Assembly: GCA_024643645.1 (NCBI GenBank)
Contig: JAHEMN010000003.1
Coordinates: 1,409 to 65,408 of the forward strand
Reading direction: 5' to 3'
Origin: Chitinophagaceae bacterium
Lineage (GTDB): Bacteria > Bacteroidota > Bacteroidia > Chitinophagales > Chitinophagaceae
Length of the DNA: 64,000 bases
The notes beneath the pieces are model-generated. The model was not told where the DNA came from and ran no database searches. It saw only the letters and a program-made list of their open reading frames with translations. Shown here in pieces: positions 1 through 64,000 of the stretch (positions within the stretch are counted from its first letter, which is position 1; every line of letters begins with the position of its first letter). A program made the position numbers and the translations under genes.

Positions 1-2
1 TT

Positions 3-248
3 AACGCTTTTCCGAAATTAGTAGAAGATGAAATGTATTGTTGCATCAACGAAGACCAATGGGAACATCATTTTGAAAAAAATAATTACATCCCGATAAA
101 TACTTTAGATAAAAATCAATTTGAAGCTATAATAAAAGAAAATTCTTTTTGCAAATTAGCTTATACTATTTCGTTACAAGAATTTACAGATGCAGAAGAT
201 AACCTGCTAACTTATTTCAAAAAAATCATTGAATTAATTGCAGATTAA
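3..248 (+). CDS. Hypothetical protein, 5'-truncated by window edge
   Basis: Frame is open from position 3 (NAFPKLVEDEMYCCINEDQWEHHFEKNNY...), so the true start lies upstream of the window. Confidence 0.7.
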   Translation, partial: NAFPKLVEDEMYCCINEDQWEHHFEKNNYIPINTLDKNQFEAIIKENSFCKLAYTISLQEFTDAEDNLLTYFKKIIELIAD

Positions 249-622
249 GCACCAAGGCGGTGGATTAATTCCTTTACCTGGAAATCCCAAAGATTACTTT
301 GATCTTTGATCTCTTTCTTTTCAGCAAAGTCAGAAATAACAAGGATTGTCTGATTAGTGATCTCAGATTTGTCGATCCGAAATTCAAAATATTCATTTTT
401 TGGTGCTGTAAGCCAATGAAAACGAATGAACTTATCCTGTTCTTTTTCCAAAACATCAGCTTTTTCAAAAGTATCGCTCCAGCCAAAATAGAAGATATTT
501 TCTTTTTCATCTACTTTATCTGCAAACCATTCTCCCAGCCCGGCCGGGGTAGACAGGAATTCGTACAAAATGGTAGGCGAACAGCGTACCGGGAACTCTA
601 AAGTGTATAATTGTTTACTCAT
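245..622 (-). CDS. START-like/SRPBCC domain protein
   Basis: 125 aa; LYEFLSTPAGLGEWFAD pattern typical of Bacteroidota START-like proteins. Confidence 0.8.
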   Translation of the reverse strand: MSKQLYTLEFPVRCSPTILYEFLSTPAGLGEWFADKVDEKENIFYFGWSDTFEKADVLEKEQDKFIRFHWLTAPKNEYFEFRIDKSEITNQTILVISDFAEKKEIKDQSNLWDFQVKELIHRLGA

Positions 623-930
623 TCTACTTTCTCTCTAAAAATCATTAGGTTGGCTGCAATAATAGAAAATAAATCATTGCCGCAATTTATTTTTGTATTT
701 ATTTTTCCCCCTAATTTCAAATAGACCCCATTATACTAAAATAAATCGGGTATAAAAACGTTAAGAGGATGTCAAATTTAATTTGGCATCGATGGGCAAA
801 TTAGCTAAATTGCCTTGAAGTTCAATAAGTTCTGAAAAACTATTAAAATCACAGTGGGTATTTTTTGAGTCATAAGTGACTAAAACGAGTATTCTTAACT
901 CTTTAAATACACCAAGCAAACACCATTCCT

Positions 931-1806
931 ATGAGTATGAGACAACTCAAAATCACGAAGTCGATTACGAATCGTGAATCCCAAAGTTTAGAAAAGTATC
1001 TGCAGGAGATCGGCAAAGTCGAACTTATTACGCCTGAAGAGGAAGTAAAATTGGCTACCCTGATCAAGCAGGGAGACCAAAGGGCTTTAGATCGATTAAC
1101 TAAAGCAAATCTCCGTTTTGTAGTTTCTGTAGCAAAACAATACCAGAATCAGGGTTTATCATTGCCCGATCTGATAAATGAAGGAAACCTGGGTCTTATC
1201 AAAGCTGCACAGCGTTTTGATGAAACAAGGGGGTTTAAATTCATTTCCTATGCAGTATGGTGGATACGCCAGAGTATTTTACAGTCATTGGCAGAGCAAT
1301 CTAGAATTGTTCGTTTACCATTGAATAAAGTGGGTTTGACAAATCGTATACAAAAGGCTTTTTCCTTATTAGAGCAACAATTTGAAAGAGAACCAACGGC
1401 AGAAGAATTAGCCGATATCCTGGAAATGGACCTGGATGAAGTAAAAGCAACTTTAAGCATTAATTCCCGCCACGTAAGTATGGATTCTCCTCTGTCAGAT
1501 GGCGAAGAAAGCACATTAATTGATGTATTGGAGAATGATAATGCAGATAAAACAGACGGTCATTTGATACATAACGAGTCATTGAAATTGGAAATCGATC
1601 GTAGTTTAAAAACTTTGACAGAACGTCAAAAAGAAGTGATCTGTTTCTTCTTTGGTATTGGCGTTGATCACCCCATGAGTTTGGAAGATATCGGGGAAAG
1701 ATTCAGCCTTACCAGGGAAAGAGTAAGACAGATCAAAGACAAAGCGATCACCAAATTAAAAGCATCTAACCGCTGCAGTATGTTGAGAACTTACTTAGGC
1801 AGCTGA
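931..1806 (+). CDS. rpoD: RpoD/SigA-family sigma-70 factor lacking region 1.1
   Basis: [48 protein letters not shown]; cannot tell primary sigma from a paralogue. Confidence 0.85.
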
Positions 1807-1902
1807 TTTTAAACTTAAAAAGATATATCTGACATAAACTTTTACATTTTTACATTTACAACGAAGCTGTTCTTTTGCGGAGTTGTATCTTTGCAATTCT
1901 TT

Positions 1903-1935
1903 AAAAAGTGAACATTTGATGTTCACTTTTTATTT
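1903..1935 (+). terminator. Intrinsic terminator-like hairpin between sigma gene and ffh
   Basis: AAAAAGTGAACAT-ttg-ATGTTCACTTTTT followed by ATTTT. Confidence 0.65.
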
Positions 1936-1962
1936 TATGTGTCAGCGAAAAAAATGTGACCT

Positions 1963-3288
1963 ATGTTCAATTCATTACAGGAAAAATTAGAAAGTGCCTT
2001 TAAGAATATCAAAGGACAGGCAAGGATTACCGAGCTTAATATTGCTACAACATTAAAAGAAATTCGCCGTGCATTGGTAGATGCGGATGTGAATTATAAA
2101 ATTGCCAAAGAATTTACTGATAAGGTAAAGGAACAGGCAATGGGTGAAAAAGTGATCAATGCTATTTCTCCCGGGCAATTAATGACCAAAATTGTTCAGG
2201 ATCAGCTTACAGACTTAATGGGTGGGCAGGAAGCTACCTTCAATGCAAAAGGAAATCCGGCAATTATTCTGATAGCAGGTTTACAAGGTTCGGGTAAAAC
2301 AACCTTCAGTGGTAAACTGGCCAACTTTCTAAAAACAAAGAAAGGTCTCTCTCCTATGCTTGTCGCTGCAGATATTTATCGGCCTGCTGCTATGGAGCAA
2401 TTAAGAGTATTGGGAGAACAGATAGGTGTGGATGTGCATATAGAACTGGAAAACAAAAGTGCTGTTGATATAGCAAAGAATGCAGTAAAAGAAGCAAGAA
2501 GTAAGAATAAGAATGTACTAATCATTGATACTGCCGGCCGACTGGCGATTGATGAAGTGATGATGAAAGAAGTAGCGAATATCAAAGAAGCAGTTAATCC
2601 ACAGGAGATATTATTTGTGGTTGATAGTATGACAGGTCAGGATGCTGTGAATACTGCCAAAGCATTCAATGATAGATTAGATTTTACCGGAGTTGTATTA
2701 ACAAAATTAGATGGCGATACCAGAGGTGGTGCCGCCTTATCCATTAAATACACGGTTCAAAAGCCTATCAAATTCACCAGTGCAGGTGAAAAAATGGATA
2801 CCCTCGATGTATTCTACCCCGAAAGGATGGCGCAGCGAATTCTTGGCATGGGTGATATTACCAGCTTAGTAGAAAAAGCACAGGAACAGTTTGATGAAGC
2901 CGCCGCCAAGAAGTTGGAATCAAAGATCCGCAAGAATAAATTTGATTTTGCCGATTTCAAGACCCAGTTAGAAGCTATTAAGAAAATGGGTAATATGAAA
3001 GATATGCTGGGTATGATACCGGGCTTGGGTAATAAAATAAAAGATATTGATATAAATGATGATTCTTTCAAGGGAATTGAAGCGATGATAGACTCTATGA
3101 CGCCTGCAGAAAGGGAAAACCCGGATCTTATTGATGGCAGCCGGAAAAAAAGGATCGCAAAAGGAGCAGGTAAGGATATCCAGGAAGTAAACAACTTCAT
3201 GAAACAATTTGAACAAATGAAGGGAATGATGAAGAATATGAATAAAATGGGGGCAATGGGTAGAATGATGCCAGGATTGAAGAGGTAA
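1963..3288 (+). CDS. ffh: Signal recognition particle protein Ffh
   Basis: GLQGSGKTT, DTAGR and TKLD GTPase motifs; Met-rich C-terminal M domain. Confidence 0.97.
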   Translation: MFNSLQEKLESAFKNIKGQARITELNIATTLKEIRRALVDADVNYKIAKEFTDKVKEQAMGEKVINAISPGQLMTKIVQDQLTDLMGGQEATFNAKGNPAIILIAGLQGSGKTTFSGKLANFLKTKKGLSPMLVAADIYRPAAMEQLRVLGEQIGVDVHIELENKSAVDIAKNAVKEARSKNKNVLIIDTAGRLAIDEVMMKEVANIKEAVNPQEILFVVDSMTGQDAVNTAKAFNDRLDFTGVVLTKLDGDTRGGAALSIKYTVQKPIKFTSAGEKMDTLDVFYPERMAQRILGMGDITSLVEKAQEQFDEAAAKKLESKIRKNKFDFADFKTQLEAIKKMGNMKDMLGMIPGLGNKIKDIDINDDSFKGIEAMIDSMTPAERENPDLIDGSRKKRIAKGAGKDIQEVNNFMKQFEQMKGMMKNMNKMGAMGRMMPGLKR

Positions 3289-3291
3289 AAT

Positions 3292-3372
3292 CGAAAGCCC
3301 ATAAATCAGAAAGTCAGAAAGATTATATTCTTTAACTTATTTCTTTCGGACTTTACAGACTTGCTGACTTTC
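3292..3372. repeat. Short-period imperfect palindromic (REP-like) element
   Basis: AAAGTCAGAAAG (3310-3321) pairs with CTTTCGGACTTT (3343-3354) with one mismatch; further GACTT units follow. Confidence 0.5.
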
Positions 3373-3477
3373 CCTTTGCATTCTCCCATTTCAACCTTAT
3401 ATTTGTCCTCCGGTTTTTACCGGTCCCGATAGATATCGGGATAACAATTATTGTTTAACGCTGTTAAATTTCTATTT

Positions 3478-3930
3478 ATGTCAGCCAAAATCCGTCTACA
3501 AAGACACGGGTCTAAAAAAAGACCTTTTTACTTCATCGTTATTGCCGATTCAAGGGCTCCCCGTGATGGTAAATTCATTCAAAAATTAGGTACTTACAAT
3601 CCACTGACTGTTCCTGCTACTATTCAGCTTGATCGTCAGAAAGCATTGGAGTGGTTGAACAAAGGTGCTACACCAACTGACACCGTTCGCCGCATTCTTA
3701 GCTTCAAAGGTGTATTATACCTTAAGCATTTGCTCCGTGGTGTGAGCTTAGGCCTTTTTGATGATGCTGCTGCAATGGAAAAGTTCACCTTGTGGAGTTT
3801 AGAACATGAAGCACAGATCAAAAGACGCCAGGAAGAAGCCTATCGCAACAAAAGAGCAAGACGTCCGATGCCAGGTCGCAGACCTGAACCAAGACAGGAA
3901 GCTGCTGATGATGCAGGTAATGAAGGATAA
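3478..3930 (+). CDS. rpsP: 30S ribosomal protein S16 with C-terminal extension
   Basis: [42 protein letters not shown]; ATG at 3478 preferred over the TTG at 3451. Confidence 0.97.
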
Positions 3931-3955
3931 ATAAATCCACATCCTGAAATTTCTT

Positions 3956-3990
3956 AATCCCGTTTCGTTTTAAACGAGACGGGATTTTTT
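3956..3990 (+). terminator. Intrinsic terminator after rpsP
   Basis: AATCCCGTTTCGTTT-t-AAACGAGACGGGATT plus T-tract. Confidence 0.8.
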
Positions 3991-3995
3991 ATTTA

Positions 3996-4023
3996 GCCAC
4001 AGAATACACAGATTTGCACAGAT
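3996..4023. repeat. Three tandem CACAGA(T) units
   Basis: GCCACAGAATACACAGATTTGCACAGAT, 9-10 nt period. Confidence 0.45.
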
Positions 4024-4042
4024 AAAGAATTGATTTAATAAA

Positions 4043-4561
4043 ATGGCAGAATATTTCAATATTGGAAAACTTGTTGCAGTGCATGGCTTAAAAGGTGAGC
4101 TGCTGCTAAAGCATGAATTAGGAAAGAAAACATCATTAAAAGGACTGACCGCTATTTTTATAGAAGAAAAAAAAGGTTCCTTCCTCCCTTACTTTATTGA
4201 GAGCACTAAGATCAAAGCTGATGATGAAATTTATCTGAAACTGGAAAACATCGATTCCAGAGAAGCTGCATTAAAACTTTCAGCCAAACAGGTTTGGCTA
4301 CCCGAAATCGATTTTAAAAAATTCGCTGCAAAATCAGCCCCTGCAAGCATGCTGGGTTACACTATAATCCATAATAATGAATCGTTAGGAGAAATTCTGG
4401 AACTCATTGAACAACCACACCAACTACTTTGCAGGTTGGAAATAAAAGGTAAAGAAGTATTGATACCGCTACATGCAGAAACATTAAAAAAAGTAGATCA
4501 TAAAAAGAAAGAAGTACTGGTTGAGTTACCTGATGGGTTACTGGATATTTATTTAGGATAA
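4043..4561 (+). CDS. rimM: 16S rRNA processing protein RimM
   Basis: IGKLVAVHGLKGEL N-terminus, PRC-barrel-like C-terminus, follows rpsP. Confidence 0.95.
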   Translation: MAEYFNIGKLVAVHGLKGELLLKHELGKKTSLKGLTAIFIEEKKGSFLPYFIESTKIKADDEIYLKLENIDSREAALKLSAKQVWLPEIDFKKFAAKSAPASMLGYTIIHNNESLGEILELIEQPHQLLCRLEIKGKEVLIPLHAETLKKVDHKKKEVLVELPDGLLDIYLG

Positions 4562-4666
4562 TCCAAAAAACAAACTACCCCGTTTTATATTGACTGTTAT
4601 ATCACATCTTTCAATCTTACTGCTAATTACAAATCAAGATTCATATTGCTTTGGTAACTTTAATAT

Positions 4667-5842
4667 GTGATGTCTGAAAAAAAATTAAGACATATTGCTC
4701 ATTTCGATCTTGATTCCTTTTTCGTTTCTGTAGAGATCATCAATAATCCTTCACTTAAAGGAAAACCTGTTTTAGTGGGTGGTTATGAAAGAGGTGTTGT
4801 AGCTGCCTGCAGTTATGAAGCAAGAAAATTTGGAATACACTCGGCTATGCCGATGAAAAAAGCGATGCAGCTTTGTCCACAAGCAATAGTTACCAATTCA
4901 AGCAGAGATCAATACAGTAAATATTCAAGATGGGTAACAGAAATTATTGCTTCTAAAGTTCCTTTATTTGAAAAAGCAAGTATCGATGAATTTTATATTG
5001 ACCTGAGTGGTATGGAAAAATTTTTTGGTGTAAGCCAATATGCAAAAGACTTGCGGGAAACGATCCGTAAAGAAACGGGGCTTCCTATTTCCTGCGGTTT
5101 ATCATCTGCCAGGTTTATCAGTAAAATGGCGACGAATGAAGCAAAGCCCAATGGATTTTTAGAAATTCCGCATGGAAAAGAAACAGCATTTCTATGGCCA
5201 CTGGGAATCGAAAAAATAAATGGCGTTGGTAAACAAACAGAGCAACATTTAAAAAGCTTTGGTATATATACAATTGAAGACATCGCCAAAACACCAAAAG
5301 AACATCTGGAAAAAATTGCCGGCAAATGGGGTGAATCGCTTTGGCATAAAGCTCATGGCATCGGCAGTACTGAAATTGCTACTGACTGGGAACAGAAAAG
5401 CATGAGCCATGAAAATACTTTCGACAAAGATCATACTGACATTGATTTTCTATACAAGGAATTGGTCAGGCTAACAGAAAAAACAGCACAGGGATTAAGG
5501 GAAGATGATAAACTAACAGGTTGTGTAACTGTTAAGATCCGCTATTCTGATTTTGAAACTACATCCCGGCAAGAAACAGTTGATTATACGGCACTGGATG
5601 ATGTACTGATCGCTAAAGTGAAAGACCTATTTAATAAGTCATGGCAAAAAGGAAGACCAGTTCGTTTACTGGGTGTACGCTTCAGCCAGTTCATTCCTTT
5701 CACTTTGCAAATGAGCTTGTTCGAGAATAATATGGAGAAACTTAATCTATATAAAGCAGTAGATACAATAAAAGAAAGATTTGGAAATAAATTGGTTACT
5801 AAAGCTGTGAATACCAAACCCAGCACAGAAAAAGAAGAATAA
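4667..5842 (+). CDS. dinB: DNA polymerase IV (Y family)
   Basis: HFDLDSFFVSVE, VVAACSYEARKFGIHSAMP, SIDEFY; start GTG 4667 or ATG 4670. Confidence 0.95.
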   Translation: MMSEKKLRHIAHFDLDSFFVSVEIINNPSLKGKPVLVGGYERGVVAACSYEARKFGIHSAMPMKKAMQLCPQAIVTNSSRDQYSKYSRWVTEIIASKVPLFEKASIDEFYIDLSGMEKFFGVSQYAKDLRETIRKETGLPISCGLSSARFISKMATNEAKPNGFLEIPHGKETAFLWPLGIEKINGVGKQTEQHLKSFGIYTIEDIAKTPKEHLEKIAGKWGESLWHKAHGIGSTEIATDWEQKSMSHENTFDKDHTDIDFLYKELVRLTEKTAQGLREDDKLTGCVTVKIRYSDFETTSRQETVDYTALDDVLIAKVKDLFNKSWQKGRPVRLLGVRFSQFIPFTLQMSLFENNMEKLNLYKAVDTIKERFGNKLVTKAVNTKPSTEKEE

Positions 5843-5901
5843 GTCTGTAGTTCTTATCTTCGCCCCTATCCCGAATTTACCTTAATGTAAATAAATCATA
5901 T

Positions 5902-7272
5902 ATGTCTCAAGTTTGGAAAGATTACCAGGAAGAAAATAAAGTCCGGTTTTTAGAAGAAATGCTTGATCTGCTCCGCATCCCATCTGTAAGCGCAAAAAGT
6001 GAACATAAAAAGGATATGCTAAAATGTGCTGAAGCAGTACAAAAAAGTTTATTAGCTGCAGGATGTTCTAATGCTGAAGTTATGCCTACCGCTGGTCATC
6101 CTGTGGTATTCGGTGAAAAGATCATTGACCCTTCCAAACCTACTGTTTTGGTGTATGGACATTATGATGTACAACCTGCAGAACCATTGGAATTATGGCA
6201 TAGCGGACCATTTGAACCGGTGATCAAAGACGGAAAAGTTTTTGCAAGAGGTTCTGCTGACGATAAAGGCCAATTCTATATGCATGTAAAAGCATTGGAG
6301 ATCATGTCGAAGACAGATACAATGACCACCAACGTAAAATTTTTGATAGAGGGGGAAGAAGAAGTTGGTTCACCAAGCCTGGGAAAATTTGTAGCAGCCA
6401 ATAAAGACTTATTAAAATGTGATGTCATCCTGATCAGTGACAGCTCATTATTGAGCATGGAAACTCCATCTTTAGACATTGGCATGCGGGGTTTAAGTTA
6501 TATACAGGTAGAAGTAACCGGACCGAACAGAGATCTGCACAGTGGTACTTATGGTGGAGCGGTCGCCAACCCGATTACCATCCTTGCCCGAATGATTGCC
6601 AGTTGTCATGATGAAAATAATCACATCACCATTCCAGGATTTTATGATGATGTGTTGGAAGCCAGTGAAGATGAAAGAGCATTATTAAATAAAGCACCAT
6701 TTGATGAACAGGAATATAAAGATGAATTAGGGGTGAAAGAACTATGGGGCGAAAAAGGATATACCACTTATGAACGAACCGGCATTCGTCCAACGATAGA
6801 AGTAAACGGAATATGGGGTGGGTATACTGGAGAAGGCGCAAAAACTGTTTTACCTTCAAAAGCCTTTGCAAAAATTTCTTCCAGATTAGTTCCTAATCAA
6901 TCTTCTGAAAAAATTACACAGATCTTATTAAAATATTTCAAATCCATTGCACCCGCCAGTGTTGAAGTAAGTGCAGAATTACACCATGGCGGAGAACCTT
7001 ATTTAACACCAATTGACAGTAAAGGATATATTGCTGCAGCCAAAGCAGTAAAAGCTACATTCGGAAAAGAACCAATACCAGTAAGAGGTGGCGGAAGTAT
7101 TCCTATCTGTACCATACTTGAAAAAGAATTAGAAGTAAAAATTGTTTTCATGGGCTTTGGTCTTGACAATGATAATTTACATAGCCCGAATGAAAAATAT
7201 AATATTGCCAATTATTATAAGGGTATTGAAACAATACCCTACTTCCACAAGTATTTTTCAGAATCAAATTAA
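5902..7272 (+). CDS. M20 family dipeptidase
   Basis: YGHYDVQP, RGSADDKGQ, EGEEE, DLHSG, HSPNE metal-ligand motifs. Confidence 0.92.
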   Translation: MSQVWKDYQEENKVRFLEEMLDLLRIPSVSAKSEHKKDMLKCAEAVQKSLLAAGCSNAEVMPTAGHPVVFGEKIIDPSKPTVLVYGHYDVQPAEPLELWHSGPFEPVIKDGKVFARGSADDKGQFYMHVKALEIMSKTDTMTTNVKFLIEGEEEVGSPSLGKFVAANKDLLKCDVILISDSSLLSMETPSLDIGMRGLSYIQVEVTGPNRDLHSGTYGGAVANPITILARMIASCHDENNHITIPGFYDDVLEASEDERALLNKAPFDEQEYKDELGVKELWGEKGYTTYERTGIRPTIEVNGIWGGYTGEGAKTVLPSKAFAKISSRLVPNQSSEKITQILLKYFKSIAPASVEVSAELHHGGEPYLTPIDSKGYIAAAKAVKATFGKEPIPVRGGGSIPICTILEKELEVKIVFMGFGLDNDNLHSPNEKYNIANYYKGIETIPYFHKYFSESN

Positions 7273-7291
7273 TAACAATCTAAATATTTTT

Positions 7292-7320
7292 AAATCCCGG
7301 GCAATCAACCGGGATTTTTT
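7292..7320 (+). terminator. Intrinsic terminator after dipeptidase
   Basis: AAATCCCGG-8nt-CCGGGATTT plus T-tract. Confidence 0.75.
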
Positions 7321-7330
7321 AATTTCGAAT

Positions 7331-7717
7331 ATGCCGGTAAAAGAAAAACTTCGTCTGGATAAATACCTATGGTCGATCAGACTCTATAAAACAAGAACAA
7401 TGGCTGCGGCTGCCTGCGACTCTGGCAAAGTAAAATTTGATGGTTCACAAGCCAAGGCTTCAAAAAATGTATCCATTGGTGATGAGTATGAAGTTAAAAC
7501 AGAAGCAAAACGATGGCGCATAAAAGTAACCGGACTGTTGTCAAAAAGAGTGGCAGCAGCTGAAGCTGTTAAAAATTACATCGATATCACACCTGAAGAA
7601 GAAATTCAACGACTGAAGTACCAGGCTGCCAGCTTTCATACCGGTAAGCGGCCCAGTAAAATAGGCAGACCAACCAAAAAAGAGAGAAGAGATTTGGATG
7701 ATTTTTATGATAAATGA
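7331..7717 (+). CDS. hslR: S4-domain RNA-binding protein (Hsp15 family)
   Basis: RLDKYLWSIRLYKTRTMA and GRPTKKERR; real start is ATG 7331, the longer track ORF overlaps the dipeptidase. Confidence 0.9.
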   Translation: MPVKEKLRLDKYLWSIRLYKTRTMAAAACDSGKVKFDGSQAKASKNVSIGDEYEVKTEAKRWRIKVTGLLSKRVAAAEAVKNYIDITPEEEIQRLKYQAASFHTGKRPSKIGRPTKKERRDLDDFYDK

Positions 7718-7752
7718 TTAATTAGCAATTATTACACTTTTTATTTCCTGCC

Positions 7753-7817
7753 TGACATAAATCATTACAGCCCCTGCAGTTTATCATTAATCTACTTCAG
7801 GCACAACCTTATTTTCG
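7753..7817 (+). promoter_or_regulatory. Tandem Crp/Fnr-like boxes plus -7 element (P1)
   Basis: TGAC-ATAA-ATCA at 7753, TGCA-GTTT-ATCA at 7775, TATTTTCG at 7810. Confidence 0.7.
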
Positions 7818-7833
7818 ATACTTGAACAGATAA

Positions 7834-7971
7834 ATGAATATAGCTATGCCTATTCATAATATTATTATAGCAATACTAAATTCAATAACAGAACCGGATA
7901 AATCAATTATACATATAGTTAATAGAATATCCCTTGAAAACAAGGCAAATGCCATTTTTTATGCTTACTAA
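7834..7971 (+). CDS. Candidate 45-aa small protein
   Basis: ATG 7834 to TAA 7969-7971 directly after P1: MNIAMPIHNIIIAILNSITEPDKSIIHIVNRISLENKANAIFYAY; no family recognised. Confidence 0.3.
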   Translation: MNIAMPIHNIIIAILNSITEPDKSIIHIVNRISLENKANAIFYAY

Positions 7972-7981
7972 TTCAATTACT

Positions 7982-8401
7982 ATGCGTTTAACTATAGATA
8001 CACAGCGGCAGATCAGTGATATTCAAAAAGAATTCAATGAAATTTTCCCATTCTTGAAATTGGAATTTTTTAATAATAAATCTTTCTCCCGAAATAATTT
8101 TACTTCAAGCCAGATCATTCCCCGTAATCGAAAATTAGGCGATAGTCAAAAAGGAATTGAAAATGGGTTTATTGAAATAGAAGAATCAATGAAAGTAAGT
8201 GAACTTGAAAATCTTTTCAGAGATAAATATCGATTAGCGGTACAGGTATTTAGGAAATCAGGAAATCTTTGGCTTGAAACTACAATGACAGATAACTGGT
8301 CACTCTTTCAGCAAAACAAACATGGCAGGGAAATTTCAACTAATAAAGCCATTGATACAGAAACTAAGGACTATGACCTGAACAGAGATGCTGATCATTA
8401 A
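7982..8401 (+). CDS. Conserved-looking hypothetical protein
   Basis: IQKEFNEIFPFLKLEFF and VQVFRKSGNLWLETT blocks; ATG 7982 preferred over TTG 7934. Confidence 0.75.
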   Translation: MRLTIDTQRQISDIQKEFNEIFPFLKLEFFNNKSFSRNNFTSSQIIPRNRKLGDSQKGIENGFIEIEESMKVSELENLFRDKYRLAVQVFRKSGNLWLETTMTDNWSLFQQNKHGREISTNKAIDTETKDYDLNRDADH

Positions 8402-8456
8402 TTATTCAGATCAGTTTTATTATTTGATTTTATATATTTTCAAAATCACAATTGAG

Positions 8457-9512
8457 TTAATACAATAAATGATTTAGTTTTTCTGTATTAATGATTGAAA
8501 TTTTGCCTTCTTTTATTGCTATTAATTTCTCCGATTTAAAATCACTAAGAGTTCTTATCAGGGATTCAGTGGCCGTTCCAACATAATGAGCAAAATCTTC
8601 TCTGGAAATCTCTAATGGCTTGTCTGGATTTTCTGAATTAAATTTTGTCTGAATATCTATTAATGCCTTTGCAACTCTTTTGCGTAAAGAACTATAAGCA
8701 AGGCTCAACAATCTTTCTTCTTTCTCCTTCACATTCTGAGTAATAATCCTGATAAACTTTGCCGCAACATCCATATTGCCATAGATCATACTTAAGAAAT
8801 CATCTTTCGGAATCTGCATAATTTCAGCTTCTTCCATAACTACTGCCGAATCATCATAATTTTTATCTTCAATCAATGCCGGATATCCAATAAAATCTCC
8901 ATCACTAAACAGATCAGTTATATATTCCTTACCATCTTCATGTGTTTTAAACCCCTTCACCTTTCCTTTCACCAGGTAATACAGGTATCGGGGCCTTTTG
9001 CTCTCCTGATAAAGGGTTTGTTTTTTGGAATAGCTTTCAACATCATACTGATCAGATAATTGACTAATAAGCCCCGAATTTTTTACATCTTTAATAAATT
9101 CATTGATCCCATCCTGGGAAGGTGCATATCTGTTATTGAGTATGGCTGCTTTCTTTAATCTTGTTTCAATTCCATTTAACAATTCGATATCCTCAAATGG
9201 TTTTGTAATATAATCGTCAGCTCCCATTTCCATTCCTTTTCTTAAATCACTCCTCTCCGTTTTTGCAGTAAGAAACACAAAAGGAATATTTTCTGTTTCT
9301 TCATTTTTTCGAAGCAGATGCAAAACGCCATAACCATCCAATTCAGGCATCATAATATCACATACAATTACATCGGGCTTCTCTTTCAATGCAACCTCAA
9401 CACCCCTTTTCCCATTTTCTGCAGTAAAAGTTTTATATCCAGCTAATTCAAGAATTTCGGCTGTGTTCTCCCGGATATCCGGGTTGTCATCAATAACTAA
9501 AACAGATTTCAT
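8457..9512 (-). CDS. Response regulator: REC + cNMP-binding fold + Crp/Fnr HTH
   Basis: VIDD...CDIMMP receiver; LYYLVKGKVK beta-barrel; ISREDFAHYVGTATESLIRTLSDF helix-turn-helix. Confidence 0.92.
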   Translation of the reverse strand: MKSVLVIDDNPDIRENTAEILELAGYKTFTAENGKRGVEVALKEKPDVIVCDIMMPELDGYGVLHLLRKNEETENIPFVFLTAKTERSDLRKGMEMGADDYITKPFEDIELLNGIETRLKKAAILNNRYAPSQDGINEFIKDVKNSGLISQLSDQYDVESYSKKQTLYQESKRPRYLYYLVKGKVKGFKTHEDGKEYITDLFSDGDFIGYPALIEDKNYDDSAVVMEEAEIMQIPKDDFLSMIYGNMDVAAKFIRIITQNVKEKEERLLSLAYSSLRKRVAKALIDIQTKFNSENPDKPLEISREDFAHYVGTATESLIRTLSDFKSEKLIAIKEGKISIINTEKLNHLLY

Positions 9513-10747
9513 TTTTTATTTGGTTTAACCGGTACGGTAAAGTTAACTGTAGTTCCCTTATTTAATTCACTTTCTATACTAACTTTTCCACCAATCAGGT
9601 CTATGTACCTTTTTACAATATGCAGGCCAAGTCCAGTACCTTGAATATTTGTTGCATTTGCTGCTCGGAAAAAACTGGAAAAAAGATGTGCTTTATCATC
9701 ATCAGAAATACCTATTCCCTGATCAATAACAGATACAATAATGTTATCCTCTTTCATTTTCCCTTTTATTACAATGGCTTTCTCTTCATCAGAAAACTTA
9801 ACCGCATTGCTTACTAGGTTTATTAATATATTTCTGAACAATTTTTTGTCTGTAAAACCAACCAGATCATTGTTACAGTCCAATTCAAATATTTGCCCTT
9901 TTTTCAAAATAGCTTTCATCTCATCCAACGTTTGTTCGATCAGCTCCTTAATATTTACATTCTCAGTTTCTGCTTCTAATTTTCCTTCGTTTAATTTACC
10001 GAGTGACAAAAAGTCTTCAAGTATATCATTTAAATTATTGACTGAATTTTTTATCCTTTGAATATGTTTATCCCTTTTTACCTGGTCTTCTGCAGTTATA
10101 TATTTTGCCAATAAAGAAGCGGATGAAAATACAGTTGTAAGGGGGGTTCTGAATTCATGAGAAGCCATAGAAACAAAACGACTTTTTATCTCATTAAGCT
10201 GCCGCTCTTTATCTAAAGCTTCACTCAACTCTTCCTGTGACTGTTCCAGCTTTTGCAAAGCTTCTTTTAAGATCAATGTCCTTTCCTCTACTTTAATTTC
10301 AAGATCAGCATTCAGTTGTCTGATCTTTCCTGTTATATTTTCAAGTTCTGCTTTTTGAAGCAGCATACTATTCTCAATTTCTTTTCTTTTAGTAATATCA
10401 ATTACAAAAGCGATCACAAACATTTCACCATCTCTTGTATAATGGCTTAAACTTATTTCCACCGGTAAATCTGAACCATCTTTTTTTCGGCCATGCAGAT
10501 CTCTTCCATGACCCATGGTACGATTGGAGGGTTTTTTATAAAACCCTTCTCTTAATTCATTATGATGTGGTTTGAATTTCTCAGGTATAAGAATTTCAAT
10601 TGGTTTACCTATTAATTCTTCATCAGCATACCCAAACATTTTTCTAACCGCCGGATTAGCCATTACAATAAAACCTTTTCCACTTGTTAGGATTATCCCT
10701 TCAGTTGCATTCTCAAATAAAGAGGTCATATGGGCCTGATCGAGCAT
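9509..10747 (-). CDS. FixL-like PAS sensor histidine kinase
   Basis: PAS with ILIPEKFKPHH and GHGRDLHGRKKDG; H-box SHEFRTPL; N box NLVSNAVKF; G boxes DQGIG and GTGLGL. Confidence 0.92.
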   Translation of the reverse strand: MLDQAHMTSLFENATEGIILTSGKGFIVMANPAVRKMFGYADEELIGKPIEILIPEKFKPHHNELREGFYKKPSNRTMGHGRDLHGRKKDGSDLPVEISLSHYTRDGEMFVIAFVIDITKRKEIENSMLLQKAELENITGKIRQLNADLEIKVEERTLILKEALQKLEQSQEELSEALDKERQLNEIKSRFVSMASHEFRTPLTTVFSSASLLAKYITAEDQVKRDKHIQRIKNSVNNLNDILEDFLSLGKLNEGKLEAETENVNIKELIEQTLDEMKAILKKGQIFELDCNNDLVGFTDKKLFRNILINLVSNAVKFSDEEKAIVIKGKMKEDNIIVSVIDQGIGISDDDKAHLFSSFFRAANATNIQGTGLGLHIVKRYIDLIGGKVSIESELNKGTTVNFTVPVKPNKK

Positions 10748-10866
10748 ACGATTCCGTTAATTTAAGGCTGAAAATAAATTATTATAGGCAAAAAAAAAAG
10801 ACAAGAAAAATCCTGTCACTAAACAGTATTATTTAGCAAAACTACTCTTATTCCGGCTTGCTGATC

Positions 10867-11073
10867 TTAGCTCTTTTTTTTGGCAGAACTAATTCCGAAT
10901 AATGAATAAAGAGGACAAAGACCAAAAAGACTTGTGAGCAAAAATATGGCTGCAACTGCCAGTAAAATATAACCTAAAACTCCGGTTACAGTATTTGTAA
11001 AAAACAAAACTGCAATTAATACAACAATGAGCAACCGAATAATACGATCCGCTCCTGACATATTGATTTTCAT
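10867..11073 (-). CDS. DUF2892 (YgaP-like) small membrane protein
   Basis: NMSGADRIIR...GLCPLYSLFGISS; ATG 11073 lies downstream of promoter P2. Confidence 0.85.
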   Translation of the reverse strand: MKINMSGADRIIRLLIVVLIAVLFFTNTVTGVLGYILLAVAAIFLLTSLFGLCPLYSLFGISSAKKKS

Positions 11074-11092
11074 TTTTATTAATTTTAGTATA

Positions 11093-11157
11093 CGAAGATA
11101 AAAATGCCAATTTGCTGATAGAGTGAGATTTGTCACATTATACCATGACTTACAACT
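11093..11157 (-). promoter_or_regulatory. Tandem Crp/Fnr-like boxes plus -7 element (P2)
   Basis: Minus strand: AGTT-GTAA-GTCA (11157), TGAC-AAAT-CTCA (11135), TATCTTCG (11100). Confidence 0.65.
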
Positions 11158-11179
11158 TAGTAATTCGGGTGTTTAAGAG

Positions 11180-11244
11180 GTAATTTAGTCACTTTCTTAA
11201 CTGACCTCTATCAGTCAATAATAACTTTAACAAGCTTATATTAG
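11180..11244 (+). promoter_or_regulatory. Tandem Crp/Fnr-like boxes plus -7 element (P3)
   Basis: GTAA-TTTA-GTCA at 11180, TGAC-CTCT-ATCA at 11202, TATATTAG at 11237. Confidence 0.65.
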
Positions 11245-11252
11245 ATCATTAA

Positions 11253-12089
11253 ATGATTAACATGAAAACAATAATTGTTCCTACAGACTTCTCACCTATA
11301 GCTCATAATGCCATGAATTATGCAGTAGATATGGCAGTGGCAATTGGTGCTGATATACATTTAATCAATGTGTATAATATTCCTGTCTCATATACTGAAG
11401 TGCCTGTTGTAATGGTTTCAGTAGAAGAATTGAAAAAAAGCAGTGAAACACAATTAATGGAATTGCAGACAAGTATTCTTCATATAACATCAGGAAAAGT
11501 GAAAGTTAAAATTGAGAGTATAATGGGTAATACGGTAGATGAACTTGAAGAAGTTTGTAAAAAAATAAACCCTTTTGCTGTAGTTATGGGAGCAAAAGGG
11601 AAAGGAGCTATTGAAAATTTATTATTTGGCAGTACAACATTAACCGCTTTACGCCATCTTACCTGGCCGGTAATTTGTGTGCCACCCGGAAAAGAATACG
11701 GCACTGGTATCAAAAGAATTGGATTTGCATGTGATTTCAGAGAAGTAGTAGAAACAACTCCGGTAGCATTAATAAAAGATTGGGTTAAAATATTCAATGC
11801 AGAACTTCATATTCTCAATGTTGATTATAAGAATAAAGGTTTTGGCCCAGATACTCCACAAGAAACATATAAAGTGCATGAATTAATGGATGATATTAAT
11901 CCTCACTACCATTTTATTACTTTCCCTGATATAGAAGATGGTATTAATGAGTTCGCAGAAAACAATAATATGGACCTGGTAATAACCATCCCTAAAAAAC
12001 ATAAATTATTAGAAGGGTTATTTAAGCCCAGTAGTACAAAACAATTGGTTTTACATTCTCATGTACCGATCATGTGTGTACATGAGTAA
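11253..12089 (+). CDS. Universal stress protein (tandem USP domains)
   Basis: KTIIVPTDFS, VVMGAKG, LFGSTT; alternative start ATG 11262. Confidence 0.92.
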   Translation: MINMKTIIVPTDFSPIAHNAMNYAVDMAVAIGADIHLINVYNIPVSYTEVPVVMVSVEELKKSSETQLMELQTSILHITSGKVKVKIESIMGNTVDELEEVCKKINPFAVVMGAKGKGAIENLLFGSTTLTALRHLTWPVICVPPGKEYGTGIKRIGFACDFREVVETTPVALIKDWVKIFNAELHILNVDYKNKGFGPDTPQETYKVHELMDDINPHYHFITFPDIEDGINEFAENNNMDLVITIPKKHKLLEGLFKPSSTKQLVLHSHVPIMCVHE

Positions 12090-12105
12090 TAAATAAAGTT
12101 GAAGA

Positions 12106-12855
12106 TCAGGAATTCAATACTTCCTTTTCTATCTCAATAGCACGGGGAAACAAAACCGAATGTTCAAGAAAAGCATGTTGAATTATTTCATTATCTAATT
12201 CTTTCAATTTTGCAAAAACGACTTTATGGCTTACACATGCCTTTTCTGGAGGGCTATAATTACCTGTGAGGCTTCTGATAAGTAAGATAATTTCTGTTAT
12301 TGTATCCTGCCCTCTGAACATTCTTACTTCAAGCGGCTTTCGCAAAGTCTTTACCAATAATGCAGCATATGGCTCTTTATCTTTATGTGCATGTGCAAGA
12401 TGTCTTATGTAAGGAAAGATTACCTCTTCTTCCTGTTGCATTGAATTAATCAATATTTTAACAAGCAATTCAAATTGACTTAGTAGCTCGGACAGGTAAG
12501 CGTATTTTTTTAGATGCTCTTTTGAAAATTCCTGCAATAAACTATGTGACACCCCCAATGATTTTTTAAGATAATTATGATGGATATTCACAATAAAATC
12601 GATAATAAAATCTGTAGTACAATCCGTAAAGTCCAAAGAATTTGATATTGAATTTGTTCGGGTAGCCATCTCCAACTCCTGTTGTAAAATAACAGGATCC
12701 ACCCCATTCATTTGACAAGCCATCTCAATCGGCCATTTACCCCCACAACAATAACCGATACCATACTTGCGAAAAACTTCTGCTGTACGATAATCCTGAG
12801 ATACTACATCTGCTACTAATGACTTTTCATTTATATCAAAAGAGTGTAAAAACAT
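12106..12855 (-). CDS. Ric/ScdA/YtfE-like protein with degenerate di-iron site
   Basis: N-terminal FRKYGIGYCCGG domain and hemerythrin-like domain; two His ligands substituted. Confidence 0.85.
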   Translation of the reverse strand: MFLHSFDINEKSLVADVVSQDYRTAEVFRKYGIGYCCGGKWPIEMACQMNGVDPVILQQELEMATRTNSISNSLDFTDCTTDFIIDFIVNIHHNYLKKSLGVSHSLLQEFSKEHLKKYAYLSELLSQFELLVKILINSMQQEEEVIFPYIRHLAHAHKDKEPYAALLVKTLRKPLEVRMFRGQDTITEIILLIRSLTGNYSPPEKACVSHKVVFAKLKELDNEIIQHAFLEHSVLFPRAIEIEKEVLNS

Positions 12856-12879
12856 TAATTATTTATCACTTGTTAAAAG

Positions 12880-12922
12880 CAAATTAAACCAGACTCGTTT
12901 TTAAAAATCATGATTAAAATCA
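12880..12922 (-). promoter_or_regulatory. Single Crp/Fnr-like box plus -7-like element (P8)
   Basis: TGAT-TAAA-ATCA at 12911-12922; TTAATTTG on minus strand at the same 35-bp offset; distal box poor. Confidence 0.5.
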
Positions 12923-12936
12923 GTTGTTAACATATT

Positions 12937-13377
12937 TTAAATAACTGCAATACTTTTTATAAAATCTGGCTTATCTTTTTTTAATAAATCGTTTATAGTT
13001 GTTGTAGATAGCAGAACCTTCCATTCTTTTCGTAAAGCATCTATCTTATGATGAATTGGGCATGGATTTATTGAATTACATTTTCTAAGTCGTAATACAC
13101 ACATACTAATATCTTCAACTTCACCAGTAATCTCCATCAATTTATAAAGTGTACATCTTGTAGTATTCTTGTTTAAAAAAAAACCGCCAAACGGGCCCTT
13201 CATTGAGTCAACTACTCCTTCCTTTACCAATTTTTTCATCACATTACCTAAAAAATGCCTCGGTATAGTTAATTGCTCTGCAATCTCATCTAATTGAATT
13301 TTAGGCTTTTCACTTGTTTTTAATGCAATGAACAATATTGCCCGCAATGCATATCCAAATGTTTTTGAAAAAATCAT
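12937..13377 (-). CDS. Rrf2 family transcriptional regulator
   Basis: FSKTFGYALRA, SMKGPFGGF wing, C-x6-C-x5-C-x2-H candidate Fe-S ligands; ATG 13377. Confidence 0.92.
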   Translation of the reverse strand: MIFSKTFGYALRAILFIALKTSEKPKIQLDEIAEQLTIPRHFLGNVMKKLVKEGVVDSMKGPFGGFFLNKNTTRCTLYKLMEITGEVEDISMCVLRLRKCNSINPCPIHHKIDALRKEWKVLLSTTTINDLLKKDKPDFIKSIAVI

Positions 13378-13411
13378 ATACAAACATGCTCATCTGTATT
13401 GAAAATCAGGC

Positions 13412-13476
13412 TGATTAATATCATTTATTTCTTTGATGATAGTCATGGCCATTAAAAACATGTGCCAATACTTTTG
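13412..13476 (+). promoter_or_regulatory. Tandem Crp/Fnr-like boxes plus -7 element upstream of nos operon (P4)
   Basis: TGAT-TAAT-ATCA at 13412, TGAT-GATA-GTCA at 13434, TACTTTTG at 13469. Confidence 0.8.
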
Positions 13477-13481
13477 AAAAA

Positions 13482-13503
13482 TAAAAGACATCGATGTCTT
13501 TTA
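13482..13503. promoter_or_regulatory. Perfect 22-bp palindrome, candidate Rrf2 operator
   Basis: TAAAAGACATCGATGTCTTTTA immediately after the -7 element of P4. Confidence 0.65.
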
Positions 13504-13526
13504 ATCAATCATCAAAATAAATAAAC

Positions 13527-13997
13527 ATGAAACTTGCCAACTTATGTACTGCATTAGCATTTGCATTTAGCCTTGTTTTTATTTCCTGTAAAGAAGGGGT
13601 AAAAAAAGACGAAAAACCAATTGATGTACAGGAATTAACAAAGGATCAACCTGAAACTCATGGTACTGAACTAAAAGAAAGTGATATCACATTAAGTACT
13701 CCTTTGGATCAAACAATGGTAAGCACTGGTAAAGGCATTTATGAATTAAAATGCCAGTCTTGCCATAAACTAACTGAAGAAAAATTAGTAGGCCCTGGTT
13801 GGAAAGATGTAACAAAAACCCGGAAGCCGCTATGGATTATGAATATGATTACTAATGTCGATATGATGTTGGCATCTGATCCTGAAGCGCAAAAATTGCT
13901 TGAACAATGTTTAGTTCGTATGCCTAATCAAAATATTACAACCGAAGATGCAAGAAATGTAGTTGAGTTTATGCGTAATAACGACGGAGAAAAATAG
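13527..13997 (+). CDS. Monoheme cytochrome c lipoprotein (nos-associated)
   Basis: Lipobox FISC, CQSCH heme motif, RMPNQ candidate Met ligand. Confidence 0.9.
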   Translation: MKLANLCTALAFAFSLVFISCKEGVKKDEKPIDVQELTKDQPETHGTELKESDITLSTPLDQTMVSTGKGIYELKCQSCHKLTEEKLVGPGWKDVTKTRKPLWIMNMITNVDMMLASDPEAQKLLEQCLVRMPNQNITTEDARNVVEFMRNNDGEK

Positions 13998-14024
13998 TAT
14001 CACTAAACATATAAATTAAAATTT

Positions 14025-16019
14025 ATGAAAATCTTCCAACCAAAAAACTTGCAATACCTCCTTATTGCAGTTTTTGCATTTTTCTTCCTAGAAAGTTGCA
14101 AACCGAAAGGAGCACAATCCGCTGCTGGCGGAGATGCATCAAAAGCTTATGTAGCGCCAGGTAAATATGATGAGTTTTACAATTTTGTATCCGGTGGTTT
14201 CAGCGGACAAATGTCTGTTTATGGATTACCATCCGGTAGATTATTAAGGGTTATTCCGGTTTTTTCAACTGACCCTGAAAAAGGTTGGGGTTTTAGTGAA
14301 GAAACAAAACCGATGTTGAACACATCACATGGGTTTGTACCCTGGGATGACGCCCATCATCCTGAAATGTCGCAGACCAATGGAGAAGTGGATGGACGCT
14401 GGGTATTTATCAATGGAAATAATACTCCACGTATAGCAAGAATTGATCTGAAAACATTCCGCACAGCAGAAATATTAGAAATTCCAAATAGTGCTGGTAA
14501 TCACTCTTCTGCTTTTGTTACACAAAATACAGAGTATGTTGTAGCGGGAACCCGTTTCAGTATTCCACTGGATAATATGAATGGAGATGTTCCAATTGAT
14601 AGTTACAAACAAAATTTTAAAGGAACTGTCAGTTTTATAAAAGTAGATTCTACAGATGGTAATATGAAAATTGCATTCCAGATTCGAACACCAGGTGTAA
14701 ACTTTGACCTAAGCCATGCCGGCAAAGGGAATAGTCATGGATGGTTCTTCTTCTCATGCTATAATTCTGAACAAGCTAATACTTTATTAGAAGTAAATGC
14801 ATCGCAAAGAGATAAAGATTTTATCATGGCAGTGAATTGGAAAAAAGCAGAGGAATATTTAAAAGCAGGTAAGGGAACAAAGCAGTCTGTTCGTTATGCT
14901 CATAATAAATACAGCGATATTAATCATAGTGCAACATCAACTATAGAAACAGAAGTGACTGTTTTAGATGCTAAAGAGTTAGCGGAAATGGTATACTTAA
15001 TTCCATGCCCTAAGTCTCCACATGGTTGTGATGTAGACCCTACTGGTGAATATATTGTTGGTAGTGGTAAATTAGCAGCTTTGATGCCGGTATATTCATT
15101 CACTAAGCTACAAAAAGCTATTGCAGATAAAGCATTCGATGGAGATTATGAAGGGATTCCTGTTATAAAGTATGAAGCAGCTTTGCATGGTGAAGTACAG
15201 AAACCAGGCTTGGGCCCTCTACACACAGAATTTGATGGAAATGGAAATGCTTATACATCCATGTTTGTTTCTTCTGAAATAGTAAAATGGAATGTAAAAA
15301 GTCTTCAGGTTTTAGACAGGGTACCTACTTATTACTCAATCGGTCACTTATGTGTACCTGGTGGTGATAGCAGAAAACCTTTTGGTAAATATGTTATTGC
15401 TTATAACAAAATCACTAAGGACAGATATTTGCCAACCGGACCTGAATTAACTCAAAGTGCTCAACTTTATGATATCAGTGGTGACAAAATGAAGCTCATA
15501 CTTGACTTCCCTACTATTGGAGAACCACACTATGCCCAAGCTGCACCGGCTGAATTGATTAATAAAAATTCAGTAAAGTTTTTCAAAATTGAAGAAAGTC
15601 AACATCCTTATGTTGCTAAAGGTGAAGGACAAGCCAATATTATAAGAGAAGGAAATAAAGTACATATTAAAATGACTTCCATCCGATCTCATTTTAATCC
15701 AGATAATATTGAAGGTATTAAAGTTGGCGACGAAGTATATTTCCATGTAACTAATCTTGAACAAGACTGGGATGTGCCACATGGATTTTCTATTAAAGGT
15801 GCTAACAATGCTGAATTGCTTATTATGCCAGGAGAAACCCAGACTTTAAAATGGCTGCCTGAAAAAGCAGGGATGTTCCCATTTTATTGCACTGACTTCT
15901 GTTCTGCACTTCATCAGGAAATGCAGGGATATATAAGAGTTTCACCATCAGGTAGCAGTGTCCCACTTTCATTTGGAACAGGTAGAAAACCAACACCATC
16001 CGCGGCAAAAGAACCATAA
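14025..16019 (+). CDS. nosZ: Clade II (Sec-dependent) nitrous-oxide reductase
   Basis: No twin-Arg motif, lipobox LESC; CuZ His motifs DAHH, GNHS, PHG, GPLH, EPH; CuA motif CTDFCSALHQEM. Confidence 0.97.
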   Translation: MKIFQPKNLQYLLIAVFAFFFLESCKPKGAQSAAGGDASKAYVAPGKYDEFYNFVSGGFSGQMSVYGLPSGRLLRVIPVFSTDPEKGWGFSEETKPMLNTSHGFVPWDDAHHPEMSQTNGEVDGRWVFINGNNTPRIARIDLKTFRTAEILEIPNSAGNHSSAFVTQNTEYVVAGTRFSIPLDNMNGDVPIDSYKQNFKGTVSFIKVDSTDGNMKIAFQIRTPGVNFDLSHAGKGNSHGWFFFSCYNSEQANTLLEVNASQRDKDFIMAVNWKKAEEYLKAGKGTKQSVRYAHNKYSDINHSATSTIETEVTVLDAKELAEMVYLIPCPKSPHGCDVDPTGEYIVGSGKLAALMPVYSFTKLQKAIADKAFDGDYEGIPVIKYEAALHGEVQKPGLGPLHTEFDGNGNAYTSMFVSSEIVKWNVKSLQVLDRVPTYYSIGHLCVPGGDSRKPFGKYVIAYNKITKDRYLPTGPELTQSAQLYDISGDKMKLILDFPTIGEPHYAQAAPAELINKNSVKFFKIEESQHPYVAKGEGQANIIREGNKVHIKMTSIRSHFNPDNIEGIKVGDEVYFHVTNLEQDWDVPHGFSIKGANNAELLIMPGETQTLKWLPEKAGMFPFYCTDFCSALHQEMQGYIRVSPSGSSVPLSFGTGRKPTPSAAKEP

Positions 16020-16030
16020 AAATAAACAAT

Positions 16031-16061
16031 ATGAACTCCTCTTCAATAAAGAGGAGTTCAT
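16031..16061 (+). other. Intra-operon stem-loop after nosZ
   Basis: ATGAACTCCTCT-7nt-AGAGGAGTTCAT, no T-tract. Confidence 0.6.
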
Positions 16062-16101
16062 TACCAATTAGCATCTCATATAAAAACTAAAACTGTTTGA
16101 T

Positions 16102-16671
16102 ATGAAAAATTTAATAAAAATATTTTCAGCAATAATTATCTTTTCTTTTTTTATTGCTTGTAATAATGAAAATAAAGAATCTTCTACGGCTGACAACACT
16201 AATACTACGACGGCAGGCGGTCAAGAGGCAGTACAAGATGATGAATCAGAAAAAGATATTGTAAAGATTGCGGTTGGATCTAAAGATCACACAACACTAG
16301 TTGCTGCTTTACAACAAGCAGATTATGTAACTGCATTATCTAATGCAGGTCCATTCACAGTTTTTGCACCAACAAATGCCGCTTTCGATAAGTTACCTGC
16401 AGGTACAGTTGAAGGTTTAATGAAAGCAGATAAGAAACTAGACTTACAGAATATTCTTGAATATCATGTTTCTATTGGTGTATTTAAAGAAGATATGATG
16501 CAAGATGGGCAAATGATTGATCAGGCTAATAATAAAAAAATCACTATCAGCAAAGGGGCTGATGGCAAAATAAAAGTAAACGGAACTGCTAATATTGTTG
16601 CAGCGATAAAGGCAAGTAATGGATTGGTGTATGTAATAGATGAAGTATTACTACCACCTGCGAAAAACTAA
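16102..16671 (+). CDS. Fasciclin (FAS1) domain lipoprotein
   Basis: Lipobox FIAC; GPFTVFAPTNAAF and NGLVYVIDEVLLP. Confidence 0.92.
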   Translation: MKNLIKIFSAIIIFSFFIACNNENKESSTADNTNTTTAGGQEAVQDDESEKDIVKIAVGSKDHTTLVAALQQADYVTALSNAGPFTVFAPTNAAFDKLPAGTVEGLMKADKKLDLQNILEYHVSIGVFKEDMMQDGQMIDQANNKKITISKGADGKIKVNGTANIVAAIKASNGLVYVIDEVLLPPAKN

Positions 16672-16699
16672 GTCTGAAAAGACTTCTTCATTTTAAACT

Positions 16700-16725
16700 A
16701 CCTCCGGGTGTAAAAACCCGGAGGT
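16700..16725 (+). other. Intra-operon stem-loop after fasciclin gene
   Basis: ACCTCCGGGT-6nt-ACCCGGAGGT. Confidence 0.6.
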
Positions 16726-16739
16726 TAATTTACCAACAA

Positions 16740-17330
16740 ATGAATAAACATCTTAGTATACCTTCAAGGATTCTTGTAGCTTTTGCCAGTGGCGCCCTTA
16801 TAGCGGTTTTTCTACTTCCTGCCTGGCGAATTGATCTTTTTGCTCCTCAGTATCCCGAAGGACTATCTATGTACATATGGATAAACAAACTAAGTGGTGA
16901 TATAGACATTATTAATGGATTAAATCATTACATAGGAATGAAACATATATCAATGGAAATGTTTCCTGAGTTTAAATATATGTCCTATGTCGTTTTATTT
17001 TTTATGTTGTTGGGTATGACAGCTGCCATTACTGGAAAACGAAAAATATTATTAGCCTATATCATAGCGACAATTATTGGGGGCTTATTAGTACTTTATG
17101 ATTTATATAGGTGGGGTTATGATTATGGTCACAACCTGGATTCAAAAGCAGCGATTCAAGTGCCTGGATTATCATATCAGCCTCCAGTAATAGGCCATAA
17201 ACGTCTTTTAAATTTCGATGCATATTCTTTCCCAGATGCTGCAGGATGGATTGTAATAGGTGCTGGTTCATTATGCATCATTGTCTGGCTTGTGGAATGG
17301 TATATTAATAGAAAAAATAAAACGAAATGA
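16740..17330 (+). CDS. nosB: NosB-like membrane protein of clade II nos clusters
   Basis: Four hydrophobic segments, APQYPEGL and INGLNHYIGM motifs, position in nos operon. Confidence 0.7.
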   Translation: MNKHLSIPSRILVAFASGALIAVFLLPAWRIDLFAPQYPEGLSMYIWINKLSGDIDIINGLNHYIGMKHISMEMFPEFKYMSYVVLFFMLLGMTAAITGKRKILLAYIIATIIGGLLVLYDLYRWGYDYGHNLDSKAAIQVPGLSYQPPVIGHKRLLNFDAYSFPDAAGWIVIGAGSLCIIVWLVEWYINRKNKTK

Positions 17331-17770
17331 AATCAAATACATCCTTATTGATATTAACTTTTTTATTATTCATTTTCACCTCTTGTTCGTCTCAACCGCA
17401 ACCTTTTGTTACAGGACAGGATGATTGTCATGTTTGCAAGATGGGTTTAGTTGATTTCAAATATGGCGGAGAAATAATTACGAATAAGGGAAAAGTTTAC
17501 AAATTTGATGATATGCGTTGTATGATCAGTTTTATCAAATCTAATTCCCTCGAAGAAAAAGAAATTTCAAAAACCCTAACCATGAATTTTAATAAACCTA
17601 ATGAATTTTTGGATGTAAAAAAAGCATGGTTTGCTGTAAGTGCTGATTTAAGAAGCCCAATGGGTAGTAATGCAGCCGGATTTGGTTCAAAATCAGAAGC
17701 AGAAAATGTCTTAAAAGACAAAACCGGTCAGATTTTTCGTTGGGCCGACTTATTAGAAAGGAGTAAATAG
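17327..17770 (+). CDS. nosL: NosL copper chaperone lipoprotein
   Basis: Lipobox FTSC, CHVCKM, FDDMRCM, SPMG. Confidence 0.9.
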   Translation: MKSNTSLLILTFLLFIFTSCSSQPQPFVTGQDDCHVCKMGLVDFKYGGEIITNKGKVYKFDDMRCMISFIKSNSLEEKEISKTLTMNFNKPNEFLDVKKAWFAVSADLRSPMGSNAAGFGSKSEAENVLKDKTGQIFRWADLLERSK

Positions 17771-17773
17771 TTC

Positions 17774-19006
17774 ATGAAGTTTATTGCAATAATAATAATC
17801 CTGGCCTTCTCAGTCTCGTCATTTGGTAATACAATTACTGTAGGTAAAGATAAATCGATAACCAGTATTTCAAAAGGGGTTGCATTAGCCAAAAATGGAG
17901 ATACTGTAAAAGTGTATCCAGGTTTTTACCGTGAAGGAAGAATCACTGTTACTAAGCAAATTACTTTAATTGGAATAAATTTTCCGGTGATTGATGGACA
18001 AAAAAAATTTGAAAATTTAGTTGTTAGCGGTAGTAATATCAAGATAATGGGTTTTCATTTTATAGATTCCAAACATTCCAGCTCTGAAGATTATTCTGCA
18101 ATCAATATTATTGATGCCACAAATATTATAATTGAGAATAACAAAATCACTAATGCACATTTCGGTATTCATATTGCAAACAGTACATTTTGTACAGTAA
18201 AAGGGAATGATATAGTCGGGCAAGCTGTTTCAGAACAAAGTGCAGGCAATGGTATACATATCTGGAAATCATCACATGCATTTATTACCAATAACCATAT
18301 TCAGGGTCATCGTGATGGTATATACTTCGAATTTGTAACAGATTCCGAAATCAGAAATAACAAGAGTGAAAACAATATCCGTTATGGTTTGCATTTTATG
18401 TTTTCACATAATAATTACTATGCATATAACACATTTAGGAAAAACGGAGCCGGAGTTGCAGTTATGTACACCCATCATGTAAGAATGGAACATAATATTT
18501 TTGAACAAAACTGGGGAACTGCTTCTTATGCCATTCTATTAAAGGATATTACAGATAGCTGGATAATCAATAATCAATTTATCTCTAATACAATCGGCAT
18601 ATTCATGGAAGGTTGTAATAGAATTGATGTTAAGAAGAATATATTTAGTAAAAATGGCTGGGCAATGAAAGTTCAGGCAAACTGTGTAGACAACGTAATT
18701 ACAAATAATAATTTCAAAAGTAACACATTTGATATTTCAACTAATGGAACAATGGTTTCAAGCAGTTTTGAGTACAACTATTGGGATAAATACGAAGGCT
18801 ATGATCTAAATAAAGACGGAATCGGGGATATCACTTATCATCCTGTTAGTATGTATTCAATGATCATCGAGCAAAATCCAAATGCTTTGATACTTTTACG
18901 AAGTTTTATGGTAACGCTTTTGGACAAAGCAGAAAAAGCACTACCCACTTTAACCCCTGAAAACCTGGTAGACAGAAAACCAAAGATGAAACCCTTTCAA
19001 TTATGA
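17774..19006 (+). CDS. nosD: NosD periplasmic copper-insertion protein
   Basis: Beta-helix repeats, GNGIHIW, RYGLHFMFS, NYWDKY, DGIGD. Confidence 0.95.
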   Translation: MKFIAIIIILAFSVSSFGNTITVGKDKSITSISKGVALAKNGDTVKVYPGFYREGRITVTKQITLIGINFPVIDGQKKFENLVVSGSNIKIMGFHFIDSKHSSSEDYSAINIIDATNIIIENNKITNAHFGIHIANSTFCTVKGNDIVGQAVSEQSAGNGIHIWKSSHAFITNNHIQGHRDGIYFEFVTDSEIRNNKSENNIRYGLHFMFSHNNYYAYNTFRKNGAGVAVMYTHHVRMEHNIFEQNWGTASYAILLKDITDSWIINNQFISNTIGIFMEGCNRIDVKKNIFSKNGWAMKVQANCVDNVITNNNFKSNTFDISTNGTMVSSSFEYNYWDKYEGYDLNKDGIGDITYHPVSMYSMIIEQNPNALILLRSFMVTLLDKAEKALPTLTPENLVDRKPKMKPFQL

Positions 19007-19746
19007 TCAGAATAGAAAATATTAATAAGCGGTTTAAAAAGCTAAAAGCACTGGATAATATTTCTGCCTCATTTGAAAAAGGTCAGGTAATCTCTTTGAT
19101 TGGGCCAAACGGATCTGGAAAAACTACTTTGATTAAATCAATTCTAGGAATGGTAAAGCCAGATAGTGGTAAAATATATTTTAACAATGAACATATAAAT
19201 GGAGGATTTAGTTATCGGAAAGATATCGGCTATATGCCTCAAATCGGTCGCTATCCTGACAATATGAAAGTTGGCCAGCTATTTAGCATGTTGAAAAATA
19301 TCCGTAATGAACCAGATGAAAATCTCGATAATGAATTAATACGGGAATTTAATCTTTGTACCATTTTTGAAAAACCGATGCGCACCTTATCAGGTGGCAC
19401 CAGGCAAAAAGTAAGTGCTGCAATTGCATTTTTATTTAATCCATCTGTACTTATTCTTGATGAACCAACAGCTGGACTTGACCCCTTATCATCTGAAATC
19501 TTAAAAGAAAAAATTATCAGGGAGAAAGGAAAGGGAAAACTAATTCTTATTACATCACATATACTCAGTGATCTTGATGAACTTACAACTCATGTTATGT
19601 ATATACAAGAAGGTAAAATACAATTTTTGAAAAACATTGAAACACTAAGAGAAGATACCGGAGAAATAAAACTTGGCAAAGCTATTGCAAGGATTATGAA
19701 AGGCGAAGACCCAACAGGTAATTTCATTTCTGAATTTCTGAAATAA
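19003..19746 (+). CDS. nosF: NosF ABC ATPase
   Basis: GPNGSGKTT, LSGG, ILDEPTAGLD; overlaps nosD stop. Confidence 0.92.
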   Translation: MIRIENINKRFKKLKALDNISASFEKGQVISLIGPNGSGKTTLIKSILGMVKPDSGKIYFNNEHINGGFSYRKDIGYMPQIGRYPDNMKVGQLFSMLKNIRNEPDENLDNELIREFNLCTIFEKPMRTLSGGTRQKVSAAIAFLFNPSVLILDEPTAGLDPLSSEILKEKIIREKGKGKLILITSHILSDLDELTTHVMYIQEGKIQFLKNIETLREDTGEIKLGKAIARIMKGEDPTGNFISEFLK

Positions 19747-19762
19747 AATAATTAATTAAGCA

Positions 19763-20530
19763 ATGATGAAACTCCCACGATACGTATTGTATGATATTCT
19801 AAGAAGCAAAATAATTATTGCATATACCTTATTTCTCTTCATTGTTTCTCTCAGTATGTTTCAGATGGAAGAAGATAGCAGTAAAGCCATGCTAAGCCTG
19901 ATGAATATCATTCTAATCGTTTTGCCATTGGTGAGTTTGATATTTACTACAATTCATTATTACAATTCCTATGAATTTATTGAATTAATGCTTTCACAAC
20001 CATTGAGCAGAAAAAGAATTCTTTTAAGTGAGTTTGCCGGAGTTGCTTTATCATTATTGTCTTCGTTCATGATCGGGGTGGGTATACCCGTATTACTTTA
20101 TTCAGCTTCAGAAACAGGCTTTGCACTTTTATTTACAGGAGCATCTCTAACATTGGTATTTACATCAATTGCATTTCTTGCTTCTGTAATATCCAGAGAC
20201 AAAGCAAAAGGCATAGGCTTTGCTTTGTTGCTGTGGTTCTATTTTACATTAATATATGACGGACTAGTTCTTTTAATACTATTTTCTTTCAGCGATTATC
20301 CTTTGGAAAAATTCACTCTTTTGCTATCTGCATTAAATCCTGTTGATCTTGGCCGGATATTTATTATGCTTAAAATGGATGTAAGTGCTCTAATGGGATA
20401 TACTGGTGCATTATATAAAGATTTTTTTGGAAGTGGCGCCGGTTTACTTTATACCATTGGCATTATGACTCTATGGATTATTATTCCATTATGGATTGCA
20501 GTAAGGAAATTCAATAAAAAAGATTTATAA
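19763..20530 (+). CDS. nosY: NosY ABC permease
   Basis: Multiple hydrophobic helices, LNPVDL motif, follows nosF. Confidence 0.88.
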   Translation: MMKLPRYVLYDILRSKIIIAYTLFLFIVSLSMFQMEEDSSKAMLSLMNIILIVLPLVSLIFTTIHYYNSYEFIELMLSQPLSRKRILLSEFAGVALSLLSSFMIGVGIPVLLYSASETGFALLFTGASLTLVFTSIAFLASVISRDKAKGIGFALLLWFYFTLIYDGLVLLILFSFSDYPLEKFTLLLSALNPVDLGRIFIMLKMDVSALMGYTGALYKDFFGSGAGLLYTIGIMTLWIIIPLWIAVRKFNKKDL

Positions 20531-20559
20531 ATATTTTATCTCATTATAATTAAATTATC

Positions 20560-21297
20560 ATGGACTCAATTATTAATAAAAGCCTTGCTCAGATTGTAAA
20601 CAGCAATTATAAGGCCGCTAATGTATTTGAAAAATTTCATCTTGATTTTTGTTGCAAAGGGAAAAGAACTTTGCTACAAGCTTGCCAGGAAAGCAATTTG
20701 CAAGTTGATGATGTGATTGCTGAACTGGAAAAAAATAATTTGACTGATTCACTTACAACGAAAGTTAACTTTCATGAAATGACATTAGCCCAGTTAACAG
20801 ATTATATCATTTCAACACACCATCAGTATGTAAAAAATGAAATGCCGGTATTATTGAATTATCTTGAAAAAATTGCAGATAAGCATGGCGAACGACATCC
20901 TGAAATGAAAAAAGTTTTTCAATTATTTGCTGCGATTAAAGAAGAATTAGAACACCACATGCAAAAAGAAGAATTAGTGTTATTCCCAAGAATAATTGAT
21001 ATAGAAAATCGGTTAAATGAAGGAAATGAAATCATCATCAATAGCTCATATTTATTATCACCAATGAGTATGATGGAAAAAGAACATGACCATGCCGGTT
21101 CTATGCTTGCCGAGATCAGGGATCTTACAAACAATTTTAATCCTCCGGATGATGCATGTACAACTTATAAACTTAGTTTTGCATCACTTCATGCATTTGA
21201 GTTGGATTTACATCAACATGTTCATCTGGAAAACAACATATTATTTCCAAATGCTTTGAAACTATTTTTACCACAAGTTGAAAATTCGATGAATTAA
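20560..21297 (+). CDS. ric: Iron-sulfur cluster repair di-iron protein
   Basis: DFCCKG; HH, HMQKEE, EH and HVHLENNILFP: full ligand set. Confidence 0.93.
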   Translation: MDSIINKSLAQIVNSNYKAANVFEKFHLDFCCKGKRTLLQACQESNLQVDDVIAELEKNNLTDSLTTKVNFHEMTLAQLTDYIISTHHQYVKNEMPVLLNYLEKIADKHGERHPEMKKVFQLFAAIKEELEHHMQKEELVLFPRIIDIENRLNEGNEIIINSSYLLSPMSMMEKEHDHAGSMLAEIRDLTNNFNPPDDACTTYKLSFASLHAFELDLHQHVHLENNILFPNALKLFLPQVENSMN

Positions 21298-21351
21298 ATT
21301 TTCAATATATATTGAAACAACTTTTAATTTATGGCTGCTTACGCTTATTTG

Positions 21352-21416
21352 TGATAATAATCAGTTTGGCTATTGAAATTACTCATATCCATCCTTATAT
21401 GCCGGCTCTATTTTAG
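21352..21416 (+). promoter_or_regulatory. Tandem Crp/Fnr-like boxes plus -7 element upstream of ccoI (P5)
   Basis: TGAT-AATA-ATCA at 21352, TGAA-ATTA-CTCA at 21374, TATTTTAG at 21409. Confidence 0.78.
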
Positions 21417-21436
21417 CCGCTTATATTCCGCTTTTT

Positions 21437-23830
21437 ATGCCTGATTCAGCCACTATTCAACAACTTAATTGCTACCATTGCGGCGAAGTATGTATGAATG
21501 ATTCAATTAATTCATCTGATAAAATATTTTGCTGTGAGGGATGTAAGATGGTATTCCATATTCTGAATGAGACTGATTTATGTGATTATTATGCTCTTAA
21601 TAAAAACCCTGGGATCAGTCAACGGATAAAAGTAAGAAATGATAAGTTCGCATTTCTTGATAATGAAAAGATCCAGAATCAAATTATTAGCTTTAAGGAT
21701 GATGAACAAATGCATGTTACCTTCTATTTACCACAAATGCATTGCAGCTCCTGTTTGTATTTACTTGAAAACCTATACCGCATCAACCCGGGAATACTTT
21801 CCAGCAAAGTAAATTTTACACGGAAGGAAGCAGACATTGTATTAATTACTTCAAAAACAAATCTTCGTGCAGTTGCTGAAACGTTGACTAGTATTGGATA
21901 TGAGCCGTATATCAGTTTGAATGACTTGAAAGAAAAAAGACCTGCTATTAATAAAAGTATGGTTTATCAGTTGGGAATTGCCGGCTTTTGTTTCGGTAAT
22001 ATCATGTTGATGAGTTTTCCGGAATATCTTGGTATTGATGCAAGCGATACAGCACTAAGAACCATTTTTCGTTGGATGAATTTTGGTTTAGCGATTCCAG
22101 TTTTATTATATTCAGCACTCCCCTTTTATACATCCTCATGGAAAAGCCTGAAACATAAATTCCTGAATATAGATGCGCCAATAGCTTTGGCAATCATTAT
22201 AACCTTTATAAGAAGTGCTTATGAAGTAATAAGCGGAACAGGTGGCGGGTATTTTGATTCCATGACAGGCATCGTTTTTTTTATGTTGGCAGGCCGAATA
22301 TTACAGGATAAAACTTATCGCCAACTGTCTTTTGAAAGAGATTATACTTCTTATTTTCCAATCGCCATTTCAATAATTAAGGAAGAAAAAGAAATTACAA
22401 AAACCTTACCTGAAATAAAACCCGGCGACACCTTACTTATCCATAACGAAGAGTTAATACCAGCAGATGGAATATTGACAAAAGGCAAAGCATTTATTGA
22501 TTACAGTTTTGTTACCGGTGAATCATTACCCGTTTTAAAAGAGGTTGGTGAACTGATCTATGCAGGCGGCAAACAAACTGAAAGTAATATTGAAATGTTA
22601 GTAGTAAAAGAAGTTGCACAAAGTTATTTGACCAAACTTTGGAACAGAAGTGAATTTAAAAAAGAGGATAAAGAGAAAAATACATCATTTGTTCATCTGC
22701 TCAGCCGGTATTTCACCTATATAGTATTAACCATAGCAACCGCCACTGCTGTTTATTGGCAGATCAACGACTCTTCAAAAATGTGGGCAGCAGTTACAGC
22801 AGTATTTATCATTGCATGCCCTTGTGCATTATTGCTATCAAATTCTTTTACAAACGGAAATATTCTCAGAATACTCAGTAGAAACCAATTCTTTTTAAAG
22901 AATGCTGAAACAATTGAAGAGATCGCAAAAGTTTCACATATTGTATTTGATAAAACAGGCACACTTACTACTTCTCAGAAGCAGGATATTAAATATGAAG
23001 GAAATATATTGACTACATTTCAAAAGCAACAAATTGCTTCATTGGCTGCCAACTCTACTCACCCATTAAGCAAAGCCTTGGCTAAATATCTCTCTTATGA
23101 AAAAAATAGCAGGGTTGCTGGATTTAAAGAGACCATTGGCCAGGGTATAGAAGGAATTGTCAATGAAGATTTAATAAAACTTGGGTCTTATCAATTTGTA
23201 TCAGGAAAAAATGATCATCAACCCGGCACTAAAATTTTTATATCTATAGAAAATAAATTACTTGGCCACTTTCATTTCAGTAATCATTACAGAGAAGAGA
23301 TTCCGGCATTAATAAAGAAATTAAAAGATAATTACCGCCTTTCAGTAATATCAGGTGATAATGAAACCGAAAAGGAAAATCTGCATCAGTTATTAGGCAA
23401 AAAAACAGTAGTTCTTTTTCATCAGCAACCGGAAGACAAGTTGCAATACATAAAACATTTACAGGAACAATCGGGCAAGGTAATGATGATTGGGGATGGT
23501 TTGAATGATGCCGGAGCATTAAAACAAAGTGATATAGGAATTGCAGTTGCAGAAAAAACCAATAATTTCACTCCTTCCAGCGATGCTATTATTGAAGCCA
23601 AACAACTTTCAAGACTTCCACGTTTCATTGAGCTTTGCAGAGCCAATAGAAATATTGTTATAGCAAGCTTTGTATTATCGATCGTATATAACATTATTGG
23701 ATTGTTTTTTGCAGTTCAAGGCACACTTTCTCCACTTATAGCTGCCATTTTGATGCCCAGCAGTTCTCTCAGCATTCTTCTTATCACCTTTGGAACTAGT
23801 AATATTCTGGCAAAATGGCTAAAACTATAA
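21437..23830 (+). CDS. ccoI: P1B-type copper ATPase for cbb3 assembly (CcoI/FixI)
   Basis: CYHC...CCEGC, CSSC, TGES, CPC, DKTGT, GDGLND. Confidence 0.92.
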   Translation: MPDSATIQQLNCYHCGEVCMNDSINSSDKIFCCEGCKMVFHILNETDLCDYYALNKNPGISQRIKVRNDKFAFLDNEKIQNQIISFKDDEQMHVTFYLPQMHCSSCLYLLENLYRINPGILSSKVNFTRKEADIVLITSKTNLRAVAETLTSIGYEPYISLNDLKEKRPAINKSMVYQLGIAGFCFGNIMLMSFPEYLGIDASDTALRTIFRWMNFGLAIPVLLYSALPFYTSSWKSLKHKFLNIDAPIALAIIITFIRSAYEVISGTGGGYFDSMTGIVFFMLAGRILQDKTYRQLSFERDYTSYFPIAISIIKEEKEITKTLPEIKPGDTLLIHNEELIPADGILTKGKAFIDYSFVTGESLPVLKEVGELIYAGGKQTESNIEMLVVKEVAQSYLTKLWNRSEFKKEDKEKNTSFVHLLSRYFTYIVLTIATATAVYWQINDSSKMWAAVTAVFIIACPCALLLSNSFTNGNILRILSRNQFFLKNAETIEEIAKVSHIVFDKTGTLTTSQKQDIKYEGNILTTFQKQQIASLAANSTHPLSKALAKYLSYEKNSRVAGFKETIGQGIEGIVNEDLIKLGSYQFVSGKNDHQPGTKIFISIENKLLGHFHFSNHYREEIPALIKKLKDNYRLSVISGDNETEKENLHQLLGKKTVVLFHQQPEDKLQYIKHLQEQSGKVMMIGDGLNDAGALKQSDIGIAVAEKTNNFTPSSDAIIEAKQLSRLPRFIELCRANRNIVIASFVLSIVYNIIGLFFAVQGTLSPLIAAILMPSSSLSILLITFGTSNILAKWLKL

Positions 23831-23856
23831 GCCTGTAGTTTACAGCTCCCTCAAGC

Positions 23857-23921
23857 TGATAAAAATCAGTTTTTCCCCTGATACTGCTTATACTAACCCG
23901 GAAGAGGTAAAAATACTTTTA
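23857..23921 (+). promoter_or_regulatory. Tandem Crp/Fnr-like boxes plus -7 element upstream of ccoS-ccoNO (P6)
   Basis: TGAT-AAAA-ATCA at 23857, TGAT-ACTG-CTTA at 23879, TACTTTTA at 23914. Confidence 0.75.
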
Positions 23922-23939
23922 CTGCTATAATATATCAGA

Positions 23940-24107
23940 ATGAGTGTAATTATTATCCTACTGGTTGCCAGCATCTCAGTAGCAGCTATTTTTTTAGTTG
24001 CCTTTCTTTGGGGTGTTAGATCCGGCCAGTTCGAAGACGATTACTCCCCTTCTTCCCGAATTCTTTTTGACGATAAGCCTTCTTCATCAACCAAAACAAA
24101 TAAATAA
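23940..24107 (+). CDS. ccoS: cbb3 oxidase assembly protein CcoS (55 aa, absent from ORF track)
   Basis: Hand translation MSVIIILLVASISVAAIFLVAFLWGVRSGQFEDDYSPSSRILFDD. Confidence 0.9.
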   Translation: MSVIIILLVASISVAAIFLVAFLWGVRSGQFEDDYSPSSRILFDDKPSSSTKTNK

Positions 24108-24115
24108 TCTCTGTT

Positions 24116-26272
24116 ATGCAAGAAACAAATCAAGGCATGCAAATTGAAAAATTTTATTACGATAATAAAATTGTAAAAGCCTTTGGATATGCTACTGTCA
24201 TTTTTGGTATTGTTGGCATGATAGTAGGTTTATGGGTAGCTATCCAGTTCTATTATCCCGATAGCAGCCTCAATTTTGCAGCTACTACATTTGGGCGTTT
24301 AAGACCATTGCATACCAATGCTATCATTTTTGCATTTGTAGGTAATGCTTCATTTGCCGGTATTTATTATTCTTTACAGCGTTTGTGTAAAGCAAGAATG
24401 TTCAGTGACAAACTGGGCTGGGTACATTTCTGGGGCTGGCAATTAATTATTGTTGGTGCCGCTATCACCTTGCCATTAGGGCTTAATAATGGTGCTGAAT
24501 ATGCAGAGTTGATCTGGCCAATTGACATCGCAATTGCATTAGTATGGGTCATATTCGGTATCAATATGTTTGGCACAATTCTAAAAAGAAGAGAAAAACA
24601 TTTATACGTTGCAATATGGTTTTATATTGCTACCTGGGTTACCGTTGCTTTATTACATATTGTCCGCTCTGTAGAATTACCTTATTCACTCACTGGTAGT
24701 TATAGTTGGTATGCCGGTGTACAAGATGCATTGGTACAATGGTGGTATGGTCATAATGCTGTAGCATTTTTCCTTACTACACCTGTTTTAGGATTGATGT
24801 ATTATTTCCTTCCTAAAGCTGCAAACAGACCCGTTTATTCATATCGTCTTTCTATTATTCACTTTTGGGCGTTGATATTTATTTACATATGGGCTGGCCC
24901 TCACCATTTACTATATACAGCTTTACCTGACTGGGCACAATCACTTGGTGTTGTATTTTCTATTATGTTGATTGCCCCTAGCTGGGGTGGAATGCTGAAT
25001 GGATTATTTACACTACGTGGCGCATGGGACAAAGTAAGAGAAGATCCTGTTTTAAAATTTATGGTAGTAGCCATTACCTGTTATGGCATGAGTACTTTAG
25101 AAGGTCCCCTTATGAGTTTGAAAAGTGTAAATGCTGTGGCTCACTTTAGCGACTGGATCGTAGCACATGTTCATATCGGCGGTTTGGGATGGAATGGCTT
25201 CATGGCATTCTCTATACTATATTATATGATTCCTAAAATGTGGGGTACTAATTTATATTCAAAAAAATTAGCTACTAATCACTTTTGGCTGGGCACAATA
25301 GGAATTATTATCTATGCAGTTCCATTGTATTGGGCAGGATTTGAACAAAGTATTATGTGGAAACAGTTTACTCCCGAAGGACAATTGAAATTCGACTTCC
25401 TGCAAACTGTTACCAATATTCGACCTATGTATATAGCCCGGAGTATTGGTGGCACATTATACCTGATTGGTGCTTTCATAATGACATATAACCTTTATAA
25501 GACTATAAGACAGGGTAAATTCATAGCAAATGAAGCAGCTGAAGCTGCGCCATTAATTAAAGAGGTATCTAAGAAAAAAGAATACTGGCACAGGGTAATT
25601 GAAAGAAAACCATTGACCATGTTGGTCTTAAGTCTTGTATTAGTGGCAATAGGTGGATTAGTACAAATGATTCCGACATTCCTTGTAAAATCAAATGTGC
25701 CGACACTGGCCAGTGTAAAGCCTTATACACCTTTGGAATTGCAAGGCAGGGATATATATGTACGGGAAGGATGTTACACTTGTCATTCCCAAATGATAAG
25801 ACCATTTAGGGATGAAGTAGCCCGCTATGGAGAATACTCAAAAGCAGGTGAGTTTGTTTACGATCATCCTTTCCAATGGGGAAGCAAACGGACTGGCCCG
25901 GATTTGGCAAGAGAAGGAGCAAATAAAAATAAAAGACCAGACTCCTGGCATTTCAATCATATGTATGATCCAACATCTACATCTCCAGGATCACTAATGC
26001 CAAGATATATCTGGTTACTTGATAATAAACTGGATACAAATTCAACACCTGCAAAAATAAGAGCTATGCAAACCTTAGGGGTTCCGTATCCGGAAGGATA
26101 TGACAAAATAGCTAATCAGAAACTGATGGAGCAAGCAGAGGCAATTACTGCCAATCTAAAAAAAGAAAAAATAGAAACAGCATCAGACGCTGAGATCATT
26201 GCTGTTATCGCTTACTTACAACGATTAGGAAAGGATATAGAGAATGAACCCAAACCTATTACAAAACAATAA
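24116..26272 (+). CDS. ccoNO: Fused cbb3 cytochrome c oxidase subunits I and II
   Basis: LRPLHTN, WWYGHN, WAGPHH, HVHIG; C-terminal CYTCH and WGSKRTGPDL. Confidence 0.97.
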   Translation: MQETNQGMQIEKFYYDNKIVKAFGYATVIFGIVGMIVGLWVAIQFYYPDSSLNFAATTFGRLRPLHTNAIIFAFVGNASFAGIYYSLQRLCKARMFSDKLGWVHFWGWQLIIVGAAITLPLGLNNGAEYAELIWPIDIAIALVWVIFGINMFGTILKRREKHLYVAIWFYIATWVTVALLHIVRSVELPYSLTGSYSWYAGVQDALVQWWYGHNAVAFFLTTPVLGLMYYFLPKAANRPVYSYRLSIIHFWALIFIYIWAGPHHLLYTALPDWAQSLGVVFSIMLIAPSWGGMLNGLFTLRGAWDKVREDPVLKFMVVAITCYGMSTLEGPLMSLKSVNAVAHFSDWIVAHVHIGGLGWNGFMAFSILYYMIPKMWGTNLYSKKLATNHFWLGTIGIIIYAVPLYWAGFEQSIMWKQFTPEGQLKFDFLQTVTNIRPMYIARSIGGTLYLIGAFIMTYNLYKTIRQGKFIANEAAEAAPLIKEVSKKKEYWHRVIERKPLTMLVLSLVLVAIGGLVQMIPTFLVKSNVPTLASVKPYTPLELQGRDIYVREGCYTCHSQMIRPFRDEVARYGEYSKAGEFVYDHPFQWGSKRTGPDLAREGANKNKRPDSWHFNHMYDPTSTSPGSLMPRYIWLLDNKLDTNSTPAKIRAMQTLGVPYPEGYDKIANQKLMEQAEAITANLKKEKIETASDAEIIAVIAYLQRLGKDIENEPKPITKQ

Positions 26273-26287
26273 TAAAATCAACCTATA

Positions 26288-26467
26288 ATGAAATTTATTA
26301 ATTATATCGAAAAAGTAAGTGGGGTTGATATCATGGGTTTACTATCCCTTTTGATCTTCTTTTTATTTTTTGTAGTAATGCTCATTTGGGTGTTTAAAAC
26401 AAAGAAAAAAGATTTTAATGATGTAAGCCGTATACCATTAGATAATCAGAATTCAACTAACCTGTAA
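26288..26467 (+). CDS. ccoQ: cbb3 oxidase subunit CcoQ (59 aa, absent from ORF track)
   Basis: Hand translation MKFINYIEKVSGVDIMGLLSLLIFFLFFVVMLIWVF...IPLD; stop overlaps ccoP start (TAATG). Confidence 0.88.
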   Translation: MKFINYIEKVSGVDIMGLLSLLIFFLFFVVMLIWVFKTKKKDFNDVSRIPLDNQNSTNL

Positions 26468-27648
26468 TGTTTATACATATGCGAAAGATATCAAAATACA
26501 TATTCAGCTTGTTGTTCATATTTTTTGTAGCAACGATACAGTCTGCCTGGGCTGATGGGCCTCCTGCGCCTTCAATCATAGATAATTCACTTGCAATAAT
26601 GCTCTTTATTTTAATGTTGCTATTAATGATTGTGATTGGCATACTTGGAAATATCTTAATTGGCGTTGCAGATATCAATGCAAAAAAGAGAAAAAATGAA
26701 AAGAAAATAAGTAACACAGTTATCAGTGGAATATTGCTAATTATGTTGATGATATCTCCTGAAATTTTTGCACAAAATGTAATAGCAGAAACTGCAGTAA
26801 AGAAATCGAGTACAATTGGTGGAATGGATGCCTCTGCATTTTACATAATGATCATTGTCATATTCGCTGAGCTATTAATAATTCTTGCCTTACTTGTCAA
26901 TATCAAACTATTGATCAGAAAAGAAAAATTAAAAATAGTTGCTGAAGAAGAGACTGCTGTAGTAAAAGAAGAAAAAGCCAATAGACTCAGTTGGTGGGAC
27001 AGATTCAACAGACTACGCCCGGTTACGGAAGAAGCAGAATTGGATCTTGGACATGAATATGATGGAATAAGGGAATTAAATAACAGACTTCCACCATGGT
27101 GGTTATACGGCTTTTACCTTTGTATTATTTTTGCAATAGTTTATATGTGGCGTTTTCATGTATCTCATTCGGGACCTTCCAGTGCACAGGAATATGAAAA
27201 TTCAGTAGCAAAAGCAGAAATAAGAATTCAAAATTACCTCAAATTGAAAGGAGAATTGGTTGATGAAAACACAGTAACATTACTTACCAGTGAAGAAGAT
27301 CTTGCCGCAGGTAAAGCGATTTTTATGAATCCATCAAATTGCCCTGCGTGTCATAATGCTGATGGTGGAGGAAATGCAGTGGGACCAAACCTTACCGATG
27401 ACTATTGGCTTTATGGAGGCAGTGTAAAAGATATTTTCAAAACCATCAAGTATGGAACGAACAAAGGAATGAGAAGCTGGAAAGATGATTTATCAGCCAA
27501 ACAAATAGCACAGGTTTCCAGTTATGTAAAATCACTTCAGGGAACAAAGCCTGCTAATCCAAAAGAGGCTCAAGGAGAATTGTACAAGGAAGAGTTAACT
27601 CCTGCACCTGTTAAAGATTCAACAATTGTAGCGCCTGAAACAAAATAG
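26467..27648 (+). CDS. ccoP: cbb3 oxidase subunit III with long hydrophobic N-terminus
   Basis: HEYDGIRELNNRLPPWW, single CPACH heme motif, GPNLTD. Confidence 0.93.
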   Translation: MFIHMRKISKYIFSLLFIFFVATIQSAWADGPPAPSIIDNSLAIMLFILMLLLMIVIGILGNILIGVADINAKKRKNEKKISNTVISGILLIMLMISPEIFAQNVIAETAVKKSSTIGGMDASAFYIMIIVIFAELLIILALLVNIKLLIRKEKLKIVAEEETAVVKEEKANRLSWWDRFNRLRPVTEEAELDLGHEYDGIRELNNRLPPWWLYGFYLCIIFAIVYMWRFHVSHSGPSSAQEYENSVAKAEIRIQNYLKLKGELVDENTVTLLTSEEDLAAGKAIFMNPSNCPACHNADGGGNAVGPNLTDDYWLYGGSVKDIFKTIKYGTNKGMRSWKDDLSAKQIAQVSSYVKSLQGTKPANPKEAQGELYKEELTPAPVKDSTIVAPETK

Positions 27649-27672
27649 GCAATTAAGAGATGAAAAGAAAAA

Positions 27673-29109
27673 GTGATGACTGAAACAAAAACACAAGTTG
27701 AACAAACTGAATCCTTTCGTGACAGGATAGCAACTGTAGATGCAAAAGGAAAAAGGAAATGGGTATTTGCACAAAAACCCAAAGGGAGATTTTATAATAT
27801 CCGTACAATAGTTAGTCTTGGTTTTTTTGCTTTATTTTTTACTTTGCCGTTTTTAAAGTTCAATGGAAGGCCACTATTTTTATTTAATATCCCGGAAGCC
27901 AAGTTCATCATTTTTGGGAAAATATTCTGGCCACAGGATTTTTTCATCTTCGGCCTCACAATGGTCACTTTCATTATTTTCATTGTCCTTTTTACTGCAG
28001 CATTCGGAAGGCTTTTTTGCGGATGGGTATGTCCCCAAACCATTTTTATGGAAATGCTGTTTCGTAAAGTGGAATATTTGATAGAAGGAGATGCGGCCAA
28101 ACAAAAATTATTGAAAGCCTCACCATGGACCGGAGAAAAAATAAGAAAAAAAACTACCAAGCATACGGTATTTTTTATTCTGGCCTTTATTATCGCAAAT
28201 TTCTTTCTTGCCTATATTATTGGCATTGATGAACTGAAGAAAATAATAAGTGAGCCTGTTAGCCAGCACATGATAGGGTTTCTTTCTTTACTACTTTTCT
28301 CTGGAATTTTTTATGGCGTATATGCTTCCTTTCGTGAGCAAGTGTGTACTGTTGTTTGCCCTTATGGCAGATTACAAAGTGTATTACTTGATAGAAATTC
28401 TATGCTGGTTGCTTATGATTATAAAAGAGGGGAGCCAAGAGATAAGTATAAAAAAAATGCAGCGCCGGAATTAAATACCGGCGATTGTATTGATTGCTTT
28501 CAGTGTGTAAAAGTATGTCCAACAGGAATTGACATTCGAAATGGCACACAAATGGAATGTGTAGGTTGTACTGCCTGTATTGATGCTTGTGATAAAATGA
28601 TGGTAGCTGTTAACAGGCCAAAAGGGTTGATTCGATATGCTTCAGAGAGTGGAATATCTGAAGGAAAAAAATTACGGTATACAGGAAGAATGAAATTTTA
28701 TACATTCCTGCTAATTATATTATCTGGTATTCTTACATTATTATTATTGAGCCGAAAAGATATTGATGGTACGATTCTACGTACCAAGGGGTTAACTTAC
28801 CAGGAAAGAGGCACTGACAGTCTTTCTAATTTATTTAATATTAAAGTCATCAATAAGACAATAAAAGACATGCCTGTTACATTAAGACTTGAAGGTGAAG
28901 CACTGAATACCGGAAAAATAGAACTAGTTGGAGCAACAGATATTCATCTTAAACAAGAAGATCAGGCTACTGGTTCTTTTTTTGTAGTGCTACCAAGAAG
29001 CTTTGTTACAAAAAGAAAAATGAAAATCAGCATTGGTTTATATAATGGTGAGAAAAAAATAACCGCTCTTAATACAAATTTCACTGGGCCTTTCACCAGA
29101 AACAATTAA
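27673..29109 (+). CDS. ccoG: CcoG/FixG 4Fe-4S accessory protein
   Basis: CGWVCPQT, CPYGR, CIDCFQCVKVCP, CVGCTACIDAC. Confidence 0.95.
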   Translation: MMTETKTQVEQTESFRDRIATVDAKGKRKWVFAQKPKGRFYNIRTIVSLGFFALFFTLPFLKFNGRPLFLFNIPEAKFIIFGKIFWPQDFFIFGLTMVTFIIFIVLFTAAFGRLFCGWVCPQTIFMEMLFRKVEYLIEGDAAKQKLLKASPWTGEKIRKKTTKHTVFFILAFIIANFFLAYIIGIDELKKIISEPVSQHMIGFLSLLLFSGIFYGVYASFREQVCTVVCPYGRLQSVLLDRNSMLVAYDYKRGEPRDKYKKNAAPELNTGDCIDCFQCVKVCPTGIDIRNGTQMECVGCTACIDACDKMMVAVNRPKGLIRYASESGISEGKKLRYTGRMKFYTFLLIILSGILTLLLLSRKDIDGTILRTKGLTYQERGTDSLSNLFNIKVINKTIKDMPVTLRLEGEALNTGKIELVGATDIHLKQEDQATGSFFVVLPRSFVTKRKMKISIGLYNGEKKITALNTNFTGPFTRNN

Positions 29110-29121
29110 TAAAAATAAATT

Positions 29122-29559
29122 ATGAATTGGGGTAATAAGCTTTTAATAACATTTATCGTCTTTGCTATTGGCATGGCATATTTAGTATACCGATCAGTAA
29201 CAACCAATTTTGAATTAGTCGAAAATGATTATTACAAGCAAGAAATAGGTTACCAGCAGGTTATAGATGGAACTCTACAAGCAAATCAATTATCTTCTTC
29301 CATTCAGTTTCAGCAAACAGACAATGGCATCATTGTGCAACTACCTGATGAAATGAAGAATAAAACATTATCCGGAGAAATATGGTTTTATTGTGCCTAT
29401 GATCAAAAGAAAGACATAAAGATTTTGCTAGAAACCAATAAAGATGCAACACAGATTTTGGAAGCTGGTAAAATAAAACCTGGTAATTATACAGTTAAGA
29501 TAAATTGGGAAGATGATATCAATAAATATTATAGCGAAAAAAGCTTAACCGTTTTATAA
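29122..29559 (+). CDS. ccoH: FixH/CcoH family protein
   Basis: MNWG plus N-terminal helix and DYYKQE motif; follows ccoG. Confidence 0.85.
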   Translation: MNWGNKLLITFIVFAIGMAYLVYRSVTTNFELVENDYYKQEIGYQQVIDGTLQANQLSSSIQFQQTDNGIIVQLPDEMKNKTLSGEIWFYCAYDQKKDIKILLETNKDATQILEAGKIKPGNYTVKINWEDDINKYYSEKSLTVL

Positions 29560-30272
29560 TGCTATTACCGGTATTAATATCAGGGTTTACATTAGGCGCT
29601 GCTGGTAGTCTGCATTGTGTGGGTATGTGCGGGCCTTTAAGTCTTGCATTACCAGTTCATCAATTAACCGGAATTAAAAAATTCTTCTCTTTACTATTTT
29701 ATCAAATTGGAAGAATCGTTACATATTCAATTATCGGATTATTATTTGGATTAGCGGGTAGAAGAATCTATATATCGGGATACCAACAATCGTTTTCCAT
29801 TATAATGGGAATCGTTGTACTTTCTTTAGCTACTTTATATTTCTTTAGGAAAAGAACAATTCATCTTTCATTCATGAACCGTTTTTATGTTATGGTTCAA
29901 AATATAATTATCAGGCTCATCAAATCGGTCAATAATTCGTTCAGCTTCTTCCTGATGGGTTTGGCCAATGGATTATTACCCTGTGGAATGGTATATATTG
30001 CTATTGCTGCAACATTATCTCTATCAACTGTAACAGAAAGTGTAAGTTTTATGGCGATGTTTGGCGCCGGAACATTACCTGCAATGATGCTGATTGGCTA
30101 TGCCGGTCAAATGATAAAACCCGAATACAGAAGTTTTTTCAGAAAGCTTGTGCCTGTATTTATTACTCTGATGGGTATCGTTTTGATATTAAGAGGAATG
30201 AACCTGGGTATTCCTTATATCAGTCCTGAATTACCGATATCTCCCGGTGATGTAATTGAATGTCATCCATAA
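29559..30272 (+). CDS. TauE/SafE-like (DsbD_2) membrane protein of cbb3 clusters
   Basis: HCVGMCG and LLPCG motifs, multiple hydrophobic helices. Confidence 0.88.
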   Translation: MLLPVLISGFTLGAAGSLHCVGMCGPLSLALPVHQLTGIKKFFSLLFYQIGRIVTYSIIGLLFGLAGRRIYISGYQQSFSIIMGIVVLSLATLYFFRKRTIHLSFMNRFYVMVQNIIIRLIKSVNNSFSFFLMGLANGLLPCGMVYIAIAATLSLSTVTESVSFMAMFGAGTLPAMMLIGYAGQMIKPEYRSFFRKLVPVFITLMGIVLILRGMNLGIPYISPELPISPGDVIECHP

Positions 30273-30279
30273 AATAAAT

Positions 30280-30344
30280 TGACCATTCTCATTTAAAATT
30301 CTGATGAACATCAACATTTCATCATTTCATCAACGTTACTTTTA
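30280..30344 (+). promoter_or_regulatory. Tandem Crp/Fnr-like boxes plus -7 element with no downstream CDS (P7)
   Basis: TGAC-CATT-CTCA at 30280, TGAT-GAAC-ATCA at 30302, TACTTTTA at 30337. Confidence 0.72.
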
Positions 30345-30349
30345 TGCTT

Positions 30350-30436
30350 TAACACACATATAATGCTCACATCCGTGAGTAATTGTTGGTTTTTGTTTCA
30401 ATATCGAACCCCCGGCTCTCCGGGGGTTCTTGTTTT
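30350..30436 (+). ncRNA. Candidate low-oxygen-induced small RNA
   Basis: Lies between P7 and a 10-bp GC-rich terminator; internal hairpin CTCAC-atcc-GTGAG and a U-rich stretch; boundaries inferred. Confidence 0.5.
30406..30436 (+). terminator. Strong intrinsic terminator
   Basis: GAACCCCCGG-ctct-CCGGGGGTTC followed by TTGTTTT. Confidence 0.85.
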
Positions 30437-30480
30437 GGGATAAAACTACCTGGTAAGCTCCATTCAAATTCTCACTTATA

Positions 30481-30488
30481 TATCTTTG
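30481..30488 (+). promoter_or_regulatory. Bacteroidota -7 element just before trmD
   Basis: TATCTTTG matches TAnnTTTG, 4 nt before the ATG. Confidence 0.55.
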
Positions 30489-30492
30489 CTTC

Positions 30493-31173
30493 ATGCATAT
30501 CGATATTATTACTGTACTCCCGGAATTATTAGAAAGCCCATTCCAACATAGCATTATGAAAAGGGCTCAGGATAAAGGACTTTTGACTGTACAGGTACAT
30601 CAGCTTCGCAAATGGGCTGTAAATGAATATGGTATGGTAGATGACTATCAATATGGCGGCGGTGCGGGAATGGTAATGATGTGTGAACCACTTACAAAAG
30701 CAATTGAGGAATTATCTGCCAACAAAAAGTATGATGAGATCATTTTCCTTACTCCTGATGGTGAAACGTTTAATCAGAAAATGGCAAATTCTTTATCCTT
30801 GAAAGAAAGTTTATTACTTATATGTGGGCATTACAAAGGAATTGATGAAAGGATAAGAGAGCATTTTGTAACAAAAGAGATCTCAATTGGTGATTATGTT
30901 TTAAGTGGAGGAGAATTACCAGCTGCAATTTTAGTGGATGCAATTGGCCGCTTATTACCCGGCGTTTTAAATGACGAAACTTCTGCATTGACTGATTCAT
31001 TTCAGGATAATTTGTTAGCCCCTCCTGTTTATACCCGGCCCGTTGATTATAGAGGCTGGAAAGTGCCGGATATTTTAATGAGTGGCGATCATAAAAAGAT
31101 AGAAGAATGGCGACATGAACAATCACTGATAAGAACAAAAGAAAGAAGGCCGGATCTTCCTGAAAATCAGTAA
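30493..31173 (+). CDS. trmD: tRNA (guanine37-N1)-methyltransferase
   Basis: [37 protein letters not shown]. Confidence 0.97.
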
Positions 31174-31345
31174 TTGTTTAACTTTTGTTGATAGCCAACA
31201 GATTAGGTTTACACATTAACAAAACTCAGGTTTTTATTAGCTGGAATAGCTTATTTTCACGCCTTCTTTATTCTCCGGATAACTCAAAAAGGACAAAAGA
31301 AAATTAGTAGCAGATAACCAGAGAAAGAAATACTTAAAAAATTAC

Positions 31346-32398
31346 ATGAAGGCACTGAGCACTCTTAAAGATCCTGTATATGTTGAGCCAACCAAATTCA
31401 GCAGATACGAGAGATTCTGGTTAAAATATATCAATGATAAAAGGGATCTACCTTTTATTCATTTATTAACTGCTATTCACATTTTTGTGATACCGGCAGC
31501 AATCATTTTATATACTCCTTTATTACAAGGCTGGTATTGGTGGTTATTATATGTACCTTATTTCTACCTTTCTCAAATGTATTTTAAAGGACGATTTGGC
31601 CTTATGCTTCATTGCATAAGTCATCGTAAACTATTTGCAAAAGGATATACCTGGTTATACAACTATACTATTTGGTTTGTATGCCCATTTTTTGGACATA
31701 CTCCTGAAACTTATTTTGTGCATCATATGGCTATGCACCATGTGGAAAACAACCAGGAAGATGATGCCAGCAGCACATTAAAATACAGAAGAGACAGTCT
31801 TGTTGATTTTCTTAAATACGTTGGCCGCTTTTTAGTGATGGGTTTTGTGGATACATTTATGTACCTCTTCAACCGAAAACGTAAGAAGTTGTATATGCGT
31901 CTTACTTATGGCGAAATGGCTTTTTATTTATTCTGCGTTGGAATGTCATTCGTAAATTTTCATGCTACACTTTTTGTTTTCATAATACCCTTTGTTTTTG
32001 CAAGAATAGTGATGATGCTGGGTAATTGGGCACAGCATTCTTTTGTTGATAAAGACAATACAGAAGATAATTTTACCAGTGCTATTAATTGTATCAATAC
32101 CAAGTATAATCAAATGTGCTGGAATGACGGATACCATACAGTACACCATCTTCGCCCTGCAATGCATTATACAGACATACCCGGAGAGTTTTTAAAACTG
32201 AAAGATCAGTTTGTAGAAAAAAAGACTTTCATATTTGATGGTGTTCATTATCTGCACATTTTTGTTTGGCTAATGACCAAACGTTATGATAAACTTGCCG
32301 ATAATCTTGTAAATATTGATAACAAAACATTTACCAACAGAGAAGAAGCAATTGCTTTGATGAAAGAGCGAACAAAAAAAATAAAACAAACTGCATAA
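31346..32398 (+). CDS. Membrane fatty acid desaturase family protein
   Basis: Three His boxes HCISH, HMAMHH, HTVHH. Confidence 0.88.
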   Translation: MKALSTLKDPVYVEPTKFSRYERFWLKYINDKRDLPFIHLLTAIHIFVIPAAIILYTPLLQGWYWWLLYVPYFYLSQMYFKGRFGLMLHCISHRKLFAKGYTWLYNYTIWFVCPFFGHTPETYFVHHMAMHHVENNQEDDASSTLKYRRDSLVDFLKYVGRFLVMGFVDTFMYLFNRKRKKLYMRLTYGEMAFYLFCVGMSFVNFHATLFVFIIPFVFARIVMMLGNWAQHSFVDKDNTEDNFTSAINCINTKYNQMCWNDGYHTVHHLRPAMHYTDIPGEFLKLKDQFVEKKTFIFDGVHYLHIFVWLMTKRYDKLADNLVNIDNKTFTNREEAIALMKERTKKIKQTA

Positions 32399-32424
32399 AA
32401 AAAGGGCTTCATAAGAAGCCCTTT
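32397..32424. terminator. Bidirectional terminator between convergent genes
   Basis: AAAGGGCTTC-ataa-GAAGCCCTTT with upstream A-tract. Confidence 0.8.
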
Positions 32425-32469
32425 AAATTTTCATACGAATTCTCTACTGGTTACTGTTATGAAATTGTT

Positions 32470-33051
32470 TTAAAAAGGAGAAGCCATATATGGGAATGAG
32501 GCTAGAAACGGTTTATCATTATTATTTACATTATCACTTGTTAATCCCGGATTAGATCCGCCAGTTGCTCCTCCAAAGATCAACGTTAGCTCAACATCAA
32601 TAACATCGTCACCTAAGGCTCTGCCGGTAAGCACATTTGTACCATCAAAAAAAGTGGTAACACCTGTTGTACTGGCACCTAATACATCAGTTGCCAAAAC
32701 ACCTGCAAATGCATCTGCATTTAATCCTAAAATATTTGTCGTATACCCAAATGCGTTTAGCTTATTTACAAATTCAGTTCGAAATGCAGCATCCATTTGA
32801 GAAGGTACTGTTGTATTGAATTCATTTTTCCGCATTGCGCCTACAAATACTGTATTGATCGCCGGTCGGCCCATTTGATCCCTTTGTTCATATCGTTCTG
32901 CAAAAGGAGGTGTTCCTTTTGATGCAGTTTCTGTATTAAGTCTGTTATAGTTTTCATTTTCCTGAAGATTTTTTTGACAAGCACTTAATGTAAATACAGC
33001 AACAGCAACTATACTTATTTTTCTGATTGAAAGAATATTATTTTTTTTCAT
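32470..33051 (-). CDS. DUF4331-like lipoprotein (C-terminal part)
   Basis: Lipobox LSAC; DQMGRPAINTVF, GRALGDDVID, FPYMASP. Confidence 0.8.
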   Translation of the reverse strand: MKKNNILSIRKISIVAVAVFTLSACQKNLQENENYNRLNTETASKGTPPFAERYEQRDQMGRPAINTVFVGAMRKNEFNTTVPSQMDAAFRTEFVNKLNAFGYTTNILGLNADAFAGVLATDVLGASTTGVTTFFDGTNVLTGRALGDDVIDVELTLIFGGATGGSNPGLTSDNVNNNDKPFLASFPYMASPF

Positions 33052-33084
33052 TTTAATTTATTTGAAAAGTTTATTAAGAATTTT

Positions 33085-33750
33085 TTATCTGCCGCTTACT
33101 TTTTCCTTACTCTCAGCCCAAACATTAATTGAACCATTTCCTCCAAGCATTGATTTAGGCACTTCCACTACCAGGCCCAGCACATTCGTACCGGCAAAAG
33201 TGTCATTACCTGTTTCATTAAACGAAGCTGCTGTACCACCAATGATCTGACTATAACGAACAAAATCAAAGAAGAATGGATCATCACGGGGTCCTGCAAA
33301 GACCTTAACGCCTTTCTGCTCACCTATTATAGCTGGTTGTCCATAAGGTGTAATATCAACTTGTGCTGTAAAATTGTTGATGCCTAAATAACTTGTTGTA
33401 CCAGGTTCATTAGGTTTAAACGGACCATACACTTTCATTTTACCATTTTTGGCTACGCACTGAATAACCAGATCTTCAACAGCATCACCATTATTATCAA
33501 TGTTAAATTCGATCATTGTGTTTTCATCAAATTTTGCATTGGCTGTTGCATCCGGAGAAAGTAATCCCTGTGTGTTTGCAACAAAAACTATGTTATCGGT
33601 ATTCTGTCCACGAAAAACATAAACATCCGTTATATCAGAAGCCTGACCTGTAACAGCCGGCGCATCAATGTGATCTGCCGCCATTAAAATACTGCCGGAA
33701 ACTATTATAATACCCGCAGCTAATGAAAGCAGTAATTTTTTCTTTTTCAT
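33085..33750 (-). CDS. DUF4331 family secreted protein (N-terminal part)
   Basis: AADHIDAP, DITDVYVF, FAGPRDDPFFFD, DTFAGTNV. Confidence 0.85.
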   Translation of the reverse strand: MKKKKLLLSLAAGIIIVSGSILMAADHIDAPAVTGQASDITDVYVFRGQNTDNIVFVANTQGLLSPDATANAKFDENTMIEFNIDNNGDAVEDLVIQCVAKNGKMKVYGPFKPNEPGTTSYLGINNFTAQVDITPYGQPAIIGEQKGVKVFAGPRDDPFFFDFVRYSQIIGGTAASFNETGNDTFAGTNVLGLVVEVPKSMLGGNGSINVWAESKEKVSGR

Positions 33751-33861
33751 TTTTTTTGATTTAAAGATTTAAAATAATACATGTTATAAAATATCAACTA
33801 TATAAAAATTTCATCGGGAGGGACTTAGAAAACAGGATTCGAAAGTGTATTCTTAAACACA

Positions 33862-33887
33862 TACGGCGTCAGATTAATTCCGGATTG
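33862..33887 (-). promoter_or_regulatory. Candidate ECF-sigma promoter
   Basis: Minus strand CAATCC-N15-CCGTA upstream of the DUF4331 pair. Confidence 0.5.
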
Positions 33888-33913
33888 AATTTGTTAAAAT
33901 AATTATTTGCAAC

Positions 33914-33945
33914 AAAAAAGGGGTTGCCAATTGACAACCCCTTTT
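33914..33945 (-). terminator. Intrinsic terminator after BNR-repeat gene
   Basis: AAAAGGGGTTG-8nt-CAACCCCTTTT. Confidence 0.75.
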
Positions 33946-33962
33946 ATAAAGCCTTTTGATGG

Positions 33963-36900
33963 TTATTCCTTTTTGATTCCGATTACCGGCAGGTGCTTTT
34001 CCCTTATTAATTGATTCAATGACTTTAAATCATCTTCCATTATTTTCTTAAGTTTTTCCAATTGAACATCGATCTGTCCTCCTATAACAACATATGCTTC
34101 TTTCATTTGCTTTGCCAAAACTCCATTACCAGCCTGTGCATTACCATACAATCCACTAAGTTTATCATCAAGCCGAATAGGATAATTCAATACATCCTGA
34201 CCGCTTTTTGCTTTTGTCTGGTGTAGTGCCTCTTCTACAGAAGTCATTTTCTTATCAATACTATCCATCATGATATTAACCTCTTTTACTGAATCAGCCG
34301 CCCACTTATCTTTATACTCTTTCATCTGACTTCTTATCTCTTTAATATTTTTTAATGCCTTGATCGTTTCACTGAATTTATCCCTTGCTGTGATCAGAAA
34401 ATCAAATTGTTCTTCATACTCTGCAGCAGTAACTTTATAATTTGGATCACCTAGTATCTTGAATGGAATTTCAACAGAATCTTTCCCCATTTTGAATACA
34501 GCAAAATAATTTCCAGGAATCGCTTTTGGCCCTGAAACATTTCCATTCCATACGATCATGCCTTCAGGAATTTTTTCCGCATCAGTATAATTCATATTCC
34601 ATACAAACTGATTTAGACCAGTATTTATTTCTATCTTATTTTCTTTTGAAGAGGTACTGAAAGTCTTGATCTCTTTTTTCATATTATCCTTTATTACTAC
34701 TAATAATTTTGTAGAATCATCAATAGACTTCAGATAAAATGGAATTACAATACCGCTTGGCGGATTCATTCCTACATTATTTTGTGAACCACCAAACCCT
34801 CTGCCTCCCCCCTGCATTCTGTATGCAGAATGTGGAGTAAAGACATGCCATTGTTTATCAGCGATAGCATCACTTGCTTGTTGTACCACACTCAGATCAT
34901 CCAGAATATAAATACTTCTGCCCTGTGTCCCAACGATCAGATCATTATCTTTTATAGCAAGATCTGTAACTGATAAAGTAGGAAGGTTCAACTGAAATGG
35001 TTTCCAATTAGCTCCATCATCATAACTTATATACATGCCATATTCAGTTCCTCCATATAACAGACCTTGTTTCTTTTTATCTGCCCGGATAGCTCTTGAA
35101 AAATGCAACCGGTTTATTCCGTTATCTATTCGTTTCCAGGTCTTCCCATAATCCTCAGTTTTATAAATGTATGGTTCAAAATCATCCAGCTTATATCTTG
35201 TACCAACAAAATAAGCAGCCCCTTTTTTAAAAGGATCTGCTTCAACACAATTCCACATTATCCATTTCGGGCAATCTTTTGGTGTTACATTCTCCCAGTT
35301 CTTACCACCATCTCTACTTACATGTATCAATCCATCATCACTGCCAGACCACAACAGATCCTTTTCGTATTCACTCTCTGTAGCAGTAAAAATGGTGCAA
35401 TAGTATTCCACACCTGTATTATCTTTTGTAATTGGTCCGCCACTGGGTGCTTGCCTGGTTTTATCATTCGTTGTAAGATCAGGGCTTATCATTTCCCAGC
35501 TTCTTCCTTCATTTTCAGAAACGAATAAATGATTTCCTGCAGCATATAATCTCTTTGGATTATGTGGTGAGAAAAAAATCGGATAGTTCCATTGAAAGCG
35601 GTATTTCTGCACATCAGCACCTGCACCAATACCATCATCAGGCCATACATTAATTTGTCTTCTTTCATTTGTTTTATGATCTACTCTCGCCATAAAACCC
35701 ATATAACTGCCACCATAGGTAATATCAGGATTAGTTGGATCTGCCACCACATAACCACTTTCTCCTCCTGCAGTTGCTTCAAAATCATCTTCAGTAATTG
35801 CATTTCCATATGTTCTGGAACGAATTCTGAAAGCACTGTTATCCTGTTGACCACCAAGAATGCGATATGGGAATGCATTGTCAGTACTCACTCTGTACAC
35901 CTGAACAGTTGGTTGATTTAAATAGGTACTCCAATTTGCTCCTGCATCAAATGACACCTGTGCTCCTCCGTCATCTGCAATGATCATACGGTTCGGATCC
36001 TGTGGATCGATCCACAGATCATGATGATCACCATGCGGCGTTCTGATACTTTTAAAAGTTTTACCACCATCAGTACTGAACATGAAACCTACATTGGGAC
36101 AGTACAATTTATTTTCATTCTTAGGGTCTACAAATACTTTACTGTAATACCAGGCTCTCTGACGGATATTATTATCACTGCTTTGCAAGGTCCAGTTTTC
36201 ACCTGCATCTGTGCTTACAAATAATCCACCTTTTGCATTCTCAATCAACGCATACAACTTATCTGTATTAGAAGGCGCAACTGCTACTCCTACAATTCCC
36301 CAGGTATCTTTTGGCAATCCTCTGGCAGTAGAAATATTTTTCCAGGTCTCTCCTCCATCTGTACTTTTCCATAATCCACTTCCATCTCCACCGCTTTCCA
36401 TACTGTGTGGTGTTCTTATCACCCTCCAGGTACCTGCATATAATACCAATGGATTACCGGGCTCCATCACCAATTCACTACATCCGGTTTGATTGTTTAC
36501 ATACAATACTTTTTTCCAGGTTTTACCGCCATCTGTAGTTTTAAAAACCCCTCTCTCTTCATTGGGTCCGAATAAATGACCCATTACCGCAGCCCAAACT
36601 ATATCAGGATTCTTTGGATGAATGATAATTCGAATAATATGTCTGCCATCCTTTAAACCAAGGTTTCTCCAATTCTTTCCACCATCATCTGTACGCCATA
36701 TACCTCCCAATCCTTCACTAACGTTACCCCTCATGGTATGTTCTCCTTCACCGGCATAAATGATCGTTTCATCAGAAGGGGATACGGCAACTGAACCGAT
36801 AGAACCTCCAAAGAACTTATCAGATATATTCATCCAGTTACTTCCACCATCAGTAGTTTTCCAAACACCCCCACCTACTCCACCGAAATAAAAGGTATTC

Positions 36901-37091
36901 GTATTTTTAAAACTACCTGCTACGGCTGCACTACGGCCACCACGAAAAGGTCCGATCAATCTGTAATTTAAATTCTTAAATAAGACATCCTCCTTATTAT
37001 CTGCTTGAACTGATGTTGTCTTTCTGTTTTTTTGAGCAAAAAGACTTATAGAAAAAAAGGCAACAATAACTAATAGTATTATTTTTCTCAT
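33963..37091 (-). CDS. Secreted BNR/Asp-box (VPS10/sortilin-like) beta-propeller protein
   Basis: Signal peptide; many S/T-x-D-G-G-x-T/N-W repeats; RLIGPFRGGRS. Confidence 0.9.
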   Translation of the reverse strand: MRKIILLVIVAFFSISLFAQKNRKTTSVQADNKEDVLFKNLNYRLIGPFRGGRSAAVAGSFKNTNTFYFGGVGGGVWKTTDGGSNWMNISDKFFGGSIGSVAVSPSDETIIYAGEGEHTMRGNVSEGLGGIWRTDDGGKNWRNLGLKDGRHIIRIIIHPKNPDIVWAAVMGHLFGPNEERGVFKTTDGGKTWKKVLYVNNQTGCSELVMEPGNPLVLYAGTWRVIRTPHSMESGGDGSGLWKSTDGGETWKNISTARGLPKDTWGIVGVAVAPSNTDKLYALIENAKGGLFVSTDAGENWTLQSSDNNIRQRAWYYSKVFVDPKNENKLYCPNVGFMFSTDGGKTFKSIRTPHGDHHDLWIDPQDPNRMIIADDGGAQVSFDAGANWSTYLNQPTVQVYRVSTDNAFPYRILGGQQDNSAFRIRSRTYGNAITEDDFEATAGGESGYVVADPTNPDITYGGSYMGFMARVDHKTNERRQINVWPDDGIGAGADVQKYRFQWNYPIFFSPHNPKRLYAAGNHLFVSENEGRSWEMISPDLTTNDKTRQAPSGGPITKDNTGVEYYCTIFTATESEYEKDLLWSGSDDGLIHVSRDGGKNWENVTPKDCPKWIMWNCVEADPFKKGAAYFVGTRYKLDDFEPYIYKTEDYGKTWKRIDNGINRLHFSRAIRADKKKQGLLYGGTEYGMYISYDDGANWKPFQLNLPTLSVTDLAIKDNDLIVGTQGRSIYILDDLSVVQQASDAIADKQWHVFTPHSAYRMQGGGRGFGGSQNNVGMNPPSGIVIPFYLKSIDDSTKLLVVIKDNMKKEIKTFSTSSKENKIEINTGLNQFVWNMNYTDAEKIPEGMIVWNGNVSGPKAIPGNYFAVFKMGKDSVEIPFKILGDPNYKVTAAEYEEQFDFLITARDKFSETIKALKNIKEIRSQMKEYKDKWAADSVKEVNIMMDSIDKKMTSVEEALHQTKAKSGQDVLNYPIRLDDKLSGLYGNAQAGNGVLAKQMKEAYVVIGGQIDVQLEKLKKIMEDDLKSLNQLIREKHLPVIGIKKE

Positions 37092-37215
37092 GGCAACTGT
37101 ATGTTATATGAATTTTAGGTCTTGAAGTTAGTGATTTAGAAAATACAAAATAACCAACAGATCACAGCAGTTCAAATTTAGTATAGCGAATAGTATCTTT
37201 AGCAAAATAGCAAAT

Positions 37216-38853
37216 ATGAAATCATTTACTATCACTGGAAATCTTGTTGATATTCATCAGGAAAAAATATATCCTGCTGAAATCATGATCAGTGAAGGAA
37301 AAATAGTTTCAATAGTTGAAGATCCGGAAAATACAGAACCATTTCTACCTTATATATTGCCCGGCTTTATTGACAGCCATGTGCATATAGAAAGCTCTAT
37401 GCTTGTTCCTTCTGAATTTGCAAGACTGGCAGTAGTACATGGAACCGTAGCCACTGTAAGCGATCCGCATGAAATTGCAAATGTTTGCGGAATGAAAGGA
37501 GTGGAATTCATGATTGAAAACGGCAAAACTGTTCCCTTTAAATTCAACTTCGGAGCTCCCAGCTGTGTACCAGCTACCAGTTTTGAAACTGCCGGTGCTG
37601 TATTAAGTGCAGACGATGTAGAAAAGTTATTATTAAGAGATGAGATAAAGTACCTGAGTGAAATGATGAATTTTCCTGGTGTGCTTTTCAAGGATGAAGA
37701 GGTGATGAAAAAGATCGACACGGCTCATCGGTTAAACAAACCGGTTGATGGCCATGCACCAGGATTGAGAAGGGAAAAAGCAAAACAATATATTGATGCA
37801 GGCATTTATACAGATCATGAATGCTTCACAAAAGAAGAGGCCCTGGATAAACTGAACTATGGAATGAAGATCATTATCCGTGAAGGTAGCGCAGCTAAAA
37901 ATTTTGATGAGTTGATTGATCTGCTTCATGATCATGCTGACCAAATAATGTTTTGCAGCGATGATAAACATCCGGATAGTTTAGTGTTAGGCCATATCAA
38001 TCAACTTTGTGAAAGAGCTGTTGCAAAAGGTATTGATATTTTAAAAATATTAAAAGTTGCATGCCTTAATCCGGTACTTCATTATAAATTAGATGTTGGC
38101 TTATTAAGAAAAGACGATCCTGCAGATTTCATACTAGTGAAAGATCTTGAAAAATTTGAAGTTGTAAAAACATTTATCAATGGAGAACTAGTAGCTGAAA
38201 ACGGGAAGTCAAATATTGTAACTAAAAGATCAAAGCTGATAAATAATTTTTCATGTAGCAAAAAAGAAACTTCAGATCTTATAGTTCCTTATACAACTGA
38301 ATCGTCATCTATAGCCGTAATTGAAGCGTTGGATGGTCAATTAATAACCAACCGGCTTTCTTTTGAACCAAAAATAAGTAATGGAAATATTATAAGTGAT
38401 GCCGAAAGAGATATTCTTAAGATCGTTGTAGTGAATCGTTATTCAGATGCTCCCATAGCAAAAGCTTTTATCAAAAACTTTGGGTTAAAACAAGGAGCTT
38501 TAGCTTCTTCCGTTGCACATGACAGTCACAATATCGTTGCTGTTGGAGTAGATGATGAGAGTATATGCAAAGCAGTAAATTTAGTTATTGAAAGTAAAGG
38601 AGGTGTGAGTGCTGTAAGCAGCAATAAAGAAATGATACTTGAATTACCTGTAGCCGGATTAATGAGTAATGATGATGGCTATAAAATAGCTGCTGATTAT
38701 ACTGCAATTGATATAATGACTAAAGAAGATTTAGGTTCTACTTTAGGCTCTCCATTCATGACTCTTTCATTTATGGCTTTGCTGGTAATTCCACATTTAA
38801 AATTGAGTGATAAGGGATTGTTTGATGGTGATAAGTTTGAATTCATTAGTTAA
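37216..38853 (+). CDS. ade: Adenine deaminase
   Basis: [37 protein letters not shown]. Confidence 0.93.
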
Positions 38854-39027
38854 TTAAAAATCAAAACACAAAACAAACTATTTAATTGTGTTGTAAGTAC
38901 TCATTTCTACAGTAATATTTATTGCCATTACTGTTAACTTTCACATTCCTTTAATAACCAAATGAGTCTGTATTTGCATCTAATACGTAGATGACAATAA
39001 AAACAGACCCATAGTGCAGCAAACGGT

Positions 39028-39381
39028 ATGAGTAGACAGAACAGGGTCAGAATAAATTTAAATGACTTTGTTATGAAACAAAATCTACACATCTCTGCCG
39101 CATTCGACCAACCGGAGTTAGTACAAAACCTGGTTGAACAATTAGCATACCGCCGATATGAATTTGGATTTGGCAATGAAAAAATGCCTCCCGGATTTAA
39201 AGCATTAGAAACATCCTCTACTGAAACATATGTAAGCGGAACGATGGCAATCGATCTTCCTGGCGATACTGAAACTACAGAAGAGAGAATAAATATGCCA
39301 TTTATTACCTGCTTCCTATTTACATGCATAAAAGGTTATGGCGATCCATATAAGATGATATGGAGCTCATCTCTTTCTTAA
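39028..39381 (+). CDS. Hypothetical protein
   Basis: 117-aa ORF filling an intergenic gap; no family recognised. Confidence 0.6.
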   Translation: MSRQNRVRINLNDFVMKQNLHISAAFDQPELVQNLVEQLAYRRYEFGFGNEKMPPGFKALETSSTETYVSGTMAIDLPGDTETTEERINMPFITCFLFTCIKGYGDPYKMIWSSSLS

Positions 39382-39677
39382 ATCTATTATAGAAAAGTAA
39401 TATAATTCCTATTGATAATAATAGTTGATTCCATATTCTTCCAGTTTACTTTCCTGATCATTTGTTTATAAACATAAGTTAGTTCACTATTTAGAGATCC
39501 ATTACTTAAAAAAGTATAAAATCCAATTTATTTTCAAATTGAACTTATTTAGATTTTATCTATATTTAAGGATATTCTCAACTGAAGAATATCACTACCT
39601 CCGCACTTTTGAAAGCTTGAAATAAAATCCATTTCAACAAACCAGCAAATTAGATTTAGACTAAATCATTAAAATAT

Positions 39678-42600
39678 ATGGTTAAAGACGAACTACGTAT
39701 TGCAGAACTTGAAAAATTGTTGGCAGAAAAGACTGCTGCCTTACTGCAACAAGGTGAAGAATTATCTGTTATCAACAGTGTGCAGGAAGCATTGGTAAAA
39801 GAAATGGATATGCAGGCCATCTATGATCTTGTAGGCGATAAAATCAGAGATCTATTTGATGCACAAGCCGTAGTTATTGCCACTTTAGATCATGATACCG
39901 GTACAGAAGAATTTAATTATACGATAGAAGACGGAGAAAGATTTTACCCTGAAAAACGACCCTACAATAAGCTGAGACAAAATCTTATTGAATCAAAAAA
40001 GAAAATTGTCATTAATAACTCTGAAGAAGCCTTTAAATGGTTAGGTAAAGAGGTAGTGCCAGGCACACAATTAATGAAATCCGGAGTATTTGTTCCTTTA
40101 ATTACAAAAGGAAATGTAACTAGCTATATTAGCTTACAAAATGTAGACAAAGAGAATGCATTTAACGACTCCGATATCCGTTTGCTCGAAACTTTAGCTA
40201 ACAGTATGAGTACAGCATTGCAAAATGCACGGCTCTTAAAAGAAACTGAACAACGTACTGCAGAGTTAGCGGTTATAAACAGTGTACAGGAAGCGTTGGC
40301 TACTGAATTAGATATGCAGGCCATTTATGATTTGGTAGGCAACCGCATCCGGGATCTTTTTGATGCGCAGGTGGTGGGAATCGCCACCTTTGACCATGCC
40401 AATGAAATGGAAATAATAAATTACCTGATTGAAAAAGGGGAACGATATAATCCGGTACCAAGGCCTCTGAATATTTTAAGAAAACATCTTATTCAGACTA
40501 AAGAAAAAATTCTTATTAATAAGAATTTTGAGGAAGTGGCTGCCGCATTCGGTGTAAAAAAAGTTCCTGGTACCGAGCAACCTAAATCTGCCTTGTATGT
40601 ACCATTAGTTATTGGTGAAAAGGTAACAGGCAATATTAGCATACAGAATATCGACAGAGAAAATGCTATTAGTGAATCCGATGTAAGACTGATGGAAACT
40701 TTGGCCAATAGTATGGGAGTAGCATTGGAAAACGCAAGGTTATTTGATGAAACGACAAGACTCCTTAAAGAAACAGAACAGCAAAAAGCAGAACTGGGTG
40801 TAATTAATAGCGTACAGGAAGGATTAGCCAAAGAACTGGATATGCAGGCTATCTATGATCTGGTGGGTGATCGTATCAGGGAATTATTCAACGCACAGGC
40901 AGTAGTTATTGCCAACTTTGATCATGATACGGCCACTGAAAGTTTTAAATACATTATAGAGGACAAACAACGGTTTTATCTCGCTTCAAGGCCTTATGAT
41001 AAATTAAGGCAGCACCTGATTATTAATAAACAGAAAATTGTTATCAATTCAAATTACGAAGAAGCGTATGCCAAATTTGGGTTAAAGACATTACCAGGCA
41101 CCAATCCGACAAAATCAGCGGTATTTGTACCATTGATCACGGGTGATAAGGTCAATAGCTATATCAGTTTACAAAACAATGAAATAGAATTTGCATTTAG
41201 TGAATCTGATATACGTCTATTAGAAACTTTAGCTAATAGCATGAGTGTGGCATTGGAAAATGCAAGGCTCTTTGATGAGACTACAAGATTATTAAAAGAA
41301 ACTGAGCAACGTACTGCTGAACTGGCTGTTATCAATAGTGTACAGGAAGGACTGGCAAAAGAACTGGATATACAAGGAATTTATGATCTGGTTGGTAATA
41401 AGATTAGAGATGTATTTGATGCACAAGGTGTGATCATTGCCACTTTCGAACATGAAACAGGAAAAGAAAAATTCAATTACCTGCTTGAAAAAGGTGAACG
41501 GTTCAATGCAGAACCCCGTCGGTATGATAAGCTTCGCTATCAGCTTATCATGACCAAACAGAAAATTTTGATCAATAATAATATGACGGAAGCCTTTAAA
41601 GAGTTTGGCCTAAAAGTGGTCGAAGGAACTGAAATGCCTAAATCTTTACTATTTGTTCCGTTAATTGTTGGTAATAAAGTTACCAGCTATGTTAGTTTAC
41701 AAAATGCAGATAAAGAAGATGCATTTAGTGACTCTGATGTACGTCTTCTTGAAACTTTGGCCAACAGTATGAGTGTGGCATTAGAGAATGCAAGGTTATT
41801 TGATGAAACAAACCGACTACTAAAAGAAACGGAACAGAGAACAGCTGAACTTGCTGTAATAAATAGTGTACAGGATGGATTGGTTCGGGAAATGGATATG
41901 CAGGGCATCTATGACCTGGTTGGTGATAGAGTACAAAAATTATTTAATACACAAGTTGTAATGATCAGCACTTTTGATCTGGAAGAAAAAGTAGAACATT
42001 TTAATTATTTATTTGAAGAAGGCCAGAAAGTTTTCCCCGAACCAAGACCTATAAACAAATTCAGACAATTATTAATAGATAAAAAACAAACTATCTATAT
42101 TTCTACGAAAGCCCAGGCCATCAAAGAATTTGAACTAACAGCAATTGGAGATACAAAATTTCCAAGCTCAATGTTATATGTTCCGCTAATGGCTGGCAGT
42201 ACTATCAGAGGATATGTTAGTCTGCAAAATATAGATTCAGAAAATGCATTTTCAGTGTCAGATATCCGGCTGCTTGAAACATTAGCCAACAGCATGAGTG
42301 TGGCTTTGGAAAATGCCCGTTTATTTGATGAAACAAACCGTTTACTTAAAGAAACAGAAGAAAGAACAGCAGAGTTGGCAGTAATAAACAGTGTACAGGA
42401 TGGATTGGTTCGTGAGATGGATATGCAAGGAATTTATGATCTGGTTGGCGACAGGGTGCAAACCTTGTTTGATGCGCAGGCAGTTGTTATAGGAACTTTT
42501 GATTCGGATTACAAAATTGAAAACTTTAACTATGTTTTTGAAAACGGAGAAAGAGTGAAACTGGAATCAAGACCGGTCAATAAACTCAGGCAATTATTAA

Positions 42601-45600
42601 TTGATAAAAAACATACTGTTTATATAGCAACTGAAGAACAGGCAATAAATGAATATGATTTAAAAGCAGTTGGTGAAACTAAAATGCCGAAATCATTATT
42701 GTTTGTACCGTTAATGACCGGTAGCATTATAAAAGGATATGTCAGCCTGCAGAATATAGATTCAGAAAATGCATTCTCAGAATCAAATATCCGTTTACTT
42801 GAAACATTGGCCAATAGTATGAGTGTGGCATTGGAAAATGCCAGATTATTTGACGAGACCAATCGTTTATTAAAAGAGACTGAGCAACGAACAGCTGAAT
42901 TAGCTGTAATCAATAGTGTGCAGGATGGATTGGCAAAAGAACTGGATATACAGGGTATATATAATTTAGTGGGTGATCGATTATGCGATCTGTTTCCTGA
43001 TACTCAAACACTTGTTATAAGAACATTTGACTATGATACGGGGAATGAACATTTTCAATATGCTATTGAAAAAGGTGAACGAATACAAATAAGTCCACAA
43101 CCATTTATCTGGGCTAATCAACAGCTTATCAGAACAAAAAAACCAATTGATATAGAAGAAAATTATGTACGGGTTTCTCAAAAATTCGGAGGTTCGGGAG
43201 TAACTAAAGGGAAGCCACCTAAATCTGCGGTTTTTGTACCAATGATTGTTGGTGATATAGTAAAAGGCTCTATAAGCCTCCAGAATGTGGACAGGGAAAA
43301 TGCATTTAATGCATCCGATTTGAGATTACTGACCACTATTACAAACAGTATGAGTGTGGCACTTGAAAATGCCCGGTTATTTGATGAAACACACCGTTTA
43401 TTAAAAGAAACTGAGCAACGAACTGCGGAACTGGCTGTTATCAATAGTGTGCAGGATGGATTGGTAAGGGAAATGAATATGCAAGCTATTTATGACCTGG
43501 TGGGAGAACGGATCTGTAAATTATTTGATACACAAACTGTATTGATCCGGACTTTTGACCATCAAAATGAACAGGAAACCTGGCAATATGTGATAGAAAA
43601 AGGAGAAAGGCTTTATAGCAACCCCAGACCGTTTAATTGGGCCAATAAAAAACTAATCAAGGATAAGCAGGCCTTAATGATCAATGAAAATTACCAGGAA
43701 ACAGCGAGAAAATATGGAGGTTCCGGTGTAAGTAAAGGACTGCCACCGAAATCTGCACTATTTATTCCGATGATAGTCGGAGATGTGGTAAGAGGTTCAG
43801 TAAGTCTTCAAAATGTGGAGAAGGAAAATGCATTTACTGAAGACGACCTGAGGTTATTAAGTACACTTACTAATAGTATGAGTGTGGCATTAGAAAATGC
43901 CCGTCTCTTTGATGAATCCAACCGATTGTTGAATGATGCGAAACAAAGAGCCAGCGAATTGGCTACAGTAAATAATATCACACAGGCACTTGCTTCACAA
44001 ATTAACCTGGAAGAACTGATTACTTTGGTTGGCGAAGAGATCAGACAATTGTTTAAAGCAAATATTGTTTATGTTGCTTTACTGGATAAAAAAACAAATA
44101 TCATCAACTTCCCTCACCAATATGGAGATGCAATGGAACCTATGCAATTGGGAGAGGGATTAACTTCCAAGATCATACTTTCCGGTGAACCATTACTTAT
44201 TAATAAAGACATAAAAGATCTACAAGCTCAAATGGGAATCAAAACGGTTGGTATTCCTGCTGCCTCCTATTTAGGTGTTCCTATTTCTGTTGGCGATGAA
44301 AATATCGGAGTACTGAGTGTACAAAGTACTGAACAGGAAAACCGCTTTGGTAAAGACGATCTTCGTTTATTACAAACCATCGCCACTTCTGTTGGTGTAG
44401 CATTAAGAAAGGCAACATTATTTGAAGAAATTCATTTAGCAAAAATGGATGCTGAAGAAGCTAAAAAAACTGCCGAAAGAGCTAATGAAGCTAAAAGCTC
44501 TTTCCTCTCTACGGTAAGTCATGAATTAAGAACACCATTAACTTCAGTATTAGGATTTGCCAAGATCATTAAAAAAAGACTGGAAGAAAAAGTATTTCCA
44601 ATAACCGATAAAACAGATCCGAAAATTGTCAAAACAATCAAACAGATTAAAGATAACCTCGACGTTGTTGTATCAGAAGGGCAGCGACTCACTCATCTGA
44701 TCAATGATGTACTAGACCTTGCAAAAATTGAGGCAGGTAAAATGGAATGGAATAATGAACCGATGTCTGTTCCGGAAATTGCAGAAAGGGCCATTGCTGC
44801 TACTACTGCCCTGTTTGACAATAGTAATCTCAAACTTGTAAAGAATATTAAAAAAGATATTCCTACAATAATGGGTGACAGTGATAAAATGATACAAGTG
44901 ATGGTCAACCTGATCTCTAATGCTGTAAAATTTTCAGTAAAAGGAAAAGTTACCTGTAATGTATATGAGGAAAAAGATGAAGTAATTATCAGTATCGTTG
45001 ATACAGGAATCGGTATTGCACCTGAAGATCATGCTGCAGTTTTTGAACAATTCAAACAGGTTGGTGATACATTGACAGATAAACCAAAAGGTACAGGATT
45101 AGGTCTTCCTATTTGTAAGGAAATTGTAGAACATCATGGAGGACGCATCTGGCTGGAAAGCACATTAGGTGTAGGCAGTACTTTCTTTGTATCACTGCCT
45201 TTAATTAAAACAGAAACTCCAAAAAGACCTATACATCTTGATGATCTTGTTGTTCAATTAAAAGAACAGGTAGCTCATTCAAAATTGAATATTATTGGTT
45301 CTGCAGCTACTATCCTGGTAGTGGATGATGATGAATCTATCCGCTCATTACTCAATCAGGAATTAGGAGAAGCAGGCTATCAGATAGTTGAGGCATCTAA
45401 CGGTAAAGAAGCACTGGAATGTGTTCGGAAACAAAAACCTGATCTGATCATTCTGGATATCATGATGCCTGAAATGAATGGTTTTGATGTGGCTGCTGTT
45501 TTGAAGAATGATCCTTCCACCATGGATATCCCGATCATTGTATTATCAATAGTACAGGATAAAACAAGAGGCTTCCGCATTGGAGTAGACAGGTATCTTA

Positions 45601-45905
45601 CCAAACCAATAGATACCGGATTGCTATTTAATGAGATAGGAAGTTTGCTGGAACAGGGAAAGTCTAAAAAGAAAGTGATGGTGGTTGATCAGGATTCAGC
45701 TACCGTAAATACACTTACAGATGTGTTGAAGACTAAGGGATATGATGTAATGGAATCATCAGGAGATTCGTTGGTTGAAAATGCTGTGGCCAATAAACCT
45801 GATATCATTATTATGAATTCCGTACATTCAGATAAGCAAGAATTAGTAAAAACGCTAAGATTTGAAAAAGGAATGGAAAATGTTCTATTCCTGGTTTATC
45901 AATAA
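39678..45905 (+). CDS. Cytoplasmic hybrid histidine kinase with nine GAF domains and two receivers
   Basis: Nine EL-x-VIN-S/N repeats; SHELRTPL H-box; HATPase; intact REC (LDIMMP) and a second degenerate REC. Confidence 0.93.
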   Translation: MVKDELRIAELEKLLAEKTAALLQQGEELSVINSVQEALVKEMDMQAIYDLVGDKIRDLFDAQAVVIATLDHDTGTEEFNYTIEDGERFYPEKRPYNKLRQNLIESKKKIVINNSEEAFKWLGKEVVPGTQLMKSGVFVPLITKGNVTSYISLQNVDKENAFNDSDIRLLETLANSMSTALQNARLLKETEQRTAELAVINSVQEALATELDMQAIYDLVGNRIRDLFDAQVVGIATFDHANEMEIINYLIEKGERYNPVPRPLNILRKHLIQTKEKILINKNFEEVAAAFGVKKVPGTEQPKSALYVPLVIGEKVTGNISIQNIDRENAISESDVRLMETLANSMGVALENARLFDETTRLLKETEQQKAELGVINSVQEGLAKELDMQAIYDLVGDRIRELFNAQAVVIANFDHDTATESFKYIIEDKQRFYLASRPYDKLRQHLIINKQKIVINSNYEEAYAKFGLKTLPGTNPTKSAVFVPLITGDKVNSYISLQNNEIEFAFSESDIRLLETLANSMSVALENARLFDETTRLLKETEQRTAELAVINSVQEGLAKELDIQGIYDLVGNKIRDVFDAQGVIIATFEHETGKEKFNYLLEKGERFNAEPRRYDKLRYQLIMTKQKILINNNMTEAFKEFGLKVVEGTEMPKSLLFVPLIVGNKVTSYVSLQNADKEDAFSDSDVRLLETLANSMSVALENARLFDETNRLLKETEQRTAELAVINSVQDGLVREMDMQGIYDLVGDRVQKLFNTQVVMISTFDLEEKVEHFNYLFEEGQKVFPEPRPINKFRQLLIDKKQTIYISTKAQAIKEFELTAIGDTKFPSSMLYVPLMAGSTIRGYVSLQNIDSENAFSVSDIRLLETLANSMSVALENARLFDETNRLLKETEERTAELAVINSVQDGLVREMDMQGIYDLVGDRVQTLFDAQAVVIGTFDSDYKIENFNYVFENGERVKLESRPVNKLRQLLIDKKHTVYIATEEQAINEYDLKAVGETKMPKSLLFVPLMTGSIIKGYVSLQNIDSENAFSESNIRLLETLANSMSVALENARLFDETNRLLKETEQRTAELAVINSVQDGLAKELDIQGIYNLVGDRLCDLFPDTQTLVIRTFDYDTGNEHFQYAIEKGERIQISPQPFIWANQQLIRTKKPIDIEENYVRVSQKFGGSGVTKGKPPKSAVFVPMIVGDIVKGSISLQNVDRENAFNASDLRLLTTITNSMSVALENARLFDETHRLLKETEQRTAELAVINSVQDGLVREMNMQAIYDLVGERICKLFDTQTVLIRTFDHQNEQETWQYVIEKGERLYSNPRPFNWANKKLIKDKQALMINENYQETARKYGGSGVSKGLPPKSALFIPMIVGDVVRGSVSLQNVEKENAFTEDDLRLLSTLTNSMSVALENARLFDESNRLLNDAKQRASELATVNNITQALASQINLEELITLVGEEIRQLFKANIVYVALLDKKTNIINFPHQYGDAMEPMQLGEGLTSKIILSGEPLLINKDIKDLQAQMGIKTVGIPAASYLGVPISVGDENIGVLSVQSTEQENRFGKDDLRLLQTIATSVGVALRKATLFEEIHLAKMDAEEAKKTAERANEAKSSFLSTVSHELRTPLTSVLGFAKIIKKRLEEKVFPITDKTDPKIVKTIKQIKDNLDVVVSEGQRLTHLINDVLDLAKIEAGKMEWNNEPMSVPEIAERAIAATTALFDNSNLKLVKNIKKDIPTIMGDSDKMIQVMVNLISNAVKFSVKGKVTCNVYEEKDEVIISIVDTGIGIAPEDHAAVFEQFKQVGDTLTDKPKGTGLGLPICKEIVEHHGGRIWLESTLGVGSTFFVSLPLIKTETPKRPIHLDDLVVQLKEQVAHSKLNIIGSAATILVVDDDESIRSLLNQELGEAGYQIVEASNGKEALECVRKQKPDLIILDIMMPEMNGFDVAAVLKNDPSTMDIPIIVLSIVQDKTRGFRIGVDRYLTKPIDTGLLFNEIGSLLEQGKSKKKVMVVDQDSATVNTLTDVLKTKGYDVMESSGDSLVENAVANKPDIIIMNSVHSDKQELVKTLRFEKGMENVLFLVYQ
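39756..44420 (+). repeat. Intragenic tandem GAF repeats, 9 units
   Basis: Unit starts at 39756, 40260, 40788, 41316, 41844, 42369, 42894, 43425, 43953. Confidence 0.9.
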
Positions 45906-45923
45906 TAATCTCAATCAAACACA

Positions 45924-46307
45924 ATGGAGAAGAAAATATTAATAGTAGATGACGAAGCACATATCCGAATGCTTATCGAACAAACATTGGAAGAACTGGA
46001 AGATGACGGTGTTGAATTTTTTACTGCTGAGAATGGAGAACAGGCATTGGAATTAATTCAATCAGAAAAACCAAATATGGTTTTCCTGGATGTGATGATG
46101 CCAAAAATGAATGGTATGGAAGTATGCCGGAGGGTTAAACAGGAATTAGGACTTCAGGAGGTTTTCATTATAATACTTACTGCAAAAGGTCAGGAATTAG
46201 ATAAACAAAAAGGCCAGGAAGTTGGTGCGGATGTTTATATGACCAAACCATTTGATCCAGAGGCACTGCTTATAAAGGCCCGTGAAGTATTGGGATTAGA
46301 CGATTAA
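45924..46307 (+). CDS. Single-domain response regulator
   Basis: ILIVDD, LDVMMP, LTAKG, KPF. Confidence 0.93.
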   Translation: MEKKILIVDDEAHIRMLIEQTLEELEDDGVEFFTAENGEQALELIQSEKPNMVFLDVMMPKMNGMEVCRRVKQELGLQEVFIIILTAKGQELDKQKGQEVGADVYMTKPFDPEALLIKAREVLGLDD

Positions 46308-46343
46308 TATTTTAAAAAAGCAGCGAATTTTTGATGTACTACT

Positions 46344-48023
46344 ATGGCAAGAGTTAGTTTAAAAAATATTATAGGAAAGAATAAAGAATTCAATTCAGTT
46401 GTAACAGCTTTGATCGAACAATTAAAATTAGATATTTGGATCGAAGATGAAAATGGCAAAGTTGTACTTGGAGATAAAAAAGAAAACAACGACCTGTCTT
46501 TCCCTGTTGAATTGAATGAAGAAATTGCCGGCTACGTAAAAGGTGATGAAAAGGGAGGATCTATCGCTACACTTCTTACCCAACTACTGAATAAAGAAGC
46601 AGAAAAGAAAAAAATGGGTAGTGAAGTTTTGAATCTCTACCAGGAGTTGAACGTTATTTTTAATTTCACGGAAACATTAACACAAACAATTGAACCGGAA
46701 GTAATAGCCCGGTTAACTTTAGAGCAAGCTATCCATTCAGTAGCCTCACAAAGTGGTGTAATTGTTCTTTGGGATGAAGAAACCAAAGAATTACAGATCC
46801 CCGCTTCTTCTGAGGTCTCGTTATTTGATAAAAAAAATATCAATAAAAATGCAGGTTTACTTTTAAGAATTGGTTTAAGTGGCCAATCTGAGATCATGAC
46901 AGATATTTCTGTTTTAAAAGAAAAAGGAATTATTGATGAAAGTGTACAATCAATAATATATGCCGCTATGAAAGTGAAGCATCGTATCATGGGTGCTATC
47001 ATTCTTGCCGGTAACAGTGCGGATCAATTTTCAGCCGGTCATCTTAAACTCTTAGTTACACTTGCACTTCAATCTTCAGCAGCTATCGAGAGTGCTATGC
47101 TTTTTGAAAAGAATATCAGGGAAGTAAAAGAAAGAGAAGAAGCAGTATTACGTTTACACGAGGTGACCAAAAAATTTGTTCCCAATGAATTCATCCGTTC
47201 ACTTGGAAAAGATGTTTTGACTGATGTAAAACTGGGAGACCTTGCTGAAAAGATCGTTACTGTTCTATTTACAGATATCCGGGATTTCACCACTCTATCA
47301 GAGATGATGACACCCGAAGAAAATTTCCGGTTTGTATCTTCTTTCAATGCAAGATTGGGACCGATCATTCGTTCGCATAATGGATTTATCAATCAATACC
47401 TCGGAGATTCTATCATGGCAATTTTTCCTGAAAATGCAAAAGATGCATTGCTAGCTGCCATTGATATGCAAAAAGCAGTACAAACTTTAAATGAAGAAAG
47501 AAGTAAAACCGGATTACCTGCTATAAAAGCCGGCATCGGTATGCATACCGGACCACTCATTATGGGCATTACGGGTGATGAGCAAAGAATGGATGCCTGT
47601 ACTATTTCTGATACTGTAAATACTGCTGCCAGGATCGAGAGCCTGACAAAACATTATAAGTCTCCACTCCTTTTGAGTGAAGAGACTTTCAAAGAAATAA
47701 AAGATCAGGAAAATTTCCATATCCGTCACCTGGGGTCAGTACGGTTAAAAGGAAAAAATAAATTATTGAATATCATCGAATGCATTGATGGTATTTCTCA
47801 ATCAGAGTTTGATAACAAAATGAAGACCTTACCGGTTTTCACTGAAGCAATGAATTGCTACAATGAACAGCAATTTGAAAAAGCTATCAATCTGTTTCAG
47901 TCAATCATTGAAACTGATCCGCATGATCTGACCGTTATGCATTTTATGTTCAATGCCAATAAATATCTCCGGGATGGTGTTCCTGAAAACTGGAAAGGAG
48001 CCGAAGAAATGCTGCAAAAATAA
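46344..48023 (+). CDS. GAF + class III nucleotidyl cyclase
   Basis: FTDIRDFT, QYLGDSIM, TISDTVNTAAR; central GAF-like segment. Confidence 0.92.
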   Translation: MARVSLKNIIGKNKEFNSVVTALIEQLKLDIWIEDENGKVVLGDKKENNDLSFPVELNEEIAGYVKGDEKGGSIATLLTQLLNKEAEKKKMGSEVLNLYQELNVIFNFTETLTQTIEPEVIARLTLEQAIHSVASQSGVIVLWDEETKELQIPASSEVSLFDKKNINKNAGLLLRIGLSGQSEIMTDISVLKEKGIIDESVQSIIYAAMKVKHRIMGAIILAGNSADQFSAGHLKLLVTLALQSSAAIESAMLFEKNIREVKEREEAVLRLHEVTKKFVPNEFIRSLGKDVLTDVKLGDLAEKIVTVLFTDIRDFTTLSEMMTPEENFRFVSSFNARLGPIIRSHNGFINQYLGDSIMAIFPENAKDALLAAIDMQKAVQTLNEERSKTGLPAIKAGIGMHTGPLIMGITGDEQRMDACTISDTVNTAARIESLTKHYKSPLLLSEETFKEIKDQENFHIRHLGSVRLKGKNKLLNIIECIDGISQSEFDNKMKTLPVFTEAMNCYNEQQFEKAINLFQSIIETDPHDLTVMHFMFNANKYLRDGVPENWKGAEEMLQK

Positions 48024-48026
48024 AAA

Positions 48027-48098
48027 ATTCAACCCCTTTTTTCCTCCATTCACCGACTTTCAAGGCATTTATACCCAATACATATTGACGATTCAACC
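48027..48098 (+). promoter_or_regulatory. Direct repeats at about 21-bp phase, candidate LytTR binding sites
   Basis: ATTCAACC 48027, ATTCACCG 48048, weak TTATACCC 48069, ATTCAACC 48091. Confidence 0.45.
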
Positions 48099-48131
48099 AT
48101 CACTCAGTAGTTTTATTTAAAATTTGAGAAC

Positions 48132-48944
48132 ATGAAAGATGATTTTGGAAGCAGATTCAATGAGCGGTTTGAGAACCGTAAAAAAAGGTGGGAGGCAAGA
48201 ATGGAAAGTAGGGGAAGACATGGACACATCTGGACAGGATTATTCATTATCCTTATTGGTGTAGCTGCATTAGTAAAAGCATCATTTACAAATCTTCCTG
48301 ACTGGATATTCAGTTGGCAGGTATTTTTAATTATACTTGGATTCTTTTTAGGCCTTAAACATAGTTTTAAAGGAAGTGCCTGGCTCATTTTGATACTGAT
48401 CGGTAGTGGATTTTTGATACGGGATTTTTATCCTGATCTTTCGATCCGTCGATACATATGGCCTTCAGTACTTGTACTTATTGGTGGCATCATTCTTTTA
48501 AGGCCCCGCCACCGGAACTTTGGTAGCAACGACTTTGAAAAAAAAAGTTTCAACAGTTCGGGTGTAGAAGATGCCACTATTATTGACGAAGCATACAATA
48601 CCAAAGAAGATTTTTTGAATAGTACCTGTATACTGAGTGGATGCAAAAAAATAATTATCTCCAAGAATTTTAAAGGTGGTGATGTAGTCAGCATTTTTGG
48701 TGGAACAGAATTAGACCTTAGCCAGGCAGATATGTCCAAACCTGCAGTAATAGAGATCACAACCATCTTTGGCGGTACCAAATTAATAATCCCTTCCAAC
48801 TGGGATATTAAAACAGATGTGGTAAATATTTTAGGAGGAATAGAAGATAAAAGAAGGATGCAAACAGTAACAGGACAACCGGAAAAAACACTGATATTGA
48901 AAGGCACTGTTTTATTCGGAGGTATTGAAATAAAAAGTTATTGA
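48132..48944 (+). CDS. LiaF-like membrane protein (cell-wall antibiotic response family)
   Basis: Four N-terminal hydrophobic segments; FKGGDVVSIFGGTELDL and IFGGTKLIIPSNW. Confidence 0.85.
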   Translation: MKDDFGSRFNERFENRKKRWEARMESRGRHGHIWTGLFIILIGVAALVKASFTNLPDWIFSWQVFLIILGFFLGLKHSFKGSAWLILILIGSGFLIRDFYPDLSIRRYIWPSVLVLIGGIILLRPRHRNFGSNDFEKKSFNSSGVEDATIIDEAYNTKEDFLNSTCILSGCKKIIISKNFKGGDVVSIFGGTELDLSQADMSKPAVIEITTIFGGTKLIIPSNWDIKTDVVNILGGIEDKRRMQTVTGQPEKTLILKGTVLFGGIEIKSY

Positions 48945-48982
48945 TCGTAAGATCATTCCAAGAACCATTTAAACTCATGCTT

Positions 48983-49342
48983 ATGAACTGGTATCTATCA
49001 AAAATCATTTTCAGGATAATTTGCGGTGATGGGAATCATGCTGCACAATTTGATGAACAGCTCCGTTTGATCTCAGCAAATAATGTTCAGGAAGCATATC
49101 AGAAATCTCAATTATTGGGATCGGGCGAACAAGATGTTTTTTATAACAAGGAAAAACAACTTGTACAATGGAAATTTATTGGTGTTAGTGATCTTTATCA
49201 ACTGAATGAGCTGATCGATGGTGCGGAACTCTATTCAAGAATTGAAGAAAAAGATAATGCAGATAGTTATATTCAGGTGATACACAAGAAGTCTGTTTCA
49301 TTTCAATACAGCCACTCTCAGAATATTTTGAGTTTTACATAA
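48983..49342 (+). CDS. DUF4288 domain protein
   Basis: MNWYLSKIIFRI, FDEQLRLISA, VQWKFIGVSDLY; upstream starts at 48977 and 48941 possible. Confidence 0.75.
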   Translation: MNWYLSKIIFRIICGDGNHAAQFDEQLRLISANNVQEAYQKSQLLGSGEQDVFYNKEKQLVQWKFIGVSDLYQLNELIDGAELYSRIEEKDNADSYIQVIHKKSVSFQYSHSQNILSFT

Positions 49343-49347
49343 TCAAT

Positions 49348-50397
49348 ATGTCAAAATCGCCACTTTCTATAGTAAGATTCAGGTTAATATTTTTGATATG
49401 CTGGCTGGTAATGGCAATTGATCAAATAATGGTATTGCATTTCTTCGGCTTATCATGGCAATCCGCAATAATAGACAGTGCCATCAGTAATACATTATTA
49501 CTCGCAGCCAGCATATTCGTTATGAACACTCTCCGGTATTATCTTCCAAGAGGTAAACAATATATTAATATTTTTGCGATCTGCCTTTTTCTTTCGATCA
49601 TCTGGTTATTGATCACACAGGCACTACTGAATTTAACACTGGGACATATCCAAGGATACAAAGAATTATTACATCAATCTTTATCCATTCGTTTCAGTAT
49701 CTCATTTTTATTATTGGGTTGTGTTACCATGATCAGTATTTTATGGTTCAATCAACTGGAGCAAAAAGAAATCGAAGAAAGAAAGATAGACGCAGAAAAA
49801 TTAGCTAAAGAAGCTGAGTTGTTTAAACTAAGGCAACAATTGCAACCACATTTTTTATTCAATAGTTTAAACTCCATTAATGCGTTGATAGGAACAAGAC
49901 CTGAAGAAGCAAGAAAAATGGTACAACAATTATCTGACTTCTTAAGAGGTACACTTAAAAAGGAAGAGACACAATGGGTTTCTCTTTCTGAAGAATTACA
50001 ATACCTGCAATTGTATCTGGACATTGAAAAGGTAAGATTTGGGAATCGTTTAAAAACTGAGAGTGACATTGATGAACCGGCGCTTGAATTCAAATTACCT
50101 GCACTACTGCTGCAGCCGGTTGTAGAAAATGCTATTAAGTTCGGCTTGTATGATACCACCGGCGAAACACTTATTCAATTATTTGCAAAGAAAGAAGCTA
50201 ATAATCTGGTAATCACCGTAACGAATCCTTTCGATCCCGAAACATCATCCCCCAAACAGGGAACAGGTTTTGGTTTAAACTCCGTTCAGCGACGTTTGTT
50301 TTTATTATTTGCAAGAACTGACCTGCTGACAACTTTTGCAAAAGAAAATATCTTTACAACCATTGTAAAAATTCCACAAGGAAAAAATTATGAATAA
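49348..50397 (+). CDS. LytS-type membrane sensor histidine kinase
   Basis: QLQPHFLFNSLNSI, IEKVRFG, LQPVVENAIKFG. Confidence 0.93.
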   Translation: MSKSPLSIVRFRLIFLICWLVMAIDQIMVLHFFGLSWQSAIIDSAISNTLLLAASIFVMNTLRYYLPRGKQYINIFAICLFLSIIWLLITQALLNLTLGHIQGYKELLHQSLSIRFSISFLLLGCVTMISILWFNQLEQKEIEERKIDAEKLAKEAELFKLRQQLQPHFLFNSLNSINALIGTRPEEARKMVQQLSDFLRGTLKKEETQWVSLSEELQYLQLYLDIEKVRFGNRLKTESDIDEPALEFKLPALLLQPVVENAIKFGLYDTTGETLIQLFAKKEANNLVITVTNPFDPETSSPKQGTGFGLNSVQRRLFLLFARTDLLTTFAKENIFTTIVKIPQGKNYE

Positions 50398-51130
50398 AAT
50401 AGTTATAATAGATGACGAACCATTGGCAAGAAGTATTACCAAAGAGTATTTACAAAAACATCCTGAACTTGAATTGGTTCAGGAGTGTAATGATGGATTT
50501 GAAGGACTTAAAGCTATACAGCAATACCAGCCGGATCTGATCTTTTTAGATATTCAAATGCCAAAGATCACCGGATTTGAAATGCTGGAATTAATTGATG
50601 AGCCTCCTGCAATAATATTTACTACTGCTTTTGATGAGTATGCCATAAAAGCATTTGAAGCTCATGCTATTGATTATTTATTAAAACCCTTTAACCAGGA
50701 ACGATTTGATAAAGCTATTGATAAATGGAAAGAGCAAACACCAACAAATAATACAAAGTCAACACAAGAATTGTTAGATTCTGCCTCACAATCGCCATCA
50801 CAGAGTCATCGCATTGTTGTAAAGAATGGAAGTAAGATAAAGATCATCCCTGTGCATGAAGTACAATATTTAGAAGCGGCAGATGATTATGTGAAAATTC
50901 ATACATCCGAAGGTTATTTTCTGAAGAATAAAACGATGACACATTTTGAAAATAGTTTAGACGGGCAGCAATTCGTCCGATCTCACCGATCTTATATTGT
51001 AAATGTGCAACAGATCACCCGGATAGATCCTTATGAAAAAGATAATCATGTAGCAATACTACGCTCAGGAGTAAAAGTACCGGTTAGCAGAAGTGGATAT
51101 GGAAGATTAAAAACGGTACTTGGATTGTAA
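50390..51130 (+). CDS. LytTR family response regulator
   Basis: IDDEPLAR, FLDIQMP, FVRSHRSYIVN. Confidence 0.95.
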   Translation: MNKIVIIDDEPLARSITKEYLQKHPELELVQECNDGFEGLKAIQQYQPDLIFLDIQMPKITGFEMLELIDEPPAIIFTTAFDEYAIKAFEAHAIDYLLKPFNQERFDKAIDKWKEQTPTNNTKSTQELLDSASQSPSQSHRIVVKNGSKIKIIPVHEVQYLEAADDYVKIHTSEGYFLKNKTMTHFENSLDGQQFVRSHRSYIVNVQQITRIDPYEKDNHVAILRSGVKVPVSRSGYGRLKTVLGL

Positions 51131-51142
51131 AGCTGAAAGATG

Positions 51143-52609
51143 CTAATGTTTGTGTCTTCTCTTAATAATACCACCCGAAGCTTCCTTGATTGTATTGGCA
51201 AATATGAATGCTTTCGGATCAACATCATGCACCAGGTTATTTAATTTTCTTAATTCGAGCCTGGAAATAACAGTAAAGATTATATCACAATCAGTACTTA
51301 CTTCAAATTTACCTGGCAGGAATCCCCTCTCCCCTTTATAAACAGTGATACCCCGTCCTAATTTATTTACCAGTTCATATTTAATTGCTTCACTTTCACC
51401 AGAGATAATTGTAACACCTGTATGAGCCTGCAAGCCTTCAACAACATAATCAATACTTCTGGTGGCAGCAAAATAAGTAAGTATAGAATACAATGCAGTT
51501 TCGACACCGAATTTCAAAGCAGCAATAGTGAAAATAAATATATTGATACCCATTATTATTTCAGTAATAGTAAATGAAGTTCGCTTTAATGTATATAAGG
51601 CAAACACTTCAATACCATCCAAAGCTGTTCCCGCCCTCATCACTAATCCGACTCCTGTTCCGAGAAACACTCCTCCGAAAATTGAAATCAGTAATTTGTC
51701 TTTTGTTAATGCATAATCAGGAACAAGTATTAATGCAACTCCCAATAAAATAACACTCAGGAACATTTTCAATGCAAATTCCTTTCCTACCGAAAAATAA
51801 CTAATAATGATCAATGGTAAATTGAATAAGACAATAACGATCGCCAGATTGAAATGATATAATTCATGCACAAGCAGTGATAAACCTGTTACTCCTCCAT
51901 CAAAAAAATGATTAGGAACCAAAAATGCTTTTAATGCAAAACTTGCAAGAACTACACCTACCAAAATAAAAACTGAATCCTGAATCAATTCTGTTAAAGG
52001 AGCTTTGTGACTGGTTGTATGAATGTTTTTAATAGAAGCTTTAATTCGGCGAAGCACAGCTTGCTTTTCTTCTTCCCTTTCTTTTTTTGCAGTTTCCGTA
52101 AAATAAGTATGCGTAGCCAGGAAATCCGCTTGTTTGATCTGCCACTCCGCTTTTGTTCTTACAAAACCTGTTTTTTTAAACTCCAGGTATAAATTATCTG
52201 CATAAGACTGGTATTGTTCTGTACCGAGGTAATACAAATCCGCATCACATAAATATTTTCCCAATTCTTCTTTTGGCGTTTGTGGCAGTCTTGTTGCCAT
52301 TATCATACTACAGATAAGTTCTATCTGCTCTTCGTTATATTCATAATCAGGTAAATATTTTCTGGCAAACTTACAGGAAAGCTCTTCATGCTTCTGATGG
52401 TTTTCTAAAAAACCTGTATCATGAAATAGTGCAGCAGTCTTTAAAAGCACTTTATCTTTTTCAGCAACATTTTCAACATTTGCCAGATGAGAGGCGGCAG
52501 CAATTACATACTTTGTATGTTTCGCATTATGGTAAGTGAGCCAGGAGGGTAGCTCATTTTCCAATTTTGACATAATAAATGTATATACCTTATCGTATTG
52601 CATAGCCAT
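51143..52609 (-). CDS. HD-domain phosphohydrolase fused to YitT (DUF161 x2 + DUF2179) membrane protein
   Basis: YHNAKHT, AALFHDTG, LCDADL in the first 200 aa; FDGGVTGLS and LGRGITVYKG in the C-terminal half. Confidence 0.85.
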   Translation of the reverse strand: MAMQYDKVYTFIMSKLENELPSWLTYHNAKHTKYVIAAASHLANVENVAEKDKVLLKTAALFHDTGFLENHQKHEELSCKFARKYLPDYEYNEEQIELICSMIMATRLPQTPKEELGKYLCDADLYYLGTEQYQSYADNLYLEFKKTGFVRTKAEWQIKQADFLATHTYFTETAKKEREEEKQAVLRRIKASIKNIHTTSHKAPLTELIQDSVFILVGVVLASFALKAFLVPNHFFDGGVTGLSLLVHELYHFNLAIVIVLFNLPLIIISYFSVGKEFALKMFLSVILLGVALILVPDYALTKDKLLISIFGGVFLGTGVGLVMRAGTALDGIEVFALYTLKRTSFTITEIIMGINIFIFTIAALKFGVETALYSILTYFAATRSIDYVVEGLQAHTGVTIISGESEAIKYELVNKLGRGITVYKGERGFLPGKFEVSTDCDIIFTVISRLELRKLNNLVHDVDPKAFIFANTIKEASGGIIKRRHKH

Positions 52610-52631
52610 TCTTTGATGGTCAATAATACTA

Positions 52632-53675
52632 TTAATCCATCACTTCATATATCGTTACAGGATTTGTTTTATTCTTTAAACTAACATCACCCACTTTTGA
52701 ACATTTAAATGATTCCTTAATTTTTTCGTATGAATTGTCATTAATGATGATCTGACCCGGGTTTGCAACAGTTTGTAATCGTTGTGCCACATTCACCACA
52801 TCACCAATAACGGTATAATCTAAACGACGGAGATTAGCAGAACCAATATTTCCTGAGATCATTTCTCCGCTGTTTATTCCTATTGAAACTTTGGGTGTAA
52901 ATGAAACATTATCTGATAAAGTTGGAAGTGCTTCAATTTGTGCCCTTACTGCAAGACAGGCATCAACAGCCCTGTCCAAATGATAATCACCACGAAAAAC
53001 AGCCATGATCGCATCACCGATAAACTTATCAATATAACCCTCTTGTGCTATTATTTCTTTTACGATCACATCAAAGTAATTATTTAGTAGTTTAACAACA
53101 TTATCGGCGGTTTCCTTTTCACTGATGGAAGTAAAGCTACATATATCAATAAATGCGACTGTCGCTTCAATTGTTTCATTGGCCGACAAAGAAGTTTCAA
53201 ATTCACGGCTACCCATAAAATTTAATACCGTTTCATCCACATACATCTTCAGAATATTATTCTCTTTGATCGCAGCCATTGTTTCCCGCATTTGCCTGAC
53301 ATGCTTCAATGTTTTTTCCATCGTTAATTCCAGGTCTTCAAAATTTACCGGCTTGGTAATAAAATCAAAAGCACCTCTGTTCATGGCTGTACGAAGATTT
53401 TCCATATCACCATAGGCTGATACAATTACAGATTTCAGTAAACTATTTTGCTCACTTAGTTTTGTCAATAATGTAAGGCCATCCATCTCAGGCATATTAA
53501 TATCACTCAGGATCACATCCACATCTTCATGAAGTTCTAATTGCTCTAATGCATGCTTTCCATTTACAGCGAAAATAAATTCATATTTATTCTCCCGTAT
53601 CTTCTGCCTGAATTTTTGTTTGATCAATACTTCCAGATCCGTTTCATCATCTACCACTAATATTTTTGCCATCAC
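52632..53675 (-). CDS. REC + class III adenylate cyclase
   Basis: SDINMP receiver; FIDICSFT, DKFIGD, DYTVIGDVVNVAQR. Confidence 0.92.
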   Translation of the reverse strand: MMAKILVVDDETDLEVLIKQKFRQKIRENKYEFIFAVNGKHALEQLELHEDVDVILSDINMPEMDGLTLLTKLSEQNSLLKSVIVSAYGDMENLRTAMNRGAFDFITKPVNFEDLELTMEKTLKHVRQMRETMAAIKENNILKMYVDETVLNFMGSREFETSLSANETIEATVAFIDICSFTSISEKETADNVVKLLNNYFDVIVKEIIAQEGYIDKFIGDAIMAVFRGDYHLDRAVDACLAVRAQIEALPTLSDNVSFTPKVSIGINSGEMISGNIGSANLRRLDYTVIGDVVNVAQRLQTVANPGQIIINDNSYEKIKESFKCSKVGDVSLKNKTNPVTIYEVMD

Positions 53676-54046
53676 TGAATTGATTTTAATTTTTCCTTTA
53701 ATAGTGAAAATTCTACAGGCTTTGTAAGAAAATCATCAGCTCCCAATTTCATTGCTGTTTCATAATTCTCTTTATCACCATAAGCGGTGATCATCATTAC
53801 CCTTGGCGGAGGGGCATTGTATTTTTGTTTTATTTTACCCAACAGGTCCAATCCACTCATACCCGGCATATTGATATCAGAAAGGATCAATACTGCTTCA
53901 TGATTATTCTCATTCAGGTAAACCAGGGCTTCTTCACCGGAAAAAGCAAATACAAAATCAATTTCATTGTTTTTGATCTCCTTCCGAAATCGTTGCTCAA
54001 ATAAAATTTTTACATCCTGTTCATCATCAACTACTAAAATTTTCAT
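53672..54046 (-). CDS. Single-domain response regulator
   Basis: ILVVDD, SDINMP, MITAYG, TKPV. Confidence 0.93.
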   Translation of the reverse strand: MKILVVDDEQDVKILFEQRFRKEIKNNEIDFVFAFSGEEALVYLNENNHEAVLILSDINMPGMSGLDLLGKIKQKYNAPPPRVMMITAYGDKENYETAMKLGADDFLTKPVEFSLLKEKLKSIQ

Positions 54047-54061
54047 TTTTTTGATTTATGC

Positions 54062-56092
54062 TTATTTAATTAATTGTATAATAAATTTAGTACCCTCTCC
54101 CTGATGCGATTCTACTATTAAATCTCCTCCGTGAGCTTTAACAATGTCAAAGCTTAAAGATAAGCCTAATCCGGTACCTTTTCCGGTAGGTTTGGTAGTA
54201 AAAAATGGTTGAAATACTTTATCCAGAATTTCTTCAGGAATTCCATTTCCATTATCAATTACTATAATTTCTGCTTTATTTCCATTATTTTTTGTTCGTA
54301 CTGTTACTGTTGGTTCATAATCAGGAATATTTAAACTTTTTTTCTCAGTAACTGCATAAAATGCATTTGTGAACAAATTTAAAATTACTCTGCCAATATC
54401 TTGTGGTATCACATTTACCCCTCCGTTTCCTGACGCCGTGACAGCTAATGATTCATCAAATTCGGTTTTAATAGTGGCATTAAACGATTTATCCTTTGCC
54501 CGTAAACCATGATATGCTAGACGCAAATATTCATCTGCCAATGCATTGATATCTGTCAGTTCTTTTACTCCGTTGCTGCTACGGCTATGCTGCAACATAC
54601 CTTTCACAATAGCATCGGCCCTTTTTCCATGAAAGATTATTTTTTCTTCATTGCTCTTTATATCATTTGCAATAATTTTTGCTTCATTAAAATTTCCCTT
54701 CTCAATCTCCTGTTCCAACTCCTCCGTTAGTTCTTTATTAACTTCTGAAAAGTTATTTACAAAATTTAAGGGATTTTGAATTTCATGAGCAATACCAGCT
54801 GTCAATTCACCAAGGCTTGCCATCTTTTCAGATTGAATAAGTTGTGACTGAGTAGCTTTTAATTCAGCAAGGGTTGATTCAACACTTTGCTTTGCTTTTT
54901 CAAGCTGTATAAAATCTTCATAACGGGCATATGCAATTGAAAATGTATCGGCCAATGAACTTACAATTTCAATTTCTTCATCTGACAGTGGTAATATATC
55001 ACCAACATAGATCATCCCATTTGTAAAAGGGATAAAATGCAGATCCATTTTTTCAGGAGCATTGGCAGCGTCCTGGTATTTTTCTTTATCGTCTATTTGA
55101 CCCTGTTCATACATGGACTGGGTCCAGTTATTAAAATCTGCTTCTTCCCAATGTTCTTTATAGATAGTCTTATTTCTCCAATGCTCAACAACATTGGAAG
55201 TAAGCGAGTTGGCTTCAAAAGATAATTTTAAAACAGCCAGCGAATGTCCATCCGGAGCTGACAGATACACATGTGCAATTTTTTCAATTTCATCGATCAA
55301 AAAAATACCACAACGAAAAAAAGGAACACCAAGAGATTTTAATTCGGACCACAATAATGGAGTGATCTTTTGAAGATCTTCGGTAGATCGCATACTTGCA
55401 ATTTGTCCTCTTACCCTATCCAGCGAAGTTTGTTTTAATGTTTCGTTAGCTTGTGCTTCAGCTTTTTGCAGATCCAAAAAACGGGTATAGATCAAACCAA
55501 AAACCTGTGCAAAACGGATCATCACATTACATTCTTCATTAGAGAGAGCCTGTTTGGATATAACATTTATAGCACCTTCAGAAAAAAAGAATGAATAAAA
55601 ATATTCATTTGGATTGTACACTTGATGTTTCGGCAATGACAAATAGGTTGACATTGTCTGATAATACTGCTTTACGTCATTTCCAGCCAACTCGGTAATC
55701 GCAAAAGGTTTATTTTGCTTTCTTGCGGGAATGATATTTTCATATACCGGATGAATGTGCAGATTAACATAATCCAGAATTCTTACTACCCCCTGGCTAT
55801 CTGAAACGGTGGTAAGCCATATTTCCATGGCATCATTCGCCTCATCAAAAATTCCAACGCCGGTACGTATCGCATTTATTTGGAGATCATTTAATTGTTG
55901 AAATAAAACGGAAGAAGTTTCTGCCAACTCAGAACTTGTACGCATAGCTGTTGCCTTTACCCTTACCTTTTCAAGGGCTGCCTCAATTTCAAGCTTCCTG
56001 TTCTTTTCCTTAATTTCAATATCCAAGTCTGCCAGTTTTTCTTCTAACCCGGCAATCCTTTCATTTAGTTTTTGTTCCTCCTGGTTGTTCAT
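54062..56092 (-). CDS. Cytoplasmic histidine kinase with two GAF-like sensor repeats
   Basis: EAALEKVR and SLDRVR repeats; GELTAGIAHEIQNPLNF; FFTTKPTGKGTGLGL; no hydrophobic helix. Confidence 0.9.
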   Translation of the reverse strand: MNNQEEQKLNERIAGLEEKLADLDIEIKEKNRKLEIEAALEKVRVKATAMRTSSELAETSSVLFQQLNDLQINAIRTGVGIFDEANDAMEIWLTTVSDSQGVVRILDYVNLHIHPVYENIIPARKQNKPFAITELAGNDVKQYYQTMSTYLSLPKHQVYNPNEYFYSFFFSEGAINVISKQALSNEECNVMIRFAQVFGLIYTRFLDLQKAEAQANETLKQTSLDRVRGQIASMRSTEDLQKITPLLWSELKSLGVPFFRCGIFLIDEIEKIAHVYLSAPDGHSLAVLKLSFEANSLTSNVVEHWRNKTIYKEHWEEADFNNWTQSMYEQGQIDDKEKYQDAANAPEKMDLHFIPFTNGMIYVGDILPLSDEEIEIVSSLADTFSIAYARYEDFIQLEKAKQSVESTLAELKATQSQLIQSEKMASLGELTAGIAHEIQNPLNFVNNFSEVNKELTEELEQEIEKGNFNEAKIIANDIKSNEEKIIFHGKRADAIVKGMLQHSRSSNGVKELTDINALADEYLRLAYHGLRAKDKSFNATIKTEFDESLAVTASGNGGVNVIPQDIGRVILNLFTNAFYAVTEKKSLNIPDYEPTVTVRTKNNGNKAEIIVIDNGNGIPEEILDKVFQPFFTTKPTGKGTGLGLSLSFDIVKAHGGDLIVESHQGEGTKFIIQLIK

Positions 56093-56230
56093 GAATATCT
56101 AATATAATCGATTGATGGATACCTTCAAACTATTGATACTATTACTCTAAATTGGAATAGTGCATTATATTGTTTTTATAGCATTCTAAAGCCAACATTC
56201 TACAACCCAGTAAGGGATAATAAACCTGGT

Positions 56231-56503
56231 TTATTCAGCAGTAAAAGGTTCAATAACATTGGCAATTTCTGTAATACTATTGGCAGGAAAACCTCCTAAC
56301 CTGGCATGCTCACGGATCAACTCTTCATTTGGAGACAAGTAAATACAATAAATTTTATCTCCGGCTACATAACTATGTATCCACTGTATATCTGTACCAA
56401 GAATACAAAGCACTTCTCTCGACTTTTTAGAAATAGCCCTTAATTGATCAGATGAGAAATTTCCAGCACCTGGGATTTGTCGTTCAATTAAAAATTTTGG
56501 CAT
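56231..56503 (-). CDS. DUF4242 domain protein
   Basis: MPKFLIER, IQWIHSYV, KIYCIY, IREHARLGGFPANSI. Confidence 0.85.
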   Translation of the reverse strand: MPKFLIERQIPGAGNFSSDQLRAISKKSREVLCILGTDIQWIHSYVAGDKIYCIYLSPNEELIREHARLGGFPANSITEIANVIEPFTAE

Positions 56504-56651
56504 TTGTTATAATAATTTAGCTTAAAAATAGCAATACCTGATTTCTCAAATACATTAATTAATTAATAATACTCCTATATCAGATGCCCTTCACTTATAA
56601 AATATATTCTGAAAATTAAAATAAAAGGTAGCGATTTTAATTCAATATATA

Positions 56652-58694
56652 TTATACATGAAAAATTATTTTAAACTCAGTCCCTTTTCCTTCTTCAGAT
56701 TGTAGTTGTATCTCACCATCATGTGCTTTTATAATATCATAACTCAAACTCAATCCCAAACCAGTTCCCTGCCCTGTTGGCTTGGTAGTAAAAAAAGGTT
56801 GAAATATTTTTTCTTTAACTGTTTCAGGAATTCCATTTCCATTGTCTTTAACTGAAATTTCAATCTTATCATTTATTTTTTTTGTAGATACTGACACTGT
56901 TGGTTCATACTTGTCCACTGAAGCTTTAGCAGAAGAGGATTCGTCGCCCACCGCCGCTAAATCTTTGGTGGACACGGCATAAAAAGCATTATTGATAAGG
57001 TTGAGCAAAACTCTACCAATATCCTGTGATACGATATTGATATTGCCGATACTGTTATCAAAATCGGTTTTCATCCTGGCATTGAATGATTTGTCTTTTG
57101 CTCTTAAACCATGATAACTCAATCGTAAATATTCATCACACAAAGCATTGATATCTGTTGGTTCTTTTTGTCCGTTGTTACTTCTTGAATGTTGTAACAT
57201 CCCTTTTACAATGGCATCAGCTCTTTTGCCATGGAAAATAATTTTTTCTTCATTTTCTTCAACATCTTTTGCGATAGAACTTACTTCATCATAATTTTTC
57301 TTTTCAATTTCTTCTCTCATCTCAGAAAGCATTTCCTTGTTCACTTCTGAAAAATTATTAACGAAATTTAATGGATTTTGAATCTCATGTGCAATACCTG
57401 CAGTGAGCTCACCCAGGCTTGCCATCTTTTCGGATTGAACGAGTTGCGATTGGGTGGATTTTAAATTTATCAATGTGTTTTCCAAAACCTTATTGGCTTT
57501 TTGTTTCTGGCGGTTGTTGCGATATAAGAAAAGTACACCCAATAAAATTATCCCTATCCATGTAAGCATAGCATACATCCTATTCCTGCTTTTTTCCTGT
57601 TCCTTTTCTTTTTCCAGTTCCTGCAATCGTATTTTTTGTTCAAAATCCAGATTCTGAAATTGCATAAGCCTTTCGATATAATTGTTGGCAAGTGTATCTC
57701 CAAGATTTTTACCTTTTTCCAAATAGTCATAAGCAATCGGATATTCTCCTTTCAATTTGTAAATGGTTCCTAGCTGAGCAAAGCCTTGAGCCATACCAAT
57801 TAAATTGTTTGTTGATCCGGCAAGTTTTTGCGCCTGCAATGTATATATCAATGCTGAATCCAACTGGTCCGTTTCAATAAATACATTACCTAATAACCCC
57901 TGGAGATTGCTCATTAATCCTATGGAAGCAGGATCGCTACTTACAGCTATTCCTTTGCGATAATAAAACTTTGCAGAGTCATATTGCCTTTCCTGCGAAT
58001 AATAAAGACCTATCTGTAGATATATATTCCCCAGATTTTTTTGATAAGGAGAATTTTTATAATACAGCAACGCTTTTTTAAAATAAATTAAAGCTGAATC
58101 GGGCTTATTATTATTGAAATAGTAAATGCCTATATCACGGTTTGAAAGACTTAAAATCTTCTGGTTATTCAAACTTTTACCGATCTCTAATGATTTTAAA
58201 ATGTGTTTAAAAGCTTCTTCCTGATTGCGGGTACGATTATAAAAACTATACAATTCAAAATGAATCATTCCAATTATGGACCGGCGGGCTTCTTCGGGGG
58301 TTTTTGAATAAGAAAAATTGGAATACCCCCAGCTGTTGGCAGCACTTGAAGGATCCTCTGCAATTTTTAATGCCTGCATGTAGTTTTCATAGGCTACTGA
58401 TAATCTAAAAATACCCGTATTGCAATAAGCAATTTGCTGATACGCATCAGCTTCCCAAAGTTTTAAATCTAGTTTTTTAGCCAAAGCAAGTTGTGCCTCA
58501 TGGTAAGCCAGGGCTTTACCGGCATCGCTATCCTGGTGATAAAACCCCAGTGTCCTGTTGAGCTCCATACGAACAGTATCGTTTGGAGCATTTTTCAATG
58601 CTGTAAGCAGATTGTCTTTGTAACTTTTTCCATCTTGTGCCTTGGCAAAACCCGGCACTAAAAACAAAAAGAATATTCTTAATACTAACTTCAT
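56652..58694 (-). CDS. TPR-domain membrane histidine kinase 1
   Basis: Signal peptide, TPR-like helices, one TM, GELTAGIAHEIQNPLNF. Confidence 0.92.
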   Translation of the reverse strand: MKLVLRIFFLFLVPGFAKAQDGKSYKDNLLTALKNAPNDTVRMELNRTLGFYHQDSDAGKALAYHEAQLALAKKLDLKLWEADAYQQIAYCNTGIFRLSVAYENYMQALKIAEDPSSAANSWGYSNFSYSKTPEEARRSIIGMIHFELYSFYNRTRNQEEAFKHILKSLEIGKSLNNQKILSLSNRDIGIYYFNNNKPDSALIYFKKALLYYKNSPYQKNLGNIYLQIGLYYSQERQYDSAKFYYRKGIAVSSDPASIGLMSNLQGLLGNVFIETDQLDSALIYTLQAQKLAGSTNNLIGMAQGFAQLGTIYKLKGEYPIAYDYLEKGKNLGDTLANNYIERLMQFQNLDFEQKIRLQELEKEKEQEKSRNRMYAMLTWIGIILLGVLFLYRNNRQKQKANKVLENTLINLKSTQSQLVQSEKMASLGELTAGIAHEIQNPLNFVNNFSEVNKEMLSEMREEIEKKNYDEVSSIAKDVEENEEKIIFHGKRADAIVKGMLQHSRSNNGQKEPTDINALCDEYLRLSYHGLRAKDKSFNARMKTDFDNSIGNINIVSQDIGRVLLNLINNAFYAVSTKDLAAVGDESSSAKASVDKYEPTVSVSTKKINDKIEISVKDNGNGIPETVKEKIFQPFFTTKPTGQGTGLGLSLSYDIIKAHDGEIQLQSEEGKGTEFKIIFHV
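56913..56973. repeat. In-frame REP-like palindrome inside the HATPase coding region
   Basis: GTCCACTGAAGCTTTAGCAG...CCGCTAAATCTTTGGTGGAC, 16/20 inverted match; insertion absent from paralogues. Confidence 0.65.
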
Positions 58695-58700
58695 ACAACT

Positions 58701-60641
58701 TTATTTATTTGGCAACAGAATAATAAAATTAGTCCATTCTCTTTCCTTTGTGTCCACTTTTATTTCACCACCATGTGCTTTCACAATATCGTAACTCAAC
58801 GATAATCCCAAGCCTGTTCCCTGCCCTGTTGGTTTGGTGGTAAAGAAGGGTTGAAATATTTTTTCTTTTACTGTTTCAGGAATTCCATTACCATTATCTG
58901 CAACGCTGATCTCTAATTTACCATTTATTCTTTTAGTGCTTATCGTAACTGTTGGGGTATAACCTGAAATGTTTTGTTTTGCTTTTTCACTCACTGCATA
59001 GAATGCATTATTGATCAGATTCAGCAATACCCTTCCAATATCCTGTGGTACTATATTTATTTTTTCAATACTGTTATCTAAGCCAGTTTCAAACTTTGCA
59101 TTGAATGATTTATCTTTTGCCCGTAGGCCATGATATGAGAGACGGAGATATTCATCGCACAAGGCATTGATATCTGTTAACACTTTTTGTCCACTGCTGC
59201 TTCTGCTGTGTTGCAACATTCCTTTTACAATAGCATCAGCTCTTTTGCCATGGTGATTTATCTTTTCTTCATTCTTAATAACATCATCTGCAATATCTTT
59301 TGCTTGAGAATTATTTCCACTATTCATTTCTTCTTTCATTTCCTCCAACAACTCTTTATTTACTTCGGAGAAGTTATTCATGAAATTTAATGGATTTTGT
59401 ATTTCATGAGCAATACCTGCAGTAAGCTCTCCCAGGCTTGCCATTTTTTCTGATTGCACTAATTGAGCCTGCGTTTGTTTTAGATTAGACAGTGTTGCTT
59501 CAAGAACCTGATTAGTTTTTTGTTTATGCCGATTATTTCGATAAAGAATTACTACGATGATCAGAATAACTCCAACAATTGACCAAAGAGCAATCATTTT
59601 CGTTTTATTTCTGAAATGCTCTTGTTCTCTACTTATTTCCTGCTGTTTTTGCTGTTCTTCCAGCATCAATAACTGAAGTTGTTTAAATTTTTCTTTCCCA
59701 TAAAGACTGTCTTGCAATGAGGTAACAATGTCTTCATAATAAAAGGCACTATCAAGGTTATTAGTAGCCCGATGCAGTTCAACTAATAAACTGCTTGTTT
59801 CCAATATTTTAGATTTTTGTGAAGTTCTTTGCGACTCTTTAATTGCTTTTCGGGCATAAAATAAACTTGAATCATATTGGCGAAGTTTATAATAAAATTC
59901 CGCCAGGCTTAATTGTATAGTTCCAAGATTTATAGATTCGTTTGTAATTTTTGAATTTTGTAGGGCTGCATAATAATAATATAATGCTGAATCCGGTTTT
60001 CCGGTTTCATTATAAACTTTACCAATATTTCTGAGTATAAAACTATTTAATTGAGGATGATTAAATTCACTATTATGTTTTTTAGCAATTCGTAAATAAT
60101 ATAATCCTGAATCAGGTTTATTTAGAAGTATATAAGAGATCCCAATATTCGCCAGGGCAAATACTCTGTTTGGTGATGATGGTAAATTTTGACGAATATG
60201 ATCAGCGGAAAGCAGATATGAAAGTGCCTGGTGATATTCTGAGAGATCCATATATATTATCCCGATAAAACTCAAACTATTAGCTTCGGCATTGGGATTT
60301 TTCAATTTCCTATAATGCTCAAGTGCTTCCAGTTGCATTCTTAATGCTTGAGGATAATTCCCCGTTAACCGGGAAGCTTCACCAGCCAAATTAAGGGCCG
60401 ATGCAATACCTTCTGTAAAGCCAAGCTTCCTTGAAAGCTCTACTGCTTTTTTCGAGTATTCAAGACTGATTGCTGGAGAATTAAAATAAGTACGGTCAGA
60501 AAGATTCAGTAATAGCTTTACCCGGTTTGTGTCTTCAGCTGATTTGCTGATAAGGTTTGATAAACTATCTATGACCCTATCCTGGCCAATAGAATTAACT
60601 GCATGGGAAAACAGAATTACAAAGAGAATAAAATTTTTCAT
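58701..60641 (-). CDS. TPR-domain membrane histidine kinase 2
   Basis: Signal peptide, TPR-like helices, one TM, same H-box. Confidence 0.92.
   Translation of the reverse strand: MKNFILFVILFSHAVNSIGQDRVIDSLSNLISKSAEDTNRVKLLLNLSDRTYFNSPAISLEYSKKAVELSRKLGFTEGIASALNLAGEASRLTGNYPQALRMQLEALEHYRKLKNPNAEANSLSFIGIIYMDLSEYHQALSYLLSADHIRQNLPSSPNRVFALANIGISYILLNKPDSGLYYLRIAKKHNSEFNHPQLNSFILRNIGKVYNETGKPDSALYYYYAALQNSKITNESINLGTIQLSLAEFYYKLRQYDSSLFYARKAIKESQRTSQKSKILETSSLLVELHRATNNLDSAFYYEDIVTSLQDSLYGKEKFKQLQLLMLEEQQKQQEISREQEHFRNKTKMIALWSIVGVILIIVVILYRNNRHKQKTNQVLEATLSNLKQTQAQLVQSEKMASLGELTAGIAHEIQNPLNFMNNFSEVNKELLEEMKEEMNSGNNSQAKDIADDVIKNEEKINHHGKRADAIVKGMLQHSRSSSGQKVLTDINALCDEYLRLSYHGLRAKDKSFNAKFETGLDNSIEKINIVPQDIGRVLLNLINNAFYAVSEKAKQNISGYTPTVTISTKRINGKLEISVADNGNGIPETVKEKIFQPFFTTKPTGQGTGLGLSLSYDIVKAHGGEIKVDTKEREWTNFIILLPNK
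58813..59051. repeat. 239-bp near-identical block shared by three kinase genes (copy A)
   Basis: 5 differences to copy B and 7 to copy C by hand alignment. Confidence 0.9.
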
Positions 60642-60652
60642 TTACATCCATT

Positions 60653-62704
60653 TTAGATTATAATTCTAAATTCTGTTCCCTCTCCTTCTTTCGTTTCCAT
60701 AGTTAATTCACCACCATGGGCTTTTACAATATCATAACTTAAACTTAAACCCAAACCTGTTCCCTGCCCTGTTGGTTTGGTGGTAAAGAATGGTTGAAAG
60801 ATTTTTTCTTTTGCTGTTTCAGGAATTCCATTTCCATTATCTGCAACGCTGATCTCTAATTTACCATTTATTCTTTTAGTGCTTATCGTAACTGTTGGGG
60901 TATAACCTGAAATGTTTTGTTTTGCTTTTTCACTCACTGCATAGAATGCATTATTGTTCAGATTCAGCAATACCCTTCCAATATCCTGTGGTACAACATT
61001 TAGTTTTGGAATTGTGGAATCAAAATCAGTTTCAAACTTTGCATTGAAAGATTTGTCTTTTCTTTGGAAACTACTAAAGCTTAATCGTAAATATTCTTCA
61101 CACAAAGTGTTGATATCAGTATACTCCATTTGTCCGCTGCTGGCTCCTGAATGTTGCAGCATACTTTTTACAATAGCACCAGCTCTTTTTCCATGATGAA
61201 TTATTTTTTCTTCATTGTCTTTAATATCTTTTAAAAGCACTTGTGCATCTTTGATATTCCCTTTCTCAATTTCTGACTTTGTTTCCTCAATTAATTCGTT
61301 ATTTACTTCAGAGAAATTATTTACAAAATTTAATGGGTTCTGTATCTCATGTGCAATTCCTACAGTTAGCTCTCCCAATGAGGCCATTTTTTCTTTTTGA
61401 ATAAGTTGTGCCTGTGTTCGCTTTAGCTCATCCAGCGTATGTTCAACCCGGGATTTTTGCTGATCTGTTTCCTGTTTTTGCTTTGTAAGTAGCTTGTATG
61501 CCTTTTGTTTATTATGGTAGTTGCGCCACAAAATGATCGCTATAATGAAAAAGACAGCTAACCCAAACAATAGGACATATTTCATCACCTTATCCTTGTA
61601 GTCCTTTTTAGCAGCTGCCAATTCCTGCTGCTGCTGCAAGTAATTAAAATCAATATTCTGAAACTGGCGAGATTGTTTGGAATTGAACAAACTATCTTTC
61701 ATTCTGATAACAAGTGAAAGGTATTTAACAACACTATCATTATTATTCAATGACTTATAATAATTGGAAGTAGAATTATATGTTCTCAGGAGCAGGTCGG
61801 GAGCATTCATCGTGTTTGCGATCTGCAATGCATTTTGTATAAATATAAATGCCGAATCCTTATTCTTATTTTTAATATTTATATCTGCAAGAACCAGGTT
61901 AGCAGCAGTTACTCCACGCATATACTTTTGCTCTGTACTTACTTTGATCGCTTCATGAAAATAACTAACAGCCTTTGCTTCATTTCCATTTGCTAAATAT
62001 ACCCTACCCAGATTCAGCAAAGAACTTCCCATATACTCATACATACCAATCTCACGAAAAGTATCATATGCTCCTTCTTGAAAATATAATGCAGAATCAT
62101 TTTTTTTGATCTGCAGATAAATTCTGCCAATATTCATATATGTACCACCAATTATCTGCTTATTAGCAGTTAATTCTCCCAGTTCATGAGCCTGAAAATA
62201 ATTGCTCAATGCCTTTTCTGTATTACCTGCATTTTCATATAAAATACCAAAGTTAAAATATAGAAATGCTAATATCTGCAGACGATATGAACGGGGAGAG
62301 ATTTCATCAGACTTGATGCCAAATGTTCTGCGATACCTTTCAGGTAATATTTTTTTCTCATTTGTAGCATTGTTTGCAATTTCAATCCCTGCTAAAAATA
62401 TTTGTAAAGAGGCCGGGTAATTTCCCAGATTTAATAAAGCGTAAGCCTGCATATTAAGTGCAGCTGCTTCGTTTAATTTGAAATCCAATAATTTTGCTAT
62501 TTCGATTTCCATCTCGGCATAATGGATAGAACTATCGGGGTTTATTTCTGAATAGCCGATATTCAGGGAATCTAGTTGTACCAAACGTAGCGTATCATTT
62601 GTTGTATTATTTAGTCTATCCTTAAGACCTTGCAGGTCAAAATTCTGAGAAAATGATACTAACGACAATAAACAAAACAATATCACTACTGTTAATTGTT
62701 TCAT
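60653..62704 (-). CDS. TPR-domain membrane histidine kinase 3
   Basis: Signal peptide, TPR-like helices, one TM, GELTVGIAHEIQNPLNF. Confidence 0.92.
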   Translation of the reverse strand: MKQLTVVILFCLLSLVSFSQNFDLQGLKDRLNNTTNDTLRLVQLDSLNIGYSEINPDSSIHYAEMEIEIAKLLDFKLNEAAALNMQAYALLNLGNYPASLQIFLAGIEIANNATNEKKILPERYRRTFGIKSDEISPRSYRLQILAFLYFNFGILYENAGNTEKALSNYFQAHELGELTANKQIIGGTYMNIGRIYLQIKKNDSALYFQEGAYDTFREIGMYEYMGSSLLNLGRVYLANGNEAKAVSYFHEAIKVSTEQKYMRGVTAANLVLADINIKNKNKDSAFIFIQNALQIANTMNAPDLLLRTYNSTSNYYKSLNNNDSVVKYLSLVIRMKDSLFNSKQSRQFQNIDFNYLQQQQELAAAKKDYKDKVMKYVLLFGLAVFFIIAIILWRNYHNKQKAYKLLTKQKQETDQQKSRVEHTLDELKRTQAQLIQKEKMASLGELTVGIAHEIQNPLNFVNNFSEVNNELIEETKSEIEKGNIKDAQVLLKDIKDNEEKIIHHGKRAGAIVKSMLQHSGASSGQMEYTDINTLCEEYLRLSFSSFQRKDKSFNAKFETDFDSTIPKLNVVPQDIGRVLLNLNNNAFYAVSEKAKQNISGYTPTVTISTKRINGKLEISVADNGNGIPETAKEKIFQPFFTTKPTGQGTGLGLSLSYDIVKAHGGELTMETKEGEGTEFRIII
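60756..60994. repeat. 239-bp near-identical block (copy B)
   Basis: 60834-60956 is identical to 58891-59013 over 123 nt. Confidence 0.9.
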
Positions 62705-62722
62705 TACAATAATATTTATTAT

Positions 62723-64000
62723 TTATAGTGGCAGAAGGATACAAAATTTAACTCCCGGCTGCCCTTCGTTATTATTTATAATGATCTCCCCACCATGTGC
62801 TTTCACAATATCATAACTCAACGATAATCCCAAACCTGTTCCCTGCCCGGTTGGTTTGGTGGTAAAGAATGGTTGAAATATTTTTTCTTTTACTGTTTCA
62901 GGAATTCCATTACCATTATCTGCAACACTGATCTCTAATTTACCATTTATTTTTTTAGTGCTGATCGTAACTGTTGGGGTATAACCTGAAATGTTTTGTT
63001 TTGCTTTTTCACTCACTGCATAGAATGCATTATTGATCAGATTCAGCAATACCCTTCCAAAATCCTGTGGCACAACATTCAGTTTTGGAATTGTGGAATC
63101 AAAATCAGTTTTCATCGTTGCATTGAATGATTTGTCTTTTGCTCTTAAACCATGATAAGCTAATCTTAAATATTCATCGCACAAGGCATTGATATCTGTG
63201 GGTTCTATTATACCATTGCTGCTGCGGCTGTGTTGCAGCATACCTTTAATAATGGCATCGGCTCTTTTGCCATGGTGATGTATTTTTTCTAAATTTTGTT
63301 TTACATCTGCTGCAATGTTTTTTGCTTCATTAATATCTCCTTTATCTAACTCATCCTTCATTTCATCAATCAACTCATTGCTTACTTCACTGAAGTTGTT
63401 TACAAAATTTAACGGGTTTTGAATTTCATGTGCAATGCCTGCGGTGAGTTCGCCAAGGCTGGCCATTTTTTCGGATTGGATAAGTTGGGTTTGGGTGGCT
63501 TTTAAATTGATCAATGTTTTTTCCAGTACTTTATTAGCTTTTCGTTTTTGGCGATTGTTTCGAAAAAGAATCAATGCAATGATGAGCAGCACTCCCAACC
63601 CTGCTGCAAATCCGTAAAGCCTGAGGCGATTTTCTTTTTTTAACTGCTTTTCCACTATCTGTTGTTGGTGTTGCTGTTCTTCAGATATTGTTTTTTGGAG
63701 TTCCTGTATCTTTTCTGATCCATATAGAGAATCAGTGGCAGCCAGTTGCATCTTCAAATAATAATAAGCCAGCCCTTTGTCCTTATGTTCAAATTCATCT
63801 GCAAGCAACTTACTATTATCAATTATTGCGTTACTGTAATTAACTTTTAAGGCAGCGTCAAGGCCTTTTTTGGCATAGTAAATTACTGAATCAGGCTGAT
63901 TCAGCTTTTTAAAGAAACCGGCGATGATGAAGCAAGCATCGGGTGTGCCAATCATGTCATTGTAAACATCATACGTTTCAATGCTTTGATGTAAATATTG
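62723..64000 (-). CDS. TPR-domain membrane histidine kinase 4, 5'-truncated by window edge
   Basis: Frame open to 64000; TM helix, same H-box and HATPase. Confidence 0.92.
   Translation of the reverse strand, partial: QYLHQSIETYDVYNDMIGTPDACFIIAGFFKKLNQPDSVIYYAKKGLDAALKVNYSNAIIDNSKLLADEFEHKDKGLAYYYLKMQLAATDSLYGSEKIQELQKTISEEQQHQQQIVEKQLKKENRLRLYGFAAGLGVLLIIALILFRNNRQKRKANKVLEKTLINLKATQTQLIQSEKMASLGELTAGIAHEIQNPLNFVNNFSEVSNELIDEMKDELDKGDINEAKNIAADVKQNLEKIHHHGKRADAIIKGMLQHSRSSNGIIEPTDINALCDEYLRLAYHGLRAKDKSFNATMKTDFDSTIPKLNVVPQDFGRVLLNLINNAFYAVSEKAKQNISGYTPTVTISTKKINGKLEISVADNGNGIPETVKEKIFQPFFTTKPTGQGTGLGLSLSYDIVKAHGGEIIINNNEGQPGVKFCILLPL
62835..63073. repeat. 239-bp near-identical block (copy C)
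   Basis: Aligns without gaps to copies A and B. Confidence 0.9.

Follow-up and report, generated by a model that had tools for sequence, protein, structure and literature searches.

Paired Crp/Fnr-type boxes at a fixed spacing mark a predicted low-oxygen regulon in a Chitinophagaceae genome

The window analysed here, a 64-kb stretch of DNA from a Chitinophagaceae bacterium, raises the question of whether several of its promoters form one regulon and, if so, which protein reads them and in response to what signal. The source organism is a soil/sediment member of the Bacteroidota. An earlier note had described seven promoters with paired TGAY-N4-RTCA boxes and a -7 element, and proposed that two Crp/Fnr-type dimers or a tetramer activate them at low oxygen. 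All seven box 1/box 2/-7 triplets are present at the coordinates it gave, including the minus-strand triplet 11157/11135/11100, and in every one the boxes are spaced by 22 bp and a TAnnTTnR -7 element lies 35 bp past box 2. They are listed with one single-box promoter and the genes behind them; bits are scores on a position weight matrix (PWM) trained on other genomes only.

Promoter 1, 7753-7817, plus strand: box 1 TGACATAAATCA (7753-7764), box 2 TGCAGTTTATCA (7775-7786), -7 element TATTTTCG (7810-7817), 29.6 bits; conserved hypothetical protein of 139 aa (7982-8401).
Promoter 2, 11093-11157, minus strand: distal half-box AGTTGTAAGTCA (11157-11146), proximal box TGACAAATCTCA (11135-11124), -7 element TATCTTCG (11100-11093); DUF2892/YgaP-like gene (11073-10867), possibly the kinase-regulator genes by read-through.
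Promoter 3, 11180-11244, plus strand: distal half-box GTAATTTAGTCA (11180-11191), proximal box TGACCTCTATCA (11202-11213), -7 element TATATTAG (11237-11244); tandem-USP gene (11253-12089).
Single-box promoter, 12880-12922, minus strand: box TGATTTTAATCA (12922-12911), -7-like TTAATTTG/TAATTTGC 35/36 bp on; RIC/ScdA di-iron protein gene (12855-12106, minus strand).
Bidirectional promoter (13412 site), 13381-13476: boxes TGATTAATATCA (13412-13423) and TGATGATAGTCA (13434-13445).
13412 site, plus side: -7 element TACTTTTG (13469-13476), 39.3 bits; cytochrome c, nosZ, nosLDFY and a second RIC gene (13527-21297).
13412 site, minus side: weak -7 element CATGTTTG (13388-13381), 15.0 bits; Rrf2 regulator gene (13377-12937).
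Promoter 5, 21352-21416, plus strand: TGATAATAATCA / TGAAATTACTCA / TATTTTAG, 33.0 bits; ccoI, P-type Cu ATPase (21437-23830).
Promoter 6, 23857-23921, plus strand: TGATAAAAATCA / TGATACTGCTTA / TACTTTTA, 41.6 bits; ccoS (23940-24107), fused ccoNO (24116-26272), ccoP, ccoG, ccoH and DsbD_2 (to 30272).
Promoter 7, 30280-30344, plus strand: TGACCATTCTCA / TGATGAACATCA / TACTTTTA, 27.4 bits; candidate small RNA, described below.

The core of the boxes is TGA-N6-TCA. The palindrome is of the Crp/Fnr type that had been proposed, but since A or C occupies the Y/R positions in several boxes, TGAY-N4-RTCA describes them a little too narrowly. Two full cores are found in four readings (13412, 21352, 30280 and the reverse reading at 13445), with six plus five core matches at 7753 and 23857, and four plus six at 11157 (minus) and 11180 (plus). 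Distances from a full box to TAnnTTnR peak in the window at 35 (five cases) and 57 (six cases), and each other distance from 12 to 99 is seen at most twice. By the earlier reader's own definition there are eight occurrences in the window, the seven sites plus a reverse reading at 11124, against 0.065 on average and never more than 2 in 200 first-order Markov shuffles, so that the full architecture is about 120-fold over shuffled DNA. Five window sites score 27-42 bits with the PWM; the best score per shuffle averages 6.5 in 100 shuffles and never exceeds 19.5. No further intergenic sites occur in the window outside 7753-30344, the remaining four matches to a box plus -7 element lying inside ORFs. 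The seven-site pattern is confirmed, far above chance.

The sites at 11157 (minus) and 11180 (plus) score low on the other-genome PWM, but conservation rescues them: blastn cannot align the orthologous intergenic regions of five relatives, yet most of these retain the full proximal box and one conserved half-site 22 bp off. At promoter 2 the proximal box and inner half-site are kept in loci L002, L004, L005 and L066, and at promoter 3 the proximal box and an inner (A)ATCA half-site are kept in L001, L004, L005 and L066.

The same arrangement is found in 80 related loci from other species (1.22 Mb, collected via the regulator gene described below). Full boxes are spaced by exactly 22 bp 91 times and by any other distance from 1 to 100 bp at most four times, and the distances from box to -7 element peak at 35 (117 cases) and 57 (143 cases), over a background of about 3-4. 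Sites with at least 10 of 12 core matches number 174 at a spacing of 22 and 0-14 at neighbouring spacings (18-26). Where a promoter has one full box, the partner position has at least four of six matches in 84-85% of cases, versus 5-7% at control offsets. Tandem boxes are the rule in relatives, about 15% of promoters having one box, and the sequence logo has no -33 motif and no third box. In unrelated metagenome DNA, used as a natural-DNA control, a tandem matrix finds 3.3 sites/Mb at 15 bits or more; the density rises to 194/Mb near the regulator and to 262/Mb in loci collected independently via the small RNA. Both the architecture and the gene set are kept across Chitinophagaceae and neighbouring families, in agreement with the shared regulon that had been suggested.

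Two arguments place the boxes relative to the transcription start. In Flavobacterium psychrophilum the Bacteroidota sigma-A -7 box spans -12 to -5 (PMC9723704), which gives box centres of about -41.5 and -63.5, as previously estimated. Independently, the Rrf2 and ccoI start codons lie 3-8 nt past the -7 element in several relatives, and the start site would therefore be about 4-5 nt after it. These positions fit class II and, roughly, class I activation, and it is conceivable, if somewhat unlikely, that two dimers bind independently with no tetramer or receiver bridging, the one at -41.5 acting as class II and the one at -63.5 as class I via alpha-CTD, as in E. coli class III promoters. One-box promoters, such as 12911 here and those of relatives, agree with such independence, but the spacing stays at 22 bp, values of 21, 23, 32 or 33 being nearly absent, and flexible alpha-CTD contacts usually tolerate other helical phasings. 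Moreover, single half-sites are conserved at the partner position and weak boxes are regularly coupled to strong ones, which suggests cooperative binding.

The genes behind the boxes are similarly conserved. Tandem boxes precede ccoI in 20 loci, ccoNO in 19, cytochrome c/nosZ in 21, RIC in 18, Rrf2 in 11, USP in 9 and the 139-aa protein gene in 8, and relatives add hemN (10) and Hsp20 (8). The conserved regulon comprises ccoI, ccoS-ccoNO, cytochrome c-nosZ (clade II), RIC, Rrf2, USP, hemN, Hsp20 and a new small RNA. NosZ is of the Sec-dependent clade II type (TIGR04246, 948 bits), ccoS matches TIGR00847 above its cut-off, the best NCBIfam match of the RIC/ScdA protein encoded at 12855-12106 is TIGR03652, under the curated cut-off, and the 139-aa protein has no Pfam, NCBIfam or fold match. 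The eighth, single-box case at 12911 is real and faces the minus strand toward this RIC gene, with just three of six matches at the partner position. The 13412 site had been assigned to nos, correctly, but the same boxes also serve the divergent Rrf2 gene, whose mRNA is apparently leaderless; one box pair serves these two transcripts in at least ten loci. The DUF2892 promoter also stands, but a terminator-like hairpin (10817-10800) between DUF2892 and the kinase gene leaves read-through to the kinase-regulator genes uncertain, and autoregulation is only a possibility.

Promoter 7 has the promoter pattern described, but what it drives is a predicted small RNA rather than a protein gene:

Candidate small RNA of about 88 nt, 30349-30436, plus strand: hairpin 1 (30364-30381), invariant single-stranded TTGTTGGTTTTTGTTTCAAT, intrinsic terminator (30406-30429) plus T-run.

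We rejected trmD as the target of this site, the conserved small RNA lying directly behind the promoter. Folding gives an MFE of -33 kcal/mol (z -6.25), and both hairpins show covariation. The regulator loci contain two copies, and metagenome contigs about 24 strong covariance-model matches; tandem boxes lie upstream of 23 of 31 model matches versus 0 of 46 seed-only matches, and the RNA is always beside nos/cco genes in the loci examined. Complementarity to the ccoG start is not conserved. The candidate resembles the FnrS/AniS class of FNR-activated small RNAs in being short and terminator-ended, with a conserved single-stranded seed and an oxygen-regulator box in its promoter. It differs in having no sequence or Rfam relationship to them (no Rfam family is found anywhere in the window), in its tandem boxes, and in belonging to a phylum without Shine-Dalgarno-led translation.

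The candidate regulator and its presumed partner are encoded close to promoters 1-3:

8457-9512, minus strand: candidate regulator, 351 aa; REC, cNMP-binding-like barrel and Crp-type HTH (Pfam PF00072 + PF00027 + PF13545/PF00325).
9509-10747, minus strand: cognate sensor kinase, 412 aa; haem-PAS (FixL/DosP-like), HisKA and HATPase (Pfam); 4-nt overlap with the regulator gene.

The earlier note had named the 8457-9512 protein, which has a Crp-type HTH, and missed the receiver, which makes it a hybrid response regulator. In the family alignment D8/D9, D52, T82, K104 and the recognition helix TATESLIRTLS show no variation. No PDB chain spans both halves and no NCBIfam model scores above cut-off. 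The family consensus differs from CRP at the cAMP-contact residues (R82 to D, E72 to Y) and has no FNR-type Cys cluster, which implies input through the receiver; the hybrid make-up likewise implies input by phosphorylation and not by an Fe-S cluster or cAMP.

This REC-Crp/Fnr protein is most likely the one that reads the boxes, and a different reader, with a different or narrower role for REC-Crp, seems improbable. Such a reader would be a Crp/Fnr paralogue elsewhere in the genome, either Fe-S FNR-like or NO-sensing (Dnr/NnrR/HcpR-like). Chitinophagaceae genomes usually encode many Crp/Fnr paralogues and the 64 kb is all of this genome that was covered; one small-RNA contig has a plain Crp-family ORF beside RIC2 (L120, 24% identity), and the targets include the NO-related RIC and Rrf2/NsrR-like regulator. 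Yet the window has no Crp-family ORF other than the REC-Crp gene. All 80 loci fetched via this gene have tandem boxes within 10 kb of it, about 60-fold denser than background, and nearly all of them physically link it to cco, nos, RIC, USP and the 139-aa gene; the recognition helix of its product does not vary among relatives sharing the motif. The gene is divergent from ccoI in 14 of the 80 and has the kinase directly upstream in 60. The analysis covered about 20 kb around the regulator in loci selected through it, so the regulator-motif link rests on proximity and not on a presence/absence test; metagenome contigs fetched via the small RNA have tandem boxes and mostly no regulator, most being short or ending near the cluster.

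The kinase is likely the partner sensor, a FixL-like haem oxygen sensor judging by its domains. Among solved structures its PAS domain is closest to the FixL haem domains 1d06 (E 9e-18) and 1dp6 and to DosP; the proximal His aligns and is at least 95% conserved in 57 orthologues. Against the NCBIfam rhizobial FixL model it scores 119 bits, the curated cut-off being 850. Haem-PAS sensors bind several gases and can report NO, CO or redox state, and the same wiring might thus serve a nitrosative-stress or denitrification regulon. We consider that quite doubtful: two RIC genes, the NsrR-like Rrf2 gene and nos are in keeping with it, as is the lack of conservation at the position aligned with BjFixL Arg206, but the nearest solved PAS domains are O2 sensors, the Arg220 equivalent is kept along with the proximal His, and the targets that are conserved most widely (cbb3 oxidase with ccoI/ccoS, hemN, USP, Hsp20) are the classical FixK/FNR/DosR low-oxygen set. 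The low-oxygen theme already proposed is supported by these targets and nos and by the adjacent haem-PAS kinase.

It is very improbable that the boxes serve repression or arise by chance in AT-rich intergenic DNA: the low-information core alone occurs 42 times in the window against 28.5 +/- 6 expected, but chance is refuted by the shuffle excess and by an architecture rigidly kept where flanking DNA is unalignable, there is no -33 element, the proximal box is at the class II activator position, and known Crp/Fnr oxygen regulators induce rather than repress such genes.

The system favoured here, with REC-Crp/Fnr as reader and oxygen as signal, resembles FixL-FixJ-FixK(2) of rhizobia and Caulobacter in its haem-PAS histidine kinase as sensor, its Crp/Fnr-type output without an Fe-S cluster or cAMP pocket, and a TGA-N6-TCA core near -41.5. 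The FixK regulon includes fixNOQP/ccoNOQP (the cbb3 oxidase), fixGHIS/ccoGHIS, hemN, USP and small heat-shock genes, which together with nos are common targets. FixK2 is described as an activator of nos (PMC5582078). In contrast to those systems, there is here no FixJ-type (REC + GerE/LuxR HTH) regulator and no separate fixK gene, the boxes are obligatory pairs and lack the flanking T/A of the FNR/FixK TTGA-N6-TCAA site (T before TGA in 9% and A after TCA in 14% of distal boxes), the kinase is below the FixL equivalog cut-off, and the host is a member of the Bacteroidota with -7/-33 type promoters. E. coli FNR/CRP class II/III promoters, like those here, have a palindrome at -41.5 in place of the upstream promoter element, with a second site farther upstream on about the same helix face; in E. 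coli the position of that second site differs from promoter to promoter, whereas here it is fixed at +22 bp in over 90% of about 170 promoters. Also unlike E. coli, one pair of boxes often acts symmetrically for two divergent promoters, and the candidate activator would sense through a receiver domain. In Mycobacterium, DosS/DosT-DosR combines a haem kinase with a response regulator, and the hypoxia regulon under its control has many USP and alpha-crystallin (Hsp20) genes, similar to the pairing and targets here, but sensing is by GAF-haem rather than PAS, the output of DosR is of the NarL/GerE type, and its motif differs. The Bacteroidota regulators MalR-like and HcpR share the barrel and HTH superfamily but differ in lacking the receiver and the linkage to paired boxes; to our knowledge HcpR has neither. 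A PNA-microbiome meta-regulon study treated the Bacteroidota homologues as MalR-like and mentioned neither a receiver domain nor tandem sites (PMC8510549). We found no published description of a paired-box promoter/REC-Crp system, and same-sample metatranscriptomes contained nothing from the source organism.

All computationally checkable parts of the earlier interpretation hold. What the sequences show is the architecture with its conservation, the genes and domains involved, and how kinase, regulator and targets lie together; we infer the identity of the binder, activation by binding, O2 as the signal, and the stoichiometry of two dimers or a tetramer. As oxygen falls, the kinase would phosphorylate the receiver, and cooperative binding of two regulator dimers to the abutting boxes would then form a dimer of dimers, perhaps with the phosphorylated receivers as a bridge, the proximal dimer recruiting RNA polymerase in a class II manner. 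The output would be the cbb3 oxidase and its assembly genes, clade II N2O reductase, RIC, Rrf2, USP, DUF2892, the 139-aa protein and the small RNA, with hemN and Hsp20 added in relatives. Taken as a whole, this explanation is probable: the seven sites would be activator-dependent sigma-A promoters of one low-oxygen regulon, with the boxes replacing the -33 element. With receiver and Crp/Fnr module in one polypeptide the cascade has one step fewer than FixL-FixJ-FixK, and as part of the same explanation, held with the same confidence, that cascade would in effect be reduced in these bacteria to a kinase and a single protein, FixJ-like in its receiver and FixK-like in its output.

The seven tandem-box promoters of the window lie at the coordinates proposed in an earlier note, each with two 12-bp boxes whose starts are 22 bp apart and an 8-bp TAnnTTnR element that starts 35 bp from the start of box 2. 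They are listed here with the genes behind them and with one single-box case.

Paired-box sites in the window and their downstream genes.
7753, plus strand (site 1): box 1 TGACATAAATCA, box 2 TGCAGTTTATCA, -7 element TATTTTCG; conserved 139-aa hypothetical protein
11157, minus strand (site 2): box 1 AGTTGTAAGTCA, box 2 TGACAAATCTCA, -7 element TATCTTCG; DUF2892
11180, plus strand (site 3): box 1 GTAATTTAGTCA, box 2 TGACCTCTATCA, -7 element TATATTAG; tandem universal stress (USP) gene
13412, plus strand (site 4): box 1 TGATTAATATCA, box 2 TGATGATAGTCA, -7 element TACTTTTG; cytochrome c, Sec-type (clade II) nosZ, nosLDFY and a second RIC; on the opposite strand, through a weaker -7 element, an Rrf2 regulator
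21352, plus strand (site 5): box 1 TGATAATAATCA, box 2 TGAAATTACTCA, -7 element TATTTTAG; ccoI
23857, plus strand (site 6): box 1 TGATAAAAATCA, box 2 TGATACTGCTTA, -7 element TACTTTTA; ccoS, fused ccoNO, ccoP, ccoG, ccoH and DsbD_2
30280, plus strand (site 7): box 1 TGACCATTCTCA, box 2 TGATGAACATCA, -7 element TACTTTTA; a candidate small RNA
12911, minus strand, single box: RIC/ScdA di-iron protein

The boxes come in pairs, accurately described before except that their invariant core is TGA-N6-TCA rather than the TGAY-N4-RTCA type to which they had been assigned. Within the window full boxes lie 35 bp from a TAnnTTnR element in five cases and 57 bp in six, with any other distance found at most twice. 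By its original definition the pattern occurs eight times in the window as against a mean of 0.065 (maximum 2) in 200 Markov shuffles, and a 67-column position weight matrix (PWM) trained on other genomes only scores five of the window sites at 27–42 bits, the best scores in 100 shuffles averaging 6.5 bits (maximum 19.5); the pattern thus exceeds shuffled DNA. There are no additional intergenic sites in the window outside 7753–30344, and matches to a box plus a -7 element at 37248, 49027, 50481 and 58449 were rejected as chance occurrences because they lie within ORFs and have no partner box.

The architecture is conserved around relatives of the putative regulator, a 351-aa hybrid of receiver (REC) and Crp/Fnr parts encoded at 8457–9512 on the minus strand. 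The comparison covered 80 loci, one per species, around proteins with 56–90% identity to it, amounting to 1.22 Mb from Chitinophagaceae, Flavisolibacter, Puia, Sediminibacterium, Segetibacter, Flavihumibacter, Cyclobacteriaceae and others. In these loci pairs of full boxes are spaced by exactly 22 bp in 91 instances, with no more than four at any other spacing from 1 to 100 bp, and -7 elements stand 35 bp (n=117) or 57 bp (n=143) from a box, over a background of about 3–4. Sites with at least 10 of 12 core matches and a TAnnTT element number 174 at a spacing of 22 bp as against 0–14 at the other spacings of 18–26 bp; among sites with such cores, the -7 element is at 35 bp in 174, at 34 bp in 13 and at 36 bp in 22. 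Where a promoter has one full box, the partner position has at least four of six matches in 84–85% of cases (5–7% at control offsets), and pairing of the boxes is the rule. The logo of the relatives reads (C/A)TGAY-A-w-w-ATCA(T), 10 bp, TGAYnnnnRTCA(T), 23 bp, TAnTTTTG; a third box at -85.5, also considered, is absent from it. The half that survives in an imperfect box follows no simple rule, box 1 being mixed and box 2 retaining mostly the promoter-side TCA. The tandem-box matrix finds 194 matches per Mb in the 80 regulator loci and 3.3 per Mb in unrelated metagenome DNA.

The weakest sites in the window are the divergent DUF2892/USP promoters. Their flanks gave nothing alignable by blastn against orthologous intergenic DNA; with gene anchors and MAFFT, most of five relatives were found to keep the proximal full boxes and one inner half-site 22 bp off. 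This divergent region (11124–11213) has four box positions, full at 11124 and 11202 and half at 11146 and 11180, and we note that in the distal boxes at 11146 and 11180 conservation across relatives is limited to the half that faces the proximal box, giving three half-sites per promoter. A reverse reading at 11124 (plus strand) was discarded, its TAATTTAG not being kept in relatives.

The promoter geometry agrees with the class II and class I-like activator positions suggested in the earlier note. With the start site placed by means of the -7 box and the start codons of near-leaderless genes, box 2 would span -47 to -36 (centre -41.5) and box 1 -69 to -58 (centre -63.5). In several relatives the Rrf2 and ccoI start codons lie 3–8 nt past the -7 element, which rules out a start site further downstream and makes these mRNAs leaderless. 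All seven window sites have TAnnTTnR as the -7 element, resembling the sigma-A box TAnnTTTG that spans -12 to -5 in Flavobacterium psychrophilum (PMC9723704), and the -33 TTG is absent, including from the logo of the relatives, as expected if an activator substitutes for the -33 element. By these indirect measures the layout is that of class II (and class I) Crp/Fnr-dependent promoters. Among public runs the window sequence was found in sediment DNA runs only, and three metatranscriptomes of the same sample, compared with 7500–27400, yielded only a few short pieces of 90–95% identity from other organisms; these public runs contain no RNA of this bacterium.

The genes behind these promoters recur in the relatives, where the targets include cytochrome c/nosZ (21), ccoI (20), ccoNO (19), RIC (18), Rrf2 (11), USP (9) and the site-1 protein (8), to which are added hemN (10), Hsp20 (8), YceI-like, hemerythrin-like, cytochrome c and other genes. 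Such gene content is that of a classical FixK/FNR/DosR-type low-oxygen regulon. About 19 cases in relatives have one box pair serving two divergent promoters symmetrically, each box being proximal to one promoter and distal to the other. In the window the nos boxes are used divergently for the gene of the Rrf2 family (NsrR/IscR-like; 12937–13388, minus strand), whose ATG (13377) is 3 nt past a weak -7 element, CATGTTTG, implying a leaderless mRNA; in 10 of 11 cases among relatives the Rrf2 start codon is 4–22 nt past a proper TAnnTTTG.

The site-1 protein (7982–8401, plus strand), conserved at 139–146 aa, has 915 homologues and no Pfam or NCBIfam match, and its gene adjoins that of the regulator in about 35 of the 80 loci. 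A decent AlphaFold model (pLDDT 79.7) shows two halves rich in beta-alpha elements, for which the PDB offers no match with E < 0.01. The leader of the gene in the window is unusually long, at about 160 nt. The nos cluster also includes, between nosZ and nosL (16102–17330, plus strand), genes for a fasciclin-domain protein and a 196-aa protein without a family match, whose position is kept in most related nos clusters.

Site 7 is followed by a candidate small RNA upstream of trmD, which starts at 30493. Past the -7 element at 30337 there is a hairpin, a single-stranded TTGTTGGTTTTTGTTTCAAT and a strong intrinsic terminator (z -6.25), and copies in two of the 80 loci, L007 and L010, have a similar setting.

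Copies of the small RNA used for the covariance model.
Window, 30349–30436, plus strand: behind tandem boxes
L007, 4911–5028, minus strand: behind perfect tandem boxes
L010, 5345–5465, minus strand: behind perfect tandem boxes

The RNA is about 90–120 nt long; covariation is seen in its 5' hairpin and in its terminator, and the single-stranded (T/C)GTTGGTTTT(T/C)GTTTCAAT is invariant. The covariance model (CM) built from these three copies finds no others in the regulator loci; in metagenome contigs fetched solely by an 18-nt seed it finds about 24 strong copies (including L102, L133, L106, L095, L101 and L100) and 33 in total. A tandem-box promoter lies upstream of 23 of the 31 CM-confirmed copies with enough upstream DNA, and of none of the 46 seed matches that fail the CM. 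Both hairpins covary strongly (91% of cells paired, as against 37–54% with slid partners), and the RNA always adjoins nos or cco genes, being located between RIC2 and ccoI, after DsbD_2, or before trmD. The small RNA is both an independent confirmation of the architecture and a new regulon member. No Rfam family, FnrS included, attains its gathering score within the window; the RNA may be a functional counterpart of FnrS in Bacteroidota. Its seed (30382–30402) is complementary at 13 of 14 positions to the first ccoG codons (27676–27692), the best such match in the window, and the complementarity is again the best match in L137 (duplex -19.4 kcal/mol) and L104 but is absent in L100 and L133; ccoG is a weak lead as a possible target.

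No Crp-family ORF besides that of the regulator occurs in the 64 kb. The regulator is composed of a receiver (PF00072, 5.8e-29), a cNMP-binding-like barrel and a C-terminal Crp-type winged helix-turn-helix (HTH), with Pfam matches to PF00027 (2e-19), PF13545 (4e-13) and PF00325 (1.6e-5), all above cut-offs; PDB matches of residues ~157–347 include 2gau, CAP and FNR-type regulators, and no solved structure in the PDB spans both halves. Its domain make-up is that of a transcription factor of the Crp/Fnr superfamily, and the invariant phospho-acceptor residues of the receiver, D8/D9, D52, T82 and K104, with the adjoining kinase gene, mark it as a two-component response regulator. The recognition helix TATESLIRTLS is invariant, with T-E-S-L-I-R, including E316 and R320, in 12 orthologues. 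We take E316 and R320, four residues apart, to correspond to the TGA half-site readers E181/R185 of CRP and E209/R213 of FNR, and Ile presumably replaces Ser212 of FNR, which fits boxes without a flanking T. The FNR-type N-terminal Cys cluster and central Cys are absent, the N-terminus being a receiver and C51 the only invariant Cys in the alignment. In CRP cAMP is contacted by E72, R82 and S83; the regulator consensus GDFIGY...NYDDSA, set against what we take to be GDFIGE...QERSA in CRP, has Y for E72 and D for R82. With the cAMP contacts replaced and no FNR Cys cluster, the receiver would be the input. No NCBIfam model names the regulator, and its close homologues, which number in the thousands, are annotated merely as 'response regulator' of Chitinophagaceae.

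The putative sensor is a PAS-HisKA-HATPase kinase (9509–10747, minus strand), whose gene is upstream of the regulator gene with a 4-nt overlap. Among solved structures, its PAS domain is closest to the FixL haem domains 1d06 (E 9e-18) and 1dp6 (2e-15) and to DosP (1e-14). A His aligned with RmFixL H194/BjFixL H200 is kept in at least 95% of 57 orthologues, and GhgRdlhG aligns with GigRivtG of FixL, providing the equivalent of BjFixL R220; the BjFixL R206 position is not kept. This PAS homology, with the proximal His and distal Arg, suggests a FixL-type haem-PAS sensor, which at 119 bits against NF041777 (sens_FixL_Rhizob; cut-off 850) does not reach equivalog level.

The kinase gene is directly upstream of the regulator gene in 60 of the 80 loci; in 14 others the regulator gene is divergent from ccoI and the kinase gene is at the far end of the cco operon. 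In the divergent loci (~9900–10000 in L024, L029, L035, L043, L045, L049–L051, L056, L058 and L059) the regulator gene lies 60–90 bp from the ccoI paired boxes. The distance between the nearer box and the -7-like elements varies there, and on that account a proposed tandem-box promoter for the regulator was dropped. Many relatives have RIC, kinase and regulator genes codirectional behind one tandem-box promoter. Between DUF2892 and the kinase gene in the window is a terminator-like hairpin with T10 (10800–10817, minus strand), so that the kinase-regulator pair may be transcribed from a separate promoter and not from site 2; autoregulation is uncertain. We also note a signalling cluster with no connection to the boxes (39678–54055), comprising a 2075-aa ORF (39678–45905) and at least four further receiver-like ORFs (45924–46307, 50390–51130, 52632–53675 and 53672–54046).

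The circuit is reminiscent of FixL-FixJ-FixK and works alike, yet does not belong to it. FixLJ-FixK has FixJ (REC plus a GerE/LuxR HTH) and a separate fixK, whereas the output of the regulator here is Crp-type rather than GerE, and no second Crp-family ORF that could be a separate FixK was found in the window; the box flanks also differ, the kinase does not reach the FixL equivalog cut-off, and the operator is an obligatory pair. A similar layout is known from E. coli class III promoters, but here the spacing is fixed and bidirectional use is frequent. The fusion regulator, paired boxes and small RNA are not described in the full texts searched (on REC-Crp fusions, FixL in Bacteroidetes, clade II nosZ regulators, cbb3/Fnr in flavobacteria, and TAnnTTTG), an absence that is not proof.

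The cis-regulatory grammar and the regulon are well supported; the regulator, the signal and the stoichiometry are predicted. In the proposed mechanism, the FixL-like kinase would phosphorylate the hybrid regulator at low O2, two regulator dimers would then fill the abutting boxes cooperatively, and the proximal dimer would replace the missing -33 contact and activate transcription. The two dimers could make independent class I and class II contacts or touch one another directly. The invariant 22-bp spacing, the lone half-sites kept at the partner position, and the regular pairing of weak boxes with strong ones all favour direct dimer-dimer contact, which we infer from the DNA patterns. A single Crp dimer covers roughly 22 bp. 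Receivers of the OmpR/PhoB type, to which that of the regulator is most similar, dimerise upon phosphorylation, making it a plausible bridge between dimers.

Taken as a whole, we tentatively propose, as a reading that falls somewhat short of an even chance, that Chitinophagaceae and neighbouring Bacteroidota sense O2 through a hitherto uncharacterised kind of response regulator, whose receiver stands in for the Fe-S or cAMP input of a Crp/Fnr protein. Phosphorylated by a FixL-like haem kinase, it would form a tetramer of two dimers on the rigid 22-bp paired boxes, which can fire two divergent promoters at once, thereby controlling clade II N2O reductase, cbb3 oxidase, hemN and a new trans-acting small RNA in a single step.

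Non-denitrifying Bacteroidota with clade II NosZ are major candidate sinks for N2O, a greenhouse gas. Regulation of nos outside Proteobacteria is essentially unknown, a gap that has been noted (PMC6264515), and the circuit offered here, with sensor, regulator, operator grammar, regulon and small RNA, is common to many Chitinophagaceae and related genomes, including those of the cultured Sediminibacterium magnilacihabitans DSM 22423 (L020), Segetibacter aerophilus NBRC 106135 (L046), Flavihumibacter cheonanensis WS16 (L056) and Flaviaesturariibacter aridisoli (L031). The regulator is a natural fusion of a receiver domain with a Crp/Fnr module, the two signalling modules that have been studied best; its rigid two-site operator could help to explain the control of a Crp-type dimer by a receiver, and puts class II activation with the unusual Bacteroidota sigma-A on view. 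With a background of about 3 matches per Mb, the 65-bp matrix is specific enough to annotate the regulon in metagenomes. If true, the circuit would be a master switch for when abundant soil and sediment bacteria consume N2O.

Follow-up and report, generated by a model that had tools for sequence, protein, structure and literature searches.

A FixL-like kinase and a receiver-fused Crp/Fnr regulator form a conserved Bacteroidota module that probably controls cbb3 oxidase and clade II N2O reductase genes at low oxygen

Among the biological sinks for the greenhouse gas N2O, clade II nitrous oxide reductase (NosZ) is a major one in soils, sediments, and wastewater. To our knowledge, hardly anything has been described of how Bacteroidota sense oxygen and regulate clade II nosZ. 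A 64-kb stretch of DNA from a Chitinophagaceae genome (the window) raises the question in concrete form, since overlapping genes for a sensor histidine kinase (HK) with a FixL-like PAS domain and a response regulator (RR) with a Crp/Fnr-type output are found there together with genes for a cbb3 oxidase and a clade II N2O reductase. What does this pair sense, and which genes does it control? The evidence presented below leads us to propose that the module probably turns on the adjoining high-affinity oxidase, N2O reductase, and stress genes at low O2. A literature search, whose reach ended short of Galperin's response-regulator census papers, returned nothing on this pairing or on REC-Crp regulators, and Bacteroidota lie outside the coverage of the CRP/FNR meta-regulon paper.

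Both reading frames named in a preliminary description of the window were recovered at the same coordinates, both on the minus strand, and every peptide quoted there is present in the translations. The HK stop codon and the RR start codon share four nucleotides. Pfam domains in HK (PAS, 53.8 bits; HisKA, 48.9 bits; HATPase_c, 93 bits) and in RR (Response_reg, 100.9 bits; cNMP_binding, 69.8 bits; HTH_Crp_2, 49.5 bits) all score above their curated cut-offs, so that the REC-cNMP-HTH architecture first assigned to the partner stands. In alignments of orthologues, the HK H-box SHEFRTPL is invariant and the catalytic residues are intact in both the kinase and the receiver. The AF2 model of HK (pLDDT 73.6) has a helix, residues 119-215, that continues unbroken into H197. 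Features of the locus are collected in Table 1.

Table 1. Positions, in the window, of the gene pair, its candidate functional residues, the boxes, and the predicted targets
Feature	Position	Strand	Description	Basis
HK, soluble sensor histidine kinase	9509..10747	-	412 aa; PAS aa 4-120, long helical linker aa 119-215, HisKA, HATPase_c	ORF list, Pfam; AF2 model for parts
FixL/DosP-type PAS, putative haem pocket	10388..10738	-	HK aa 4-120	PDB phmmer, conservation, AF2
H62 codon	10562-10564	-	Proximal His of HK PAS	
R82 codon	10502-10504	-	Distal Arg of HK PAS	
M78 codon	10514-10516	-	Invariant Met of HK PAS	
RR, response regulator	8457..9512	-	351 aa; REC aa 1-126, linker helix, cNMP-like beta-roll aa 158-245, dimerisation helix aa 262-291, HTH_Crp_2 aa 278-348	ORF list, Pfam
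Phospho-acceptor Asp52 codon	9357..9359	-	Preceded by invariant Cys51	
Recognition helix GTATESLIRTLSDF	8538..8579	-	RR aa 312-325, with E316 and R320	
Box	7753..7764	+	5' of orf155 (7934-8401); -63.5-type distance	
Box TGACCTCTATCA	11202..11213	+	Divergent YgaP-like/usp promoter region; -41.5-type for usp (11253-12089)	
Box	12911..12922	-	5' of RIC/ScdA (12106-12855, -); -41.5-type distance	
Tandem boxes TGATTAATATCA (13412-13423) and TGATGATAGTCA (13434-13445)	13412..13445	+	Rrf2/cytochrome c-nosZ intergenic region; 22 bp centre-to-centre	
-7 element TACTTTTG	13469-13476	+	51 and 29 bp from the tandem boxes	
Predicted target operon	13527..20530	+	Cytochrome c, Sec-dependent (clade II) NosZ, fasciclin protein, orf196, NosL, NosD, NosF, NosY	Pfam
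Box TGATAATAATCA	21352..21363	+	5' of ccoI (Cu-ATPase); -63.5-type distance	
Predicted target cluster (cbb3 oxidase and assembly)	21437..30272	+	ccoI, ccoS, ccoNO (fused), ccoP, ccoG, fixH, DsbD_2-family protein	Pfam
Box CTGATAAAAATCAG	23857..23868	+	5' of ccoS (23940-24107) and ccoNO; same position in 14/19 loci	

The HK-RR pair is a conserved module of the Bacteroidota, found in Chitinophagales, Cytophagales, and Flavobacteriaceae, and cbb3-oxidase and/or clade II nos genes are its near-constant neighbours. We compared at least about 80 species-level loci, with approximately 600 tblastn-confirmed matches among species representatives. Carriers that can be cultivated include Sediminibacterium magnilacihabitans DSM 22423, Segetibacter aerophilus NBRC 106135, and Flavihumibacter cheonanensis WS16. 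RR was found beside RIC, nos, and/or cco genes in 80 species-level loci, and HK adjoins it in about 59 of these 80, as it also does in distant clades. In about ten genomes the two genes instead flank the cco operon, one at each end, and a RR homologue of only 31% identity lies directly 5' of ccoI-ccoNO-ccoP. The high-affinity cbb3 oxidase is the most constant neighbour across all clades. A genome scan with a family alignment mostly matched unrelated receivers (REC-only patterns), and from it loci L081-L086 were used. Within the window, the NosZ assignment is supported by TIGR04246 (948 bits, cut-off 625) and that of CcoS by TIGR00847, and two RIC/ScdA Fe-S repair genes belong to the predicted regulon. 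In a search for transcripts, the only sequencing runs containing the locus were of sediment-metagenome DNA.

What the sensor domain might bind is best judged from its sequence relatives. A Foldseek search of PDB with the whole HK model returned mainly generic kinase cores (WalK, YF1, HK853) and was uninformative about the PAS pocket, which makes the phmmer search of PDB sequences the discriminating test. The best matches of the PAS domain were RmFixL (1d06, E-value 1e-17), BjFixL (1dp6, 2e-15), and EcDosP (1e-14). Apart from one unnamed multi-sensor kinase entry, the top fourteen matches, with E-values from 1e-17 to 1e-12, all belong to FixL or DosP/EcDos, while the next PAS domain in PDB scores 4e-4, a gap of eight orders of magnitude. 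The likeness to FixL and DosP is therefore far above chance. Pfam models PAS and PAS_9 match in HK, and the PAS topology is seen in the AF2 model as well. The alignment with rhizobial FixL first made by eye over the segment ILIPEKFKPHHNEL...GHGRDLHGRKKDG (HK residues 52-91), keeping the proximal His and the distal Arg, was reproduced without gaps by phmmer: H62 aligns with BjFixL H200 and R82 with BjFixL R220. H62 thus occupies the position of the F-alpha proximal His (BjFixL H200, EcDos H77), at the N-terminus of the model's helix 62-71, and EcDos R97 is the counterpart of the distal Arg.

These positions are strongly conserved among HK orthologues (H62 in 57 of 57, M78 in 58 of 58, R82 in 54 of 59), and all three are kept in homologues from Cytophagales and Flavobacteriaceae, apart from one Flavobacteriaceae homologue in which R82 is replaced by Leu. 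R76 and the surrounding motif are conserved alongside them in orthologues and distant homologues. These features place the domain in the haem-PAS cluster of FixL and DosP, named "cluster 3" by Xing et al. 2023, where the ability to bind haem depends primarily on the F-alpha His (PMC10468136). Haem binding by HK is predicted; for reference, the Soret band of SmFixL lies at about 434 nm in the deoxy and about 418 nm in the oxy form (PMC10765370). It is conceivable that the PAS domain carries no haem, that it senses something else, such as a small metabolite, or only dimerises, and that its likeness to FixL reflects ancestry. The His is missing from approximately 40% of the sequences that make up the FixL/DosP cluster, and these presumably bind no haem (PMC10468136); some propionate and distal contacts of FixL differ in HK, with Gly for R206 and Thr/Met for I215/I216. 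We nevertheless consider this very unlikely, because the His does not vary in any orthologue or distant homologue, and R82, R76, M78, and the motif around them are kept with it; without haem, it would be hard to explain why precisely those positions are conserved that ligate haem or contact the ligand.

A haem-binding PAS domain need not behave as FixL does. HK scores 119.4 bits against the NCBIfam FixL equivalog model NF041777, below its cut-off of 850, and HK is FixL-like, not an orthologue of FixL. The distal Ile-Ile pair of FixL (RmFixL I209/I210, BjFixL I215/I216) is occupied by T77, which is Val, Ser, or Thr across relatives, and by the invariant M78. The propionate-binding R206 of BjFixL corresponds to G68, and R76 matches the Arg that RmFixL has at the position of BjFixL H214. 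With Thr/Val/Ser-Met in place of Ile-Ile, and Gly in place of R206, HK could differ from FixL in ligand affinity, in coordination state, and even in the ligand itself. A bis-His six-coordinate haem formed through H80, at the position of the axial Met95 of EcDos, was considered and dropped as a family trait, since this position varies among His, Gln, Ser, and Ala. M78, two residues upstream, is invariant, and may be an alternative axial ligand.

The same proteins and the same regulon could accordingly be read as a switch for NO stress and denitrification, with the haem sensing NO (or CO, or redox state) instead of O2. In favour of such a ligand, two RIC/ScdA repair genes belong to the predicted regulon, which has a promoter region in common with a gene for an Rrf2-family regulator, the nos genes themselves serve an N-oxide pathway, and the Ile-Ile pair that shapes discrimination among O2, CO, and NO in FixL is Thr-Met here, with M78 invariant; the second-best PAS matches, moreover, are of the six-coordinate EcDos type, whose members react to more than one gas and also to redox state. 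Several observations fit O2 better. The most constant neighbour is the cbb3 oxidase, a classic low-O2 target; the conserved distal Arg is the residue that hydrogen-bonds bound O2 in FixL and EcDos; usp genes are typical of hypoxia regulons; and the separate Rrf2 regulator is already available for an NO-type signal. We therefore regard NO or another such ligand as unlikely, and continue with O2 as the probable one.

The partner of this kinase combines a receiver with a complete Crp/Fnr module. Its AF2 model has a pLDDT of 84.3, and the top Foldseek matches are Thermus thermophilus CAP, GlxR, FNR, Porphyromonas gingivalis 2gau, and CRP; neither sequence nor Foldseek searches of PDB found a structure spanning all three RR domains. 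The receiver site (D8/D9, D52, T82, Y101, K104) is conserved in 79 orthologues and the wider family, C51 and D52 remaining invariant down to 37% identity. RR is the predicted recipient of the phosphoryl group from HK; the two genes are linked through their four-nucleotide overlap and their adjacency. The NCBIfam Fnr profile scores 66.8 bits on RR, and identity to Escherichia coli CRP is 26% over 189 residues. In the pocket peptide GYPALIEDKNYDDSA (residues 209-223), the CRP contacts to cAMP are all replaced (E72 by Y210, R82 by D220, S83 by D221), and only 11 of 139 representatives of the wider family have Arg at the CRP R82 position. The observation that the pocket lacks the cAMP-binding Glu and Arg is thus borne out, and by its residues it cannot bind cAMP. 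Equally, C51 is the sole Cys of the protein, so the Fnr Cys cluster is absent, as had been noted. The recognition helix, including TESLIR (residues 315-320) with the E316 and R320 pair already pointed out, is invariant in the 79 orthologues; across the wider family, the Glu is present in 135 of 139 representatives and the Arg in 136.

Most members of the Crp/Fnr family read TGA-N6-TCA. The canonical Fnr/FixK box TTGAT-N4-ATCAA is not enriched in the window (seven occurrences with at most one mismatch, ten expected), and following this enrichment count it was replaced as the presumed operator by the palindrome (C/A)TGAT-N4-ATCA(G/T), found twelve times where 2.7 are expected, a count reached in none of 100 shuffles. 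In most of 80 related loci this palindrome occurs 5' of cytochrome c-nosZ, RIC, ccoI, ccoS-ccoNO, and usp. Counted by gene, a box lies upstream of cytochrome c-nosZ in 25 of 29 loci, RIC in 34 of 41, ccoI in 19 of 23, ccoNO in 14 of 19, usp in 12 of 20, YgaP in 5 of 6, and orf155 in 18 of 32, against a background of 8.6% and none for intra-operon genes. The product of orf155 is a conserved protein of unknown family, and its box arrangement is alike in Niabella (L082). The region upstream of HK is boxed in just 7 of 59 loci, and autoregulation was dropped as a general feature.

The placement of the boxes largely follows a fixed geometry. Among 59 pairs of a box with a Bacteroidota -7 element, the distance from box centre to the element is exactly 29 bp in 25 cases and exactly 51 bp in 27. 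With start sites inferred from the -7 element, these distances put box centres at about -41.5 and about -63.5, which, to the extent that an inferred element can stand in for a mapped start, are activator positions. Two boxes are present in 15 of 25 orthologous cytochrome c-nosZ promoters, and in 13 of these 15 the spacing is 22 bp. The tandem boxes for which RR had been named the best candidate are thus conserved and stand at activator positions so inferred, and RR is the only Crp-type candidate in the window.

It might be argued that HK and RR are a genuine pair and yet another, stand-alone Crp/Fnr protein reads the boxes, with RR controlling other genes or competing for the same ones. Most Crp/Fnr proteins have the E...R recognition helix, and RR is therefore not alone in its box specificity; the check for paralogues covered the window and about 10-20 kb of flanks, so that one encoded elsewhere could bind; and in one locus, L079, a further, weak Crp-like ORF adjoins nosZ. 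Such a division of labour seems to us improbable. No other Crp-type ORF occurs in the 64-kb window, and the RR gene stays physically linked with boxed promoters across about 80 species and in distant clades, in arrangements that include divergent RR/ccoI promoters and the order HK...cco...RR. Helix and box go together: the recognition helix does not vary where the box is conserved, and both are kept in distant loci L082-L085. Finally, the box flank is C/A instead of the T favoured by Fnr and FixK, in agreement with Ile319 of RR at a position where Fnr has Ser. RR itself is the better candidate for binding the boxes.

On these grounds the following mechanism can be proposed. In cytoplasmic HK, His62 of the only PAS domain, which is of the FixL/DosP type, would ligate haem b. 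On the model of FixL, the kinase would be kept off as long as O2, stabilised by Arg82, occupies the ferrous haem, and loss of O2 would lead to autophosphorylation on His197. The phosphoryl group would then pass to Asp52 of the co-translated RR, whose predicted output is the whole Crp/Fnr unit of beta-roll, dimerisation helix, and HTH with a dead nucleotide pocket. Because that pocket is dead, and because the receiver is N-terminal, where Fnr has its Fe-S cysteines, phosphorylation, and not cAMP or an Fe-S cluster, presumably drives formation of the DNA-binding dimer. The dimer would read (C/A)TGAT-N4-ATCA(G/T) at about -41.5 and/or -63.5, often as two boxes 22 bp apart, and would activate ccoI, ccoS-NO-P-G, the clade II nos operon, RIC, usp, and orf155. 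With a receiver fused to the Crp/Fnr module, one regulator could cover the roles of both FixJ and FixK. The suggestion in the preliminary description that FixL-FixJ-FixK is here compressed into two proteins agrees with domain make-up, synteny, and boxes, and is well supported by conservation of the pair beside cco and nos and by conserved boxes of fixed geometry.

One of the closest known parallels is the rhizobial FixL-FixJ-FixK cascade of Bradyrhizobium diazoefficiens and Sinorhizobium meliloti. It begins with a haem-PAS kinase that shares its proximal His and distal Arg with HK, and has downstream a Crp/Fnr-type HTH acting on a TGA-N6-TCA-type palindrome, with cbb3 genes (fixNOQP/ccoNOQP, fixGHIS) and nos among the targets, as predicted for RR; FixK2 is reported to activate nosRZDYFLX (PMC5582078). 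Here, in contrast, there are two proteins and not three, with neither a FixJ step nor a separate FixK: FixJ joins its receiver to a LuxR/NarL-type HTH, whereas the partner of HK is REC-cNMP-HTH_Crp_2. HK also differs from rhizobial FixL in its single PAS domain, the absence of a membrane anchor, Thr-Met for Ile-Ile, and a much longer helical linker, while the box flank is C/A instead of the T of FixK, the phylum is Bacteroidota, and NosZ is of clade II. In Rhizobium leguminosarum, a FixL-type sensor is reported to be similarly wired to a non-FixJ regulator, the OmpR-type FxkR linking hFixL to FixK and fixNOQP (PMC7888657); as described there, that system has three steps with a separate FixK, a hybrid kinase, and an output of OmpR type, not Crp type.

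EcDos/DosP keeps the His and Arg of the PAS domain, but its output is a c-di-GMP phosphodiesterase. The C-terminal two-thirds of RR has the fold of Fnr (by Foldseek, that of Aliivibrio fischeri), and Fnr of E. coli and A. fischeri likewise has its sensory element N-terminal of the beta-roll, a class II position near -41.5, and a low-O2 regulon, as predicted here. RR differs in lacking the Cys cluster; O2 would act through a separate haem kinase and phosphorylation and not directly on Fe-S. With E. coli CRP, RR shares domain order and the E-x-x-x-R helix, and it adds an N-terminal receiver and has Tyr/Asp/Asp for E72/R82/S83.

For Bacteroidota, the module offers a concrete and testable answer, with candidate residues in the sensor (H62, R82, M78, H197) and the regulator (D52, E316, R320), a defined operator, a promoter geometry exact to the base pair, and a predicted conserved regulon (cbb3, nos, RIC, usp, orf155). 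If correct, it would represent a mode of Crp/Fnr activation uncharacterised as far as we found, in which a fused receiver takes the place of cAMP, Fe-S, or haem, and a natural case of a pathway compressed in comparison with FixLJ-FixK. O2-regulated genes in Bacteroidota metagenomes could be predicted with the help of the operator motif. A wider view, which we hold only tentatively and with considerable doubt, is that REC-cNMP-HTH proteins make up a large, Bacteroidota-wide class of phosphorylation-activated Crp/Fnr regulators, of which the present clade would serve soil and sediment Bacteroidota as the master low-O2 regulator of both cbb3 oxidase and clade II N2O reductase. Two further extensions may be mentioned. 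On the 22-bp tandem boxes, two Crp-type dimers might be joined through their receivers into a phosphorylation-dependent tetramer, and the conserved non-nucleotide pocket (Y210, Y219, D/E220-221), or the invariant Cys51 beside Asp52, might add a metabolite or oxidation input.

The sensor histidine kinase (HK) and the response regulator (RR) lie at exactly the coordinates given in the preliminary description, and every peptide it quoted is present in the two proteins. The RR start codon overlaps the HK stop codon (ATGA), the usual arrangement in translationally coupled operons. G+C content of the window is about 35%. Homologues of the pair bear generic database names and come from Chitinophagaceae; among sequencing runs, the locus was found in sediment-metagenome DNA runs only.

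Features of the window discussed in the text
Feature	Positions	Strand	Remarks
orf155, conserved	7934-8401	+	box 7753-7764 at -63.5-type distance
RR, 351 aa	8457-9512	-	ORF; Pfam Response_reg, cNMP_binding and HTH_Crp_2 above curated cut-offs
RR Cys51 codon	9360-9362	-	directly precedes phospho-acceptor Asp52
HK, 412 aa	9509-10747	-	ORF; Pfam PAS, HisKA and HATPase_c above curated cut-offs
YgaP-like membrane protein, tandem-Usp protein, RIC/ScdA, Rrf2 regulator			downstream of pair
Cytochrome c, Sec-dependent (clade II) NosZ, nosLDFY			downstream of pair
Second RIC			downstream of pair
ccoI, ccoS, fused ccoNO, ccoP, ccoG, fixH, DsbD_2-family gene			downstream of pair
RIC/ScdA paralogue	12106-12855	-	has its own box
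Tandem nos boxes, region	13381-13445		shared with divergent Rrf2 gene
NosZ	14025-16019	+	matches Sec-dependent NosZ model TIGR04246, 948 bits
RIC/ScdA paralogue	20560-21297	+	last gene of nos operon
Box	30302-30313		between DsbD_2-family gene (ends 30272) and trmD (30493)
-7 element TACTTTTA	30337-30344		
Neighbouring ORFs of 221 and 193 aa	32470-33750	-	DUF4331
2,075-aa hybrid kinase/receiver ORF, then stand-alone receiver	39678-46307	+	
Further receiver ORFs	50390-51130; 52632-53675; 53672-54046		
Five paralogous ORFs in a run	54062-63955	-	four of ~650-680 aa, one of 410 aa

A phmmer comparison of HK residues 1-138 with all PDB sequences gave 14 matches at E-values of 1e-17 to 1e-12, the next PAS domain following at 4e-4. 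All 14 are FixL (S. meliloti, B. japonicum), DosP/EcDos, or one unnamed multi-sensor kinase entry. The FixL and EcDos alignments are gap-free and pair H62 with the proximal ligand (BjFixL H200, EcDos H77) and R82 with the distal Arg (BjFixL R220, EcDos R97), reproducing an alignment to FixL previously made by eye. Among 60 orthologous kinases from related loci, every ungapped sequence (57 of 57) has H62 and 54 of 59 have R82; R66, P73, N75, R76, and M78 are likewise near-invariant. Homologues of 34-49% identity from Niabella, Larkinella (Cytophagales), and a Flavobacteriaceae MAG retain this haem-PAS signature, as does the kinase of related locus L086, though its BLAST alignment covers the kinase core only. 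In the AlphaFold model of HK (pLDDT 73.6), H62 sits at the start of helix 62-71 (F-alpha), and a single unbroken helix leaves the PAS domain at residue 119 and continues as the DHp helix bearing H197. Xing et al. 2023 (PMC10468136) group FixL with DosP in a single PAS cluster and find that haem binding depends primarily on the F-alpha His. Given the PDB matches, the conservation of H62 and R82, the modeled position of H62, and the F-alpha His rule, membership in the haem-PAS class, with putative haem binding, has the strongest support that sequence can give; that this PAS domain works without haem is very improbable.

HK scores 119 bits against the NCBIfam FixL equivalog, whose cut-off is 850, and is not a FixL orthologue. 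The distal Ile-Ile of FixL is replaced by Thr(Val/Ser)-Met in the HK family, the Met being invariant, and HK has Gly at the position of BjFixL R206. Bis-His haem coordination through H80 (the EcDos Met95 position) was considered and dropped because H80 is not conserved.

The REC-cNMP-HTH architecture proposed for RR in the preliminary description is borne out by its Pfam matches, and the AlphaFold model (pLDDT 84.3) comprises REC, a linker helix, a beta-roll, a long dimerisation helix, and the HTH; no PDB entry spanning all three domains was found by sequence or by fold. Because D9, D52, T82, Y101, and K104 of the receiver are conserved across 79 orthologues, RR should be phosphorylatable. In an alignment with E. 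coli CRP (RR-CRP homology was independently shown by other searches), the CRP cAMP contacts E72, R82, and S83 correspond to Y210, D220, and D221, and this predicted acidic pocket cannot accept a cyclic phosphate. RR also has no Fnr-type cluster, since its sole Cys is C51; the preliminary description had already claimed the absence of the cAMP-binding Glu and Arg and of the Cys cluster. The recognition helix GTATESLIRTLSDF is invariant.

REC-cNMP-HTH proteins are a large family, because an exhaustive RR search over 1.84 billion cluster representatives found 2,735 clusters at E <= 1e-30, of which the best 150 are almost all full-length (~350 aa, 37-67% identity to RR). The family keeps D52, E316, and R320, and only 11 of 139 representatives have Arg at the CRP R82 position. 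As a separate observation, Cys51 is invariant throughout the family, down to 37% identity, and, lying at the phosphorylation site, may be sensitive to redox state.

Synteny was compared over about 20 kb around each homologue in 80 species-level loci retrieved with RR, where RR almost always adjoins HK plus RIC, nos and/or cco. About ten genomes (among the related loci, L025, L027, L032, L040, L057, L061, L066, L068, and L070) have HK and RR apart, one at either end of the entire cco operon (HK> <DsbD2...ccoI RR>), with RR divergent from ccoI and a boxed promoter common to both. An RR homologue of only 31% identity lies immediately upstream of ccoI-ccoNO-ccoP. The RIC and Rrf2 neighbours and the altered distal pocket would suit an HK that senses NO or redox state instead of O2, but the tie to the cbb3 oxidase is universal and the distal Arg is conserved, and we regard such a signal as unlikely. 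The RIC paralogues are of the di-iron Fe-S repair type. The Sec signal of NosZ is lipoprotein-like (…FFFLESC), and a twin-arginine motif is absent; after NosZ come a fasciclin-domain protein and a membrane ORF of 196 aa without a family match.

Canonical Fnr boxes show no enrichment in the window. The palindrome CTGAT-N4-ATCAG (<=1 mismatch) occurs 12 times versus 2.7 expected (0 of 100 shuffles), in promoters of the pair's neighbour genes. At related loci, TGAY-N4-RTCA is found <=300 bp upstream of cyt c-nosZ (25/29), RIC (34/41), ccoI (19/23), ccoNO (really ccoS; 14/19), and usp (12/20), against a background of 8.6% and zero for genes inside operons. The base flanking these boxes is C (42%) or A (36%), where Fnr/FixK boxes have T. 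Fifteen of 25 cyt c-nosZ promoters carry two boxes, spaced exactly 22 bp apart in 13 of the 15. Most telling is the placement of the boxes relative to the Bacteroidota -7 element TAnnTTTG: of 59 box/-7 pairs, 25 have exactly 29 bp and 27 exactly 51 bp between the centre of the box and the start of the element. The -7 element in Bacteroides promoters spans roughly -12 to -5; if so here, the boxes would lie at about -41.5 and -63.5 from the predicted start sites, where Crp/Fnr-family regulators act as class II and class I activators, respectively. Eleven boxes in the window have this geometry, versus 0-4 at control distances, and distant loci retain both the recognition helix and same-geometry boxes upstream of usp, the orf155 homologue, and ccoI. 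Within the 64-kb window no ORF other than RR is of the Crp type, and it is improbable that another Crp/Fnr paralogue reads the boxes.

The gene orf155, without a Pfam or NCBIfam family match, has a box in 18 of 32 loci and also in Niabella (L082), and probably belongs to the same regulon; in many genomes it is convergent to RR. Box 30302-30313 has perfect -41.5-type geometry, and may serve a small ORF or RNA that is missing from the annotation. Read on the minus strand, the tandem nos boxes are 29 and 51 bp away from CATGTTTG, which resembles a -7 element and overlaps the annotated Rrf2 start; the Rrf2 start may therefore be wrongly assigned, or the resemblance may be coincidence.

We think it rather likely that the pair is a low-oxygen switch, in which the haem-PAS kinase would phosphorylate the receiver fused to the Crp/Fnr module and phosphorylated RR would bind the boxes and activate cco, nos, RIC, usp, and orf155; haem binding, ligand, kinase polarity, phosphotransfer, DNA binding, and transcription start sites are computational predictions. 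The receiver takes the N-terminal position where Fnr carries its Fe-S segment, and phosphorylation-driven dimerisation would therefore be the most economical model. The pair functionally resembles FixLJ-FixK: sensor and DNA-binding module are each of the same kind, and the targets overlap (fixNOQP/cco, nos). It differs in having two proteins rather than three, as the preliminary description had proposed for a compressed cascade, and in its phylum, non-orthologous kinase, and variant operator. Rhizobial hFixL-FxkR-FixK illustrates that the FixL partner can change, although this and like rhizobial variants keep a separate FixK (PMC7888657). A literature search found no paper on the HK/RR pairing or on REC-Crp regulators; response-regulator censuses may list the architecture.

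Elsewhere in the window, the two neighbouring DUF4331 ORFs align with opposite ends, N- and C-terminal, of a single profile (421 positions), which suggests one gene interrupted by a frameshift or stop, or a misassembly. The five paralogous ORFs have weak kinase-core similarity; the signalling-dense region that includes them and the hybrid kinase is unrelated to the HK/RR finding.

Follow-up and report, generated by a model that had tools for sequence, protein, structure and literature searches.

The locus downstream of the cco cluster

The window analysed here, a 64,000-nucleotide stretch of DNA to which all coordinates refer, derives from an uncultured bacterium of the family Chitinophagaceae. 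Its nearest public genomes are metagenome-assembled Chitinophagaceae with ~70% protein identity in a flanking gene, and among sequencing runs the window's own sequence was present in sediment metagenomes only. Pfam analysis placed a clade II nos cluster at 13527-20530, followed by ccoI (21437), ccoS (23940), a fused ccoNO (ATG at 24116), ccoQ, ccoP, ccoG (ATG at 27676) and fixH. The last gene of the cco cluster encodes a DsbD_2-family membrane protein and ends at 30272 (stop codon 30270-30272). Further downstream, on the same strand as the element described below, lies trmD (ATG at 30493). A consensus −7 box, TATCTTTG (30481-30488), ends 4 nt before this ATG and is thus placed for transcription to start at the ATG itself, which predicts a leaderless or nearly leaderless trmD mRNA.

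A preliminary description of this DNA had proposed a small RNA (sRNA) gene between the cco cluster and trmD, and our analysis recovered each of the parts that it named. These included a regulon-type promoter 8 nt past the last cco-cluster stop codon, with its first box from 30280; a hairpin (30364-30381); a U-rich run (30383-30399); an intrinsic terminator (30406-30436); and a sole ATG at 30363, which opens an ORF of 26 codons running through the terminator (30363..30443, 26 aa). The predicted sRNA lies on the forward strand at 30349..30436 and is ~86-88 nt long, with a 5′ end at 30349-30352, as judged from the −7 box, and a 3′ end in the U tract. Covariance models of the family described below matched the interval 30341-30440 with 94 bits (model R1) and 83 bits (model R2), and the fold of the 90-nt RNA had a z-score of −4.3 relative to shuffled sequences.

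Alignments revealed an unpaired A/C-rich segment at the 5′ end of the predicted RNA, AACACACAUAUAA (30351..30363, +), followed by hairpin 1 (30364..30381, +), in which UGCUCAC and GUGAGUA form seven pairs around the loop AUCC. Next is the U/G-rich run TTGTTGGTTTTTGTTTC (30383-30399, +), which lies within a U/G-rich seed, UUGUUGGUUUUUGUUUCAAU (30383..30402, +), left unpaired by the consensus structure. The seed of the predicted sRNA reads GUUUUUGUUUC, and the consensus of the family seed is UUGGUUUUYGUUUC. The intrinsic terminator (30406..30436, +) consists of a 10-bp stem (30406-30429) with eight G-C pairs, the loop CUCU and the tail UUGUUUU (TTGTTTT in the DNA), which extends to 30436. As the preliminary description had supposed, the cco operon shares this terminator, which is the only one following the cco cluster in the window; because there is no terminator between the DsbD_2 stop codon and 30406, transcripts of the cco operon must traverse the element. 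Near the predicted 5′ end (30351-30358 in the window), most family members carry a second conserved unpaired motif, AAUACAC or AACACAC, which could be a second pairing region.

A composite promoter common to the element and the nos and cco operons

Analysis of the sequence preceding the predicted sRNA revealed two Crp/Fnr-type boxes and a −7 element on the forward strand. The distal box, TGACCATTCTCA (30280..30291), has 7/8 of the specified bases, the proximal box, TGATGAACATCA (30302..30313), has 8/8, and the −7 element, TACTTTTA (30337..30344), corresponds to the Bacteroidota σA consensus TAnnTTTG. A lone FNR consensus, TTGATNNNNATCAA with two mismatches allowed, showed no enrichment in the window (108 found vs 102 expected); only a composite layout is informative. 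This layout was defined as two TGAY-N4-RTCA boxes spaced 22 nt apart (start to start) with a combined score of at least 14/16, plus a TAnnTTT[G/A] −7 box with a score of at least 5/6 located 35 nt after the start of the proximal box. Six instances were found in the window vs 0.017 per shuffled window, which is well above chance.

Five of the six instances are on the forward strand. Their proximal boxes are located at 7775, followed by an unknown ORF (7934-8401); 13434, followed by the nos operon, with the −7 box at 13469; 21374, followed by ccoI; 23879, followed by ccoS/ccoNO; and 30302, followed by the sRNA element. The sixth, on the reverse strand with its proximal box at 13423, precedes an Rrf2-family gene and has its palindromic boxes in common with the nos promoter. 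From the proximal box to the −7 box, the element has the same distance of 35 nt as the promoter of the nos operon (13434 to 13469). This common promoter design with nos, ccoI and ccoS/ccoN suggests that the sRNA would be switched on together with the genes for the high-affinity oxidase and N2O reductase. The full composite promoter at 7753-7825 (+) contains the boxes TGACATAAATCA and TGCAGTTTATCA and the −7 box TATTTTCG; the ORF behind it (155 aa) lacks a Pfam match and could be a regulon member that has so far gone unrecognised.

An FNR or CRP site centred at −41.5 is the geometry of class II promoters. The Bacteroidota −7 consensus TAnnTTTG has been located at positions −12 to −5 (PMC7366714 and PMC9723704), and the box in Flavobacterium spans −12 to −5 (PMC9723704). 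Applying this position to the −7 box of the element predicts a transcription start near 30349, with the proximal box centred at −41.5 and the distal box at about −63.5.

The promoter was conserved along with the element. Upstream sequence of at least 150 nt was available for 40 distinct homologues; the exact composite spacing was kept in 29 of these, and approximately six more contained both boxes with a −7 box displaced by 1-2 nt. Boxes were not recognisable in three of the 40, namely L082, L090 and the second copy of the element in L088.

With regard to the factor that may bind these boxes, the window encodes an unusual protein in which a receiver domain is joined to cNMP-binding and Crp helix-turn-helix domains (8457-9512, −), and its gene is overlapped by that of a PAS histidine kinase (9509-10747, −). 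Homologues of the kinase gene adjoin the sRNA in many loci. This receiver/Crp hybrid, acting with the PAS kinase, is the likely binder of the TGAY-N4-RTCA boxes, rather than a classical FNR.

A conserved RNA family with a covarying hairpin

Homologues were collected in three steps. A 14-mer, TTGGTTTTTGTTTC, was matched exactly in three related genomes (L002, L003 and L004); a covariance model built from four sequences then identified two more (L006 and L011) among 80 related genome loci; and a pattern scan of metagenome contigs returned 62 loci, 48 of which scored 50-122 bits. In total, the five related genomes (L002, L003, L004, L006 and L011) and the 48 metagenome contigs provided 44 distinct sequences. 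The family, as represented by these ~45 sequences, appears so far to be confined to one clade of uncultured Chitinophagaceae.

A covariance model from related regions, which had been suggested as a check on the preliminary description, thus uncovered a conserved RNA family, and its hairpin covaries. In the 42 distinct aligned sequences, all six modelled pairs of hairpin 1 (6/6) were changed on both sides, with compensatory examples including GCUCAU/AUGAGC, CUCAC/GUGAG, GCAGCCC/GGGAGC, CCGC/GCGG and ACUUUCC/GGAAGU. The terminator stem was 100% paired across the family and contained three covarying pairs. Approximately 94% of cells (94-94.5%) were paired, vs 39-57% when the partners were slid by 1-3 columns. 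RNAalifold analysis of 43 sequences gave only two helices, hairpin 1 and the terminator, and left the U/G-rich stretch unpaired. The first four sequences had also suggested a third helix, inside the seed; this was unsupported with 43 sequences and was dropped from the second model. The comparison thus shows the predicted sRNA to have a 5′ A/C-rich part, a covarying hairpin, an unpaired U/G-rich stretch of ~20 nt and a terminator.

The invariance of the seed in the metagenome matches is partly by construction, because the search pattern fixed the seed. The genome loci found with the covariance model are the only less biased source of evidence on this point. In the genome homologues, the seed core was identical or differed at one position; L006 and L011, both found with the covariance model, have a seed core one position off that of the window, even where hairpin 1 is wholly different.

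Several loci contained additional elements. In L088, two copies of the sRNA (2761-2859 and 3771-3890) lie ~1 kb apart, and the second copy has a longer, unrelated first hairpin and lacks recognisable boxes. More distant Chitinophagaceae, such as Sediminibacterium and Hydrotalea, have a second sRNA-like element directly behind DsbD_2 (L053, 3812-3903; L024, 3887-3972; L028, 3850-3936; L014, 3833-3920; L046, 3864-3948; L026, 875-954). It consists of a conserved UUUUCUCAUAAGCAGUUAGUUUUGGUUGCGG and, after it, a terminator that covaries, and is preceded by a different motif (approximately AGAAAnnATTAACA) and a TTTG −7 box. Our covariance models matched it weakly (E ~4e-6 to 2e-3); a distant relative is one possibility, an analogue in the same position another. 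L005 carries tandem ~50-nt repeats (ctgtcttttctctttctctctttttcctccgggcgggttgtattccttc) directly after the DsbD_2 stop codon (~3800-4000).

Comparison of the loci revealed that the upstream neighbour of the element varies, being DsbD_2 on the same strand (as in the window), a diverging ScdA-like gene (ScdA_N/hemerythrin, with a histidine kinase gene beyond), an M20 peptidase gene or NosY/ScdA. Six loci (L006, L095, L106, L111, L112 and L117) have the element within the nos cluster, flanked by the ScdA-like gene and the Rrf2-family gene; in these, trmD is absent nearby and the Rrf2-family gene converges from downstream. In most loci, trmD follows on the same strand at ~110-640 nt. Because the element also occurs away from cco genes in other genomes, it is not simply an operon terminator. 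The conserved segment, covarying hairpin, conserved promoter and varied positions together support the earlier proposal of a separate sRNA gene that has a U-rich seed and a promoter of the regulon type, and a new sRNA family, as judged by sequence comparison, is well supported.

Coding potential and known RNA families

The open reading frame that begins within the element is the only recurrent one; it is present in 28 of the 44 sequences and absent from the other 16. Its ATGs are located in hairpin 1, in the stem and the loop (CAUGAAAAUGAG), where variants that preserve pairing remove them, and the frame is shifted by one-base insertions or deletions upstream of the terminator or inside it. 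We therefore rejected a small protein as the product, as no reading frame was conserved across the 44 members.

Comparison with Rfam gave no match for the whole window at the gathering score and only sub-threshold matches for 30100-30600 at E values up to 10, and FnrS (RF01796) was absent from these weak matches. The predicted RNA is thus not a homologue of FnrS, and the FnrS-like character ascribed to it in the preliminary description holds only in the sense of a possible functional analogue. A literature search for FNR-linked small RNAs in Bacteroidota returned nothing relevant.

Candidate targets of the U/G-rich seed

The search for pairing covered genes near the locus, and duplex energies were limited to the seed, since full-length duplexes open the terminator. 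The preliminary description had pointed to the nosB start, and the octamer ACCAACAA at 16732-16739 does abut its ATG (16740); the match itself is at chance level. Seed matches of at least 8 nt occurred in ~9% of 90-nt windows, and the nosB start region ranked 8th of 53 start regions by duplex energy, and we discarded nosB as a pairing candidate because neither value rises above background.

The ccoG start region, which ranked 2nd of 53 by duplex energy, contains a contiguous match. The candidate site, TGAAACAAAAAC (27681..27692, +), covers codons 2-6 and is complementary to sRNA positions 30389-30400 over all 12 nt. With pairing limited to the seed, the energy of the ccoG duplex was −15.9 kcal/mol vs −9.4 ± 2.4 kcal/mol for shuffled seeds. 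Across relatives, 11 of the 13 distinct ccoG start regions from sRNA-bearing loci matched the seed of their own locus by exact complementarity over at least 8 nt, with local empirical p values of 0.006-0.07 (kinship uncorrected), and both the position of the site and the part of the seed used varied between genomes. Control start regions with p below 0.1 numbered 0/20 for DsbD_2, 0/34 for trmD and 3/17 for fixH. The median length of the ccoG match was 10 nt in loci with the sRNA vs 7 nt in loci without it (Mann-Whitney p = 5e-6, uncorrected for relatedness), and some loci in which the sRNA was not detected also hold ccoG matches. The ccoG start of L005, a locus in which no sRNA was detected, contains an exact 12-nt seed complement, GAAACAAAAACC.

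The start regions of ccoN and ccoP had weaker matches of 8-9 nt. At the ccoNO start (ATG 24116), GAAACAAA occupies 24122-24129 (codons 3-5), a relative position like that of the ccoG site, and 8-nt matches were present in four of six orthologous ccoNO start regions. These target statistics are weak on their own, and A-rich early codons (Glu-Thr-Lys) are common. Nonetheless, by seed complementarity ccoG is a better-supported candidate target than nosB. Together with the precedent of the Bacteroides sRNA GibS discussed below, this complementarity leads us to propose that the sRNA modulates translation of ccoG and possibly of other cco genes while the regulon is active.

Metatranscriptomic evidence

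Three metatranscriptome runs of the window's own sediment sample yielded no RNA of the organism itself. Words from two homologues, L131 and L089, occurred in many runs labelled metatranscriptomic. For L089, the element was covered in four rRNA-depleted metatranscriptome assemblies by contigs of 89-320 nt that matched exactly (depth 4-13), and it was the sole part of a 4-kb stretch covered in 4/4 runs, with its surroundings mostly unassembled. One 89-nt contig (L089 13491-13579) nearly coincides with the predicted RNA; other L089 and L131 contigs pass the predicted ends, into the promoter or beyond the terminator. Runs labelled transcriptomic or miRNA-Seq yielded long, low-depth or mixed-strain contigs with undefined ends. 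Contig ends may reflect strain divergence rather than RNA ends, and DNA carry-over may contribute. The L089 coverage fits expression above that of neighbouring genes, without defining transcript ends. Downstream of the sRNA terminator in L089, a segment at 13397-13441 was matched by several contigs with otherwise unrelated flanks, which suggests a small repeated or mobile element.

A model for the sRNA and its alternatives

We propose that the region ~30349-30436 probably encodes a trans-acting, non-coding sRNA of ~87 nt, expressed from an activator-dependent two-box promoter, whose seed pairs with A-rich translation starts, with ccoG as the best candidate. The two Crp/Fnr-type boxes (about −63.5 and −41.5) and the −7 box would constitute the activator-dependent promoter. 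The receiver-domain/Crp hybrid (8457-9512) and the adjacent PAS kinase would act as the regulator, with low oxygen or N-oxides as the presumed signal. Once made, the RNA would use its U/G-rich stretch to pair with A-rich translation start regions independently of Hfq, as known Bacteroides small RNAs do. The best candidate target, the ccoG start, lies inside the same operon, and pairing there may tune how much of the assembly factors (CcoG, possibly also the DsbD_2 protein and FixH encoded downstream) is synthesised relative to the oxidase subunits.

The same sRNA might instead be induced by nitric oxide or another N-oxide through a DNR/NnrR-like regulator of the Crp family, a reading that we regard as possible, if doubtful. 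FNR, DNR and NnrR boxes are not known to be distinguishable by sequence. An N-oxide signal would fit the finding that, among the promoters of the window, that of the nos (N2O reductase) operon is the closest match, as well as the arrangement in many genomes, where the element diverges from the gene for an ScdA-like di-iron protein or adjoins the Rrf2-family gene of the nos cluster. In contrast, the same layout precedes ccoI and ccoS/ccoN, which are high-affinity oxidase genes, and the kinase beside the hybrid regulator has a PAS domain, as does the oxygen sensor FixL. Upregulation of the cbb3 oxidase under oxygen limitation in Flavobacterium psychrophilum (PMC9723704) also counts against an N-oxide signal. 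Neither the cbb3 promoters nor the PAS domain decides between low oxygen and N-oxides.

An origin mainly by processing from the 3′ end of the cco operon transcript, with the boxes weak or otherwise used, would leave the RNA real, and appears improbable to us. It would be compatible with the lack of a terminator between DsbD_2 and 30406 in the window, with the co-oriented upstream gene of the boxless members L082 and L090, and with the metatranscriptome contigs that reach upstream of the predicted start. However, approximately half of the loci place the element behind an opposite-strand gene or far from cco, yet retain the boxes and the −7 element at fixed spacing. Both routes to the RNA can also coexist.

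The proximity of trmD, which is the next gene on the same strand in most loci, could point to a cis-acting leader or attenuator, a function that we consider very unlikely. The distance to trmD ranges from ~110 to 640 nt and six loci lack trmD downstream; the consensus structure has two helices only, with no alternative to the terminator; and a −7 box placed for trmD itself is present in the window (30481-30488). Given the variable distance, the six trmD-less loci and this separate −7 box, the best reading of the linkage is synteny, with the whole nos/cco region adjoining trmD in this clade.

We give still less credence to a mere 3′ UTR and terminator of the cco operon with a chance promoter-like motif, or to a gene for a 26-codon protein. 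The terminator does serve the operon and a related ORF occurs in 28/44 homologues, but the composite promoter is expected only 0.017 times per window, hairpin 1 covaries, the element is kept in contexts away from cco genes, and the frame is absent from 16/44 members, loses its ATGs in paired variants and is shifted by indels.

Returning to the trans-acting sRNA as the preferred reading, we also offer, as a tentative extension with less than even chances, that it represents the first respiration-linked sRNA family (responsive to oxygen or N-oxides) described in Bacteroidota, forming a feed-forward loop within its own regulon, driven by the receiver/Crp regulator, in which the internal ccoG start would be paired either in trans or by fold-back of the operon 3′ end. 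If true, synthesis of the copper-handling assembly factors would be uncoupled from that of the oxidase subunits.

Relation to known small RNAs

FnrS of the Enterobacteriaceae (RF01796) has an FNR-type repeat near −41.5, is induced under anaerobiosis and depends on Hfq; PhrS of Pseudomonas is ANR-dependent and AniS of Neisseria is FNR-dependent. Like these, the element described here would encode a short RNA with a proposed action in trans, a predicted FNR/CRP box at −41.5, an unpaired seed and an intrinsic terminator, and its promoter suggests membership of a low-oxygen respiratory regulon. Unlike them, it has tandem boxes, a Bacteroidota −7 promoter instead of a σ70 promoter and, as its likely regulator, a receiver/Crp hybrid, and its predicted target lies inside a co-regulated operon rather than among genes of aerobic metabolism. 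It has no sequence or structure similarity to these RNAs, as judged from the lack of an Rfam hit, and belongs to none of their families; its own seed is U/G-rich.

In enterobacteria, DapZ and MicL are sRNAs encoded at the 3′ ends of mRNAs, with promoters of their own and a terminator in common with the upstream mRNA. The window sRNA similarly lies in tandem behind an operon, is predicted to start after the last stop codon and uses the operon terminator; its promoter is located past the coding sequence, in contrast to the promoters of DapZ and MicL inside it. Because many relatives have the gene on its own or divergent from the adjacent gene, this 3′-end position does not characterise the family.

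In Bacteroides, as in the phylum, there is no obvious homologue of Hfq or ProQ (PMC7366714); the host phylum differs in this from the hosts of FnrS, PhrS and AniS. GibS of Bacteroides thetaiotaomicron pairs with translation start regions of its targets and binds them in vitro without a protein cofactor (PMC7366714). The predicted sRNA resembles GibS and the intergenic sRNAs of B. thetaiotaomicron in its phylum, its conserved single-stranded seed and its TAnnTTTG promoter (PMC7366714). It shares no homology with GibS, whose seed is situated in a long 5′ part, unlike the seed here between hairpin and terminator. The regulons differ as well, with carbohydrate metabolism for GibS and, as predicted from sequence comparison, respiration here.

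Beyond the gut Bacteroides, regulation by RNA has hardly been explored in Bacteroidota. The Chitinophagaceae, which carry clade II N2O reductase, are abundant members of activated-sludge, soil and sediment communities. The hypothesis is directly testable through its fixed-spacing promoter code, its candidate regulator pair and the predicted ccoG target. An sRNA in the cbb3/nos regulon would provide a point at which microaerobic respiration and N2O consumption in these communities are controlled post-transcriptionally.

Follow-up and report, generated by a model that had tools for sequence, protein, structure and literature searches.

Which cyclic nucleotide does the class III cyclase encoded at positions 46344..48023 (+ strand) of this locus make? 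The initial annotation had described its base-reading pair, Gln and Cys, as guanylate-cyclase-like, and proposed a synthase of cGMP or a non-canonical cNMP next to a cAMP synthase encoded elsewhere in the window (by which we mean the whole 64,000-nucleotide stretch analysed here). To our knowledge, cyclic-nucleotide signalling in Bacteroidota is almost unstudied, and we found no characterised cyclase from this phylum, or from the Gln-type subfamily described below, in the searchable literature.

The gene opens with ATG and encodes 559 aa plus a stop codon. All 120 closest homologues are co-linear with the protein (118 of them are 559 aa long), and the N-terminus is the same across an alignment of 42 close homologues (consensus MARVSLKNI), which indicates that the start codon is correctly assigned. 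The chain begins with a small beta-rich domain (approximately aa 1-75, 46344..46568, +) that has no Pfam match; a long helix predicted at aa 71-115 links it to a GAF sensor domain (aa 117-249, 46692..47090, +; PF13185/PF13492 by Pfam), in whose sequence no NKFDE-type cNMP-binding motif is visible. The following helical linker (aa 255-300, 47106..47243, +) carries an F-V-P-x-E-F-I motif, with F278, V279, P280 and F283 invariant in the homologue alignment, and aligns with bPAC linker residues 108-150; we read it as the signal-transducing element before the catalytic domain. The latter (aa 304-474, 47253..47765, +) matches PF00211 with an E-value of 4.3e-21 (75.8 bits versus a cut-off of 21.9), and is followed by a three-helix TPR-like tail (aa 484-559, 47793..48020, +). 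The tail is common to the cyclase subfamily, including Lys/Thr sister domains in other phyla: tblastn matches reach residues 556-559 in cyanobacterial, Chloroflexota, Leptospirales and Thiomargarita loci. In the PDB, 49 cyclases match the protein; in NCBIfam, no family does. An AlphaFold2 model built from the 42 close homologues has a mean pLDDT of 59, with the catalytic domain below 50; it is a monomer model, whereas class III active sites form in a head-to-tail dimer, and our use of it is confined to secondary structure and to the well-predicted stretches in the tail (pLDDT 84-93 for residues 490-540) and near the N-terminus (around 80 for residues 20-90).

As judged by its residues, the protein is a class III nucleotidyl cyclase with a complete catalytic set: the metal-binding D311 (47274-47276, +) and D355 (47406-47408, +), the transition-state pair of Asn426 (47619-47621, +) and, four residues after it, Arg430 (47631-47633, +), and the phosphate-binding R313 and K469, the latter in K469-G-K471. 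Gln351 (codon CAA, 47394-47396, +) lies four residues before D355, in NQYLGD, and Cys419 (codon TGT, 47598-47600, +) seven residues before Asn426, in RMDACTISDTVN; both the pair and the intact Asp, Asp, Asn and Arg are therefore as initially annotated. The spacings (40 residues from D311 to Gln351, then +4, +7 and +4 as above) equal those in the RhGC and Cya2 tables published in PMC6005667. HMMER alignments place Gln351 on the Glu of Cya2 and Lys197 of bPAC, and Cys419 on the Gly of Cya2 and Thr267 of bPAC. Position -9 from the catalytic Asn is Asp417, aligned with bPAC D265, and the N+3 position, a tyrosine in Cya2, is Ala429. D311, D355, N426, R430, R313 and K469 are invariant or nearly so down to 40% identity.

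The description of the pair as guanylate-cyclase-like does not hold. Guanylate cyclases have Glu at the first position, Cys, Ser or Gly at the second, Arg or Lys at -9 in support of the Glu and, in Cya2, Tyr at N+3; here only Cys419 agrees, and it is not conserved, the other positions being Gln351, Asp417 and Ala429. Against the Lys/Thr (class IIIb) adenylate cyclase pattern, the acidic -9 residue is present, but Gln351 stands where Lys would be and Cys419 where Thr, Ser or Asp would be. The Rv0386-type pair is approached from one side, with Gln present and Cys (Ala or Thr in relatives) as the second residue. Animal guanylate cyclases reportedly have Arg at -9. Every validated guanylate cyclase cited for comparison has Glu at the first position, the role of which is to contact guanine N1 and N2 (PMC7384201). 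In the GTP-bound RhGC structure only this Glu contacts guanine, Cys facing away, and the pattern described for guanylate cyclases pairs a fixed first residue with a small second one that varies (PMC7384201); turning bPAC into a guanylate cyclase needed K197E, D265K and T267G (PMC4569695).

When the Gln/Cys pair was surveyed in homologues its two members parted company: Gln proved invariant and Cys rare. Gln351 is kept in 119 of the 120 closest homologues, that is, in all where the motif was found, and the 119 with both motifs comprise 113 Q/A and 6 Q/C pairs. For the 150 representatives at 50% identity, a regex tally in which some sequences were spuriously matched more than once gave Q/A 110, Q/T 24 and Q/C 1. 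Across 185 related Bacteroidota domains (Gln-type hereafter) Gln351 and Asn350 are both invariant (185/185) and position -9 is Asp or Glu in 182, while residue 419 is Ala in 143, Thr in 34, Cys in 4 and Gly in 2; even orthologues within the same three-gene module (see below) have Ala, Thr or Cys there. All Gln-type loci found belong to Bacteroidota. Tail-sharing relatives from nine lineages outside this phylum have K...T, and 30 of 30 Lys-type sister domains (cyanobacteria, Leptospira, Chloroflexota) keep Asp-Lys and Thr, so that D350N and K351Q separate the 185 Gln-type from the 30 Lys-type domains with 100% discrimination, as V420T, G418A and L427T likewise discriminate between the two sets. 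On a tree built without the discriminating columns, position 351 changes four times in all (Q/K/R/D) and position 419 no fewer than 29 times within the Gln-type clade, among A, T, C, G and S, with at least two origins of Cys419, one beside Ala neighbours and one beside Thr neighbours. Judging by these distributions, Gln351 is not a chance substitution, and Cys419 is one of the less frequent residues at a site that varies freely.

The cyclase gene sits behind two others in a three-gene module. A hybrid histidine kinase of 2075 aa (39678..45905, +), with nine GAF domains, HisKA, HATPase_c and a receiver domain identified by Pfam, is followed by a 127-aa single-domain response regulator (45924..46307, +; PF00072, E-value 2.4e-29) with D9/D10, D56, T86 and K108. 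The receiver gene starts 18 nt past the kinase gene and ends 36 nt ahead of the cyclase gene; no terminator-like site was seen on the + strand between the module genes, and a tandem-repeat scan found no DNA-level repeats in the kinase gene. The order kinase-receiver-cyclase is kept in 21/21 full-length orthologous loci, with the receiver 67-87% identical across loci, which is above the conservation of the cyclase. The gene on the other side of the cyclase encodes a LiaF-like protein, and over the same 21 loci the downstream genes are not conserved, save for an HD/Cap15-like pair in three. Other Bacteroidota proteins carry the Gln-type domain after HisKA-HATPase-REC in one chain, a fusion that supports control of the cyclase by a receiver; the signal would run from kinase to receiver to cyclase.

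The module lies in a conserved two-cyclase island. The second cyclase of the island, a receiver-cyclase fusion at 52632..53675 (-), is indeed canonical Lys/Thr (D177, K217, D221, T288, N295, R299), and 4.6 kb separate it from the Gln-type gene. Related loci have its orthologues, at 71-82% identity, in the same island, and the two-cyclase neighbourhood recurs in loci L004 and L093. Upstream of it are a receiver (53672-54046, -) and a histidine kinase (54062-56092, -), the second two-component input of the island. Of the initially proposed cGMP or non-canonical cNMP synthase beside a cAMP synthase, the non-canonical site, the intact catalytic residues and the nearby Lys/Thr cyclase stand, whereas the guanylate-cyclase-like pair falls away. 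Directly downstream of the receiver-cyclase, as assigned by Pfam and synteny, is a gene (51143..52609, -) whose product joins an HD phosphohydrolase domain to a YitT 5-TM membrane domain and DUF2179 and may both degrade cNMPs and act as a membrane effector; by synteny it occupies the slot of an S-2TM-beta (Cap15-like) gene in related genomes, and comparison of the HD protein with the PDB returned only spurious repeat-protein matches. In related loci, nearly identical S-2TM-beta genes adjoin either a Gln-type or a Lys/Thr cyclase (84% between L083 and L085, 88% between L004 and L099), and a related HD gene (51-70% identical) is found with both arrangements. The presence of S-2TM-beta and HD genes beside either cyclase type would fit one shared messenger, an argument that weighs little since both cyclases often occur in one island. 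The only CNB protein in the window (8457-9512) has Asp where the phosphate-binding Arg is expected and is uninformative as a cNMP receptor; near Gln-type cyclases, CNB proteins were seen in only two Flagellimonas loci, in an RSA-type cassette 6-8 kb off, too far away to be informative.

The reading that we favour, with a probability of roughly 0.55, is that the protein is a soluble, competent, GAF-regulated Gln-type class III cyclase acting as the output of the module, with cAMP as its most likely product and maybe some GTP side activity; the same figure covers, jointly, the view that the subfamily, confined to Bacteroidota among the genomes sampled, descended from Lys/Thr (class IIIb-like) adenylate cyclases. 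The purine pocket would have been rebuilt as a block, with Asp-Lys becoming Asn-Gln, the next Val becoming Thr and the Leu after the catalytic Asn becoming Thr, and in it Thr419 would have given way to a small variable residue (Ala >> Thr > Cys, Gly, Ser). The Gln351 amide alone would read the Watson-Crick edge of the purine, donating to N1 and accepting from N6 of adenine, with the retained acidic Asp417 holding the amide in orientation. Because Gln351 would read the base by itself, residue 419 would be dispensable and hence free to drift, which would make Cys419 a neutral variant and not a guanine determinant. The resulting cAMP would join that made by the neighbouring Lys/Thr receiver-cyclase in one messenger pool. 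By analogy, Rv0386 may serve as a precedent for a Gln-type adenylate cyclase with guanylate cyclase side activity.

Several observations count against the cAMP reading. An invariant first and a variable small second residue are also the guanylate cyclase pattern, Cya2, the top sequence match in the PDB, is itself a guanylate cyclase, and the pocket has gained polarity (N350, Q351, T420, T427), a change that could serve guanine just as well. By flipping, as happens in phosphodiesterases, the amide of a Gln is able to recognise guanine. Sequence alone cannot tell which product is made, and synthesis of cGMP is a possible, if less likely, reading.

Since Gln is able to hydrogen-bond either purine edge, the enzyme could be a dual-specificity purine cyclase in which the Gln351 amide switches and cAMP and cGMP are made in comparable amounts. 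The side activity of Rv0386 (Gln/Asn) and the rank of Cya2 as the top PDB match both point this way, and the lost constraint at position 419 fits recognition by Gln alone. However, the conserved Asp417, Asn350, Thr420 and Thr427 suggest an amide fixed in one orientation, and the window showed no cGMP-specific receptor, its sole CNB domain being the one that lacks the phosphate-binding Arg; we consider this alternative unlikely. Extended to the whole Bacteroidota subfamily, so that the Asn-Gln pocket confers a different or dual preference (cGMP, or cAMP plus cGMP by amide switch) and the island runs two messengers, the idea seems to us quite doubtful. If true, it would mean that cGMP signalling is widespread in Bacteroidota and has so far escaped notice; HD phosphohydrolases and Cap15-like or YitT membrane proteins might then be its readers.

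A dedicated guanylate cyclase would likewise give the island two messengers, with the Lys/Thr receiver-cyclase supplying cAMP and the Gln-type enzyme cGMP, and the side-by-side occurrence of both cyclase types in L004 and L093 is consistent with such a division of labour. Cys419 is the residue of animal and fungal guanylate cyclases, DTVNTAARIES resembles guanylate cyclase motifs, a small variable second residue is guanylate-cyclase-like, and Cya2 again is the best PDB sequence match. Yet the key position lacks Glu, Cys occurs in only 6/119 orthologues with Thr being common, Asp takes the place of Arg or Lys at -9 and Ala that of Tyr at N+3, and the sister lineage is canonical Lys/Thr, all of which renders a dedicated guanylate cyclase improbable.

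It is highly improbable that the protein is a defence-type (Pycsar-like) cyclase making a pyrimidine or other non-purine product, or one acting on a membrane-disrupting effector. PADLOC PycC profiles do match (E-value 3e-20), and the cyclase gene of related loci precedes one for a Cap15-like 2TM beta-barrel, of a family of known abortive-infection effectors. However, the profile matches are generic and the canonical Lys/Thr neighbour scores better (3.4e-23), no effector gene adjoins the Gln-type cyclase in the window (its neighbours code for the receiver and the LiaF-like protein, whereas a Pycsar operon of two genes pairs PycC with a cNMP-activated effector), the same effector also adjoins the Lys/Thr cyclase, and the gene belongs to a two-component signalling operon conserved across families; we therefore do not assign it to Pycsar. 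Just as improbable is a catalytically weak or inactive pseudo-cyclase, a mere scaffold for the kinase-receiver pair: the base-contacting lysine is missing, but all residues that bind metal, ribose or phosphate stay invariant down to 40% identity, which is unexpected in a dead enzyme.

Most likely, then, the enzyme is an active cyclase of an uncharacterised Gln-type subfamily. Of the 150 nearest clusters at 50% identity, more than 140 are of the Gln-type domain, and its pattern matches in species-level genomes number in the hundreds; the domain is a common Bacteroidota signalling output, often fused behind hybrid two-component sensors. Once known, the product of the Gln-reading pocket would supply an annotation rule for all such proteins, test the reach of the two-residue class III specificity rule and reveal if a cyclase can do without the lysine altogether. 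The case also calls for caution: a lone residue of guanylate cyclase type, seen in one protein, counts as a specificity signature only where orthologues retain it.

Among known systems, Rv0386 of M. tuberculosis (Gln/Asn) is the sole characterised class III cyclase known to us with Gln at the Lys position, and is reportedly an adenylate cyclase whose guanylate cyclase side activity depends on the amide pair. The likeness, drawn here by residue pair and from description only, ends at Gln: the second residue of Rv0386 is Asn (Cys, Ala or Thr here), its architecture is cyclase-ATPase-LuxR, and it comes from another phylum. Its adenylate cyclase activity with a guanylate cyclase side activity is echoed in bioRxiv 10.1101/2024.03.06.583649. 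The best-scoring solved relative, the Synechocystis guanylate cyclase Cya2 (PDB 2W01, E-value 4.9e-20), shares with the Gln-type cyclase the small second specificity residue and an Arg two residues past the first metal Asp; Cya2 has Glu, a supporting Lys at -9 and Tyr at N+3 where the Gln-type cyclase has Gln, Asp and Ala, and its input is CHASE2/membrane, not GAF. Animal and fungal guanylate cyclases (sGC, RhGC; Glu-Arg-Cys) share the Cys at the second position and the DTVNTA-x-R-x-ES motif, but here Gln replaces Glu, Asp replaces Arg, and the Cys is not kept among Gln-type orthologues. Anabaena CyaB1 and CyaB2 are GAF-regulated adenylate cyclases with GAF N-terminal to the class III catalytic domain; compared with these, our protein has a single GAF without the NKFDE motif, no PAS domain, and Gln for Lys. 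The Lys/Thr class IIIb-type adenylate cyclases (bPAC/BlaC, OaPAC, P. aeruginosa CyaB, Arthrospira CyaC) have the same fold and catalytic Asp/Asp/Asn/Arg, and share the F-x-P transducer helix and the acidic -9 residue. Relative to them the Gln-type cyclase has Asn-Gln for Asp-Lys, Ala, Thr or Cys for Thr, Thr for the next Val and Thr for Leu at N+1, and is without the lysine implicated in binding adenine and, in class IIIb, also bicarbonate. The GAF-cyclase-tail sister proteins of Leptospira, cyanobacteria and Chloroflexota have the same architecture as the Gln-type cyclase, at 36-43% identity.

The open reading frame at 46344-48023 on the forward strand is real and encodes a 559-residue protein in which Pfam places a GAF domain (residues 117-249), a class III cyclase catalytic domain (PF00211, residues 304-474, E 4.3e-21; 75.8 bits, cut-off 21.9) and, by a weak match, helical repeats in the tail. 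The gene model is sound, since all 120 of the nearest proteins in the database are co-linear with it, 118 of them likewise 559 residues long, and the aligned close homologues share its N-terminus. The residues for metal binding (D311, D355), for ribose and the transition state (N426, R430) and for phosphate (R313, K469) are intact. The two base-specifying positions are Gln351, within NQYLGD and four residues ahead of D355, and Cys419, within RMDACTISDTVN and seven residues ahead of N426. In HMMER alignments to solved structures, Gln351 takes the place of bPAC Lys197 and of the Glu in Cya2, a guanylate cyclase, and Cys419 that of bPAC Thr267 and the Cya2 Gly; the motif spacings agree with those tabulated for RhGC and Cya2 (PMC6005667). 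A structure model of the protein was too poor in quality for use. The initial annotation had thus correctly read a Gln/Cys pair in an intact active site, and the canonical Lys/Thr pair that it assigned to the second cyclase, a receiver-cyclase fusion at 52632-53675 on the reverse strand, is also present (K217 and T288).

What did not hold up is the description of the Gln/Cys pair as guanylate-cyclase-like. In published work, adenylate cyclases carry Lys and guanylate cyclases Glu at the first position, Asp/Thr is set against Cys/Ser/Gly at the second, and two residues ahead of the second an acidic or neutral residue is set against Arg/Lys. Cya2 combines Glu, a supporting Lys, Gly and Tyr (PMC6005667, PMC4215837), and conversion of bPAC to a guanylate cyclase needed K197E, D265K and T267G (PMC4569695). 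The cyclase studied here has Gln, Asp417 and Cys419, and Ala429 where Cya2 has its Tyr, leaving Cys419 as the sole guanylate cyclase marker, and the weakest one: in the GTP-bound RhGC structure guanine is contacted by Glu alone, the Cys points away, and the second position is called poorly conserved (PMC7384201). An acidic residue nine positions ahead of the catalytic Asn, as Asp417 is, occurs in 182 of 185 members of the Gln-type clade (related Bacteroidota cyclase domains with Gln at the Lys position), and would be expected to prefer adenine, with its N6 amino group, to guanine, with its O6 carbonyl.

Nor is Cys419 kept by orthologues, as the homologue survey proposed in the initial annotation makes clear. 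All 120 closest homologues share at least 69% identity with the cyclase, the few with a named source being Chitinophagaceae MAGs; in the 119 whose motif could be located, the first position is invariably Gln, while at the second Ala (113) far outnumbers Cys (6). Against 1.84 billion cluster representatives, the catalytic region had 4,187 matches below 1e-30; among the best 150, with motifs extracted by regular expressions and some spurious multiple matches included, we counted Q/A 110, Q/T 24, Q/C 1 and only a handful of K/T pairs. A scan of species-level genomes yielded over 600 pattern matches; from these at most 80 loci were drawn and 79 kept, a sample biased towards the Gln-type by one of the two patterns being Gln-specific; all Gln-type domains among them belong to Bacteroidota (Chitinophagaceae, Saprospiraceae, Cyclobacteriaceae, Flavobacteriaceae, Pedobacter). 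Related domains from cyanobacteria, Leptospira and other spirochaetes, Chloroflexota, Thermodesulfobacteriota and Thiomargarita share 36-43% identity, in many cases through the C-terminal tail, and all have K-Y/F-I-G-D and T-V-I-S/A-D-x-V-N, the canonical Lys/Thr set. Rare residues at the Gln position are Arg (locus L019, with Asn at the second position, and protein P0256) and Asp (P0241). One Saprospiraceae domain (L060) has a Lys/Thr pair with other Gln-type features (NTASR, Asp at -9) and may be a transitional form. Three proteins (P0121, P0122, P0123) carry two or three Lys/Thr sister domains per chain; P0121, the sole one of them scanned, also has TPR and PAS domains.

We aligned 185 Gln-type domains with 30 of these Lys/Thr (Lys-type) sisters. 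The groups are separated completely by Asp350->Asn and Lys351->Gln, and Val420->Thr, Gly418->Ala, Leu427->Thr and Val/Ile480->Cys set them apart as well, so the pocket was rebuilt as a block. Position 419 is Thr in 30/30 Lys-type domains versus A143/T34/C4/G2 in the 185 of Gln-type. On a neighbour-joining tree, a simple distance tree with the discriminating columns left out, position 351 needs only 4 changes overall and position 419 at least 29 inside the Gln-type clade alone, which makes the glutamine the hallmark of the subfamily. Cys419 arose twice independently, in the window's cyclase (nearest neighbours Ala) and in a group with a Hanamia MAG (nearest neighbours Thr). Residue 419 is free of constraint, Cys being one neutral state, and the specificity site is non-canonical, strongly selected and of glutamine type, not a guanylate cyclase signature. 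Cys480 (47781-47783), at the end of the catalytic domain, is shared by 177/185 Gln-type domains; every Lys-type sister has Val/Ile. We found no description or assay of the Gln-type subfamily in the literature and no NCBIfam model for it; databases call its proteins only "adenylate/guanylate cyclase domain-containing protein".

The cyclase is the last gene of a module that begins with a 2075-residue hybrid histidine kinase (39678-45905, forward strand) with nine consecutive GAF domains, between which a ETEQRTAELAVINSVQ...ENARLFDET linker recurs; the repeats are at protein level only, no tandem repeat being found in the DNA of the kinase gene. A 127-residue single-domain receiver follows, then the cyclase; the intergenic gaps measure 18 and 36 nt, and a terminator-like site was found in neither. 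This order is kept in 21/21 full-length orthologous loci, which range from Chitinophagaceae to Algoriphagus, Pedobacter and Flavobacteriaceae MAGs, with the receiver more conserved (67-87% identity) than the cyclase (39-74%). In other Bacteroidota proteins the Gln-type domain directly follows HisKA-HATPase-REC, in sensors whose inputs are beta-propeller/Y_Y_Y or TPR domains, which supports a scheme in which the phosphorylated receiver would control the catalytic domain. The cyclase's helical linker, in which F-V-P-x-E-F aligns to the bPAC linker, presumably relays the signal from the GAF domain and the receiver.

More broadly, the region forms a signalling island, with a LiaF-like protein, a DUF4288 protein, a LytS/LytTR pair and, on the opposite strand, a kinase, a receiver, the Lys/Thr receiver-cyclase and, directly downstream of it, a fusion of HD phosphohydrolase, five-helix YitT and DUF2179 (51143-52609, reverse strand), a candidate cyclic nucleotide phosphodiesterase or effector. 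The fusion occupies the slot of a Cap15-like gene in related genomes. In three related genome loci (L004:9701-10969, L008:4303-5569, L010:9699-10961) the Gln-type cyclase is followed by two same-strand genes: a 196-residue HD phosphohydrolase, which shares 40-43% identity with the HD portion of the fusion, and a 210-residue protein that combines two transmembrane helices with a beta-barrel of the Cap15 cyclic-nucleotide-receptor type (PF18153, E 3.7e-11; E 0.001 against Cap15, PDB 7N34). The latter's family, S-2TM-beta, includes CBASS Cap15 and Panoptes OptE (PMC12657218). A metagenome scan with this protein gave 24 loci; the Cap15-like gene lies directly after a Gln-type cyclase in 3 (L080, L081, L083) and beside a Lys/Thr receiver-cyclase orthologue, same-strand downstream or tail to tail, in 12, two of which (L090, L093) also have an HD gene upstream of LiaF. 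L093, with part of a Gln-type cyclase ahead of that HD gene, repeats the window's gene order except that the Cap15-like gene stands in for HD-YitT; L086 has that order from LiaF onwards. At 18 related loci (L004, L008, L010; L080-L099) a Cap15-like gene, often with the 196-residue HD gene, adjoins one or the other cyclase type. We found no literature description of a class III cyclase coupled to this effector family. These arrangements define a two-cyclase island that is conserved and includes candidates for a hydrolase and for a membrane receptor. The receptor-like proteins beside the two cyclase types, up to 84-88% identical, mildly favour one common messenger; this falls short of proof, since the two cyclases often share an island.

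Elsewhere in the window, a PAS histidine kinase and a REC-cNMP_binding-HTH_Crp regulator (8457-10747, reverse strand) adjoin the nos cluster; with Asp for the conserved Arg of its phosphate-binding cassette, the regulator is probably not a cyclic nucleotide receptor. The nitrous-oxide reductase cluster (12106-21297: NosZ-like propeller protein, fasciclin protein, NosL, NosD, ABC ATPase, permease), with two ScdA/hemerythrin genes and an Rrf2 regulator at its flanks, is followed by a cbb3-type oxidase cluster (21437-30272: fused CcoN-CcoO (COX1+FixO, 718 residues), FixP, FixG, FixH, a DsbD_2 protein and a P-type ATPase). Four tandem histidine kinases occupy 56652-63955 (reverse strand), three of them paralogous TPR-HisKA-HATPase proteins of 646-683 residues. 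Two adjacent in-frame ORFs (32470-33750, reverse strand) divide a DUF4331 profile between them; each has a signal-peptide-like N-terminus of its own and two stop codons lie between the two, which suggests a natural division into two genes, not a frameshift.

As to the main product, cAMP is the likeliest, with a probability of roughly 0.55. Dual purine specificity is unlikely; a mainly cGMP product, for which Cys419 speaks and against which Gln351 and Asp417 do, is more doubtful still. We give very little credence to a pyrimidine or defence-type enzyme, which the Cap15-like neighbours in related loci might bring to mind, or to an inactive one, its pocket non-canonical but its catalytic residues intact. 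To our knowledge, the only characterised enzyme with Gln at the Lys position is M. tuberculosis Rv0386 (Gln/Asn), which Castro et al. reportedly found in 2005 to be an adenylate cyclase with a guanylate cyclase side activity of about one fifth. The dependence of Rv0386 on its Gln-Asn pair is echoed in a preprint (bioRxiv 10.1101/2024.03.06.583649).
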